64,000 nucleotides of DNA from Phoronis australis (GCA_002633005.1 NMRA01000083.1:587161-651160), one strand, 5' to 3'; positions 1 through 64,000 are shown, counted from the first letter of the stretch. Numbers and translations are program-made. The notes: generated by a model from the sequence alone, not told the origin.

Positions 1-154
1 ATTCTCGTATCTATTTTACTGTCCAGTACAACGAAAGCCAAATGATAATTTCGGCATTGAAACGTAGATGTGTTGGTATCGTGATTACTTTTAGAAATGC
101 TACTACCACCCGACCACACAACAGCCGACCAAGATTAGCAGCCGACGTACTTGC

Positions 155-238
155 CAGAAATAAAACCACATAATTGGGCCAGGTGTCGCTAGTGAATAAT
201 GACGTAACGTTATGCAGAAGAGCACCGACTAAGTTCAT
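155..238 (-). CDS. Possible first coding exon of a divergent gene running out of the left edge (MNLVGALLHNVTSLFTSDTWPNYVVLFL)
   Basis: ATG at 238; hydrophobic N-terminal peptide; candidate GC donor CTG|GCAAGT at 155/154; lies in a CpG-richer edge region. Product not recognised. Confidence 0.3.
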
Positions 239-477
239 CCATTAAAAGTTTACAGACAGAGTTGAAGGTCCACATACTATAGTCTATGGTCAGTGTTGTA
301 TTGGTAAAATTGCAGGGTTTGTGTTGCATTGGTGTACGTGCATTGTTAGAAACAGAATTTTTTGAAGTTCATCAAACTCTGGTTATTGGTAATGTCTCAT
401 TGGGTGTTTATTTCAAGCAGCTATAAACCATGTGGGTTGTCTCAATTTTTTCATATATTTGTTATCGTCGAGATTAC

Positions 478-580
478 CTGTCGTCGTCAGGCTCCATTGG
501 TCGTACGCCATTCTCTTTTGCGTGCAGCGCAGCCACACGGGACTTAGCGTTCCAGTCCAGAGTGCTTGTCTACTTGCTAG
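478..580 (-). other. Candidate first exon of the divergent gene
   Basis: The minus strand reads AGAATGGCG...GACGACAG|GTAATC, a good donor at 478/477. The region is CpG-rich. The 5' boundary is approximate. Confidence 0.35.
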
Positions 581-1204
581 GTACTAACCTCTCAAGAAAA
601 ATATGCATCGAAGAAATGAAACAAAAATCGGTGCATTTACCAACTGTTTTTTAAAACCACTTAAAAACTTGTATTAATGCACCTCTTTGTTCATTTTCAG
701 AAGTTATTTTCGAAATTAAATTTTGTTCATACTAAGACAAAAAACAACCCAAGGATTGTTTGTACAATGTATCTATTTGTGCCAGGCACTAACCCATATC
801 TATAAGGCCAAAAGAAAAATTCCACAGACAAATGCAACATGCTGGGTGCTTAACAGTTTCGCCCAAGCATCGGCCATCAAAATATTGTCCACTTGTTTTT
901 TATTGCAAAACACTGTGCAGAAATTTTTTGTTTAGGCATATTGAATTTATTTGAAGAAAATTAAAATACTTGAATTGATAGAGAATGGTCAACAATAAAA
1001 TAAAACATTGAATTTATTTCACTATATTGCATTGTTACATACAACACAGCATGACATTATTTAAAATAAAAGAAGAGATTGAGCAACAAAACGAAAAAAG
1101 GAACTTGGGTATTTGTTTATTTATTTATGATTACAGAAGCTTGTGAAAGGTGAGAAAAAATCTAACATTATATATGACATTGGGTAATTTATTAGAACAA
1201 CTGT

Positions 1205-1710
1205 ATCCAGATCTCATGATCAACTTCTGCCGACCAAGTCTCGAATGGTTACAGTTCTGTTTTGGCTGGCAAGGTATTCACAGAGAGTGAAGAAATACTG
1301 AAAAGAAAAAGAAAGACAGCAGACAAAAATGGTGTTAAGAACAACAAGAGCAAAAAGTCAACTAAAGAAGTCACAAACCAAAAATAAGTAAGATCCATCT
1401 GGAATAAAAAAATCGCGGGCAGCAGTACACCTTCAGCAAATTTGAATGGCTAGTAACTGCTTATTCAGATGCAGAACTGAGGTCTGCCGTGAATGTCAGA
1501 AGTGGTCACCGCTACAGCTTTGGCACTGCTTGTCATTGGTTAACATGAGCTTTGGGAAGATGCAGTTTTCCCAACAGCGACCTCTGGATGGAAGATTTTG
1601 TTGTGATGTTCATACTCTAAGGTGCCATGACATTTTTTTTCTGTCATTGTCACAAAGCGTTCAGAAGAGTATCAATGACAGATTTTTGAAAAGTTACAAG
1701 AAAAGTATGG
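1205..1710 (+). mobile_element. Degenerate pogo/DDE_1-type transposase C-terminal relic
   Basis: Broken frames read GKVFTESEEILKRKRK...K-rich, then Cys/His motifs (CRECQKW, CHW, FCCDVH). This resembles the basic region plus PHD-like tail of pogo-family transposases; stops and frameshifts are present. Confidence 0.35.
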
Positions 1711-1874
1711 TAATTATTTAGAACAAAAATATTAGATTGTTTTAAACATGATTGCATTTTATTTCTAATTTTCACGTTCTGGTTATTTCATTGCTTAAAT
1801 TTCAAAATCATGTATTTTCCAGAATTGAAATTCTGATCCAATTTTTACTGATCTAAAAAATCGATATTATACCA

Positions 1875-1954
1875 CATGGGCGGCGCAGCAATTGCGGGCT
1901 GAAAAAAGAGGGGGGCTATAGCCCCCCTCTTTTTTCAGTGCTGCGGCGCCCATG
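1875..1954. mobile_element. 80-bp foldback mini-MITE with 5-bp TSD (hAT5-like)
   Basis: Termini CATGGGCGGCGCAGCA / TGCTGCGGCGCCCATG (1 mismatch); perfect 40-bp internal palindrome 1899-1938; TACCA direct repeat at 1870-1874 and 1955-1959. Confidence 0.75.
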
Positions 1955-2219
1955 TACCAGTGAAACAGTCAACTTTCCAATATTTTCTTGGCCTTTTTCT
2001 GCATGTTTTTCTTTACTTACAAAAGCCAACAGCATATGACAACCATAGGAGTCATTATAAAGTGGCTGCCAAAAAGCAATGTGCAGTTGAAACAACTCGA
2101 CATATATTAAAGAAAACTTTCGAATACTATATATTTGTGAGACTTAAATCAAATCCTGTTCAGAGCATAACTTTGAAGAGGAATAATTCTGTGAGTACGA
2201 CAACAAGCCAGTTTTATGC

Positions 2220-2625
2220 TTAGGCGGACGACCATTGGTTTCCTGAGTGTATATTTATTATGATTGGTAAATGAGAACAAACAAACAAGTACATCCATTG
2301 GAATTCACGCATGCACACCTCAAGGAAGACCATCGTATCTTTTATATAAACAACTGTTACATGAAGTTAATGTGAACGATAAAATTTTCCCATTTCCCAG
2401 AGAAGCTAGCATACACAAAATTTTTATATGCAATTAATTTTTCAGCATCATCAGTATATGTAAAAAAATATTGGTCTCGATTTGTTCTTTACTCATATGA
2501 GAAGTGATTTCTGGGATTACAAAGGCTTACTGTTAGTTATTGCTTGAGACCGTGTTCAGCACAATTGACACGATGCCTCTGCTGCTGCTACCGTCGTCGT
2601 TGTGGCAAGCCTAGCTATCGAGTAT
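2220..2625 (+). promoter_or_regulatory. Candidate promoter / non-coding first exon of the + strand scaffold gene
   Basis: Three ATTGG (CCAAT-box) motifs near 2235-2300, then a locally CpG-rich stretch ending in a possible donor CGA|GTATGG (2621/2622). Inference only. Confidence 0.25.
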
Positions 2626-4735
2626 GGTCTAATTCAACAAACTATCAATTCCTTCAAAGTCCTGAAATCACCTCCATTTTGACTAAAACACAGTTTGAAA
2701 TCAGTGTTATAATGCTAAGTAGTCTAAACCACAAGTTGCTTTTTGTGATCGAAGACCAGGTTTATAGACACTTAATGTGCGACCTTCATGACCTTGGTGC
2801 ATCTACCCCCTGGGTGCTTCGTTTGTCAAAAAGTATCCAGCTATATCCTTCACTGGATTGCTGTACAGATGTGTTCACTTGTATGGAAAAATGTACTGCA
2901 CCAGTAGACTGAACCTTTTTTGTTGTTGTGGTGGAGTCGGACCAGTGTAATTTCAGTTAGTTTTCCTGAGCAATGCCAGGTAAGGGCACTTCTGGTGCCC
3001 CATTTGGTAGACCTCGTTAGCAGCATATAATAACTAAGACCACCCATTGGTTGCACAGCCTCATCACTCATAATTTTTCACTAAGTTGGGTTTGGCTCAG
3101 ATTAACTATTCAGAATTCTTTGTTATCACATTAGTATCAACATAATACCTTGTGTTTTGATAAACAGCACAGTCTGATACCATATTAAATGGCCATAATC
3201 AAACAAGTCAGGACAAATTCACAGTAAAATAATGCATTCATGCTTATTTCAAAACTGAACTTTTTGTGTGTTTTGTAGTTAACTAATAAACTCATGGCTG
3301 TATTATAGCTGTTCTTAATGACATGTTTTGTGTCTGTGAGACCTGTTTATTTTTGTGTTTTCTTTGGCTTGAAATATCTTGTTGGTCTGTAGAATAAACA
3401 TTCTAAGGTTGTGATCTGTCTGGTGCATAGTTTTGACATTATGTTAAATAATTTGCTAATACTTTATGATTTTTAGTGAATTTCAGAGGTTGTTAAGTAC
3501 AAACCATTTGACTTTTAACTTCAAAGTAAACATCACTTCTTGCACTTACACTCCATCTATAAATTGTTCCAAAAGAGTGACGTGCCAATTTTTAGAAGGC
3601 TTACAAACTAGTTGAGCATGTCAGTGACAAAATGACTAGTCTGGTTTTGAACAAATGGGAGGTATTTCCACTGTCCTCCCATGGTGATTTTGACTGAGGT
3701 CACAGAAATTAGAGGATCTGTTACCATGATGCAGGTATGGTCAATGCTATGAATATTACTTGTTGCCTGTAGTCTGGACATTATATTGTCCTTCCTTGCA
3801 GAGGATTTCTGTGCTTCAGATTGTGTGTGTTGATGTGTGAAGTTAGCTGACTCTTCAACTTATTCTACACTGGCCTACATTTAAAACTGGGTTTTTGTAT
3901 TGCCAATGTTTGCTGTCAATTTGATGTCAATTAACAGCTGTGAAATGTTTGTATTCATGTTGTAGATGCATTAATGTGAGGCTCAGGGTGTTTGATTAAT
4001 GTAATTGATCACTCAGAAAACATAGTGGAGTGGTGGCAAAGCTAGTGTGCATGAGCAGGGCCAGCATAGGCCTAAGTACCTATGTAACTACTCTGACTTA
4101 GGCAATCCGTTGATTTAGTTTTACCCATTGTTGACCTATCAAGGCTTATGCATACAGATGTACACTTAACCATTGTACGAGAAAAAATAAAATATGCCCT
4201 CAGTTTATGGTCAGTCATTGCATAAACGCCTAAGCGAGCCTAATTAAGACACTCATACCAATTAATAACAACACAGTACCCATCCCCAGGGGTTGGGACA
4301 AAGATAACAGTTTGTGGCATAGACCCCCCCCCCCCATCCTGTCCACTTAACTTTCCAACAGGAATGATGCTCACACCAGGATCAGGATTGTAAAACTGTT
4401 AATCAGTTCACTCCTTGTATTAGGCCTACTGAATGATAGGTCAGGGGCATGGGTCTGTCAGCCTGGAGCTGTTTTCATCCCCTGAGTATGTACAGTACCT
4501 AGTGAACCAGAAGAATAGGTATACTGTGATATAATAGGATTAAGGATGTAATCCTGTGGATGATTAGGTATGTGTTAGAGGTACACAAAAGCTATAGGCT
4601 GGGTAACAACAGTGTCATGCAGTTGTATACACTGATCATCTTGCTGTCCAGATATGATGCAACACTAAACTGTTAGAAATAGGGTGCATTGGGCAGAATG
4701 AGTGGGTGTGCCTTTGAGTCTGTCCAATGTTGTGA

Positions 4736-5210
4736 GGCTGTGTAGGACCTTATGGACTTATTGGTGTACTTAGCTTTTGAATTGGTAAAGGTATATATTT
4801 TCTGAAAGGAGAAAGTCTGTAGAATTTGATTTTTGACTTTATACCGATGTGCTACGATTTGGATCTTGTGACGGTCTCTTTTTAGTTAAATTTTGGCAAG
4901 AAAGGTACGTCCATAGCAGAACAATGGTATCAATAACATGACTAAATTTTCTTTGCCATAAATACTGAAGATGAAATCTTAAAATGCTGTTACAGTTTTC
5001 TAAATTATCTTTTTGTTTTATGCAATTTTTGATTTTTTTGATATCCCCTTATGCAAAAGTGGAAACTTTTAAAAACAATTCCTGACAGTCTTTTGTTGAA
5101 CAGTGTATAAAGCACGGTATTTGTGAGTTTCATATGAATCCAGTCGGCCATTTTTGAGATATGATGTTCAGAAGTTTGCCTAGGTTGGCCATTTTTCGAG
5201 GGCCCTAACT
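4736..5210 (-). mobile_element. Degenerate copy of the TTAA/Kolobok-like non-autonomous family
   Basis: Shares the terminus (GGCTGTGTAGGACC) and internal motifs (GAGATATGATGTTCAGAAGTTT, TTTCATATGAATCCA) with 29567-29910 and 55684-56199. Confidence 0.55.
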
Positions 5211-6177
5211 CTGATTGGGTATGTTGACTATTGGTTTAGGCAGTCAAGGTTGTACATGGGTATTCCATTGTTACCTGTTACCCACAATCCATTATGATCA
5301 ATGTCCAAAGCTTGCTTTCTTTTAATTGCTGTCAATTACTCTCACTCAGACATTCATTGATATATTAGTGGTTTTCAAGTCAATATGCCTGATTAAAAGG
5401 TGTGACACATGAATCAAATTCCAATGAATTATACCTGAATACAAAATGTAGGTAATATAAACCAGGTGGCATGTTATTCTTTCTTTATGTTTATAGCTAG
5501 CATCATGCAGGCATATTGTTATAGCTACTGAAGTGCCATTCTATGTTACAAATCTAGTGCAGTTTCACCAGAAGCCTATTTTCAAAGCTGTGACAAAACT
5601 GCAGAGCTATATATTTTGTTGTATTCCTCTGGGTTGCCATTAATCTGTGTAGGATAATGACATGGCATAACCAGTCATCTTTGCTCCTGGTAGGTCTTGA
5701 ATTTTGGATTGCTTCAGGTATGGTACTGTGGTAGGAGTTATGTTTAAATTTTCTCTGGTTTCGGGGTTCTGGTACTGCAAAGACTTCATGTGCCTGTTGC
5801 AGGATTATTACCTAATTAGTGGTGTGCCTCTATTTGGAACAACCGCTTACTGTCCGCCTTATCTGTATACAGTTTTTTCATAAAACATACTAATCTGACA
5901 AGCTTCCTCAGAGTCTCCTGATACTTATTTTGTATCATTTTGATTGTTATGTCATAATAAATGACTTTTTCCTCACACCAACTCTTCTTTTTATCTCTGG
6001 AAATTGAGCTATGTGGACTCGCCCTTTTGTTTTATTTGTATCATTGCTCATTTCTTCTTGTGTTGTTTCATTTTGCCACACCTCTATATTTGCTAGCCCT
6101 ATCACTGACAGTTCACCTCATAGCTGATGGGGATGACATCACTATGCACCAGTCTAGGTGTTTGTTTCATGTCTAAA

Positions 6178-6490
6178 GTGCCATCTGTACACATGCTTAC
6201 CCTAGAACAAGTTACTCCTGGAAGGAGTTGTCGCTAGGTTTGGAGGCTGTGTGGAAACAAGTGCAACTTACCCTACTTATGACAACTTATTATCAGCTGC
6301 GGTTACATACAGCGAGGTTTAATTTTGTGCGCTGTATTCTCATTTGGGTGCTCATTGCCATGCATACATCGACATTACTTCCGCCTTACCCTAGTTATCG
6401 GATATGTGTGTGTGGACATTCCACTTGAAAGAGGGGAAAGTTGCACTAGTGCAAGTTGTTCTAGGGTAGGCATGTGAGTGTACGGGACTT
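6178..6490. mobile_element. MITE with ~21-bp inverted repeats; related fragments near 46240-46420 and 48590-48780
   Basis: CACATGCTTACCCTAGAACAA (6190-6210) vs TTGTTCTAGGGTAGGCATGTG (6456-6476), 1 mismatch. GCAAGTTG..CTAGGG and TTATC.GCTG.GGTTAC motifs recur at the other sites. Confidence 0.6.
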
Positions 6491-7892
6491 TAAGTATTCC
6501 TTCGTCTTGGCTTTATATTTATTTAACTCACCCTACCACCACCCATGTCTCATGTATTTTCATGTATCTTTTGTGTGATGTTGATTTTTGCTTTTTGCTT
6601 TGCCTATATGCCTCTTTACTCACTAGATGGCAGGGTGGTTTTTCTAAGTTTGTCTTTCCAAAGACAGTATTTTGTATTACTGGTATGGGTATTTCCATTC
6701 AGGGCTCGACTCTTGGCATTATAAACGTCAGCTCGCTAAATGCGATATTATCCGCAGGTTGCCAAACACGATGTGAACCAGGTTGCCAAAACATGGAAAG
6801 CTTTTGTTGGGTGCTTACGAAAGTCCTGACCCATACAATTAATTCACAGTTGGCTTTAGGTTCAAAGAAACAAAATAAGCGATACACTTGAAGTAAAAAT
6901 CTGATGAACCTACTAACTGTTTGCTTCACTTCTTTTCTAATCGAACAAAAAATTAGGAATGTCTTGGATACAATCCCTGATGCAGGCTCACCTCTTGATC
7001 CAAAAGCAGACGATCTGCACACGTTACCTGTGTGTGATTTGTAAACAGGCTCTTCTTATTTTTGCTGAATTATTCTAACTTCCATCTAGTAATTTCTTGT
7101 AGTATTCTGAGTGCTTAGGTGGCGACATCGTGGCAACCTGGAATTTTTTACCAATCTGCATTTATCATAAAAGCCTCAAATGTGACAAACTCAGGGTTGG
7201 GATGAAATATCCTCTCAGCATTTCACTTAGATCCATTGTTTCTCAAGTTCATAAAAATGTATGCTCCCTTTGTACAAATAATAACCAGTACCTAAGTGGC
7301 AAGTAAACATACCGGTACTTACATCATGTGTTGTTGAACTTAGCCACTTTAATGCAGTGAGTGAAAGAATAGACAGAGAGGAAAAGGTGTAGATCAGGAA
7401 CTGGTTCTTCTTTCCTAATGAATTTGTTTAGTTGGATGTTGCCTTTACTTGCTTACTGGTGTGATGCTCTAGTGTTTGTATCATCCTTAGCGTTTAATTA
7501 AATTAAATTAAATTTCAAGCTCAAAACTGGAATATGTAAATCATGTTAGTGGCATTGAGTCTTCCCGCTGAAGCTTTAAGTGAATTCCATTCTGTCTATT
7601 CTTTTACTGAAGAACGATAACTTGCCTGTTAAAAAACAAAGAAGGGTTCTACCTCTACCAAAGCATGAATCAATGCAATGGTTTTCAAAGATAGCTTTGC
7701 ATGGGACTATAAGTATGTAATTTGAATAATGAGACAGTCTTGTCAAGGTGATCGAGACTGGTCTCATATTGTTTACAATGTGTTTTTAATATGCTATTTT
7801 GTTATTTTCAGGGTATCTTAGCATCTTCAGGTTGCCTAGCTGAATCGGGAAATGCGATAGTGAAGAGTTTCTGAAATGGTGACCTACGGGGA

Positions 7893-8394
7893 ATGTCATG
7901 TAGTTTTTCTCTCAGTGGAGAAATGCAACAGAGCAAGGAAGGCATGATACCAAGCGGAAATAATCGACAGTTAAGTAAAGATGGGTGTAGTCAGTCTAGT
8001 GCAAGCGCAGGTCCTAGTTGGCCTCGATCTCGACATTTCTTGCCGTCACCGAAACGCAAACGAGCACCATTACCTCCTAGCTTCCATGATCCTGATGATA
8101 TTAAGCTGACTTTGAGTGATGAGGATGACACCGACCATGTGTCAGGTAGTTGTCCAAACCTGCATTCTAGTTCATTGGGTGGGAGTGATCAGTCGCGGTC
8201 TGGACATAGTAACTCTGCAGCTGTGTTAAGGGCGCTAGATGAACTCAGTCCTCGACAGCGTACCTATGCTTTCTCAGTTGCTCACAGTGAAACAGATTGG
8301 ATTTTGAACAAACCCGTGAAGTTATGGACAAGGCAGGAAGTCCAAGTGTGGGCCTCTTCTGTTGGTGTAGAGGATATACTCAAACACCTACCAG
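7893..8394 (+). CDS. Scaffold gene exon c1 (disordered N-terminus + start of SAM1)
   Basis: Acceptor TTTTCAG at 7811, ATG 7893, encodes KPVKLWTRQEVQVWASSVGV (SAM helix 1), donor CAG|GTAATT, phase 1. Confidence 0.85.
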
Positions 8395-11300
8395 GTAATT
8401 ATTTCATTTTTGGACAAGTGTGAAATTACATGTGTTGGGTTTAGATTCTTAGATAAATGTTTTTTTCTTTTTTTAAACAAATGTTTCTGTGCGTCATGAA
8501 TTAGTGCCCCAAGAATGACTGATAACTCAACTGTTGGCTGCATATTGATTTGTTTATTGTGTTCTTTAAAAAGTTTGCTGAAAATTACTGGAGTCAATTA
8601 AAAATCTTATTGTGTTGAAAAACCACTGAACTACATTAAGTCCCTTACAAGAGACTAGCAGGCCCATGGGGAGAAAAATAATATTGGGAGGACACAGATA
8701 TATTGAAACCAGTATCAAAGCCTGGCCTCACCTCTTACAGATGCACCCGTCCTCACCGCTGGTCACCATTACTTAAAACATTCAAGGTTCATTTTGTTAT
8801 GCTCCCCACACTCTAGTTGACACATCATTGGCACATTCTGATGTGTGCTTAACCAACTCACCTCTGCCAGTTTTCTAATGCAACCTACCACAATAAATAA
8901 AAGGCTGGAGGCCAACCCATTGCACTGAAGGTGGATGCATATTTGGGGTATATTGCCTGCTCATGTTCCTCTGATAATGTCACTGCTAAAACATATTGCT
9001 TTCTCTGAAAGATAGGTGTAACTTGGCCTGTAACTTGAGGGTTAATAATGAACTGTTCTATCGACATTTTTCGCTAAACTTGGACATTGTGGTGTTGTCA
9101 TTTGTGTCACAGACTGATATGTTGGAATTTTTAAATTTCCATGGTTAAGGTATGATTATTTTCAATTAAAATTCCTTTCTCCCCTTGCATGTTCAGAAAA
9201 TAGAATTCAAGCAGGCAAAGTAATGGATTTTAATGTTGTAGTTATATGCACACTGTCTCATCATCAGAACACCTGGTGAAATAAAGTTTTATTGATTGGT
9301 GATTAGATTTGTAAAGTGAATCATTTTTGAGGGGCCTGCTGTTCTAAATTATTTTGTATGACATAAATAAGAGGTTAATGCCTTTAATACTTCGTTTAAC
9401 TGATGACGCGAAATGATCTGGCTGCTGGATTTTCATCCTCAATTTTGTTGTATTTGTTTTTACAATATTGTTTTTTAATTTGCTTTAACATATCAAGCAA
9501 TTATCTTAAAAATTTCCGTCTTTTGTCCGTGCTGTGTTTCAAAATATTCAGACTAGTAACCAGATTGCTTAAACAGAACTGTTAAGTTACATTTATGAGA
9601 TTAGTTACATTGTATGCTGAGATATGAAAGAGAAAAAAATCTTGATCTACGACTTTGTCAACGGGGTGTTTTCTTTCACTCTGGTGGCAACATTTCGGTT
9701 TCCTGGAGGAATTTTTTGTTCAATCCCCAGGTGCTCAATAACACCGGTTATTTATGAGCTTGCGGAATGATATCCTTACCACTCAGCATTGTTGATGTTT
9801 ATATTCAATTTATTCAACAATTCAACTTGCTACCCAATCACGTCTCGTTATTTTGTTGTGCAGATATTATGAAGGGTCCTATGCTTATTTCCAAAATCCA
9901 GCAATATTTTGTGAGGAATGATGGTCAATGAGAAATTGTGACGATGACGTATGCCATAAACGGATCAAATAAATGTTAGTTAGCATAATAGTAAGAGACT
10001 ACCTGTTGGACACTACAGTCTTTGTGTAGTTGTACCCCCATTGTCCACCACCACTGTAAGTCACTTGATTGTCTGCCACCAGAGGACAGTGTTGCTGCAC
10101 TGAAGTGCTTCACTTTGCAAGTTCTCATTCCCTCATTACTTGGCAAAATGAGATTTCTCTAAATAATTAGCTTTGTGCTGAAGTCTTTGTAAGGAAAGCT
10201 GGGGTGAGTCCGGCCTCATTTTCGAAAAATAAAAATTTCTCACAAAATCTCACTACTTCATTTTTTAAAATTACTTGAAAAAATAAGAAATGACCAGGAG
10301 TCTTTTTGGGATATGCCATTGATGATTTCACTATAATTATGACAGTGCAGTATGCATTCGAAGTGATCGGGTCAAAAAAGCGGAACTTGCCCCAAGACAA
10401 GTTTTGCCAACCCCTGGGATAACTTTGGCCCGTAGATATATGTACTTGAACTTAAATATAGTTTCATGCTTTGTTCTTTCAGTGACTTGTATTTTCAGCA
10501 CTATGGTGTATCTGAACAAAAAGAAAAGTGACTGTTGTGTTTGTATGTACACATGATGATGCATGTTCATGTACTTGCATGTACTCCTGTGAACTTTGGA
10601 CAACACATTGATACCTGAGAATGGTGGTCTTGGAAGTACCAAAAATAATAAAAAGTTTCTTACGGAAAAATGCAGAACTAGCCCCTGCTAGCGTTGCAAG
10701 AAATATTGTGCTAGCGTTGCAAGAAATATTGTGTGGCATCTTGTAGGGTTCAAGAATATACCGGTAAATGAATACTGTTTCCCATAGAAATAACCTAAGT
10801 GCACATAAAAGAAAATCTAGTGAAACCTTAAGCATTTCACAAGAAGTAAAAACTAAAATAGAAACGGGAAAGTTTGCTACGAGTGAAGAAATTGTACTTT
10901 TGTTTCTTAATCTGATGTGTTCTTAGTAGTTTTTAAAGTCAACAATGAAGAAATTTTTAAGTGAATGTGGGTGATATTTCATGTTGTCGCCACACTCAAG
11001 CGAAACTCACCTTTGGTCACCATGAAATTTCTGTTTGATTATGACCTAGGACCAATATATTACTCCCAGATTATGACATACTTATCTTAACATGCTGTTG
11101 TTGTGTGTCTATAGATGGAGCTGCTTTGGTTTAACAATGATCATGTTTACACTGTCTGGTATTTTTATTAGTGAAATTAATGGAGCGGAAAATGACAGCT
11201 TATTAAACATTGATAAGTTGGGATAGTTGGACTGCGTAATTCTATTTTGTCTGTGAACCTCATCTGTGAGCTTGCTTTTAGGAGGTTTGCAAGGTAGATA

Positions 11301-14300
11301 GGTAGGACATTTCATGTGTTATGAATCTCTCACACCAAACTCATTATTAGAACATCCGATTTCATCTTAGCAGCTTGATGAAAGGGGCTCGGATGGGTGA
11401 AAACGGACCAATTTGAACAAAAACTTGCCTAGAGTGTGATACCGTTGTCGGTATTTTAATCCTGATTGCTGAACTGCATGGTCGGTTCCCATTTGGTGTT
11501 TGTTCCGGTGTCAATTTCTTATGCACGTGATATCATTTGAGACGGAACAAATGCTTGTGTTGTGCGTTGATAATAGTTGAGGTATACGGTATATACTTTC
11601 TTGGTATAGCTGATCAACAAACAAGTAAATTATGATTAAAATAAAACATTAAGAATCCCAGCACAATGTTCTTCTTGAGGTTGTAAAATAAACCTTAGAA
11701 ATTGGTACAAATAGACAAACATTGAACAGAAGTCTGTTACATTGTAGCGAGTAAAGAATGATTTTAGGGTAACATGACACTTTTGTGTCAAGGTAAATAT
11801 GTAAAACAGATTTGTTTAAGTGTAAGAACTATGGTTTATGGTTTTACTCTGTGGTATTTGTGTGCCCAGCCTTGGTTTTCAATAGGTGGCATATCGTATA
11901 TCAGATATTGATACCTTCTCTAAATGTCAGTGATATTTCTTTACATCCAGGAGGGCAAACGTTCGTATGGTCATTAAAAAAGACTCGCTGTTTTTACCGT
12001 GATATAAGTGTCTTGTATTTTAGGGTCTTTGGAAAGTTTCAAGATCTATAAAAACTGGTGACGGTATCAGTATACTGTGTTGATTTTGTCATCATAAAAC
12101 TTCATATCATTTTGCAAAATTAAGGTTTTAGAGAGCTAAATTGAAATTAAAATCTCATAGATCAACCTGCTTTCATTAATAGTCAAAGACTTGCAGCCAT
12201 GTCTTCTAATGTGGGCCTTTGATGTAGTCATACTGGAATTATGCTTAAGTACATGAGAGACAGCAGCTAATTTATAACAGCATGAGAATGTTTGTTATAT
12301 TCACTAGATAACTGTCTCTGTTTACATACCACTTGAGATGCTGGTCTTATTTCAATGTTCTCCCCACTGGCTGGCTCACAGATGAAGGGTGGCCTCCTGC
12401 AGGTCAGGTGAGGTGCTGCATCCTGCTCAAAAGAGACCAAGTCTTCTACATGGCCGCATGATTATCATATCATCTGATGTTCTGCTTTTGTTGTTATGTG
12501 CTTTTATCATTTGTGTTTATTTTCATTTCCTTTCTTGGGTTGTTTTCTTTAAGAAGACTGACATCTGGAACTAGCTGCCACTCATCTCCACAGTTTCATT
12601 TGACTAATTGCCACCTATTCGTTACAACAGCTGTTATATAACCATACTTCTTTATAATAATGACATTAAATCATTTAAGGACACAATGATATGGAAAAGA
12701 AGAATTCCACCAAGTCAAGTTAATTTGTACTTTCTGAACAGCTGCAATTAAACATTGTACAATAAAGTTTGTTTTCTTTTCATTTTAGATCTGGATGGTG
12801 AAGATTTAGTGGACTTTAGTGAGCAAGGGATTGGTGGGTATATACTGACACTGGGCAATCAATGTTGTTTTGGATTTACAGTAACAATGGAAACAGTCTC
12901 TGTAAAGTGGCTGTGATTCAGTGGCTGTAAATGAGTCTTATCACCATTTCAGTTTTTTTAACAACTTCCTCTGCCCTAAATATATTCTTTCTTAAGTAAG
13001 TCCACTATAGATTTATTTATAATTTTTCTTGTATATTCTATTTACTGTGTTACTAATGATTTACATCAATTCCTCTGCCCAGGTCAGCTAGAATCCAACT
13101 TAATAAATCTTACTTTGCCATAAAGCCACATCATTTGATGAAAGCACAAACTAGTGCAAGCTCTAACACTACCAAAAAATGTTTGTCAGCAGTGTCCATG
13201 CTGATCATGTGCATGGTGTTAGTAAATTTCAGCTGTAAAGAAATGAGTGACGTCAACAGACTCTTACAATATGAGAAATATTGAGTCTCTTGTTATCTTA
13301 ACTTATGCTTGATGTCCTCCTCTTGTGTGTCTGTGCACCTGAACTAGTTTGTTTGAAGCTGAATTCACATGGACAAAACTGCCTTATTGGTCTTGTTTAC
13401 AACTAGTGATAACAACTGTGAGGCCATTTCTGTTAGTCAATAACTTTGTGTATACCCACTCAGCTGAATTTGACCACGTTTGGTCCAGTTAGATGGTAAG
13501 TCAACCTATTGGTATTTTTCTCCCAGTGAGCTGAGCCTCCCTTATTAACTGTTGCTCGGTTAACCTGAAATAGACTTAATGATGAGAAAAGAACATCGGG
13601 CTTGTTAAAAATCTTGAAAAAATTGGGACAGCCACCTTTTTCAACATTGAAAGCTTGGAAACCTTTTCTCTTGGAGACCACTGCTACGGAACCTTCACAA
13701 TAAGATTGCTGGTCAGTAACTGTCTCCAGTGTATTCCATGTTCTTACAAAATGGTGATGTGACAACATGGCTGCTAGTGTGGTATGCTCTAAGTGCCATT
13801 TTTACAAGCAAGTTTACGCAAGCTGAGTGTGTAACCTAGCTTGAATTAGGTAGGCCCCAAAAACTTGAACACTATTGAACAAGCTTGAATTTATTGTCCA
13901 TTAGCTTGAACAATATTGGCCAAGCTTGAATAATATTGTCCATGCTTGAATAATATTACCCAAGCTTGAATACTATTGTCCATCCCCATGCCAAATATCG
14001 TATGGATTTTGCCGCAAGCTATTGTTTAACTTGCGAGATCCATCCGACAGGCGTAAGCATTGAATATAACAATACAGGTCGTACGGATATCATACCTTCA
14101 CCTTTTTGAGACCCTAATTCACAACATATGACAAAAACCTCCTGTTTGATTTCAACTCCCCACGACTGCAGTTTCTAAATTGGGGGCTAAATTCAGGTAT
14201 CAATAAAGTCCAGTGCTTATAATTCCTGAGGTCTTTTGTCTGACATCACAGACTCACAGGCCAATTATCTACCACAGTGACTAGGACGTGTACCTGACAA

Positions 14301-17300
14301 CTGAAACCTAACACATCTATTTTGGCTTATTGTTATCACAATCTAATTATACCTAGGGATTGAGCTTTGGACGCACTTTTCTGGGGACATATGTCGAACA
14401 TAAATATATTGCCATGAAGTCATCTGTTACTGGGGGGGGGGGGGTAATTATGCTCTCTGCTTTGTACAAAAGGCCCTAAGATCAGCACTCATGATTAACA
14501 GGCCTCTTCATGTAAAATCCATCAACAAAGCACAAGACTGTTAGCAGTTATTAGTAATGACTGCTAACAACCTGTATATTATTAATAATTTTTGTTTGGT
14601 ATCAACCCCATGCAGTTACTGTTTTGCTTCATTGGTACATAATCTACTTCCATTTAAAAACTGTACATACCTGCAACTGAACAAGTTAAGTCCCCGTTTT
14701 ACAGTTCTTTCTTTTTTTCCAGGAAACTTGGACATAAAAAATATTGCGCTGCACAACAAATTTGAAAAAGGATTACAAAAGCTGCGATCTCATAATCTGA
14801 TGAAAGAAATCAGTCATGTAAGAGCCCCTTGGTTATAAATTTGGAAGATGTGAATTGTCCTCTCCTGATCAATGTTGTCTATATTTTATATGTTATCGAG
14901 GTCATGGTTTCTTTTCAGGCGTAAGGCTCGATAATTGAAATAGACATGTTTATGATACTCTTGAACACATCCCAAAACCTTGGGTTTCATTTGGTTCTAC
15001 TTCTCCATGTTTAAGTGTAATACGACATGCAGAATAGTACAATTTCATTTCATCAAAATTTTGAGTGAACAAGAAGACAGTTTTACTTGATTAATAGAAA
15101 ACCTTATATATTACAACTGTCATCAACAAACACACTATGAAGTTTTGAACCTTTTTTGAAATACAATGAGCATCTGTGAAATGAAAAAAGACAGTTTTAG
15201 TCATTGTTTTTGCTCGAATTTGAGGAAACTTTACCGACAAGTTAATGTTTTGTGAATGTGTGTATTTTATGTTACTTTATTATGGTGATTGATAATACGT
15301 ACTGTCTGTTTCATTGCACTGTTAATGGATCACTGTCTTTTTCAGAAGTCATCTAAATGCATAACGGATATCGATGTAAACAATCAAGCTGGGAGTAAGT
15401 TTCGTTTGAGGCCACAAGATAGTGGGACAGACATTCAAGAGACATTGGGGTCTGGTAGAGGCTGCAGGTGTAGTGCACAAGAAAACAGAACAGCAATGTC
15501 GGGTAGAAGCACACCTGATTATACACGGGTTCAGGTGAGAATAAACTGTGTAGTAGTCACTAATCTCACAAACTGTGTAGTCGTCACCAATCTCACAAAC
15601 TGTGTAGTAGTCACCAATCTCACAAATTGTGTAGTAGTCACCAATCTCACAAACTTGCAATGTTAGAGTTCTCGTAGTGGTTGATCAAAAGAGTTTTGCC
15701 TGACATTGTTTTCAAATGAAGAGAGCACATTGTCAAACCAATCTCATGTGACAACCCAAGGGAATTGACGTAGAAACCCCAAACACAACTGAGTTTCTGA
15801 AGCTTGTCATACTCCAGTTCTGGTCAAAAGCTTAGAACGTGAACTGGTAAGGGGGTTTCCGAAACTGTACTACGTAAAGTGGGCCTTTCCACTCCAGTCT
15901 CTCACACAAGGTTCACGTGAGTGGTGAAAATGGTAGCGTTTAGAAAGATATACGCACTGTCCTCTCAGGGGTCATTTTTGCCAACAGTTAGTTTGTTTCA
16001 TGTATAAAGCGAAAATTGATGTCAAAATACGTTCAGTCTGCCATAAATTGATTAATACAGCGATAAGTGAAGATCTCTTTCCCCTGCATATGCATTATAC
16101 GGTAAGATCTTCCCATTTGGTTTCAACTCCAGCTGATAGTAGTTTTTCATGCTGTAAACAGTTGCTTTAAGTGAGATCAGGATCACACTCAGATCATTCA
16201 GGTGTGAGCTATTTAGTCTGACTGGGTTTTATTCAACTCTGGTTTCCACTTGTCATCAAGGGAGTGATTCTCTGGGTCACCTCTGAGGGTAGTTATTAAT
16301 TCTTATCTGGATCTAAGGCCTCACAGCTCCCGGGCTGTGCTTTCCATTTTTCCGTGGGCCATGAAAACCAATGAAAACCCAAAAATATGAAAAGAGAAGT
16401 AAGAATTAAACCAAGTAATAATGATTTTGTGGAAAACAACTCACTGGATTTGCCTCAGCTGAATGCATATGACGAAAGCGTGGGGAATACTGTCAACATA
16501 TTCAGGCACACTAAATGAAACATGTTTTTGTTTTAATGGAAGGGTGAAAAAACTTCTCAAGAACCTTGTTTATGCTTACAGTATCTGAAAAGACTTTTCT
16601 TCGTTTTCAAGTACCGTGAAAAATAATCAATTTAAAGCATCCTTAAAAGGGGACTGTAGTCAAAATAATGTTGCAGTTAATCAGTTCTAACATACAAATA
16701 AAACTCACATTTGCCTGACTTGCGTGCCAAACTAAAGCCAATTCGAATTCATGGTCAAAACACTGAATTCTGAAAGCGATCGCTGATTGGCTGATGTGTC
16801 AGTGACGTGAACGGCGGGGTCATCGGCTGTTTTACACATTCATTGCTTATGTCATATTTGAAGAGTTTACATCGTAATTTATCATTGTATAAATCGTCCT
16901 TATTTTTTATTTTTTATTGTTTACCACAGTGCTGTAAAAGGTTCGCTATGCCTTTTTGTATGGCACCTGGTTGCTCAAACTCTTCGAAAAAGGCGTCTTC
17001 TAAAGGGATGGTCATCGCATACCATCGCCGGGTTACCCAAGCCTTGGCCCAAAGCTCAGTGTAGATATGGGCCTACAGGTTTTAGCCGATATGGGTAAAA
17101 TATGTACAAATAAAATCTGACTCAAATAAATGTCCTTAAAACTAAGTCATCCTTGAGTAAACCTANCTTTATAATAGTACAGCTGTCATCAACAAACACA
17201 CTATGAAATTTTGAACCTTTTTTGCAATACAATGAGCATCTGTAAAATGAAAAAAGACAGTTTTAGCCATTGTTTTTGCTCAAATTTGAGGAAACTTTAC

Positions 17301-20300
17301 CGCCAAGTTAATGTTTTGTGTGTATTTTATGTTACTTTATTATGGTGGTTGATAATACTGTCTGTTTCATTGCACAATTAATGCATCACTGTCTTTTTCA
17401 GAAGTCGCCCAAATGCATATCGGATATCGATGTAAACAATCAAGCTGGGAGTAAGTTTCTTTTGAGGCCAAAAAATAGTGGGACAGACATTCAAGAGACA
17501 TTGGGGTCTGGTGGAGGCCACAGGGGTAGTGCACAAGAAAACACGACAATGTCAGGTAGAAGCACACCTGATTATACACGGGTTCAGGTGAGAATAAACT
17601 ATGTAGTAGTCACCAACCTCACAAACTATGTAGTAGTCACCAATCTCACAAACTTGCGATGTTAGAGTTCTCATAGTGGTTGATCAAAAGAGTTTGTGGC
17701 ATTGTTTTCAAATGAAGAGAGTACATTGTCAAACCAATCTCATGTGACAACCCAAGGGAATTGACGTAGAAACCCCAAACATAACTGAGTTTCTGAAGCT
17801 TGTCATACTCCAGTTCTGGTCAAAAGCTTAGAACGTGAACTGGTAAGGGTGTTTCCGAAACTGTACTACGTAAAGTGAGCCTTTCCAGTCTCTCACACAA
17901 GGTTCACGTGAGTGGTGAAAATGGTAGAAAGATATACGCACTGTCCTCTCAGGGGTCATTTTTGCCAACAGTTAGTTTGTTTCATGTCAAAGCGAAAATT
18001 GATGTCAAAATACGTTCAGTCTGCCATAAATTGATTAATACAGCGATAAGTGAAGATCTCTTTCCCCTGCATATGCATTATACGGTAAAATCTTCCCATT
18101 TGGTTTCAACTCCAGCTGATAGTGGTTTTTCATGCTGTAAACAGTTGCTTTAAGTGAGATCAGGATCACACTCAGATCATTCAGGTGTGAGCTGTTTAGT
18201 CTGACTGGGTTTTATTCAATTCTGGTTTCCACTTGTCATCAAGGGTGTGATTCTATTCACTGGGTCACCTCTGAGGGTAGTTATTAATTCTTATCTGGAT
18301 CTAAGGCCTCAAAGCTCCCGGGCTGTGCTTTCCATTTTTCCGTGGGCCATAAAAACCAATGAAAACCCAAAAATATGAAAAGAGAAGTAAGAATTAAACC
18401 AAGTAATAATGATTTTGTCGAAAACAACTCACTGGATTTGCCTCAGCTGAGTGCATATGACGAAAGCGTGGGAAATACTGTCAACTTATTCAGGCACACT
18501 AAATGAAACATGTTTTTGTTTTAATGGAAGGGTGAAAAAACTTCTCAAGAACCTTGTTTATGCTTACAGTTCCTGAAAAGACTTTTATTCGTTTTCAAGT
18601 ACCATGAAAAATTATCAATGTGGTTACGTATTTCCGCCATTGTCTTAGCTTCGTGTTTTCTGATTAGACACATTCTTATATATCATAGCATTGAAAATCA
18701 GCAATGAAGTAGTAATTATATGTAAGCTGGTACCATACCTGTACATGCCGTCTATGATGAGGGCATGTTCAGAACATGTAATTTAAGACCAAATCTAGAT
18801 ATCAATCTAATCCATTCTTAAGCATTCTGGTACTGTTTTGTTCGACACCACAAACTGGCAAGCCAATTGTCTGCCATGGTTAAAAGAGGTACTAAAACCA
18901 TTCATGTTGAACATATGTACCTACCATAATATGTATGTGCATCACAAGCTTGTTACCTGAGATGATGGTGAAATAAAGTCATTTGTTATGACTAAATACA
19001 AATACAAAGAATAGGTATGAAAAAAAAATACAATTTTTTGTAAAAAAATAATGACTGGTAAGGTGGGCAGTAAAAAGAGCAACACAGGTATGAAAAGATG
19101 CCAAAAGTGAGGGGAGCTAGTGGGTGGGTAAAATAGCTGAATTTTGAAATAGCCGTGCTGTATTGAAATTCTTTATCCCACCACACGACATACAGGTCTT
19201 TGGAAGACAGGCATTGTGCGCCACATCCAGATCCATGTGATATGGACGGAAGGTTTGAGCCTACTGGTGTTTTAACATCTTTCCTGCTATCATAATGCAG
19301 GCAAATTTGCACTGTTGTGAGATGTGCTAATGTCTTATGAAAAAGGCAAACCTTTTGAAATAGCAATGGATGAACAAGGGCATCATGTAATCCATTCATT
19401 TTCTTCTGGGTAGAAGAATCTGTCACAAAGCCAGTTTACTGATGATTTCATAAGGTTTTAAATGCCATATTTTTTATTTTCACTCAAGCCACTTATGTAA
19501 AAATAAAATTGACATTTAAAATCTTAGGAAATTTAAATTTATTCAAGTGTTATTTGCTTATATACTAATGGTTAAAAGTGTACAGTTAATGTATGTTAAT
19601 AATATTTTCTGTGTAAATATTGATTTCCAAGAGAAAACAGCAGCATTTCTTAAAACAACGCTTATGTAGGTGTTCACTCATTTTTCTTATGAATATCTTC
19701 ACTTGTACTTGTATACTCTAATGTCATTTCTCATCTGTTGTGTGGTAGTGGTCATCTTTGTTCATTTGGTTGGAGTGGTATTCAATACCATTAGTTGAGA
19801 TTACAATGTGTTGCATAACTTGGCTATGCTTTAAGGTATTGTATGCATAAACCTGTGCTCTGTTTACCTAAATGGTTATCTGAGTTGATTTACTCTGTAT
19901 GAGAACTGATTGAGGCTTTTAAGCCAAGTTGCAAACACCTAGTCTGCTGTGATTGGTTCAAAGTGAAGGTCACCTGACATTATGACCCACACAAGACACT
20001 TTTGGCAAACACTTATGGAAATTACTCAAGTGGCTTTCAACTGTTTTGCACCAATAGATACTGAGACTAGGCAGTCAAGTAGTGCATCTAAACAATCAAT
20101 TTCTTGAAAATTAAAGACTTGTCAAAGTTGTCTATATTAGAGACCTGACTACCTGCCTACAGGACATACTGAAATTGGATCACATACTTAGTAGAGAAAT
20201 CATGGGTTTCTATAAACTTCCTTTTCAGGTACGACTGTGGACCAATGCTATGGTTCTGGAGTGGTTAGACTCTGTGGGTTTAGACAAGTTTAAACATATG

Positions 20301-23300
20301 TTTAAAGGTGAGTTATTAGAACTTTGAATGTTCTCAACTTTTCTCAGCATAATCTGTGATTTTGTCGGTAAAAATACTCCAGCTTTTACAATGTGTTGTT
20401 TCTAATCTTTGTGCAAAATTTTTCGACGTTCTTAAAGTCTTCACTCTTCCTTATTTAAGAAGAGCCTGTTTCTAAAAATGTTAAATGTCAACGCATACAT
20501 TGTCAGTCTTGCCGTAATAAATCTTAAAAATATGATTGCAGGCAATTCTGTATACGTTGTATCCGCTTAGCTAATCACCTGGAACCATTTTTATGCTTTT
20601 TTGATATATAGATGAAAGTGACCTTATACGGATGTTTCTGTTTCAGCTAAGAATATTACAGGCGAGCAGTTAGTTAACATTGACATAAAATTACTTGGTG
20701 AGTAAGTTACAGTTATTTTCTAAATTATGAGATTAGCTCTTGCAATGGGAATGGTAATTCAAGAAGGAATGTTTCTTTGTTCTAATTTAGGGGTTTTGAA
20801 TTATACATGAATGAATTCATCACCCATGCGTTTATTGCGTTTTAAACAAAATATTTTTTAGTTGTAAAATGTACAAAAACGAATTTTAAAAAGTTTTTAA
20901 AGTTTTCTTCAATATATTCGTAGGGTTTTTCTTTCATAAGATAACCCATTCAAATCATGCCTTCTGTATCTGAGCAAGACTGCAAGATTGACTTAATGAA
21001 GTCACGCTGAACTTGTCACTCTATTAGAAAATGATAATTTGGGGGTGGATGTATTTTGTTTTACGGACCGTTCTTAACTGTTTGTTCACTATATTCGCCC
21101 CAATAAGCGCCCATGCCGTTATAAGCGCCCCCCACGGGTTTTCAGACTTCGCTAAAATATGAACATAGCCCATGAACATGTACATGTGAAAACTTTCTTA
21201 CCTACAGTTTAAAAATTCTACAGTAACGTCTTCAATTTATCGATGAGACCTGACAGTCCTGAAAAAATCACTGTGTGCAGAATTTGTAGACCACAAGCCT
21301 CGCTCACGGGTTCCCTACGTGCCTATCCAGCACGCAGGTATCACGCACTGGCACATGCTTTAGCATTGGTTGATGTATTCTCAGCAGTCACTGGTTAGCT
21401 TTAAAAATGGCAGACTGTGAACGAGTTTTAGCCTTTTCATGCAAGTGGCGTCACAGCAACTATTTCGTTTCTACAGTGATGTTTAATAGCCGCGTGCTTG
21501 AAGATCATACCTGTACAATAAACACATATCTGGCCAATTTAACCGGTGTGTTATTCATACTGTGTCATCGACAGTAGAAAGACTAACTGTATTTCTCAAA
21601 AAAATTTTGCCAAAATTATTTTCTATTTTTTTAAAGACTGGTTACCTTCTTATAAATAATGGGAACTTAATTCACAAAATGCTGTCTCATAACATCTACA
21701 CAGTGCACACTAAGCTTGTAATAGAATAAAAATTCTTTAACATTTCTCTTTGTTGTGAAATTTCATCAAAATTCTGTTTCACTCGCCTGCTATGTTATAT
21801 GCTAAATAGGTAACAAATTACCACCAACATAAATGTGTGTTCCAGTATGAGTAAGTTAACAGAAATGTACCCTAATTCAACTGTATGATTGACCTTGACT
21901 TTGGCATTGATTGCAGACGACATGCACATTTGCACAACAAGTGACCGAGAAGAGATTCTTGCCAGTATCTATCACCTCATGAGCAACAATAATGGTTCTA
22001 ACCAGAACCTGCAAAGGTCAGACTCTGGATGCAGCCTAGCAAAGGTTGAACCCCTTACAAGGTCATCCAGTGCTGGGTCAACTCCTCCTCTGTCGCCGTC
22101 TCCAAGGACACCACCAGTGATTGACAAGTCTGTTATTGTGAAACAGGATAGTGGGAAGAAGAAAAAAAAGGGGCAAGTAGATTATTTTGGGAATTGATGG
22201 CTTTGTTCTTTAAGTGGATTTTAGGGCAATGGAATAATTNGACAGTGTATTTGCCTCTGACATCTCGTTCGAATGTCGGGTATCTCGTGACTTTTCGCAT
22301 AGGGGCGGAGCTTGCGATAGGTCAATTGTCTACCATGGTTAAAAGAGGTACTTAAACCATTCATGTTTGACATATGTATCTACCATAATAAGTATGTGCA
22401 TTACAAGCTTGTTACCTGAGATGATGGTGAAATACAGTCATTTGTTATGACGAAATACAAAAACAAAGAATAGGTACGAAAATAAAATAAAATTATTTGT
22501 AAAAAATGATATCTGGTAAGATGGGCAATAAAAAGTGCAACACAGGTATGAAAAGATGCCAAAAGTGAGGGGAGCTAGTGGGTTGGTAAAATAGCTGAAT
22601 TTTGATATAGCCGTGCTGTATTGAAATTCTTTATCCCACCACACGACATACAGGTCTTTGGTGGACAGGCGTTCTGCGCCACCTCCAGATCCATGTAATA
22701 TGGACGGAAGGTTTGAGCCTACTGGTGTTTTAACATCTTTCCTGCTATCATATAAGATGTCGGCAAATTTGCGCTGTTGTGAGATATGCTAATGTCTTAC
22801 GAAAAAGGCAAACCGTTTGAAATTGCAATGGATGAACATTAGGACATCATGTTTCATTCATTTTCCTCTGCGTAGAAGAATCTGCCACAAAGCCAGTGGC
22901 TGCGGCTGAGAATTTCTACCTTAGATGGCGCCGAAAAGCTAAAATAAAGTGCACTTGCAACTAATCAAACAGTGAAATTTATTCTTTTGCTTTTAAATTA
23001 TTGATCCACTATGTAATAATTGGAATTCTGTCCACCAAATGTGAGTCGAGATCAAGCGGAAGTCATTTTCGTACTCTTACTACTCTAGAGAGCGCTGAAA
23101 GGTCCCATGTTGAGGAGTGTTTGGACACATACGTCTATGTAGCTGACGCAAGGAAACTGAACTGAAACATGTGAGGTTGCATATAAAGAAAATTCCTATA
23201 GACACATGACAATCAGCCTGTGAGAGCCGGAAGCTGACCAAACTCATAACATGGACCAATTAAAAAATGACTCTAACTTATTTTCTACAAGAAGTTTAAT

Positions 23301-26300
23301 TTCACTGGAACCCATCGTGTAAGAAAAATCACCAGATTTAGTCAACAATATATCAATTTACATATTTTGGCCAGTGTTTCATTGCTGTAAAGCCATTTCT
23401 AATGTGATAATTGCTCTACTCCACACAATAGAACATTAGATCAGATTTCCTGATAAACACGCCTCTTGACAACAGCTGGACTTGTACAAATCTGTTGACC
23501 AAGTACAAGGTACTGTGAAAGGATTGAGTTTGTATTGTATGTACTTTGAAGCAAGCCATCTAGCGGGTTGCAAAAGTTTTGTGGTAACTCAAACAACCAG
23601 CAAGTTCCAACAAAAGTGACACGTCCAATTGTTCACCAATGAGTGGTGTTTTCGCTACAGGCGAGAGTGTTAGTTAAAACCATTTTTGCCAGTTTGGGAA
23701 CTGGTGTCGGTCAAAAGCCCATCCATGGAATGCCAGGCTAGTGGAGAATAACTAAAATTTGAATCTGGTCAGCACCATTGTGTAAATCCTGTTTAGTTTA
23801 CTGATGATTTCATAAGGTTTCAAATGCCATATTTTTTATTTTCACACAAGCCACTTATATAAAAATAAAATTGACATTTAAAATCTTAGGAAATTTAAAT
23901 AAACTCAAGTGTTATTATTTGCTTATATATATACTAATGGTTAAAAGTGTACAGTTAACTTATGTTAATAGTATTTTCTGTGTAAATGTTGATTTCCAAT
24001 AGAAAACAGCATTTCTTGAAACAACGCTTATGTAGGTGTTCACTCATTTTTCGTCTCTTGTACTTGTATACTCTAATGTCATTTCTCATCTGTTGTGTGG
24101 TAGTGGTCATCTTTGTTCATTTGGTTGGAGTGGTATTCAATACCATTAGTTGAGATTACAATGTGTTGCATAACTTGGTTATACTTTAAGGTATTGTATG
24201 CATAAACCTGTGCTCTGTTTACCTAAATGGTTATCTGCAGTTGATCTACTCTGTATGAATGCTGATTGAGGCTTTTAAGCCAAGTTGCAAACACCTAGTG
24301 TGCTGTGATTGGTTCAAAGTGAAGGTCACCTGACATTATGAACCACACAAGACACTTTTGGCAAACACTTATGGAAATTACTCAAGTGGCTTCAACTGTT
24401 TTGCACCAATAGATACTGAGACTAGGCAGTCAAGTAGTACATCTAAACAATCAATTTCTTGAAAATTAAAGACTTGTCAAGGTTTTCTGTATTAGAGACC
24501 TGACTACCTGCCTACAGGACATACTGTGAGAAACTGAAATTGGATCACATACTTAGTACAGAAATCATGGGTTTCTATAAACTTCCTTTCCAGGTACGAC
24601 TGTGGACCAACGCTATGGTTCTGGAGTGGTTAGATTCTGTGGGTTTAGACAAGTTTAAACATCTGTTTAAAGGTGAGTTATTAGAACTTTGAATGTTCTC
24701 AACTTTCCTCAGCATAATCTGTGATTTTGTCGGTAAAAATACTCCAGCTTTTACAATGTGTTGTTTCTAATCTTTGTGCAACAAATTTTCCGACGTTCTT
24801 AAAGTCTTCACTCTTCCTTACCGTATTTAAGAAGTGCCTGTTTCTAAAAATGTTTAATGTCAACGCATACATTGTCAGTCTTGCCGTAAGAAATCTTAAA
24901 AATATGATTGCAGGCAATTCGGTATACGTTGTATCCGCTTAGCTAATCACCTGGAACCATTTTTATGCTTTTTTAATGTATAGATGAAAGTGACCTTACA
25001 CATACGGATGTTTCTGTTTCAGCTCAGAATATTACAGGCGAGCAGTTAGTTAACATTGACATAAAATTACTTGGTGAGTAAGTCACAGTTATTTTCTAAA
25101 TTATGAGATTAGTTCTTGCAATGGGAATGGTAATTCAAGAAGGAATGTTTCTTTGTTCTAATTTAGGGGTTTTGAATTATACATGAATGAATTCATCACC
25201 CATGCGTTCATTGTGTTATAAACAAAATAATTTTTAGTTGTAAAATGTACAAAAACGAATTTTAAAAAGTTTTTAAAGTTTTCTTCAGTATTTTCGTAGG
25301 GTTTTTCTTTCATTAGATAACCCATTCAAATCATGCCTTCTGTATCTGAGCAAGACTGCAAGATTGACTTAATGAAGTCGCACTGAACTTGTCTCTATTA
25401 GAAAATGATAATTTGGGGGTGGATGTATTTTGTTTTACAGACCGTTCTAAACTGTTTGTTCATTATATTCGCCCCAATAAGCGCCCATGCCGCTATAAGC
25501 GCCCCCCACGGGTTTTCAGACTTCGCTAAAATATGAACATAGCCCATGAACATGTACATGTGAAAACTTTCTTACCTACAGTTTAAAAATTCTGACAGTA
25601 ACGTCTTCAATTTATCGATGAGACCTGACAGTCCTGAAAAAATCACTGTGTGCAGAATTTGTAGACCACAAGCCTCGCTCACAGGTTCCCTACGTGCCTA
25701 TCCAGCACGCAGGTATCATGCAGTGGCAAACGCTTTAGCATTGGTTGATGTAAACTCAGCAGTCATTGGTTAGCTTTAAAAATGGCAGACTGTGAACGAG
25801 TTTTAGCCTTTTCATGCAAGTGGCGTCACAGCAACTATTTCGTTTCTACAGTGATGTTTAATAGCCGCGTGCTTGAAGCTCATACCTGTACAATAAACAC
25901 ATATCTGGCCAATTTAACCGGTGTGTTATTCATACTGTGTCATCGACAGTAGAAAGACTAACTGTATTTCTCAAAAAAAAATTTGCCAAAATTATTTTCT
26001 ATTTTTTTAAAGACTGGTTACCTTCTTATAAATAATGGTAACTTCACAAAATGCTGTCTCCTAACATCTACACAGTGCACACTAAGCTTGTAATAGAATA
26101 AAAATTCTTTAATACTTCTCTTTGTTGTGAAATTTCATCAAAATTCTGTTTCACTCACCTGCTATGTTATATGCTAAATAGGTAACAAATTACCACCAAC
26201 ATAAATGTGTGTTTCAGTATGAGTAAGTTAACAGAAATGTACCCTAATTCAACTGTATGATTGACCTTGACTTTGGCATTGATTGCAGACGACATGCACA

Positions 26301-29300
26301 TTTGCACAACAAGTGACCGAGAAGAGATTCTTGCCAGTATCTATCACCTCATGAGCAACAATAATGGTTCTAACCAGAACCTGCAAAGGTCAGACTCTGG
26401 ATGCAGCCTAGCAAAGGTTGAACCCCTTACAAGGTCATCCAGTGCTGGGTCAACTCCTCCTCTGTCGCCGTCTCCAAGGACACCACCAGTGATTGACAAG
26501 TCTGTTATTGTGAAACAGGATAGTGGGAAGAAGAAAAAAAAGGGGCAAGTAGATTATTTTGGGAATTGATGGCTTTGTTCTTTAAGTGGATTTTAGGGCA
26601 ATGGAATAATTCAATATTTACAAAACATTTAAGAACTGAGGACTAATAAAATCAATTTACAGTATATCTGAATTACTATGTTGCTTCATTTGATAAGATC
26701 ATTTAGCAGTGTTAGTGAGTTTAGGCTATGGCCTACCTTAAAATTTGTCTGAGTGTGAGCGACATCTAGTGATTCTGAGGACACCAGAAGCGGGTCTGGG
26801 GGCCATTATGTTATTGTCTGTGCATATCTTATATAGTTGTTGCTGTTACACACAAAATGTGATCTACAATGTTGAACTTGACCGTTTATGCAACTGCTCA
26901 CTGTAAGCTGTGAGTAAAAAGTGGAGATGGCAAGACCGTTGGAATGCTGGTTATCAGTTATGACTGTGATTCCCTGATAATGTGTTTCTAATTGCTTGTC
27001 ATGAACATGTCCTGAGTGAAGGCCGGCATTGTCTCATTGAAAGTAATTGGGTCTGTCAATCAACTTGAGTTAAACGCTGAGCATTCCTAAATCTGACTTG
27101 TCAAAATATTTACAGGCTACATAAGCTTAAGGAAAAGATGGCTCCAAAGATATTTGGTACAAGGTCAAAAGATAACGGTGATTGTGTGCATATCTGGAAT
27201 AATCTGGCATCTCAAGGTAGGTTACTGATCATTCTTGGTTATTTTGTTACATTCCCACATATTTGTGTGACGTTGCATATTGCTGTCGACTTCTCTGTCA
27301 ATTGTTCTGAAAATTTCCCCAGTGGTAATTTTAGTTTTTGTCTACGTTTGCCTCTGTATCTTCGGAGTTTATTAATGAATTTTCATGAAATTTGGGAAAT
27401 AAGGTTTCTGTTAAGGAGACTGTAATGACTTTCCACTTTTTGATGAATGCAACATATTTTGCGGCTATTTTTACTATTTATGAGTCTGTTTATTGGCGTG
27501 TGCCTGTTTAACCCCAAAACAGCTCAAAGAATCATGAAATCTTTCAGATGTGTTCCAACTGAGAAGAACAGCACTAAACATAATTTTTGGACTGTTGAGA
27601 CTTTTCTCTATTCCCTTGAATCAGTTTTGCATTTTTGTGCCTGGAACTTTATCTTTTTGTGAAATTTGGCAACTGAACGTGACAAGAAATGACGACAACT
27701 TTGGTATAGATCCAACTAGTGTTGTGTCCCCTTGTAGCAGTTTTAGTTTTTTACGTTTTCCTCTGCAACTTCGAATTTCCTTGACGTATTTTCATGAAAT
27801 TTGGCAGATAGTTTTCTATTAAGGAAATGACACCTTTTCCCTTCAGATTCAAATATTCTATGCCACCTAGTTACCTATTTTATTATTTTTGACCGTTCCC
27901 CTCTCTATCAGCCAAACCCCTGGAAGGACCACTCATTATAAAATTGGCAAATGTGTTCTTACTGAGATGAGCATGATTGATATGTCCGATTACTGTTTCC
28001 CTCAACTTTCCGTTTTTGTTTTTTGCGCATGTAGCTTAATATCTACCGAGAGAGGAGAGTGCAACTGACATGGAGTTTGGGACAAATCTTACAAATATGG
28101 TTTTCTTTGTGTGTATCTTGGTATCTTCTAAGTTACTCACTGAATGTTCATGAAATTTTGCAGATAAGTTGAAATGTCAACACTTGCTGCACTGCAGATG
28201 GATTTGACCTATTCTGCGCCCCCTTGTGTCCTTTTTGATATTTTTGCTGTTAATCACCTGGCAAACTGCTTGAAGAATCATGATGAAAGATGGCAGTGTG
28301 TTCCCATTGAGGAGAGCATAACTGACATACTTTGTGGCCCCAAGAGTCTAGATTAAGCAAACTAGTTTTGCTTCCTATAGTGTGTATGTTTAAAATAGTG
28401 GTCCTCTGTTGTGGTCATCCCTTGAATCTGTGCTGTGAGTGCAACAGTGTCTGTATATCAACACTCCACATTGCTCTTGTGTCAATCATCTTGTCAGAAT
28501 TCATTGGATGGACAACCCTGACGAGGAGACAGTTTGTTTGACGTTTTATTTTAGCGAAAATCTACATGTATATTGATTTTTGATCATGTATTCTTTTCTG
28601 TTAACAATGTCACACCTTCATGACCATGTTTCAGACTCCATGTCGACGACACCAGTAAAAGCAAGCGAGTCTACAACGTGTGCTGAGGTAATAAACACAC
28701 TACTTGACCAGCACGAGATCACAGATGACTTTAACTTATACTACATGGTTGAGAGTGCTGTTGATCCAGAACAAGACAGTAAGTTAACTCATGAAGTCTA
28801 ATAGGTGAACGGTAAAGTTTCTGTGTGCAATAGTAGTTATACCAAGACTGTTGTTTTTACCATTTTTCAAAAGCTTACTTCATTGCTCAAAATGTTACCA
28901 CATACATAACCAAGACAGTTGTAGAACTCAAACCTTTGTAACCTATGAGATATTTTTTATTTTTTTTCTGTTTTGTGCTGAGGCGAAATGATTTCCACCA
29001 TTCAGGTGTTCTAAGTTTAAAAATAAATATGCTAAAAGTTCACTCATTTAGACACAGTATAGCGGACAAGTGAAATTTTATTTGTTGATTTTTTCAATTT
29101 ATTTAGTCACCTGTCGGCCACACCACGTGACATGATGAGACCAACAGGTGGCGTGCAGGCCAGACTTAAAATGTTTGCGAGTCCTCTCAGTTTTTTTTAA
29201 ATAAGAATAATTAGTGTTAAATAATGGTCACTTTTTAGCTGAATTGTGACTATAAAGAGGACAAAATTGGTTTTTAATCAATTGTAAATGTAAAAGATAT

Positions 29301-32300
29301 GTATTTACGTAATCATTGTTGTTCTTTAGTGATACCATTCTCACTCAGAGTGTCTTCCCAATACATCAATTACTTTCTAATAACAATCAACTTACCCATG
29401 TTTATTTATAATTGTTAAAACATCTTTCCAGTATTTGACCGTGAGTTAGGCAAGTTTGAGTGTCCATTGTTTGTGCAACAGCAGTGGTCAAGCCCTCCTT
29501 CTCATAGACTGGAGCTGCATAAGAGGAGAGGCATTCAGATCAAGGTATGATTAAATGGACATTTAAGGTTATGTAGGACCATAGAAAACTTTCCAAATTT
29601 GACGAACTTCTTCGAAACATCACATCTCAGAAATGGCTGATTGGATTCATATAAAACTCGGATACTATGCTTTGTGCTCTGTTTTCCAAAGGTCTGTTAG
29701 GAATTGTTTTTAAAATGTTCTACTTTTGCATAAGGGGCTATCAAAATGTAGGACTTTATATGATTTTTGTGAAAAAAAAATGTAAAGTTGCATAAAACAA
29801 AATTGAAATGAGCGTTTTTGATGTCTCATCTTGAGCACTTATTTCAAAGTTATAGTTGTGTTGATATTATGGTAAACACACATACTTGTCAATAAAGGGC
29901 CCACATGACCTTAATAAGCAGACAGGGAAGACTTATATGGAGAAATGCACTCTCTGTGCTACGTAGTGATAGACAGCATTGAGGTTTTTATTGATGAAAG
30001 AGTGTGCATGCTTTTGAAATCGCAAGTTGCTAACAGCAAGTGGCTTCACTATAGATATATTTGCAGCTATTTTGGTTCTAAAGTATTTCTGTATAGTTTG
30101 TGTGATATTGTATTAAAAGTGTTTACGTCTAAGACTAAACAAAATATAATAATTGATTCTGGCTCAAACCAGATGCAATTATGCTATTTTTAGCCTTAGC
30201 AATTAAGCGCAAGAGATGTAAAAATACATTCAATCACACAATTTTGGAATCTGCTTTTTCTCAGTGCAATGTAGTCCAGAGTTTTTTTAGTAGCAGAGTG
30301 CGGAATGGTTTAAGACAAAATGTTGAGGAACAGATTTTTATACTGAAAAATGTCTCTGTTTATTTTATCAACATTTTACAAGTCTTGTGAGGTCACGTCT
30401 TAATTATGTCTTCATCCAGGTAGTGTATCACATTAGTGGTATGAGACAGAGAGGGAAGTCCTTCAGTCTCTCTGATAGATCAACGTCAGAAGATGCCTTG
30501 AAGACTGCTCTGAGAAAAATAAGACTGAGACATGTGGATGCAACTCTGTTCTGTTTAATGCAAATTAATAAAGAAAATGGCGGTACGTTGAACAAGGTTA
30601 CTTTCAGAAGTTGACTGTGGACTTAGTTTAAAGGGAGCTGTGATTTGTTATATAATAAATTAATTACTGGATTTAATCATCCACACGCAATCACAAAGCG
30701 TAGCTACCTTTTAATCTAAACCCATAGTCAACTTCTGACAGTCACCAGGGGGCAGTTGATGTCATAGCTTCTCAACTTCTCAAATTCATTTGATTTTAAA
30801 TTGTGTTCCATAATCAATAGAAGTTTAATAGAAGTATGGCAATNGCTCTGGTGACAAGTATTGTAGATTTACAGTTTTGGCAATCTTACAAGAGGTAATA
30901 AAATGACAAAATTTTTGTATTTACCTTAACTCGGAAATATTTCCTCTCAATTTTTGTTTAAATAAGAATAATTAGTGTTAAATATTGGTCAATTTTTAGC
31001 TGAATTATGATTCTAAAGGGAGCGAAATTGGTTTTTAATCAATAGTAAATGTAAAAGATAATACGTTATCATTGTCGTTCTTTAGTGATACCATTCTCAC
31101 TCACAGTGTCTTCCCAATACATCAATAAGTCTTATGTTTTTAATAACAATCAACTTACCCGTGTTTATTTATAATTGTTAAAACATCTTTCCAGTATTTG
31201 ACCGTGAGTTAGGCAAGTTTGAGTGTCCATTGTTTGTGCAGCAGCAGTGGTCAAGCCCTCCTTCACATAGACTGGAGCTGCATAAGAGGAGAGGCATTCA
31301 GATCAAGGTATGATTAAATGGACATTTGAGGTTATGTAGGACCATAGAAAACTTTCCAAATTTGACGAACTTCTTCGAAACATCACATCTCAGAAATGGC
31401 TGATTGAATTCATATAAAACTCAGATACTCTGCTTTGTGCACTGTTTTCCAAAGGTCTGTTAGGAATTGTTTTTAAGATTTTCTACTTTTGCATAAAGGG
31501 CTATCAAAATGTAGGACTTTTATATGATTTTTTGAAAAAAAAATGTAAAGTTGCATAAAAATGAAATTGAAAATAGTGGTTTTGAGGTCTCAGCTTGAGC
31601 ACTTATTTCAAAGTTATAGTTGTGTCAGGGCTTGGAATTTTCCGCGGAAACGCGGATTTCCGCTTTTTTCAAGTGTTCTGTCCGCGCATTTTATTATATT
31701 TCCGCGTAAAAACAAATCGGATTTTATATAAAATTTCCGCGGCAAATTCCTTTCTTACCGCGGCGTTGCAGACGACGTTCACCTCGAAAAGCGGAAGTTG
31801 CTCTTTATGTTTCGGAGGAACGTAAATTGTCAACATTGCCGAGGCATCTGGGTAAGCGTTGTGGGATTTTCAATGGCGTCTCGTGTTACTGTAAACCGCG
31901 GCGACAAAGACTACGGCTCTGCAGCCAAAAATGTGTGGGTTGGGAGTGGAATGACGAGCTAAAAGGACGCAGACGCATGCTAGTGATGGTGGTAATGTTT
32001 TTTTTTTCTTTTTTAGTCCTCCTGATTTTTGTCGGGGAAAGGTTTACATCGACCATTTCAAGGCTGGGTAGCGTGCATGTTTTGGGCCGTAAAAGTTTCC
32101 GCGTTTTTTGTCATTAGTCATTCCAAGCCCTGTTGTGTTGATATTATGGTAAACACACATACTTGTCAATAAAGGTCTCACATGACCTTAATAAGCAGAT
32201 GTGCAAGTTGCTAACATCAAGTGGCTTCACTATAGATATTTTTGCAGCTATTTTGGTTCTAAAGTATTTCTGTACAGTTTGTGTGATATTGTATTAAAAG

Positions 32301-35300
32301 TGTTTACATCCAAGACTAAACAAAATAGGATAATTCATTCTGGCTCAAACCAGATGCAATTATGCTATTTTTAGCCTTAGCAATTAAGCGCACAAGGTGT
32401 AAAAATACATTCAGTCACAGAATGTTGGAATCTGCTTTTTCTCAGTGCAATGTAGTCCAGAGATTTTTTAGTAGCAGAGTGCGGAATGGTTTAAGCCAAA
32501 ATGTTGAGGAACAGATTTTTATACTGAAAAATGTCTCTGTTTATTTTATCAACATTTTACAAGTCTTGTGAGGTCACGTCTTAATTATGTCTTCATCCAG
32601 GTAGTGTATCACATTAGTGGTATGAGACAGAGAGGGAAGTCCTTCAGTCTATCTGATAGATCAACGTCAGAAGATGCCTTGAAGACTGCTCTGAGAAAAA
32701 TAAGACTGAGACACGTGGATGCAACTCTGTTCTGTTTAATGCAAATTAATAAAGAAAATGGCGGTACGTTGAACAAGGTTACTTTCAGAAGTTGACTGTG
32801 GACTTAGTTTAAAGGGAGCTGTGATTTGTTATATGATAAATAATTACTGGATTTAATCATCCACACGCAATCACAAAGCGTAGCTACCTTTTAATCTAAA
32901 TCCATAGTCAACTTCTGACAGTCACCAGGGGGCAGTTGATGTCATAGCTTCTCAACTTCTCAAATTCATTTGATTTTAAATTGTGTTCCATAATCAATAG
33001 AAGTTTAATAGAAGTATGGCAATTCTATTTAGCTCACAAATATGGCAGATTCTGCTTTGTCAAAATTTACAACTAACATGAGGATTACCAAAATTTTAGT
33101 TGATTAACATAGCTGGTGTTGGGCAGATTTTAGAAAAACAGAAAAACAACTTTTGGTTTAGTTTTCTTTATTTGCTGCAAGTTAATTATCCTTTGAAAAA
33201 CAGAAGAGTGAGAATTTTTCTAGTTATTTTGGGTAAAATAACTGAAGAATTACTGAACCCTGATTTGTAAAAACTTTTGGCCCACATGTCCATTGACCTT
33301 TTCAAGGAGGGATGGGTCAAGAGGACATATTTACTATGAACTATAGACTCATAACTGTCACTACTGAGAGATGACTGAATGTTTCAGGATGCAATGTCAT
33401 GTAGATCGAAGCATGCTTTTTGTAGGAACTCAATAAACTTAGCACATTGAGTGCACTTTCAGACTTTGGGAGGTAAATCTTGCTTGACATGTCCAATCTT
33501 AAGTTAAGGGGGTCTGTTGTGTACTTTACAGATATAACACACATTGAAGAGGAAGATATCATTGTCAGCTTGCCTTCTGATTGTTTTGTGCTCTGTGATC
33601 AAGTCAACAGAGAGTCCCTGTGTGAAGACAGACAAGTTACAGAAAGTGTAACAAGGTAACAATGCCCACATTGTACGCTCCACATTTTCCATGTCATCTA
33701 TGCCATGGTTGCCACGGTTTACCCCCATAGAGGATGTCATCCATGTAATATTTTCACCCGGATTGACATCATTAGGCTTTTCCTACTGAATATAAATGTT
33801 TCCCTCGGATATGTTATGAAAGTTTCCTACACGTAACACGCGGCACTCCCTTGGACAGGGGGCGCTATAACCTCCCTCGTTCATTGCAAATACAACAACC
33901 TCAGTTTTCACCCGTCTTCTTTCCTTAGCCAGTCCATCATTTTGAATACTGTTGGCATCTCCAGGCTTGTTATTATTGCACGCTTTCATTTGGTGCTTTT
34001 CTGGGACTTTGCGATGCTTGCAGTTTCATTTTTGTTGTAGGTCATTTTAAGTGTTTATGAGAAGACATTAGATTGAGAATGCCAAGGTGGTATATGAAGT
34101 AGGAAACCTCCTGGTTTCTGTGAATAGTTATACACATATTTGACCATACCGATACATTTATTTTTAAATTAGCTTTTGGACAGTGTGGTTGAATTGAAAA
34201 GTTTCTAGGAAAGCAGTCAAAAGATGTGACTTCACTTCACTGTTGACCTTTATTTGTTTTTGCAGTGTTGTGAGAAGAAATTCATCACTTGTGTCGCATG
34301 GTTCAACACTGTCAGGGAATTCTATTGTAAGTCATTTTGAACGGGGAGATTTTGGTATTTCATGATTTTTGATCAATTAGTAACGTGGTGTTTTCATGTT
34401 GAAGTATATAATTGTAAAGGATTTCAGGAAAGGTTTGCCAGAACTATGAAATAATATCATAGTAGAGAGATTTCGCAGATGTACAGTATATTGAATATGT
34501 ATTCGTAAAAGAGATCATGCCGAGATGTACACAGGTTAGCTAACCTGCTGAGGTGGCCCCACATGACGTGCCATTACCAAGTAGGCTGTTGGCATTAAAA
34601 TAACAATCCATGTAATATGTTTACCACTCTTGCACCGGAGGAAAAAAATGCAATCTTTAGAAAACGCATGCTTTTTCTTCACGTCATGCATTTTAGGTGA
34701 ATACATTTTTCTGTTGTCTAATCTTGACTTGTCTGTGTTGCTGTTGAATCAGAGATGAACAGTTTCACGTGGCAATGGAAAAGGATGACGAGGAGCTGCT
34801 ATACTTAAAGTAGTAGCAACACTTATTAGTCTAGTTTTTGTGGAAGTGTAAGCATTCAGTGCAATTGTATTTTAAAATGGCAACGTCATTTTCCACTGCA
34901 AAGCAGTGTGGCATTGACATCTGGTAATTTCAATGATTAAAGTGCAAGGTTTCTTAAGGGCCTTTCATACCAACGTCAATGGGTCGATGGTTTGGGGAGT
35001 TGCGGTCAGTATGAATGTTTAACTTGAAGTTCGATCCTGGATCAAAGTTAACAGCTCTAATTAACATTGCAGTTAACAGGTGGATTTAACAGCACAGCGT
35101 CGATGCTGTGGTGCTGTATGAATGGTCAACTTCTGTTCCATCGAAGTTATCGCCAGGTGCCACTGTTATCGTCAACAATTTAAGGGTAGTGTAGTCGGTA
35201 ATAGTTGCTTATATTTTGCTCGAAAAATGACCAATCGAATTAAAAATAGGTTTTATGTCAATTAGCACTTGTAAAAGTTTCCAAATTATCACATTGAAAA

Positions 35301-38300
35301 ACCTTAGCATACAGTGCTACCTTGTGATTACTTCGATGGCAACAGCATCACCAGCCATTTACTTCGATGTCCGTTAACTACAGAAGCCAGTATGAACGAT
35401 TTAGTTTATGTCGCAGTTAACGTTGATGCTCCGCTTAGACTGGAGTTAAATCAGTATGAAAAGGCCTTTAAATATTTGTGCTGTAACCATGTGTGGTGGC
35501 TTAAAGTAGAAGTATGAAAATATAACACCAGTTCCCCATAAAACAGCACAATGTACCTCAAGCCAGTCATTGATGAATATAGATAACGTTTAAGGAATAC
35601 AAATCAGTTCATAGGTATTGAACAGTCAGGGAGATAAGCTGATTATAATGGATCCACGCCACGGTCATGTGCACAGGTGGTCACTCTAAATGATGGGAAT
35701 AACATTTTTTGTGACAATGCTGATCCATTGAATTTCTCTGTCCTCAATTTAGAGCAAATTATATTCATTTCAAATCACCATCTCACAAAGATCAAATTTC
35801 AGTGCTTAATATAGTGACACATGACTTTAATCTCGCCTAAAAACCTTAAAACCGTATTCAAATTGACAGAACAAAAAGTTTTTGGAGTGTGGTATCTTGC
35901 TGAATTGAAGCAGACAATTAAGGGTTCATCATAACTACACACAGAGTGTGATGAGGTATCCTTCGAGCTAAGGTAACCAGTCATCTGCAAAATCTCTATG
36001 GTAATAATTAGGTGTTATGCTTGATGTATACACCAGTGTTTAAATTTGTGCCTTATGGAAGGTTCGTTATATTGACACTTTTCAAAGGCTTGCTACATTG
36101 TTGCAAAATGACAGTTTTTGCCAAATATTGATAGATGAAAGATGCAGAAACGAATGATATTGATGATGAAGATGTGTCAAGGATCAAAACATCTCAGATT
36201 ATGACCTCTGAGACTGTTTCATGTTGACGTATGAACTCTGCCAGTTAATAGAGGTTGTTTTCTTTTGGTCCTTTTTTCACTGTGTGTTGAGGAATTGCCG
36301 AGTGTATAAATATCTGTATTTCCACCACACTGTGTCTAAAACTGAGGCAGCTTCACCTTATGTGTTGTGGAGTAAACCTTTATTATTTTAAACTGCCTTA
36401 TGGTTATGAAATTTTGAAGTGAACTCACATTTCAAGTCACTAACAATTTTGAATAAACTTAATTGCCATTGTTCATCTTTTTCATTTTTCAAAAGTTTCT
36501 AACATTTTTATGCGCCCACATATTTATATGTGGACGCATTATGCCGTCATCTCTGTCCGTCCGGCCGTCCGTCCGTCCGGCCGTCCGTCCGTCCGTCCGG
36601 GCGGCGTCCGTCCGGCGTCCGCTGCTCTATCTCCAAAACCCTTTGACATACATTCATGAAATTTGGCACATATGTTCCATTCATGAATGGGACGGCATGT
36701 GCGAACTTTCGGATGGATCCGACTACCGGTGTGCCCCCTAGTGGCAATTTTAGTTTTTTACGCTTACCTTTGTATCTTCAAAAGTCCTGAACGGATTTTC
36801 ATGAAATTTGATATGTAGGCACCTAGTAGTGAGATGACGCTATCCTGCCGTTTTCGGATGGATTCGACATAGTTTGCGCCACCTAGTGGCCATTTTTACT
36901 GTTTTCGAGTCTGTTTTTGTGCTTCCACCCCTCTATCAACCAAACCGCTCGAAGGATGATTGTGAAAATTGGCATGTATGTGCTTACTATGTAGAGGACG
37001 GTTGACGATGATTTTCCGACGATTTCGACTNTGGTATAGACGTTAAAATATGATAAAGCATTTGTTTAGTACTACTGATCTTTTTGGAAATAAATTCCTC
37101 ATGTCCAATATACTCAGTGACCTAAATTAGTGAGGTTTTACAATTAGCACTAGCCACTATGTGTAAAGTGTATTTAAACCCGTTTTATTAGACACCACAT
37201 TCCAGGACACCTCTACTGCAGTCTTAATGACCTGTTCATCAATGAACCAATAACATCTCACTTGTGTCCTGCTTCACATTGTAGGGTAGTGCTAACAGTT
37301 TAGCGTCATCCAGCTCTGGTGGCCTGTCACCAAGGCTACACAGTACTGCAGAAGGACAGGTAGGCCCTCTGTTGCGTTATTACTAGTCCTGACATCAGCA
37401 GGGTTTTAAGCAACCCGTGGGTGCTCCCATAGATGAGGTATATGGGAGGTTCTACTCTGGTGGTTGACTTTCACAACTAGTTTACCGGCAACCTGGTACT
37501 TTTTGACAAGGTTTGCTATGATTGGGTGCTTTTCCAATTTAATTCCCAACGACAGGATCCACTTTGAATGTTCAAAAGTTCCTTTTTCCAAGTGGAAATT
37601 TTTACAAAAAGGTTTTAACATTACCTGTGTTTTTGAAACTGTGGGCATGGGTATCCTATTTTTCCCGCTGCATCCCTGTCATAAATATAATCCCTGTCAT
37701 AAATATAATCGAGTACCCACAGGCTAAACAACAAAAAGTTTGGTGACCCTGGTAATGTAATTTGAGGTGCATCCCCAATCACTACAATTATTACCCTCTC
37801 CCCTCTGTTGCCACCATGTTTGCCTACATTTTATGAGGCCAAGACCACGAGGCCCCTTTTTTGTTTGGAGCATTAAGCTATATAGGTTAGTTGTATTCAT
37901 ATATAATCTGACACTGCGCCAACACTTGAAAAAGAGAAATGGCCAGGCCATGTTGTCCATCAAATCCATATTTAATTGTGAAACTACACAGATGTTTGTT
38001 GTCTTTCTAGCTGCTGTTGTGTCACTTTTCAGGTGGTTGACTCAAATGAACAGAGTGCTCATAGTTCTCACACCACCGATGTGCTTGAGGATGGTTGTCT
38101 CCCCTGTAGTAGTGGTATACCACAGCAGGATCAGATGGTAAGTGTTAATGGAAACTTAATGCCAACAATAATCTGACAAAATGATGTGTGAGCGTGAGCA
38201 GAATTTTTGTTCTTGCGACAGCTGAGTGTGTTCTTAGCGCAATTCGCAATTAGAGTAGAGTGAGGCAAGATGGCCAGTTTCAGAATTATGCACGGGTCTG

Positions 38301-41300
38301 TTGATACTATGAAGCACATGTGCCATGCGCCCAAGCACTCACTTCACTTGATGCCTTTATTTGTTCAAAAACAATTTGTAGTGGTATACGTTTGTAGGTA
38401 GTCGTATGGGCTGCAAAGATTGTTGAAGATTTTCCCATTGGGAAGCCTTTTACCCCTATCCAATACCAAGTTTACCACAGGAAATATGCTATCCACTATT
38501 ACAAAGAGAAAAGAAACAAGAGGGCAGTGTGGTAACAAGACATTGCTGTTAGATGTTCATGTTAAATCGCTGTAGGTTTATAATGCATCTCCTCTAATTA
38601 CTGTTACTGTAAGTACTTAAAACTTGTACAAAATTTTTATTTTTTCAGAAAGAGCTGGCCAGCTCATTTTCCTGGTAAAAACACATAGTTTGTGAATTAA
38701 AAATGGAGTTAATTGGACTTAGTCGTTTAATTATTCTAATACAAAGTAGTTCTGCATTTCTTCAACACACAAATATCATGGAAAATGTCATCAGAATATT
38801 GCTTCGTCAAATATCAATATGGTATTGTTTTGTTTGTAATGAATATGCAGTCCTACTCACAGGCAAGCTACAGGAAGTACGTTCAACACCATTTTAATAT
38901 TTTTTGGAGTCTTGTCTAAAATGTGGAATTAATTCTTTATGGAAAGGATGTAAGTAGTGGTTACTCTCAATAAAACATAAAGCTATGCTATGTGCTGGAA
39001 GACATACACCAGCAATTTTCAATAGTGTTTCCCACTTTGTGATGAGGAGCCACAGCCCAAAACGTTTAGTTTGTACTATATATATACAGTTTTACCTTAG
39101 AATGTCTCTTTTGACAAAATAGTCTTAAAACTAGTGTGGCAGGCATCGACTGATTATTGTTCATTGCTCAGTGGAAGGTCGTGTGTTTTTATACTAAGGG
39201 TTAACTATAAGGGATTATGTTGGATTGCAAACCAATTACCTTCGTGTTATAAATCGTTAGTTATACATCGTTCGTCAAACTAACTAATTACAAAAATGCA
39301 TTAGTGTCCCTTCACTGTGATCTTAGTTAATCTCGTTTTCCTAACATAGCCGCGGAAATGTGTCGTGCTCATTTCATGTGGTAACCAAAACATTCATTAT
39401 ATCTTTTTTTTCAAGATTGATAGTTGATTAATTTGCTGTCTTTAATTTCCTTATGTCTTTTTCTCACATGTTACGTAGAGCAAGAGCACGCTCTCACCCA
39501 ATACGTAATGTGCCAATTTCCGTTCATTTTTATGGCTGCGTATTTTTGTAGCACATTGTTGATGTGGATATACGTTACCATTGTGTCAAGCTAACTCAAC
39601 AGTAGATAAGTACACTGTGATTGTCGGGTGTTGATAGAGGACTGGTAGTAAGTACAGTAGCCTCACTCTTTCACTTCTGGTAGAAGTTGCACATTTTGTT
39701 AATTTAGACCCAGAAAGTTGTTAAAAAGGTGAGATTTTGATTTTTTCCTTTTCTTTTGTCATTTCAGCCACCACAAATTCACATTTTTGTGTATGATTTT
39801 CAAAATTATATGTAATTTTTAGTCATATCGTGTCTTCCTCACAGATGGAACTTGAAATAATTAATTGACAATACTAATTTTTGGCTCACCTTTGATTCCT
39901 GTGCCAGGGTTTACAGTACTGTTTACTATTGTCAATGAGCATTCTATACTATGCATTTTTTATCTAAAATTACTGTTTTTGTGCGCAAAAAAGCCTGCTC
40001 AGTTGTGTTTACTCCAACTGAAAGCAAGTCAGTGTGTGATCATTAGTTGCTCCAGAATGATTCCCATCAGTGTCTGAATGTTCTATTTGTTTGTCATCGA
40101 TCCACATTTCACGGAGAAGACAACTAATTCATTACTACTGTAGGCTAAGTATACATGGTTGTATTTGTGTGTGTGTCACTTGCTGTTTCATGTGTCATTT
40201 TGTAAATTTTAGATATTTACATGGTGTTTAGGTACTTTTCAGTTTTATGTATGAATCAATCTCTGAGCTTTAGAGAAATTAGTTCCCCTGTGACATAACC
40301 AAAAAAAAAACAAAAGTCAGTATTGACATAATGTTTCTAGGGATTGCAAACTTCTGTTCTCTGGGCATTGCGATTGTACTCATGATATCTGGGGATCTGT
40401 TTCTTGAGGAGTGACTTGAGATTCGAGACAGAAATTTGGTCTTGAACTCCGGACATAACTATTTCTGAAAACGATGATATCTCACTGACTTGAGTAAAAA
40501 TGTAGTCTCTGAAAATATCCACATGACAGCTAGTTACTAAGGTCATTTCTATATGATATATTTCTACACAATGATGCGCTCACAGTTACTTGACTAAGTT
40601 TAACTCGGAAAATGTGAAGTGGGAGGGTAAGACTAAATATTTTTGTGAAGTCACGCTCATGGAATGGACCCTTGGGCCCACCAGTATTGTGGCACAATAT
40701 TTGTCTGAAGTCACGCTCATGGAATGGACCCTTGGGCCTACCAGTATTGTGGCACAATATTTCTCTGAAGTCACGCTCATGGAATGGACCCTTGGGCCCA
40801 CCAGTGTTGTGGCACAATATTTTACAAACCAGGCATGTTTTTCTTGTCACTGGTCAAACTGTTCTGGGCTCAATGATATACAACCACCAGATGAGTCAGT
40901 TTTATTTACTGATAACTGAAAGGACTCTGTTAATGATGTGATTTTTTATATGCTTCCACAAGTTGAGATTTAGCACTAATGGGATTTATGTGTTATCGTT
41001 ATTGTCTTACTAGCCATTAAAATACTGTAGCGATAAGAATGTTTACAAAGTAGTCAATACTCCTTGCTAGTCAATTAGTAGAACGTTTAATATTATTACC
41101 TGTGTTGTGTAGCTTGATTTTGTTTATTCTTATGGTGGTGTGCCCAAATATTATGTGGGTGCATATTGTCGTCATCTCTGTCTGGGTGTCCCATGTCTGG
41201 CATAGACTGCTGTGTCCCCTTAACCTTGTTTAGGATCTTAATGGAATTTGTCAAATGCGTTCCTGTGAAGCTGACAACAGATGACAACAACTTTCTGACT

Positions 41301-44300
41301 GATTTGACTTCTACCGTGCAATTTACCCAGTGGAAATTTTAGTTTTTACGTTTTCCTCTGTGTCTTTGGATTCACTTGGCAGTTTTTCATCAAGTTTGAC
41401 AGATTTCTCATTAGAAGGCAATGACATCTTGTGGTTTTCTTATGGGTTTGATGTGTTCTGCACCACCTAGTGACCATTTTTAGTACTTTGTGTCCGTTTT
41501 TTACGTCCGCCTTTCCATCCGCCAAACCGCTTAAAGGACTATTGTGAAAATTGCGTTGCTCTTGTTATTTATTGCCATCATTTCTGTCTGGCATCCCCAA
41601 CTGTATCTTCTAAAACCTTATCAGGGTCATTGTAAAATTTGCTAAGCGTGTTTCTTTGGATGTGACACCCAACAACGACGGCTTTCAGATGATCTGACTA
41701 CCGCTGTGGCCCCCTAGTGGCAATTTCGTTTTTTCCATTTGCTTCTGTATCTTCGTAGTTTAGCTGATTTTCATTAAATTGCCAAGGTTTTTGGGTGAAT
41801 TTGATATATTTTCTGCTAACTAGTACCCATGTTTACAATTTCCGGATCTTTTATGGAATCTGCCCTTTATCTGGAAAACCCGAGAGCTGTGAAAACTCTG
41901 GCACCCCTTTGTGATAGTTTTGATTTTTACGTCTGCACAGTTAAAACCCCCTGTAAGATCTTTTTGAAGTTTGGCAAATGTTTTCCTTAAATCGGACAAC
42001 AGGTGAGTTTTGGACAGATCCGACTACGGATGTGCCCCCTTTACTAAAGCAGCAATTTAAAATTTTTATATGTTCCTTTGTATTTGGATTTTTGACGGGA
42101 TTTTGAAATTTGTTACGTGTAAGTAGGATATTAATAAAGTGACAATGATGCCTTGTTATGTTTGGGCAGATTTGACGTATTCTATTATTTTCATCACTGA
42201 GCCTCTATAACCTAAACCGCTCAAGAGATCAGTATGATAATCGACATGTGTTCCTACTTAGGAGAGCACAGGTGATGATTTTTGGACACGTTCGATTACT
42301 GTGGTGCCCCCAGTGGCGGATTTAGGGGGGCCATGGCCCCCCTTAAGTTCTACCAGATACCATTTGGGAGTTCGGGTGCCAATTGCTGACTAGCACACGC
42401 GCGCAATCAGGGGGCTCGGGGGGCCGAATAAACAATGCATAGGCCTGAACAAACCCTGTTTACCGTTTTTTTTTTTTTTTTTTAGTCAACTGGTCCGCAA
42501 TCCCAAAAATTCGAGACTCCTGCATCCCCACGTTTTAGGCTGGGCGGGCGCGTCTGCCGAAATTTTGGTTACTCCTGTGCCCTGGCCCCCCTAACTCAAA
42601 ATCCTGGATCTGCCCCTAGTAGCTCTTTTGTTTTTAATTGTGGCCCAATATCTACCAAGTTTTTTGATGGTTCTTCATGATTTCCTACTTAGCTCTTCTA
42701 TTATAGCGGAAGAGCAAAGGTGACCAAACTCCAGAAGACAACAAAAATATTTTGAAGTTACAAACAGATTATCAAGAGCTCGTCATAAAGACACGTCAGG
42801 TAACAGCAAAAATTTTGTTTCTGATGACTGATGAAAAGTTATTTAGCACTCTAGAAAATGTCCAAATTTCACCAACTTCGAAACGTCATGTTTCAGAAAT
42901 AGCTGATCCTGTTCATGTGAAACTTTCACACACCATGCTTTGCGCACTGTTGTCTAAAATGTTTCAAGGAATTACCTTAAGAATGTTCCTTTTTTGCATG
43001 AGAGGCTATTAAAAACTATGACTTCTATAATTTTTTTAAAGTTGCATGAAATGAAAAAACGAAATGATAGTTTAGAAATCTGTAACGAAGTTTTTGAGAT
43101 TTTATCTTGAACATTTATACCATTGTTTTCCTACAAATGTGCCTTTCTTTTTTGCTGAAGTTTCCTAAAAACACGTGGTCATGTATCCCAAATGATGACA
43201 ATTTGGTATTAAGTTAATCAAATTCTACAGGCATTCAACTTCCAGGATAAAAAGATACTGAATTAAAACTCGTCAACAAAGTGCTACATAACACTTACAG
43301 AATGCAGTGTATGTTACTTGGCAGTGCTTACAATGCTTAATTGTTCTGCTGTAACTAGTGCGTGTGGAAGCTGCCCATAATTCACCTATTGGATTACACT
43401 TCACTGCCAGTGCACCCTCGGGATATTCATTAATACTATTGAATTATCATCACTAGCTGTGTGAATGCCAGCACAAGTTGAACGAGACAGAGAGACTTGT
43501 GCAGGAGACTGAGCTAAAGTACAGATGCAAGTTGGATGGTCTGAAGAAACAACTAGCTCTTCCCTGGCACCAAGGTATGTTGCTTGAGTACCATGTTTGT
43601 CCGGGTTTAAGCCTCTGGTGAATAGTTTTGGAAATGCACAAATTTTTGTGTGGGCATTGAGTCGAATATGACAAAACACATTGAAAAGTGATAATGTTGG
43701 AAATTTGGAGGAGATTGTTTAGTGGAATGTAATCAATAGGCCAACAGTCAAAAAAGTCGGTATTTAGTTAGAATCCATCTTAGAGTAAATATACAATGGA
43801 CACCAACCATGGAAATAAAAGATGGACAAAGTTTGGTTTATGTCATCTGACCAGTGTTTGTGCTTAAAGTAAATATGCTCATATTTTTGATTTTCTCCCT
43901 CAATCACTGGTGAATGTGACCATTTAGAATTTCTCTGTTGTAGAACTATACACATGTAAACCTCAGTTGAAATTGGTCACTTCTGCAAATCTAACCAATG
44001 GTTGTTGCTAAAAATTGAGCTCAGTAGTCCTAAGCCATAATCCCCAGGTTGTAATGTTGTGCTTTGATAGCATAATGGGGAATAGACATATCTACTTCCT
44101 TGTGCAAACACTAGATGGAGATACTAGTTAATGCTTAACAGCTTTTAAAATTGCTTGAGCAGTAGCTGTGCAGTGGCATAATTTTGCCATTCTTTCTAAA
44201 ATATTTTCTGTCACGGTCTATTATTTAGCCGTTGAAGTTCACTGCCACCTTCTGAGAAAAAACAGATCCGCGGCAATGTTAGATGTTTAGGTGTGCAAAG

Positions 44301-47300
44301 TGCTCATGCTCCATCTGTTGGCTAAAATTACTTTTCACTCGGGTCAGTTGCCATTATGAAATCAGTCTGACTCGTTTTGTTCCTTACTCTGATTAGTAAT
44401 GATTTGTGGTCTTGAGATGAACTGACAGATTGTCATGGTTTCAGACCAATCTCGTTAACTTGCCTTTCATGGTGGAGCAGTAAGGCTGGTAACAGAATAC
44501 CAGGATTTTTCTACACGCAATTCAAACAAATGCAATAACACAATGGCACTCCTTTGAAAAACCAAATACTCATGTGAATAAAGTTTCTTTCTAAGGTTAG
44601 GTAGTGTCGTACAAAAATGTGAAGAAATTGGCCAATTTGGGAACATCATACCTCTGAAGTGGTTGGTCAGGGTCATATGAAACTTTCAGATACTTAGCTT
44701 TGTGCACTATTCTCCAAGTCTTTGTTAGGACTTTAATCATATTAATAAACTCAGAAGTTTCACGAAACAAGAACAAAGTGATAATTCAGAAAACTTTAAC
44801 AGCATTTCTGAGATTTCATCTTGAACTTTTATATCAAATGAAGTTTGGTCATGTTATTGATACCATTGTTTTGCTATGGACGTACCTTTCTTTTTTGCTA
44901 AAATTTAACTAAAAAGACATGGACACGTGGCTCAGTTACGTTACTAGAGGTTAGTATCTAGTTAAAAATCAAATTCTACTAGCTTTCTACTTTCAGAAAA
45001 TATAACATTATACTATTACTGAGTTAAAATGTATGGTTTAGTAGATGTTTGGCTCAATACACAGGCTTGTCAATGAAGGTCCTAAATACCTTTAATGTGC
45101 AGAGGGTGTTTTACTGCAGGCTTTAAGTGTGAGGTGTTGGTTAATCTCCAAAATTTGAAGGCTTTCAATGTATTAATTAATAAAATTGCTGGCAATCTGG
45201 TACACGTCGTACCAGACATGCACTGGACACTCTGGTGGACCCATTGCACTGATGCGCCCACATATTTATAAGTGGACGCATTATGCCGTCATCTCCGTCC
45301 ATCCGTCCGGTGTCTGGCGTCCGCTGCTCTATCTCCAAAACGCTTAGATGTATGTTCATGAAATTTTGCGCATGTGTTTCTTTCATGGATGGGACGGCAC
45401 ATGCGAAGTTTTGGACGGATCTGACTACCGGTGTGCCCCCTAGTGGCAATTTTAGTTTTTTACGTTTACCAGTCTGTATCTTCAAAGGTCCTTAACAGAT
45501 TTTCATAAAATTTTGAATGTAGACCTGACTCGAGGGTCCAGCAGTGTGCCCCAGTGAGGCTTTCAAAATCTCCGTTGTTGTCTTTGGATTAGTTAGCCAT
45601 GTCCAACTTCTTTTGAATGTTACTGTATGCCTACCAGTAATAGACCATTTTGTGACAAAACTTAAAAATAACACATTTAATTAGCCATTATGTGTCAAAG
45701 GTTAATAAAATATGTGCCATTATGACAAAACTTAAAAAATGCCTCTTACAAAGTGTTTTAAAATAGTATACCCATTTTGTAACTGACATATAGACTATGC
45801 TTTTGCAGTCTGAAATTACACATTGAATGTATGTCATTAATTGTGCAGGAGTCATTGATTTAATTAATCATCGACTAATCATATTATTTTTATTGTAGAC
45901 AGGTTATTATTTAAACCTGTCTATAAAAGCTGTTGCTATTTGAACAATGATTTATTGGTGTAGATTAGCTTGATTACTGAGGTGTAAAAAATTAATATCC
46001 CTAATGTAATCACAAACGCACATCAGATGGTTTCTAGTTGATTACCATTTTGTTCATTAGTAGAAATTCCTAGGGTTTATTGAAGCGATATCCTTGACTA
46101 CGAGTCATCCCAGTTTCTCCTGGACGAGTCGTCGTTAGGTTTTCAGTAGCGTGGTCGCACTGGGGGCAACCTAACACACATATGGCAGCTTACGCCAAGG
46201 TAGGGCAAAGGGTACCTTCGCCAGTGCAAGTCGTAGTGTGGACGCAAACCTGCAGACAATGCGGAAGTAATTACTAGCTGTGCACTTGCTCAGTTACACA
46301 CATCGGGGTGTCTAATTTTGTGCCATATTTGTCGCATGGTGTAGTGTGTGTGGACGCTCGGTTGAATGAGAGCAAGTTGCTCTTGGGGCAAGCTGTTCTA
46401 GGGCAACTAGTAATGTGGACAAGACTTATGTCTTGAGTTGTGTTGTTTTCTTCATTTTAACAATCTTAGCTGAGCAGTAGTCAACGTTTATGGATCCACA
46501 TTCATTGTTTGTGCGTACTGCCGCTATTGCAAGCCTTCATAGACGTTTTTTGTCAAAATTTATTTTTATATAACGGGATGGCACTTGCCAAATTTTGACT
46601 AGATTTCCACATTGTGCCATGTTGCCTAGCATCCACATTTTAAGTAGCTTAACCACTAGATTGATCATTGCGAAATTTACAAGAGGCAGTTTAATAAACT
46701 GGGCATGTATGCTCTGAGACTGGGATACATTAGGCTAATTAAGTCTATTAGATGAATGCAGTTATTGCCCGTAGTATGTTATCGTTGACAACATCAATGT
46801 AGATGCACATCCAATGTTTTGCTTTGTTCACTGTACATGTTAAACTTTGAGTTAACATACAGTACATATGCCAAGATTAATTGGTCATACTACTGTGTAT
46901 TTGGTAATGAGCCGTCATGGCGGGCCATTCTAGATTTTCTGATTGTTTGGTGAATTCCTTTTACCCTCAACCATCATGGCATGGAATTCCACATACACCC
47001 AGCTACCATGATGGGGGTATTTCACTTACACTCAACCGTCATGACGATCAGACTTGCATTTACACTCAGCCATTGTGACAGGAATTCCGCTTGCACTCAG
47101 CTATAATGACAGGGGATTCCGTGTCATTTTGTCTGATTATTTTTGACGTATACTGACATAGCTTGAATATGACAGGTGCCTGTGGGAAATAACAGCTATA
47201 TCTGGAAAGGTTCATACTTGTAAACTCCAACCCTAATTTTTATACCGAAACGTGATTCGTAAGTATACCATGGGTGCATTAAAAATATCATTAACTGCAC

Positions 47301-50300
47301 TGTTCACTGTATGACTGTTTTATTATCGTAGGCTCATGGGAGGTATTCAATCTTCAAGTGGATGTTGAGAATGTCACATGTGAAGTAGAAGCCAAAGCAA
47401 GGTTGATTGAAGAGCTACGGAAGGACTTACAATCAGACATGTAAGTGTTGGATTTAACATTATTAATTGCAATGGATGTGTTTCATTTTTTGCGCATTAT
47501 ACTTGCATAGGATTTGATTTTTATTCACAAATTTCATGGATAGAAAAATTCATGAGTTTTTGTTATTCTCTAAGTATTGCTACTGTAATTTGTGTAACAA
47601 TTCATGCAAAACTGTACAATTTGTTTGTTACTGTTTCTCATATTTGTGGATGACTTAGCATGGAACTAGTTCCCAGCAAAATAAGATAATGGTAAAAAAG
47701 TGTCATAGACACTCTAAATCTGGAATTTTTAGATGTAAACCATTAGCGTATTAAAGAGTAAAAACCATTAGAGAAAAGTGCACCTGACAGATGTAGCTTA
47801 TTTTAATGGGAATGTATTCTCACACTTGGCTGTCTTTTTCCATTGTGAGGTGGGTTAAAGACACCGTGTGACATTGAATTTAACTGCGAGTAGTTACCGT
47901 CCATGAAATTCACATTGTAGGTCAGACTTGGGTGTAGCAGAAAGACAACACAGATTAAGTGTGCACCAAACATCATTAGTTCGAATCAAACAAAAACTGT
48001 GCTCATTACAGGAAGAGTTGGACATGGCACTTCATAAACAGCAGGTAAGCACTTGCCACCTGGCGATATCACGCGAAAACTTGCGTGACCTCGCTTATCT
48101 CACAAGAATCTTGCTTTATAGAACAGAACCCTAATGCTGTCTTCTTTGATATCTGCGTTTGAAAATTTTTAAAGGGTAATATTTCCTTTAGTCGCCACCT
48201 ATTGGATGGGGACAGCAAAATTAAATTATACCAGGGTTTTGTTAGGTCTTTCTTAACTTACTGTCCTTTGGTATGACACTTAGGGGGTGTGCAAAACTCT
48301 AAGATAGTTGAATGGCTCATTGGATCATTGACGATTTTATTTGACGATTCTGAAGCGATAGAGCTAACCTCAGCTTACCGTCAAGCAAAGGGCAATCCAC
48401 TTGTAACATAGAGAATTAAGTGTCTGGCCTCCCAAGTCTGCAAGCGCATTGAACAAACGGTAGAAATTTATTTTAAAAAATTATGTTAGACCGCAGTACT
48501 TCCAATGTACACTACATTCATCGAAGGCAAGAAATAAAATGAGACCTCAGTCATGCAATCACTTCTAATCGCTGTGTAGCTGCAAAGCTGGAGCAAGGCG
48601 GAAGTAATTATCGGCTGTGGTTACGTACAGACGGGTCTTTTTTGTGCGCCATATTGTCATCAGCTGTTCATGACCATGCACAGAGGGAGAGCTTCTGCCT
48701 TGTTTTAGTTATTGGATATGTGTGTGACTGGATGCTACTCTTAAAGTGGGGCAAGTTGCACTAGGGTTGGCTGTGTGGACGTGACAGTTGTTACATAACA
48801 TTGATGGCATGCTTTACCAGTAAGGAGTTAACTCTGACAAACTGGTCTCATTAGCTTTCCACACCTTGATAACAAGTGAATTGCCATCAAGATAAATTTA
48901 GAGATTACTTGTGATTTATGTGAAGCCAGCCATTAGGAACCTGACTGTCTCAATGTCACAATTAATGGCTTTTCACATTCATTTTACTTGCCACAGCTAG
49001 ATGAATTTTGACGAAAACCATCATGTTTTTGACGTATACTGTCATGCTGATGAAAATATATTTTTAAAACTAAATGGTACAAATACCTCGCATGTGCTAT
49101 GATCTATTGTCTCTCAACTGGGAGTCCGAGCTGTTAGTTTACTGTGTCTTGTTTTGTTGGAAATCTGACAAGCATTCTACATATTGGTTAATGTCTGGTT
49201 GAATCAGAAATCCAGTAATGCGTTTGGTAACGTATGACTCATTGAAGGTGTCAATCTTGGTGGATGACAGCTTAATAACCACATCATCTGTTGGTGATCT
49301 GAGTTACTTAACTGATCCTATGAAAATGCCATTATTAATTAAACTTTCTAGAAACTTTGTGAGTTCCCTCATTTAAAAGTAACATTTCAGGAGACTAGCC
49401 AATTAAAAGCAGTTTAGCGCAATGTTTTTCAAACAAAATTATTTCGCTTTTCTGAGGAACTGTCCGTGATTGTGAACATAAGCACACAGAACAATCTGTT
49501 TGGGCAGACCTCTCTCCTTAAAGAGTACTTCCAGAAGTTGCTATTTCCCTCTCCCTGGCATTTCTATTACTTTTTTCAATTTTCATAAAAATTCACCGAC
49601 CATAAACTTTCTTCCCCAAGTATACTGTTTGAACTTTTGGAAAGTGTTGGTAAATATAGACGATTCCCAAGTTTGTAATTGTGTATTTTGCTGTTGGATG
49701 TTATTCTTTCACATGTGAGTCATTCTTAATTATCTTCAATTTCTTACTTCAGAGTTCTCCCACAAACCTTTCAAGTTTGGTTGATGCTGGCTGTAGTAAA
49801 TCACTGTGTATGTTGGTGCTGCCATCTAGCGACGAAATAACTGTGTCGCCCGGTTGCCATGGTGAAACTGTGATCGACAGTTTCCCAAGTGGCTGTGGTC
49901 TCAAGCAAGGAGATAGGTAAAATGAGGAATGCATTAGTGCTTTGTCTGTTGACTTCATTAAACTGACCACATTTCACTATCTTGGTAGGAATTCTTGAAG
50001 TTGAGACACTGAACTCTTAATGAAAGTCCATATTTTTGATCTTGAAATAAATGAGTGAATATAGATTAAAAACAGTGTCTGAAAATAGGAATGCTTTAAG
50101 TGTCTATATCATGGTCCAAATTTAAGTAAAATATTCTAAAGAATTAAGTAAGTGCACATTTGTATAATGCATTATAAATTTAGAATTTTCTTCTTCAAGT
50201 TGTGAAATGTTTTAAGTTCATCCACCTTTGTCCTAATTACCAAATTTGTCATTTTTCTGTTTTCCAAAGTCTAATTTCCTTGCTGCAAATAAAAGATTTT

Positions 50301-53300
50301 TAACATGATCTTAACAAATGACTATTTTCACTCTCCTTTTTGTCTTTGAAATGGAGCTTCGCTTACACATGCTCTATGTTCATTACGGGACATATGATGA
50401 ACATAAATTGTATTTCACTACTTAATGGTTATATCAGCATATACTGGAGTCATCCTTATCATCTAACCCTCTTTTTCACCATTTGGATGGTTCCTCAATT
50501 CTTGTAAAGTGTTGTTACTTCATACCCAATGACATTGCTTGCTGGGCCTCTCATTAGTGTTTGTGTCGTGACTCATTGGAGATGACATCCTCATTCAACA
50601 TTCAGTTGGCTGTTTTTGTTTTGTGTCTTAGTATTCCTTATAAGGTCAATTTTTGCGTCACTTTTCTGTCAATTTGATTCACTCTTAACACCAGTACAAA
50701 TTTATTTTTGTATTTATTTCAAACACCCCCTACTACAGTAACAATTATCTTTCATGTTCTACTGTATTTATCTTTGACTGCCCATTTTGTTCATTAGGTG
50801 GCGTATTTCTATGCCCAACTTCCCAGAGGCTGTATTTTTGTTTTGTGTCCATTGTTACATTATAATAAATGACCATTTTTACCACATAATGGAAGGTTTT
50901 TGAAATATTGTTTTATGATATCTACACAGTACAAAACAAACTTGGTCTAAGAATGAAATTTTCATTTGTTGAGAAATTTGACAAAGTAAAATTGCATTAC
51001 CATGTTGTGCTAAGTAGTTTAACAATTTTATATTAAATTTACAAGTTTTGCTAAGAGGCTTCTGTCACATACTGATTGTTTTACAGATGAAATTTTTATC
51101 AGTTGTTAAGTTAAAACAACCATTTTATTTGCAGAATTCTGGAAGTGGACAGTATTAACGTGATGCTACTTACCACAGATAAGATAGAAACATTGTTGAA
51201 CAATGACAAACCAATCAGAGTGTTGGTGTTAAGAGATAAGGAGCCAATTAGAGCCTCGATAACAGAGGATGTGAGTTGTTTGAAAGCCGAACTCTCACTG
51301 GCTCATCAACAACTGGAATTTGCTCAAAAAGACATTACAGAACTTCTCCAGAAAAATGAGAAAATATTAACACAGAGTGAAAAGTATGAAAAGGAGCATA
51401 AAATACTGAAGGATCAGGTGGCATCTTTAAATAAGAAGGTATTATATATTTATAAATCTTTACATTCTTGTTACTTTTTCTGACATCTGCTTGTCATTGC
51501 GTGACATCGCAAAGTGTCATGTTGTTCTTTAACACTAATCGCCGATTGCTGAAGTTTGGCAGAAGTTCACCTCGAAAATTATTCTTGGGAACTATTTTTG
51601 AATGTTTATTGAACCGCATTAAGTTGTATTTTTCTTGTCCACTTGCTTAATCACATCACATGTCACTGATAAAGACACTTCCACTGTTTGCTAATGCTTT
51701 TTCTTCCTGCCAGCTCAAACAGTGGGATGATCGTTGGCGAGACCTGCGCTCCACGCTCTTGGACATGAAGTCTTCAGATATCGACGCTTTACCCCTGACT
51801 CTCTCTCCTAAGTCTTGCAGCCAACCTCAGAAAACAAGAGTCAAGGTAGAACACCAGTCCAATGAGTCTGTTTTGTCATCACTAATGGCTTTGCACTCTG
51901 TCACGGTATTCTCACACGCCCAGATATGATTATCTTGTGCTTTTTAACTCTTATTATTGTGCATTGTATTTTTCGTAATAAACACAAAAAGGTATTCTCA
52001 TGACAAACTATGTCATTCTGTAGTTGGTTACTACTGAACAACCCGGTAGTCCTAAGGTCTTTTAAATTCATTTCTAGAGCTCCATCAACAAACAGCATAG
52101 TTAAGATGTTAGCATTCTCAGTAAGTTCCATAGAACATCAAAGTAACTGCCTTGTGGTGATAGTATCAGTCAAGTTATTACATGGAAACGCTGCAATTGT
52201 AAACTTAGAATTTGCAAGTTTGTCTAATTTTTGAATATGAATAGTCAAGCACGTATATTTGAGTAGTAACCGAAATGAAATGCTTAGTACATTGATTAAT
52301 ATTAGAACAATTTATTTGCAAATGTTTAGCGCTACACATACATTTCTTGTCAAACACAACATTATATATAATTCTCGCGTGATAAATCAGGGAGCTGAGG
52401 GGTTATACTGATGCTTGTTTTGTTAAAATTCGTTCATTTTGATCAGAAATTTGGCTATTCTGTGAATTTAAATCAGTTTATGGAAACGCTTCTGTTTATT
52501 CTCTGTTCAATTTCCACGGAAATAATGAAATTGTTTTAAGTTTTATGGCGCAATATGAACACATTACTAAGGTGAATGAAAGCTATTAATAACCAATAAT
52601 TGTTCATTTTCTGTGATATTGTGATATTCCATCAGTACAAGGCAACAAGGAACAGCTGACTATGAGATACAGTGCATGACAAAAGTAATCAACTACAGTG
52701 CATGACAAAAGTAATCAACTACAGTGCATGACAAAAGTAATCAACTACAGTGCATGACAAAAGTAATCAACTACAGTGCATGACAAAAGTAATCAGACAA
52801 TATACCATTTCCTCGTCATCACAGATAATTCCGTTTACAGCAAAAATGACTGGGAATAATATATGACTTGGGCAACTTATTAACATTCCTGTTACTTCCC
52901 CTTCATTCTCGATGATCAGGGGAGACTACTCTGACAATGAATATAGCTTCCTCCCAGCTGTCATGGAGGGGAATTTCAGGTCTTGGAGGAGATTTTTTTC
53001 AAATGAGACTTTCTTATTTAGTCTCAAAGTGTGTGGAATGGTTCCGCACTTTTTATATCCATTTAGGGCCATAAAAATGGTACGAAACAAATCTATACCT
53101 TACCCTAAACGTGGTTTCAATGTTTTGTTTTTATTTCCTCCGTTAGCACTTTCTTAATTAGTAGTTCAATTTTTGCCATGCGGAATATTCCGCAAATTTG
53201 CTTAATATTCTGCAGATTTTTGTGGATTATTACGCAGATTTTGCGGAATATTACGCTGTCAGCGCGGAATATTACGTAGATTTTGCAGAATATTGTGCAC

Positions 53301-56300
53301 TTGCGGAATGTTATGTATATTTTGTGGAATAATAATAATAATTTATTTTTAAAAATCAATGTGACAGTTGCAGAAGAGTTCCACATGTGGAATGGCTCCA
53401 CAAACAGAAAAGTTTTGCTCAGCCCTAAATTTTTTAAATTTTCTGCCGGTCCAATAAACATGAAATACATTCCATTCTCAATAACACTTGACAGTATAAT
53501 GTGTCCTCTCACAGTAATTAATCAATGTGACAGTTGCAGAACCGTTCCGCATGCGGAACGGTTCTGCAAACAGAATAAATTTTGGAGCACTCAAATTTTT
53601 TAATTCTCATCGTGCCCAATAAAGTTAAAATGCATGATTACTTTTGTCTTGTTCTGTATCATCAGTCATGTTATGCCTGGCTTACAGGTTTATTGCAGCT
53701 GTTCTTGTTCTAATGGCATCTCACAAGGAAAATACGACAATATTTCGCATTCAATTTGACCTTTTTATATAGGGTGTCAGTTACCTAGAAACTAATCAAT
53801 AGAATAACATTGTTATTTGTCATTTAATCCATGATGCACAACCCTACTGTGTTCATTTTCATATATGGTATTACCTCTGTAATTCCTCATTTTTAATTTT
53901 GTGTCCTTCATTTTAACATTAGATCTTACAGTAAATGTAGTCTTCCCATCATAGATGATCTGTAGTTATTGCAACAGAAGCCTTCAATGACCAGTTTTTC
54001 CAGTGTTGCTAACAGTTGACAGTTGAAAGTCTGCAGACTTGATCGAGATTTTGAAATTATGTCTTTGTGATCGATTACGTGGGTAATTATGGTCCCTTGA
54101 TTTTCCAAAACTGGGTCATCTTGTTGCGTTGTTGGTGTAATTGGACATAATTGTACCCTTGTGTTTTGGACATGTTTCCTTCTGACATGGCCGTGTTCAG
54201 GAGACCTTATAGTTTCTTGCAAGAACTTGTAGTACCGTGCAATTTTGCATGAGTGAAAGGCGACTGTTTCGCAAACATGCTCTGGAACCTGCTAGCCTAT
54301 CCTATCAAAATGGCTGAGCCACTGAAGTGAGGTTGGAGTGTTGAAATATGGGATTGAAGTCAGTGTTTCCATTCCATAAGTGAAGATATTTCGCAGCGAG
54401 TGCAGGGTAACATCTCACTGTCTACAGAATTCAACCCACGTCAACTGTAGGCGTGTCCACTTCAGTTGTGGGTGTGTCCACTTCTGTTGTGGGCTTGTCT
54501 TCCTTCTGATTTGGACACGTTCAGTTGGGGGTGTGTCCTAATTGTGCTAGCAGTAATCACATGCCCTGGTTGTAGGATCACGAGCTGTCACAGATGAAGA
54601 ACATGCTCACACATCACGCCAGTCACATTGCCAGGCTGCAGGAGTCACTTAGAGCCAAGGTAGTTCAGCTGCACAGTAGCACCCTACAGCACATTCAACT
54701 GCTTTGCATGCATATAATCTAGATGTTTTAATAATATTTCCAGTCATTTGTATGTATTAAGGTGAGGTTAAGAAGTAATACACTGTATAATTTAATTCTT
54801 TTCTGGGTAGTTTTTGTTTGTTTAAGTGTATTTAATGTTTGTGTTGTCTTAATGCACTTCAATACACAAATATAACAATAATATGTAAAAACTAAAACCT
54901 AATGAAACTATTTTGTTTTGGCAAACCCTTCTTGAAAATTGTAATACCATAATAAGTTTTCAAGCTAGTCTTCTGGAAAACCACTTACTTAAAGTTGTCT
55001 TCTAACTGCCCTTCGTCAAACTAGACAATGTTGTTTTGTGCACTTGAACTTCTAAGAAAAGCTTTTTGTGGAATTTTTGTTACAGAAAAATCTCAACAAT
55101 TTTGGACAAAAGTTAAATCCTAAGTTGCCCAATTTCACTTTTCAAGTACTTTTACCATTGCAGCTATGAATGGCCCTGTGTTTTCAAGATAGTGTGTGGT
55201 TGTAGCTTGTACAGTTTTGAAAATGGCAGTTAAAAGCTTTCAGAAGGAGCCACTTGTTTCTTATGAAAATGTGAGGGATTAAAATTGCCAGTTCCATGGA
55301 TGTCCTGTGTCCTTATAACTTTTTAAGATTTGAATGTAATGATTTTTGGAGAATGATATATTTTGGATCATCTAATTTGGTATAATTTTCAAGCTTAAAA
55401 TACAATTTCCCAACATGAACAATGAATTCCAAGTCGAATTGTTGAATATGTTTCAGGATCTTGCCATTGAAGTGTTATACAAGGAGAAAGAGGGTGTCTT
55501 AGCAAAGTTAAAAGGACAGGAGAACTCAGGTACTGTGTTCTTGTTAATAGAAGTCTTGTGATATTGATAATGATTATTGACTTTAGTCCATTATAATGTC
55601 GTATCCTTCGTGATCTGTCCACAACAAGTTGATACTGGAACAACGCGAGTCTTTGCTAAAGTAAATCAGCTGTACAACCAAAAGGTCATGTAGTACCTTA
55701 TCAACAACTGGCAAATATGAGATTTAAACTCGGTAAAAGTGCAATCTGGAAATAGAAAACCAGTAGAATTTTGATTTTTGAGTCTGCCATTAACTGTTTC
55801 AAGTTAACAAGTTCTTTTTAGTAAAACTGAGCAAAAATGGAAGGAACAGGGATAGCAAGTTAACAGTATTAATAACATTGCCAAATTCTGTTTAATATAA
55901 ATGCTCCTGATGAAATCTCAAAAAATGCTTTAATAGTTTTTTAGATAATCATTTTGTTTTCGTTTTAAGCAACAGTGACTTTAGATTTTTTTCATGAAAA
56001 TCATTAAAGTCCTATTCTTGATAACCCCTCATACAAAAGAGGAACATTTTAAAAACAATTTGCTACAACATATTGGAGAAGAGCCCGTGTATAAAGTATG
56101 GTGTCTGAAAGTTTCATATGAATTTGATTGGCCATTTCTGAGATATAGTGTTCTGAACTTAAGCCAAATTTGGACATTTTTCTATGGTCCTACATAACCT
56201 TGAGACTATTGATGGAATAAAAAATCATGTAGTGTACTATACATTTTAGCAGCTTCCAGTGATGTCCATGAACTTTACCTTGGCTCCATCTTTGTCAAAG

Positions 56301-56885
56301 CTGCACAAGTTATTTATATTCATTTGGTGTTCTATTGTGTACAAAAACTGCATTTCATGGCTACTAAACTTTTGTGATGTCGTCTGGAGAAAGCTGTCTG
56401 TGAACATTTGCGGCCAATACTGTGTGAAAATGTCAAAAATTGTTTTGAAAATTGGCGTTTGCTCGTTAAAGGCTTTGTAGTCTTCTTTTCAAACAACTGA
56501 TAGTATTGTGTTTTATTCATGTGGGTAAATTTTCATTTATCTTAGTTATGAAATGATACTATTTAACTCCACTGATAATAAACACCTAGTAGATTTTTAG
56601 ATACATTTTACTTTATTTTAATCCCTTTTAATTTTTATTGTAGCTTTATCCTACGAAGAGTTGGAAGGCGGGGTTCCCTTGTGGGTCAGTTTGAAAAAGT
56701 CAACGAAAGAATCTGTGTTACAAGCTCTCAAAGACAACATTGTTCAAAATGCCAAACAAAAGGCTTACCTGGATAAACTCCTGGCTGTCGTGATTGAACA
56801 GGCACCCCATCTATTGGAGGCTATTGAAACAGATGAACTAGAACAGGTCATGGACGGGTCAACACAAGATGCTGCTTGGTGCTAA
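7893..56885 (+). CDS. Multi-exon gene (23 coding exons, ~1090 aa): SAM-SAM-RA-RA-coiled coil-PDZ-like-coiled coil-FIP/Rab-binding-domain scaffold
   Basis: Exons c1-c23 (listed separately) join with compatible phases and AG/GT (one GC) splice sites into a stop-free 3273-nt frame, counting one copy of each duplicated exon. Domain motifs recognised by eye. Confidence 0.85.
12789..12833 (+). CDS. Scaffold gene exon c2 (SAM1: DLDGEDLVDFSEQGI)
   Basis: TTTTAG acceptor, G|GTGGGT donor, phase 1-1, SAM 'LDGEDL' motif. Confidence 0.8.
13861..13982. repeat. Degenerate ~20-bp minisatellite (CAAGCTTGAATAATATTGTC) x~6
   Basis: Directly visible tandem units. Confidence 0.8.
14723..14817 (+). CDS. Scaffold gene exon c3 (SAM1 C-terminal helix)
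   Basis: TTCCAG acceptor, CAT|GTAAGA donor, phase 1-0; GNLDIKNIALHNKFEKGLQKL. Confidence 0.85.
15543..15655. repeat. 27-bp VNTR x4 (x2 in the other copy at 17596-17654)
   Basis: Unit AAACTGTGTAGTAGTCACCAATCTCAC. Confidence 0.9.
16647..17165 (+). mobile_element. Truncated THAP-encoding DNA transposon end (Kolobok- or P/Harbinger-associated)
   Basis: TTAA then AAGGGGACTGTAGTC; CCAAT/CRE-like motifs near 16785-16810; ATG 16948 gives MPFCMAPGCSNSSKKASSKGMVIAYHR (THAP N-terminus CxAxGCxN...xHR), after which the frame is lost. Confidence 0.6.
20229..20307 (+). CDS. Scaffold gene exon c4, copy 1 (SAM2 start)
   Basis: VRLWTNAMVLEWLDSVGLDKFKHMFK, a canonical SAM start; phase 0-1; G|GTGAGT donor. 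Confidence 0.85.
20647..20697 (+). CDS. Scaffold gene exon c5, copy 1 (SAM2: AKNITGEQLVNIDIKLL)
   Basis: TTTCAG acceptor, G|GTGAGT donor, phase 1-1. Confidence 0.85.
21087..21640. mobile_element. Tc1/mariner-pogo-like non-autonomous element end (also at ~25460-26020)
   Basis: Terminal motif TATATTCGCCCCAATAAGCGCCC...TTATAAGCGCCC with an internal direct repeat; no second end seen. Confidence 0.4.
21917..22172 (+). CDS. Scaffold gene exon c6, copy 1 (SAM2 end + Ser/Pro-rich linker + basic patch)
   Basis: TTGCAG acceptor; GC donor GG|GCAAGT needed for phase 2; DREEILASIYHL. Confidence 0.8.
24594..24672 (+). CDS. Scaffold gene exon c4, copy 2 (probable allele)
   Basis: Matches 20229-20307 with 2 synonymous changes and M>L. 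Confidence 0.8.
25023..25073 (+). CDS. Scaffold gene exon c5, copy 2 (probable allele)
   Basis: Matches 20647-20697 with K>Q. Confidence 0.8.
26289..26544 (+). CDS. Scaffold gene exon c6, copy 2 (probable allele)
   Basis: Same translation as 21917-22172 and the same GC donor. Confidence 0.8.
27116..27216 (+). CDS. Scaffold gene exon c7 (start of RA1: DCVHIWNN)
   Basis: TTACAG acceptor, G|GTAGGT donor, phase 2-1. Confidence 0.8.
27250..28340 (+). mobile_element. Degenerate Helentron/DINE-1-like element with internal ~140-bp repeats
   Basis: Shares CCCC.AGTGG.AATTTTAGTTTTT and TTCATGAAATTTGG motifs with 36510-37030. Confidence 0.6.
28635..28778 (+). CDS. Scaffold gene exon c8 (RA1 core)
   Basis: VKASESTTCAEVINTLLDQHEITDDFNLYYMVE is a Ras-association signature; phase 1-1; A|GTAAGT donor. 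Confidence 0.85.
29432..29544 (+). CDS. Scaffold gene exon c9, copy 1 (RA1 end)
   Basis: DRELGKFECPLFVQQQW...RLELHKR, a typical RA 'R.L...E.PL....W' motif; phase 1-0. Confidence 0.85.
29567..29910 (+). mobile_element. Non-autonomous TTAA-TSD (Kolobok-like) element
   Basis: TTAA|GGTTATGTAGGACC ... GGGCCCACATGACC|TTAA, i.e. imperfect TIRs with TTAA on both sides. Confidence 0.7.
30420..30582 (+). CDS. Scaffold gene exon c10, copy 1 (RA2)
   Basis: GKSFSLSDRSTSEDALKTALRKIRLRHVDATLFCLMQ, RA-like; phase 0-1. Confidence 0.8.
31195..31307 (+). CDS. Scaffold gene exon c9, copy 2 (probable allele)
   Basis: Two synonymous differences from 29432-29544. Confidence 0.8.
31626..32132. mobile_element. 507-bp hAT-like MITE, 13-bp perfect TIR, 6-bp TSD
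   Basis: CAGGGCTTGGAAT...ATTCCAAGCCCTG; TTGTGT at 31620-31625 and 32133-32138; empty site near 29856; subterminal CCGCG repeats. Confidence 0.9.
32601..32763 (+). CDS. Scaffold gene exon c10, copy 2 (probable allele)
   Basis: Two synonymous differences from 30420-30582. Confidence 0.8.
33532..33655 (+). CDS. Scaffold gene exon c11 (RA2 end)
   Basis: TTTACAG acceptor, AG|GTAACA donor, phase 1-2; DITHIEEEDIIVSLPSDCFVLC. Confidence 0.75.
34266..34326 (+). CDS. Scaffold gene exon c12 (Ser-rich, RRNSS)
   Basis: TTGCAG acceptor, ATT|GTAAGT donor, phase 2-0. Confidence 0.75.
34957..35467. mobile_element. PIF/Harbinger-like MITE
   Basis: TIR AGGGCCTTTCATAC / GTATGAAAAGGCCT (13/14 match), TTA flanking both ends, internal GTATGAA and GTTAAC repeats. 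Confidence 0.7.
36510..37030 (+). mobile_element. Young Helentron/DINE-1-like (HINE) element, truncated by n at 37031
   Basis: Follows a T-run; 5' hairpin ATGCGCCCACATA..TATGTGGACGCAT; (GTCC)n microsatellite ~36554-36620; then ~140-bp repeat units with CCTAGTGGC. Confidence 0.7.
37285..37359 (+). CDS. Scaffold gene exon c13 (Ser-rich linker)
   Basis: TTGTAG acceptor, CAG|GTAGGC donor, phase 0-0; GSANSLASSSSGGLSPR. Confidence 0.65.
38033..38137 (+). CDS. Scaffold gene exon c14 (linker)
   Basis: TTTTCAG acceptor, ATG|GTAAGT donor, phase 0-0, open frame. Confidence 0.7.
40636..40822. repeat. 60-bp minisatellite x3
   Basis: Unit contains TGAAGTCACGCTCATGGAATGGACCCTTGGGCC.ACCAGT.TTGTGGCACAATAT. 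Confidence 0.95.
41139..42690 (+). mobile_element. Old Helentron/DINE-1-like element with multiple internal repeat units
   Basis: Degenerate 5' hairpin and GTCATCTCTGTC, plus recurring CCCC(T)AGTGGCAATTT units. Confidence 0.6.
42311..42618. mobile_element. hAT-like MITE nested in the Helentron-like repeat
   Basis: CAGTGGCGGATTTAGG ... CCTGGATCTGCCCCTA imperfect TIRs; GC-rich subterminal GGCCCCCC motifs. Confidence 0.6.
42707..42799 (+). CDS. Scaffold gene exon c15 (coiled-coil start)
   Basis: TTATAG acceptor, CAG|GTAACA donor, phase 0-0; ILKLQTDYQELVIKTRQ. Confidence 0.7.
43457..43574 (+). CDS. Scaffold gene exon c16 (coiled coil)
   Basis: CACTAG acceptor, G|GTATGT donor, phase 0-1; LCECQHKLNETERLVQETELKYRCKLDGLKKQL. 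Confidence 0.7.
44595..45091 (+). mobile_element. Kolobok-like family copy (another degenerate copy ~42830-43290)
   Basis: Internal motif TCATATGAAACTTTCAGATAC..GCTTTGTGCACT and the end CTTGTCAATGAAGGTCCTAAATACCT|TTAA match 29567-29910. Confidence 0.6.
45252..45522 (+). mobile_element. 5' fragment of the Helentron/DINE-1-like element
   Basis: Clearly homologous to 36510-36820 (hairpin, GTCC repeat, GTGCCCCCTAGTGGCAATTTTAG). Confidence 0.75.
47332..47440 (+). CDS. Scaffold gene exon c17 (coiled coil)
   Basis: Phase 1-2, AT|GTAAGT donor; EVEAKARLIEELRKDLQ. Confidence 0.75.
47921..48044 (+). CDS. Scaffold gene exon c18 (coiled coil)
   Basis: TTGTAG acceptor, CAG|GTAAGC donor, phase 2-0. Confidence 0.8.
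49753..49916 (+). CDS. Scaffold gene exon c19 (PDZ-like, N-terminal part)
   Basis: Ends GCGLKQGD-R with AG|GTAAAA, phase 0-2. Confidence 0.8.
51135..51438 (+). CDS. Scaffold gene exon c20 (PDZ-like C-terminal part + coiled coil)
   Basis: The splice junction creates the PDZ signature GLKQGDRILEVDSINV...IETLL..DKPIRVLVLR; phase 2-0. Confidence 0.85.
51714..51845 (+). CDS. Scaffold gene exon c21
   Basis: TGCCAG acceptor, AAG|GTAGAA donor, phase 0-0; LKQWDDRWRDLRSTLLDM. Confidence 0.7.
52668..52795. repeat. Perfect 26-bp minisatellite x4.9
   Basis: Unit TACAGTGCATGACAAAAGTAATCAAC. Confidence 0.95.
53175..53610. repeat. Degenerate GCGGAATATTACGCAGATTTT repeats followed by two palindrome-bearing units
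   Basis: Short repeats 53175-53330; units starting AATCAATGTGACAGTTGCAGAA at ~53354 and ~53520; perfect 36-bp palindrome 53534-53569. Confidence 0.75.
55457..55529 (+). CDS. Scaffold gene exon c22
   Basis: TTTCAG acceptor, G|GTACTG donor, phase 0-1; supplies the phase required by the last exon. Confidence 0.7.
55684..56199 (-). mobile_element. Kolobok-like family copy
   Basis: GGTCATGTAGTACC ... GGTCCTACATAACC termini; internal sequence is the reverse complement of 29567-29910 motifs. Confidence 0.7.
56644..56885 (+). CDS. Scaffold gene terminal exon c23 (FIP-type Rab-binding domain)
   Basis: TKESVLQALKDNIVQNAKQKAYLDKLLAVVIEQAPHLLE matches the Rab11-FIP/ERC RBD pattern (Y[I/L]D.[L/I]...[I/M]E..P.[I/L]L); TAA at 56883-56885. 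Confidence 0.85.
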
Positions 56886-57069
56886 TCAGTAGATAATGTC
56901 GAGGTGCAGAACTTTACCCGATGCCAAATTTGTGCAAGATGTACTAAAATGAGCATCACATCTGAACACAATTATTATGGTGCACGCAAAAACTTTGTTG
57001 TGGCTCTTTACTGCGGGGAGGTAGCATTGCTACTGTAGTTCTTTGCGTAGCGCACGATATGTGGCCAAC

Positions 57070-57075
57070 AATAAA
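57070..57075 (+). terminator. Candidate proximal poly(A) signal of the scaffold gene
   Basis: AATAAA ~185 nt after the stop codon, followed by T/GT-rich sequence. Confidence 0.4.
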
Positions 57076-57206
57076 AATTAAGTTAAGTTTAGTCCCTTAT
57101 TGTCTTGGTTTGAACTGTGTAATGTCACTGTTATTTGTGGCATGGGAATCAACCTGTTGAAATATTGTCAATTTGGGAAGAATAAGTGAATTACAGTAAT
57201 TAAACC

Positions 57207-57316
57207 AGCAATGGTCCGATATAACATGCACAAATTTTGAGAACCAGTTTTCTCCACTGAATAATGGGCATCAAACTGGTTCTCAAAATACATACACGTT
57301 ATGCCAGACTATTGCC
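57207..57316. mobile_element. 110-bp foldback MITE with 8-bp TSD (Merlin-like)
   Basis: ~44-bp imperfect inverted arms with a perfect 17-bp core (57234-57250 / 57273-57289); ATTAAACC at 57199-57206 and 57317-57324; the right end reads GGCAA on the minus strand. Confidence 0.7.
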
Positions 57317-58663
57317 ATTAAACCAAACGCCCTGAATCAAATGAATTCCACTGATTGTTTCAACCAGAAGATTCACAGCCACAAATTTGATCCATTTTAG
57401 TTCGAAATGTTGAGCTTGACTGAATTAGCACTTAGCAAAACTTCCAAGGTGCGTGCAGCACAACCTTTAAAAACATTATTGACCATCTTAATACACAGAG
57501 TTAATACTCCCAGTGTTACATGATGATGCTATAAACTGAACTGTTTAGTTGTTTTGGTGTCAACAGTGCTATCAGCTCCAAACACTGATAATTGGGTCAA
57601 GTGCTAATCACCAACTTGAAAGCCAAGATTTGTGATAATGATTCTGAAGCTGCACATGAACAGATTTTAGTCTGCAGTGGCTGCGTGACCCATTTCTGGT
57701 TTATTTCAATCACTGCATTTTTTAGTTTTTGAAATTATTGTTGAGATTCTATTTAACAGTGAGTGAAGGTTGGTGTTTTGCAGTCACAGTGCTTGGCCAT
57801 AGATATTTGGTGATATTTCACTAAAATCCATAGTCTCAACAGCTAGCCAAGTCTTATTTTATTACGAAGGAGAAAGTATTTCTAGACTTGCATGGAACAA
57901 AAACAGAAAACCCCCAGTGTGTTTTTGAGATTTTATTTTGCACATTTATATCACACCAAATTTAGTCATGTTATTGATGCAACTGTTTTGCTATAAATGT
58001 ACCAGTCTTTTTTTACAAAGATTTACAAAGCATGTTCTTGTGGCCCAGTCAACAACTATTTGATAAAATGTCAAAAATTAGATTCTGCAGGTTTCCTCCT
58101 TTCAGAAAATACACTTCTACAGTTCGATTTTATAGTTTTCTATATATTTGGCTCAATGGACACACACCTCAATAAATTCTCGAGCAACTGTTTAGAAAAC
58201 TCCATTGTCAATATTTGTACAGACCCGAGAAACCCTAGAATCAAAACAGGAAAATTGCTGAAAACCAAAATGGTCTCACAAACGAGGATAGTCTCTGGTG
58301 AAGTTTCCAGTCAACTTCTTGCAGATGGCAGTGGTCATTTCCGAGTTCCACAAGTCAAGCAGTCGGTCCCTTTCAAAAATTATGGGTATTGCTTAATTCG
58401 TGTTGTATCTCTTTATGTGAAAGTTACTTGATGAACTGTTGGCTCTTCAATCAGTTCGCCTGTAGTAGTAGTAGTGGTTGTTGTAATAATCTTAATTTAA
58501 GAGTCAGTGAAGTTTAACAATGAAACATTAGCACAAGTGTTATTATCCAATAGTGAACCGTTGCGTAAAAGTCCAGTCCTAATTGAACATTATTGTAGCG
58601 TTTACCTTCACAACATCCACTGGTGCTGTGAATTCATCAACTTGGTTGTACTTACACAATATA

Positions 58664-58701
58664 TTTATTATTTAAACATTTTACATCCGTAAAACAATAA
58701 A
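58664..58701. terminator. Opposed candidate poly(A) signals of the two convergent genes
   Basis: TTTATT at 58664-58669 (AATAAA on -) and AATAAA at 58696-58701 (+), at the switch from T/G-rich to A/C-rich strand composition. Confidence 0.45.
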
Positions 58702-59104
58702 AACACATCATTGCTAAACCTTATCACTTCTCTTCCACAAAAACACCAAAAGTCATGCAAGTTTGTTTGGACAACGTTGCTGATTGTTCATACAAATAAT
58801 TAGTGTATAATTCTAAAAATATGATAAAAATATGTTATAATTACAATGACTCGTGTGTTCAGGACAACAAAACTGAACAGCACAAAATTTTGCTTAAAAG
58901 TTAGCGAAACACGCCACACAATTCAAGTAGACTTCAAAGTTTACTTGAATAGTGACGTTCTATTGGTCAAACTTTCAAATTTCCTGTAATCTTGGAGCCA
59001 TATCAGTGTTAGTTACTTCTATGGTCATCCCAAAACAATTTTACTACAAAACAAATTATCTCATCATCTAAAACATACATGGAGTTAAATTTGGTAACCA
59101 CTGG

Positions 59105-59241
59105 CACATACTAGGGTCAATTAGCTTTGAGGCACAGTAGGTCACATGACACATACTAGGGTCAATTAGCTTTGAGGCACAGTAGGTCACGTGACACATA
59201 CTAGGGTCAATTAGCTTTGAGGCACAGTAGGTCACGTGACA
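59105..59241. repeat. 45-bp minisatellite x3 in the presumed 3' UTR of the zinc-finger gene
   Basis: Unit CACATACTAGGGTCAATTAGCTTTGAGGCACAGTAGGTCAC(A/G)TGA. Confidence 0.95.
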
Positions 59242-60625
59242 TCAACAAGAATATGGCTGTGGAGTTGGCTGAATAGCACAATTCACAAGTCTGGTCGCAA
59301 CATTGATGAGGCTGACCACAACTGTGACCCCATCGCTAAAGGCGAATGGGCAACAATTAACTTCCAGTTGGGGGACATTTTGAGAGAAATACTATCTGTT
59401 GGTTTCTTTCTAGGTACTTCTCTGAAACCATCATTAACAGCGGGCTTTTTGAACATTCATCTAATACAATATGTGACTAACAATATAATAAAAATACTAA
59501 ATAAAAGGACCAGGAGTAAAATCTAAACAAGAGTTAATAAAATAAACCTGATAAAACCAGGCCAATTACTCAAATAAACAAGCTTAAAACAAACAGCAGA
59601 CTCCCCCAATTGTGTTTCATTACACTGAGCCTACAAAGAATATGCACTTTACGGAAATTTAAGGCTACTGCGAGCTAACAATAACTAATTTTTTTTAAAT
59701 GTTTTCAGCTTCTTGTGTATCAAAATCATGGTAAAAATACTTAAAACACAAAACAACAGAGATCCAATGTCCATTTGGACACAGTACTACTTTCACTGCA
59801 CATCAAAAGCCAAAAATGTTTATTAGAAGATATTGACCTGGAGTCCACTAAAAAACTGAGTAAGAGATCAAATCTATGGAGCCTGGAGATTGCTCTGTTA
59901 ACCAACTTGAAATTGTGTAAAAATAAAGAACTGGGAATGCGATATGTCTTAAGAGAACACCCATCACAGAAGACGGCCTCGTGGATTTTACAAAGCTGGT
60001 TCCAACTTCATGAAATTCATAGCATTCATTAAATATTCATAGCTACGGGATAGCCGTAATAAGATTTGTTAATTAAAGATACACCAGTACCTGTTAAGAA
60101 TAACAATTTAAGTCGGCATTAAACCTGTGCTTTCTGTCAAAAACAAGTTTTGATTGAGCCCACTTACTGTTGGTCTCAAATAATTCCTAAGTCAAAATAA
60201 GTGCGATTTCAGGATGTGATCTGAAATTTCATGTTTCAGTGTAACCTGAAACTTTATGAGCTCGGTGTGAAGAAATAAACGAAGTCAGTTATTCATGAAT
60301 CCAGAGATCAATGCTAAACTGAACAGAGAAAAGAACAAGAGCAATTTTATAAGAGTAAGGGGCCTAAAAATTTGTTTTTTGACTGAAAGCACGGCTTTAA
60401 TGCTGCTTTAACAAAGTTCTAGACAAGCTGTGTATTTTTTGGTCAAGACATTTAGGCCAATAGATATGTTTCCGTAGCAGAATGCAGAGAATGGAAACTC
60501 CTCAACAATTTTGTAAATACTTGAAGAGATCCGTGGAATATGAGATGCCATACGATATGATCATGAACAGAAACACTAAAACACAATACAAAATACGAAT
60601 ATCGAAGTCCAGTCAGACCTAGACA

Positions 60626-63600
60626 TCACTGAATTTCCGTTTTCTTCTCGTCACCATGCACTGCAGCAATATGCTTTTCCATCAGTGCAAATGATTCAAA
60701 CATCTCTAAACAGTGTGTGCATACATGGAGAGAACTGTCCTGACTAGGTACCAAAGGAGGGGGCTCCTTTACTGCCGTCTCGTGAATGAAAGCATGATTC
60801 TGCAACTCGGCACTGAAATAGAATGTATGGTTGCACTCAGTACAGGCATAAGGTCGGGTGTTTGCAGGATGAGTCAGCACGTGTTGTTGAATGTCAACGG
60901 CAGACGGCAGCACCGTATTGCAGATGCAGCATGTCATGGGTGACTCCTCGTAGCTGTGCTCGATCAGATGTAGCTGAAGTTTGGCTGGCGAGTCCAGCGT
61001 CATCTTGCATAGCTTGCACTCGTGTGTATTGCCTTCCTGTTTGACGTGAGTGGCCACGTGTTCGGCAATCTCCTCTTTGGTGGCAAACGATTGCTGACAT
61101 TTAATGCACTGAAATACACTATGTTCGTGTGTGACAGAGTGCTGTGATAACTGCTCAGCTGAAGGGAACACCAGGTTACACTTGGAACACTGGTGAAGCA
61201 CAGTCAACTTGGCATTAAATACCTCACACGATGCACAGATATTGCATTCCACACCGTCGACATCAACTTTGCTAGATAGTTTTTTCTCAGCGAACATCTT
61301 CTTGCAAACAGAGCATGGCTGTGGCTGATTATTCTTACACTGATGTGTTGCCAACCCTCTTGATGACTCAAACTTCAAATTACAGTGTGGGCAGCGTGGC
61401 TTCAACCTGACTTTGTCTGTGTTATGATTCTTATTCAGATCCACCTCTTTATAACATGTCTTGCACATGTACACATCGCCAAAGGGCGACTTGGCCCGAT
61501 TAATTAGGTTGTTCTTACTGGAGAACTGTCGATCACACATACAACAGGAGAACAGCGTCTTGTCCTGAGGAGAGGCTACACGTTTCTGTATGAGCGAGTT
61601 GACCTTGAGAGAGTGCTGGACAGTGGTCAAGTGCACCTCGAACTGCTGCTTGCTTCTGAACGCCTTCCTACAATAGTTGCAAATGAAGGCGTCCAATGAA
61701 AACTCGTCTCCGGCATAGCACGGTTTACACACAAAGTACGGCCTGCCGACAGAGTTCATCTTGAAGACCAGGTTGTCCTTGGTGTTGAAAGACTTGAGGC
61801 AGACGCAGCAACTGAAGAGAGCAGACGATGTCTGGAAGTGGTACTTGGCATGCATCTGCAGCTCTGTGTTTGACGCCAGAGTCTGGCAGCAGACGATACA
61901 CTTGTCACATGACCCCTGTACACCATGGCGGCTTGAGTGGCAGTGATACTGCTCTTCATTCTTCAGTGCTGTCTTACACACAACACAGATGTTGCCCTGG
62001 GGAACTTTGCAATGCTGTAGTTTGTGTTCTGCCAGTACGGTGGCGTTGGAGAAGGACTCATCACAAATGTTACACTTCAAATTGTTGGCCGTGATGTGAA
62101 TGCGCACGTGCTTCTCTAACTCGGCCTTAGACTTGAAACTCTGTCGGCAGTAGAGACAAGTATGCCGGCTTCCCTGCTGTGTGGAGACTGACAAGGGGGT
62201 CATGTGACTAGGGATTGTGTGACCTTGTGGCGACTGTGCTGAACTGGTGGACCCATTGGCAGCTAGCTTGAGTTGGTGAGTCTCACTATGGTGTGCCTGT
62301 AGTGAGTGGGCATCGGTGAAGACATCATCACAAATCTCACATTTGAATGACTTTTTTAAAAACAAACTCTTTGAATTGCTGTTGGACGACTCATGCGGAG
62401 ACGTCGATGTCGTTTTGTTACTTAGATCCATAACTTCGTCAACAGGCGACTTTACTTCAGGAGACATCATAGTGTCCTCTTTGGAATGAACCATCTGAAC
62501 ATGCTTGTCCAGCAAGAACTCCACATGAAACGCTTCATTGCACATCATACATTTGAATTGCTTGCTGTGTGTCGCCATATGTTTCTGCAAGTCACCGTCG
62601 CTGGCAAAGCTATCCTTGCACAGCAAGCAGCGATATGGCTTGCCCACTTTGAGATGACTGACCTTTACGTGCAGTGTCCATTCCATCTCTGAGTGGAACA
62701 ACAAGTTGCACATGGAACACTTGTGAATCTTGCACTCATTGCTGTGCTTAACAGCAAAATGCACTTGAATGCTCACTTTAGAATCAAACACCTCGCTGCA
62801 TAAGGAACATTTGTACAAATGGTGAGCGTGAATGTCCATCAGGTGCTTTTGCAGCTCGTCCGGTCTACTGAACAATTTCAGGCACTCTAAACACCCATAT
62901 TCAGTGGACAAAGCCAAAAAGTGAGTCATAAAATGATTCTCAAGAGCATCCTCAGAGGTGAATACAGCGCCACACTTTGGGCAGGAGAAATCCTCAACTT
63001 GCTGGTGAATTTTCATGTGGACTTGATAAGACCAGGGCTCCTTGAATGTGGCATTACAATGGTCACATGTTCGTGGAGACCAAGATTCCTTGGTGCTGTT
63101 AGAGTCACTGTTTGGACCAATGGGTGATGTCAAGTCTGGCTGGGATGTACTTGGCGACTCATCTGACAGCGAGTCATCATTTTTATTCTTCAGCGACTTG
63201 CTGAACCTTGACAGCTGAGGAATCTTTAAAGATAATGCCCCAGAAAACTTGGACGACCGCATCGTGCCACTGCCATTCTTGGAGTTGAATAATAGATCCG
63301 TCAACCTGCTAGCGTTATTAGCCTCTTTATGAGCTGCATTTTTGTGCTTGGCCAACGAGCGATGACTAGAGAACATGGCTGGGCAGTGGCGACACTTGAA
63401 GCTCTCACTTTCTGCACTGTCGCTGTTCTCGTGAATCTTATCAATGTGATCATTGAGGATAGGAACAGTAGGAAACATGGCATCGCACTTTGGACAAGAG
63501 TACATCTGCACTGACTTGCCTGCGTGAAACAAATTAATATGGCGTTCCAACAACTCGATGGTTTCAAACGAATGCCGTAAACTCTGCTTCGCACAATGAG

Positions 63601-64000
63601 GACAGCTATAGTCCACCCCCGTTCCCAATGACCTATTGACCTCTGTATACTGATTCTTTCTCCCTTTCTTTGCCATTGTTCCATTGGGCGTATTTCCATC
63701 ATCTGCCTTCCGTTTCTCTATAGTCCGCGTGCCTTCCTGGATATCGTGAGTTATGAGATGGTCATACATGTTCTGGTATGTGTCACACTTGAACACTAGA
63801 CACACGGAACATGGCACGGAGCCATCAGGCTGAGTATGGTTATCCAACAGGTGCTTAGCCAGCCACACAGGGCCCTGTGACACTTCCGAACAGAAGCTAC
63901 ACTGGTAACTCAAAATGCTCCGCGACGAAATTCCCTCTGGCCGCAATGGCTGCTCAGTACTTACGCCCCCGGTGGTATCATTTGCAACAAGTGACTGATT
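60626..64000 (-). CDS. ZNF423: ZNF423/ZNF521 (Oaz)-family multi-C2H2 zinc-finger transcription factor, 5'-partial
   Basis: >1100-codon uninterrupted frame open to the window end. Family-diagnostic fingers: [65 protein letters not shown] and [10 protein letters not shown]. Confidence 0.93.
   Translation of the reverse strand, partial: [1124 protein letters not shown]

Follow-up and report, generated by a model that had tools for sequence, protein, structure and literature searches.

Rab11-FIP proteins are assigned to class I by an N-terminal C2 domain and to class II by N-terminal EF-hands. ERC1/RB6I2 binds Rab6, and ERC proteins have a C-terminal ligand that the RIM PDZ domain binds. No Ras-binding module is known in Rab11-FIP1-5 or ERC1, the FIP-domain proteins described to date, and the link between Ras and Rab represented by RIN1 is an enzyme. 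Afadin, RADIL and RASIP1 contain FHA and DIL domains following the RA domain or domains, and afadin also carries a PDZ domain. The RA domains of afadin stand in tandem, according to the excerpted text of bioRxiv 2024.07.29.605598, and mutation of the FIP YID/YMD motif abolishes Rab11a binding, as stated in an excerpt of PMC3279423.

We analysed a window of 64,000 nucleotides from Phoronis australis (GCA_002633005.1 NMRA01000083.1:587161-651160), which holds a gene of a so far nameless protein family of marine animals without backbones; its predicted protein has the order SAM, SAM, RA, RA, Ser-rich linker, coiled coil, PDZ, coiled coil and FIP-like domain (Table 1). Our best reading is a new architecture made from known domains, neither a class I/II Rab11-FIP nor an afadin; Pfam scans of 10 full-length homologues returned no C2, EF-hand, FHA, DIL or Cast domain. 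A search for the architecture across Metazoa, as the first-pass annotation had proposed, finds the layout conserved over several invertebrate phyla, in single proteins of amphioxus, the acorn worm Ptychodera, three echinoderms and the annelid Paralvinella that are annotated as uncharacterised or with generic names. Neither the homologue names returned nor the literature search gave a characterised orthologue. Because the nearest look-alikes in the Atlas are unnamed chordate clusters (scores 0.83-0.84, a lead only), the label "invertebrate" is unproven, and the family may include vertebrate members, unnamed so far.

Table 1. Features of the gene and of its duplicated blocks; positions are counted from the first nucleotide of the window.
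Feature	Position	Strand	Details
Whole gene	7893..56885	+	open frame, splice sites, RNA joints
Exons 1-5	7893-8394, 12789-12833, 14723-14817, 15346-15534, 20229-20307	+	
Exons 6-10	20647-20697, 21917-22172 (GC donor), 27116-27216, 28635-28778, 29432-29544	+	
Exons 11-15	30420-30582, 33532-33655, 34266-34326, 37285-37359, 38033-38137	+	
Exons 16-20	42707-42799, 43457-43574, 47332-47440, 47921-48044, 49753-49916	+	
Exons 21-25	51135-51438, 51714-51845, 54576-54659, 55457-55529, 56644-56885	+	
SAM1, degenerate in this member	8310..14787	+	aa 140-204, exons 1-3; 9.2 bits, iE 6.5e-5
SAM2	15532..21981	+	aa 277-342, mostly exons 5-7; SAM_2 E 0.0011 (exon 5), profile 84.5 bits
Lys-rich, likely amphipathic segment before RA1	22150..27176	+	about aa 400-425, exons 7-8
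RA1	27177..29523	+	aa 427-518, exons 8-10; Pfam RA E 7.3e-7 (exon 9)
RA2	29530..33608	+	aa 521-605, exons 10-12; Pfam RA E 0.026 (exon 11)
Ser-rich linker	33651..38134	+	aa 620-700, 26% Ser
Central predicted coiled coil	42716..48044	+	aa 705-849, exons 16-19; from sequence
PDZ	49789..51243	+	aa ~862-940, exons 20-21; family profile 30 bits, aa 887-940
C-terminal predicted coiled coil	51262..55516	+	aa 947-1097, exons 21-24; family profile 26 bits
FIP-like Rab-binding domain (putative) with short preceding helix	56673..56852	+	aa 1112-1171, exon 25
C-terminal aromatic-Cys tail, candidate PDZ ligand	56871..56885	+	AAWC
Exon 4 block, second copy	17169..18619	+	90.5% to 15104-16631
Exons 5-7 block, second copy	22323..26611	+	92-96% to 18864-22239, after N at 22240
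Exons 10-11 block, second copy	30942..33023	+	92-97% to 29182-30843, after N at 30844

Gene structure and duplicated exons

The locus is a genuine spliced gene. Its open reading frame joins 25 phase-compatible coding exons (3546 nt) into 1181 aa with a single terminal stop, and replaces the 23 exons and about 1090 aa of the first-pass annotation, whose gene limits (7893-56885) are confirmed. Intron borders are GT-AG throughout, bar one GC-AG whose joint is seen in RNA reads (26543>27115). The RNA junction check, which covered all junctions except 1>2, 2>3 and 13>14, supports at least 16 of the 24 among the joints listed. Every junction between exons 16 and 25, the latter holding the FIP-like domain, is present in RNA and the run is continuous; both junctions that flank exon 20 belong to it. 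Junctions 3>4, 6>7, 11>12, 12>13 and 15>16 are absent among the RNA joints listed, and, as far as these joints go, RA2 and exon 16 are not connected by continuous reads. We read this part as one gene because the frame is open and the homologues are collinear single chains, amphioxus proteins aligning with model aa 140-1165 at 27-28% identity (E 4e-78 to 7e-80). The same evidence, with the RNA joints among those listed, sustains the earlier view of a single gene and not two. Six listed joints of the gene are present in RNA runs X1 and X2 and none in X3 (coded samples), and therefore its expression differs between samples.

Six exons (4, 5-7 and 10-11) each occur twice, and the copies adjoin assembly gaps; the first-pass annotation did not mention them. 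The copy of exon 4 (17402-17587) is open and shorter by one codon, in a block that begins 3 bases past the N at 17166. Those of exons 5-7 (24594-24672, 25023-25073 and 26289-26544) differ at 3/79, 1/51 and 0/256 bases, and the RNA joints listed for these exons map to this second copy. The copies of exons 10-11 are found at 31195-31307 and 32601-32763, in a block with a 507-bp insertion that the first copy of the block does not have. The twin blocks are likely the other haplotype, and no RNA joint among those listed links an exon copy to its own twin. SAM1 and SAM2, as well as RA1 and RA2, are different sequences and distinct domains, not the duplicated copies.

Domains of the predicted protein

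Family profiles, made from the homologues with the model itself excluded and then run on the model, recover all domains in sequence and bear out the order first proposed: SAM1 scores 9 bits (weak), SAM2 84, RA1 68, RA2 69, PDZ 30 and RBD 66. When each exon was translated and searched separately, Pfam detected SAM_2, both RA domains and RBD-FIP (E 6.8e-5, exon 25); PDZ had no match in these scans and neither did the exon pieces of SAM1, and homologues show two Pfam SAM stretches. The family profile of the central coiled coil gives 21 bits over aa 770-849, and the C-terminal one has weak coiled-coil matches besides its family profile. The PDZ profile covers just the last two thirds of the domain and matches PDZ structures with E of 7e-10 to 1e-5. 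Canonical PDZ domains have a carboxylate-binding G-x-G-F loop, present as GYGF in amphioxus and as GY-x-F in Ptychodera and Apostichopus, and absent here; the PDZ-like domain initially described is kept as a profile match with a degenerate loop in this member.

By sequence and predicted fold, RA1 is of the afadin/RADIL/RASIP1 subtype, and acidic. Searched as a profile against the PDB, homologue RA1 matches afadin (E 8.2e-6) and RADIL (E 2.2e-4). In the predicted amphioxus RA1-RA2 structure (pLDDT 92.6, pTM 0.84), where a 4-residue link joins the domains, RA domains rank top among the matches: Rasip1 (Z 13.2, rmsd 2.7, 92 aligned), afadin (Z 12.8 and 12.4) and RADIL (Z 12.4). RA2 of the same predicted structure reaches Z about 9-10 against solved RA domains, level with other ubiquitin-like folds, and is assigned to its family by hhalign (97.5%). 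RA1, not RA2, looks most like the known Rap binders.

Residues were tallied in seven sequences, the model and six homologues. RA2 has Lys in strand 1 (7/7) and strand 2 (7/7) and at the end of helix 1 (6/7, the annelid being without it), and the model and 5/6 homologues keep three basic positions on the face normally used for binding; in this member they are Lys, Lys and Arg/Lys. The end of helix 1 in RA1 is without Lys/Arg in 7/7, where its net charge is -4 to -9, and RA2 is net acidic in 5/7. We take the hotspots at CRAF 59 and 84 to lie in strand 1 and helix 1. In the excerpted text of PMC8163975, the conserved RA/RB hotspots are these two, both basic residues, and Ras binding is weak in many RA domains (up to 500 uM). 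The first-pass annotation had presented both RA domains as Ras/Rap binders; judged by these residues this may apply to RA2, which has the canonical basic positions, and not to RA1. The Lys-rich segment before RA1 is found in the model and 5/6 homologues, the annelid being without it; an N-terminal helix of Canoe can aid Rap1 binding, according to the part of bioRxiv 2024.07.29.605598 consulted. Pfam scans showed no RA domain in the models of Tubulanus (a nemertean) and scallop. A C-RASSF identity (RASSF1-6) was rejected: these proteins have one RA and a C-terminal SARAH domain, as described in an excerpt of PMC4695899, whereas here there are two RA domains and no SARAH in exon 25 (E<=1) or in fragments (E<=0.1).

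The FIP-like assignment is weak but consistent. Exon 25 scores 23.1 bits for RBD-FIP (Pfam cut-off 23.3), and the domain stays below the cut-off in every member scanned, which may be why such a FIP-class protein went unnoticed. It is the top family, also sub-cut-off, in 9/9 short homologous fragments, and was unseen in 6/7 full-length homologues (E 0.01) and two further amphioxus proteins (E 0.1). The two best Atlas matches of exon 25 are RBD-FIP clusters (0.91 and 0.90; 186 and 171 shared features), the second being that of RB6I2 (ERC1), and since this Rab6 binder shares the same Pfam domain, the domain does not fix which Rab is bound. A PDB profile search returned FIP1/2/3 chains in 9/15 rows, aligned without gaps (best E 0.0088), with an unrelated dehydrogenase in second place; exon 25 alone gave no PDB match by sequence or by Foldseek. 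Among 19 sequences, Y-L-D occupies the FIP YID/YMD site (Tyr, Leu and Asp each in 18/19), Pro is found in 19/19, and three residues before the Tyr there is Gln in 18/19, where FIP3 has Leu. The Y-x-D and x-P-x-L-L pattern is conserved in at least five phyla, and the neighbouring coiled coils drift. The FIP-RBD of the first-pass annotation is retained as a putative domain, with a YID/YMD-type motif, a score below the cut-off and no Foldseek match.

In the same 19 sequences, the C-terminus ends in Cys in 17, aromatic-Cys in 14 and acid-aromatic-Cys in 11; EEFC is the tail in 8/19, including most full-length homologues, and an exact D/E-D/E/H-W-C occurs in 1/19 (EEWC). This member keeps the Trp and has Ala at -2 and -3. 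The tail is a candidate counterpart of the CaV2 ligand D/E-D/E/H-W-C, read by RIM and Mint PDZ domains in the excerpts of PMC7456537 and PMC11405698, the latter giving Trp as its most invariant residue. Both this tail and the basic helix before RA1 had been overlooked.

Possible function and competing readings

We give an even chance to the protein being an adaptor from Ras/Rap to Rab11, which would bind GTP-Ras/Rap through RA2 and GTP-Rab11 through the FIP-like domain. Of the dual-GTPase adaptor originally suggested, the RA2 residues and Y-L-D would fit, and RA1, without basic residues, would not. Docking would take place where the two GTPases are active together, on recycling or exocytic membranes, with the coiled coils and FIP-like helix dimerising the chain as in Rab11-FIPs. 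Y-L-D would touch Rab11 and RA2 would pair with the switch I strand of Ras/Rap, while the acidic RA1 may pack on RA2, with a structural role or another ligand, and the basic segment before it may aid membrane or GTPase binding. Links to further scaffolds could come from the SAM domains and from the tail, which would engage the PDZ domain of a partner; the protein's own PDZ domain would pick cargo in members with an intact loop, probably not in this one. Palmitoylated Ras travels via recycling endosomes, to judge from reference titles in PMC3520888.

Somewhat less probable, and tentative, is the broader proposal of an ancient bilaterian class of FIP-domain proteins, dimeric, non-enzymatic coincidence detectors of Ras/Rap and Rab11 with a tail directed to RIM/Mint-type PDZ domains. 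If true, there would be a direct physical path from Ras/Rap activity (growth signalling) to Rab11 membrane recycling, and amphioxus, hemichordates, echinoderms and annelids would have FIP-family members outside classes I and II.

The RB6I2 cluster match, the 14/19 aromatic-Cys tails close to the CaV2 ligand and the sample-dependent expression suggest an ERC1/ELKS-like protein, with the FIP-like domain on Rab6 or another Rab, the tail in a RIM/Mint PDZ domain and Ras/Rap signals brought to sites of exocytosis at the synapse or the cortex. We consider this unlikely, though worth weighing: the residue at -1 is Phe in most full-length members, where the excerpted CaV2 source has its most invariant Trp, this member has the two Ala, Pfam scans returned no Cast domain, and Y-L-D fits the FIP motif. 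Just as unlikely is a Rap/Ras scaffold of the afadin kind, in which the C-terminal helix would do no more than dimerise the chain, without a Rab as ligand, and the similarity to FIP would be a relic or a chance coiled-coil match. The relatives of RA1, the tandem RA (as in the excerpted source) plus PDZ of afadin, the sub-threshold RBD scores, the Gln for Leu and the missing fold match favour it; but Y-x-D and x-P-x-L-L persist over at least five phyla, unlike the drifting coiled coils around them, three search types indicate RBD-FIP, and Pfam scans found no FHA/DIL.

Quite improbable is the reading in which the protein is a Rab effector and its two RA domains form a rigid ubiquitin-like unit, structural in role and not a ligand of Ras-family GTPases: the charges of RA1 and RA2, the pTM, which suggests that the two pack together, and the nemertean and scallop models without RA are consistent with it, whereas the basic positions kept on the RA2 binding face, and the conserved basic segment together with the excerpted Canoe result, argue against it. 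An artefact, either two adjacent genes or assembly-made repeats, is hardly credible, since against the three duplicated blocks adjoining N gaps, the junctions 11>12, 12>13 and 15>16 missing among the RNA joints listed and 13>14 left out of the check stand the open phase-compatible frame, the collinear single proteins of other phyla, the lack of exon-to-twin joints among those listed and the sequence differences within the SAM and RA pairs.

Comparison with known systems

The Ras/Rap-to-Rab11 adaptor that we propose would share with Rab11-FIP1-5 (Rip11, FIP2, RCP; FIP3, FIP4; PF09457) the C-terminal helix, gap-free to the FIP3 RBD, with Y-x-D, P-x-L-L and a preceding coiled coil. It differs in its SAM, SAM, RA, RA and PDZ domains, in having no C2/EF-hand in the Pfam scans, in the Gln for a conserved Leu, and in about 20 residues that come after the RBD-like part and finish in aromatic-Cys, whereas the FIP3 match extends to residue 791 of 793. 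ERC1/ELKS/Rab6IP2 likewise has long coiled coils and an RBD-FIP-like end (Atlas 0.90), but full-length homologues of our protein have no Cast domain (PF10174), the Cast cluster reaches just 0.78 in the Atlas, and the RBD-like domain and tail here share one exon. ERC1 is not known to carry SAM, RA or PDZ.

With afadin/Canoe, RADIL and RASIP1 the protein shares the RA1 subtype, with tandem RA as in afadin and a PDZ further downstream. Unlike them, it has no FHA/DIL in the Pfam scans, a Ser-rich linker and coiled coil occupying that region; RA1 is without the helix-1 Lys/Arg, the RA-RA link is of 4 residues, and the chain has SAM and FIP-like domains besides. Neurabin/spinophilin is another single chain in which SAM and PDZ domains go with a coiled coil (fourth in the Atlas, 0.82; the neurabin SAM is among the PDB matches), but its domain order differs and its Atlas cluster lists no RA or RBD-FIP family. 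RIN1 is a precedent for a single chain linking Ras and Rab, according to an excerpt of PMC3520888; it is an enzymatic activator of Rab5, whereas our protein, with no GEF domain in the scans, would be a passive double effector.

Gene model and transcript support

Reading of the window, combined with a scripted test of splice sites, gave a scaffold gene of 25 coding exons that join into 3546 nt and encode 1181 aa with a single terminal stop. The first-pass annotation had counted 23 exons and about 1090 aa, a count that the scripted splice sites and the open frame show to be too low by two exons and by about 90 aa. Every intron is of the GT-AG type but intron 7, a GC-AG intron whose GC donor, after exon 7, is confirmed by reads from two RNA runs, X1 and X2.

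Raw RNA reads carrying the same species label were mapped to 14600-34500 (three runs) and 37200-57100 (two runs), and at least 16 of the 24 junctions are found among the matches listed. In the first stretch, at least six gene junctions appear in X1 and X2, and none in the third run, X3, among the matches listed; the second stretch contributes at least ten, in a chain that runs from exon 16 to exon 25 without a break. Three of the 24 junctions fell outside any single mapped stretch, and five testable ones are absent among the best-supported joints listed. The reads were also the source of the discovery of exon 4. Judging from an acceptor site before the ATG (7812-7892), exon 1 probably begins near 7812, with more 5' exons upstream of it. 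Intron 15 has low stranded read depth and its junction is not among the RNA joints listed; a small alternative exon is possible there, and a scan of the intron for extra exons yielded weak candidates only.

Comparison of the window with itself revealed three internal duplications in the gene, of 90-97% identity, which repeat exons 4, 5-7 and 10-11, each block adjoining one of the window's four single N bases. The RNA joints listed use one copy per exon, with no joint between a copy and its twin among them. We infer that the second copies are uncollapsed haplotypes; a real tandem exon duplication was judged unlikely because every block adjoins an N and one copy has a private insertion. The two SAM domains differ from each other in sequence, as do the two RA domains; a second SAM or RA as an assembly duplicate was thus ruled out, and the architecture is not a product of the block copies.

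Coordinates of the features of the scaffold gene, its predicted protein and the rest of the window
Feature	Position	Strand	Basis or remark
Scaffold gene	7893-56885	+	
GC donor after exon 7	22173-22174 (copy 26545-26546)		
SAM1	aa 140-204		Family profile, weak, 9 bits
SAM2	aa 277-342		Family profile
RA1	aa 427-518		Family profile
RA2	aa 521-605		Family profile
PDZ	aa 887-940		Family profile
RBD (FIP-like C-terminal domain)	aa 1112-1171		Family profile
Insertion, about 900 bp	22898-23794		In second exon 5-7 block copy, missing in first
Insertion, 507 bp, likely a MITE	31626-32132		13-bp terminal inverted repeats, 6-bp flanking duplication; in one of two block copies; top read depth of its stretch, mainly reads continuing into unlike sequence
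Low read depth inside intron 15	39192-41183		
Dispersed repeat family	36510-36818, 45252-45522, 27697-27963, 41326-41780		68-80% identity
Short tandem arrays	near 15550-15650, 40636-40822, 52670-52795		
Large zinc-finger gene, convergent with scaffold gene	60629-64000	-	Reading frame open for 1124 aa or more, 22 C2H2 patterns; continues beyond window end

Domain order and homologues

Pfam scans of single exons identified two RA domains (E 7.3e-7 and 0.026), one SAM_2 (E 0.0011) and, on the last exon, RBD-FIP (E 6.8e-5, 23.1 bits against a cut-off of 23.3), with no match for PDZ. Family profiles built from six homologues, with the window's protein left out, recovered the order SAM, SAM, RA, RA, PDZ, RBD that had first been read from the sequence.

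Queried with the last exon, phmmer gave 19 proteins: seven long members, nine short unnamed last-exon fragments, and three (P0007, P0012 and P0015) that were dropped as unrelated, their BLAST match to the model being none or marginal. The long members come from Branchiostoma, Ptychodera, Acanthaster, Strongylocentrotus, Apostichopus, Tubulanus and Mizuhopecten. A profile search gave at least two matches and a search with the amphioxus protein at least five, among those listed, the former adding a member from the annelid Paralvinella; a word-indexed search with exon 25 found no homologue among 187 candidates. The model aligns with the amphioxus protein over aa 140-1165 at 27-28% identity. Pfam detects two RA stretches in four of the seven long members and a single one in Apostichopus, while Tubulanus and Mizuhopecten show none; in Paralvinella it detects one weak RA match together with SAM, PDZ and RBD-FIP.

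The public names of family members are all "uncharacterized", "hypothetical" or generic. A Mizuhopecten protein, P0027, is named X-box-binding protein 1 and joins XBP1 to the SAM-PDZ-RBD part of the family, probably through a gene-model fusion. Three chordate SAM clusters (0.83-0.84; 589, 922 and 1010 aa), one of them auto-named SAMHD1, come nearest in the Atlas of protein clusters to the complete Ptychodera protein and serve as leads. A C-terminal tree of 11 rows, with long branches and support of 61/63, gave no placement for the window's protein.

Properties of the predicted binding domains

Pfam, the Atlas and a PDB profile search concur, each weakly, on the resemblance of the C-terminal domain to RBD-FIP. 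It is the top Pfam family in all nine short fragments, with every score under the cut-off; exon 25 scores 0.91 and 0.90 against RBD-FIP clusters in the Atlas; and FIP1/2/3 chains occupy 9 of 15 rows of the PDB profile search (best E 0.0088). Against the resemblance, Pfam found no RBD-FIP at E 0.01 in six of the seven long homologues, and exon 25 alone had no match in the PDB. Across the 19 aligned rows, Tyr, Leu and Asp are each conserved in 18 and Pro in all, while a near-invariant Gln stands at a FIP3 Leu position. PMC3279423 describes mutation of YID/YMD as blocking Rab11a binding, and FIP classes are treated in PMC5991966. The exon-25 domain was modelled as one long helix (aa 21-69, pLDDT 78, pTM 0.45), with no Foldseek match, and its homodimer prediction scored 0.30 against a mark of 0.32, which speaks neither for nor against dimerisation.

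For the amphioxus RA pair, AlphaFold predicts two ubiquitin-like folds joined by a 4-residue link (pLDDT 92.6, pTM 0.84). The RA1 model matches the RA domain of Rasip1, at Z 13.2 and rmsd 2.7 over 92 aligned residues, as well as those of PLC-epsilon, afadin and RADIL; the RA2 model finds RA domains at Z of about 9-10, level with other ubiquitin-like folds. Foldseek returned no solved tandem of the same packing, the top matches being ISG15, USP7 and talin at rmsd 6-14. Drosophila Rau is another two-RA protein. RA2 has Lys on strand 1 (7/7), strand 2 (7/7) and the end of helix 1 (6/7), whereas RA1 is acidic in 7/7 and carries Ser, Gln or Glu in place of the Lys or Arg found in afadin and RADIL; RA2 therefore appears to be the GTPase-binding member. 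On the RA/RB side just two binding residues are conserved, both basic, according to PMC8163975. Caution is needed, because both RA domains of Canoe bind Rap1, assisted by N-terminal helices (bioRxiv 2024.07.29.605598), and a conserved basic segment precedes RA1 in the family.

The family PDZ profile matches solved PDZ domains. The GYGF loop is kept in amphioxus and absent in the window's protein, where both ends of the corresponding exon are RNA-confirmed. Among 19 C-termini, 17 finish in Cys, 14 in aromatic-Cys and 11 in acid-aromatic-Cys. This pattern resembles the CaV2 ligand D/E-D/E/H-W-C read by RIM and Mint PDZ domains (PMC7456537, PMC11405698), a ligand described as having Trp as its most invariant residue, whereas most long family members have Phe.

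Readings of the protein and comparison with known systems

The gene, its splicing, its domain order and its conservation are established, and an artefactual gene model is extremely improbable. For its role, we give an even chance to a dimeric double effector, in which Ras/Rap-GTP would dock on RA2 and Rab11-GTP on the FIP-like end; the SAM domains and the C-terminal tail may recruit further scaffolds. PMC3520888 deals with RIN1, and reference titles in it concern Ras in recycling endosomes. ERC1 has the same C-terminal domain, so Rab specificity is not readable from it, and an ERC1-like scaffold at secretion sites, using a different Rab, is an unlikely alternative. Equally unlikely is an afadin-like scaffold whose C-terminal helix merely dimerises. 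It is very improbable that the protein is a Rab effector whose RA domains are inert.

We found no protein of this kind in the literature covered (main texts, few of them from subscription journals) through PF09457, six family locus names or EEFC with PDZ, nor among the matches listed for the domain combination and FIP evolution. The protein lacks the class markers of Rab11-FIPs, of afadin-type proteins, of C-RASSFs and of ERC1, and is therefore assigned to none of these classes; as a putative GTPase-effector scaffold it combines known parts in a new architecture.
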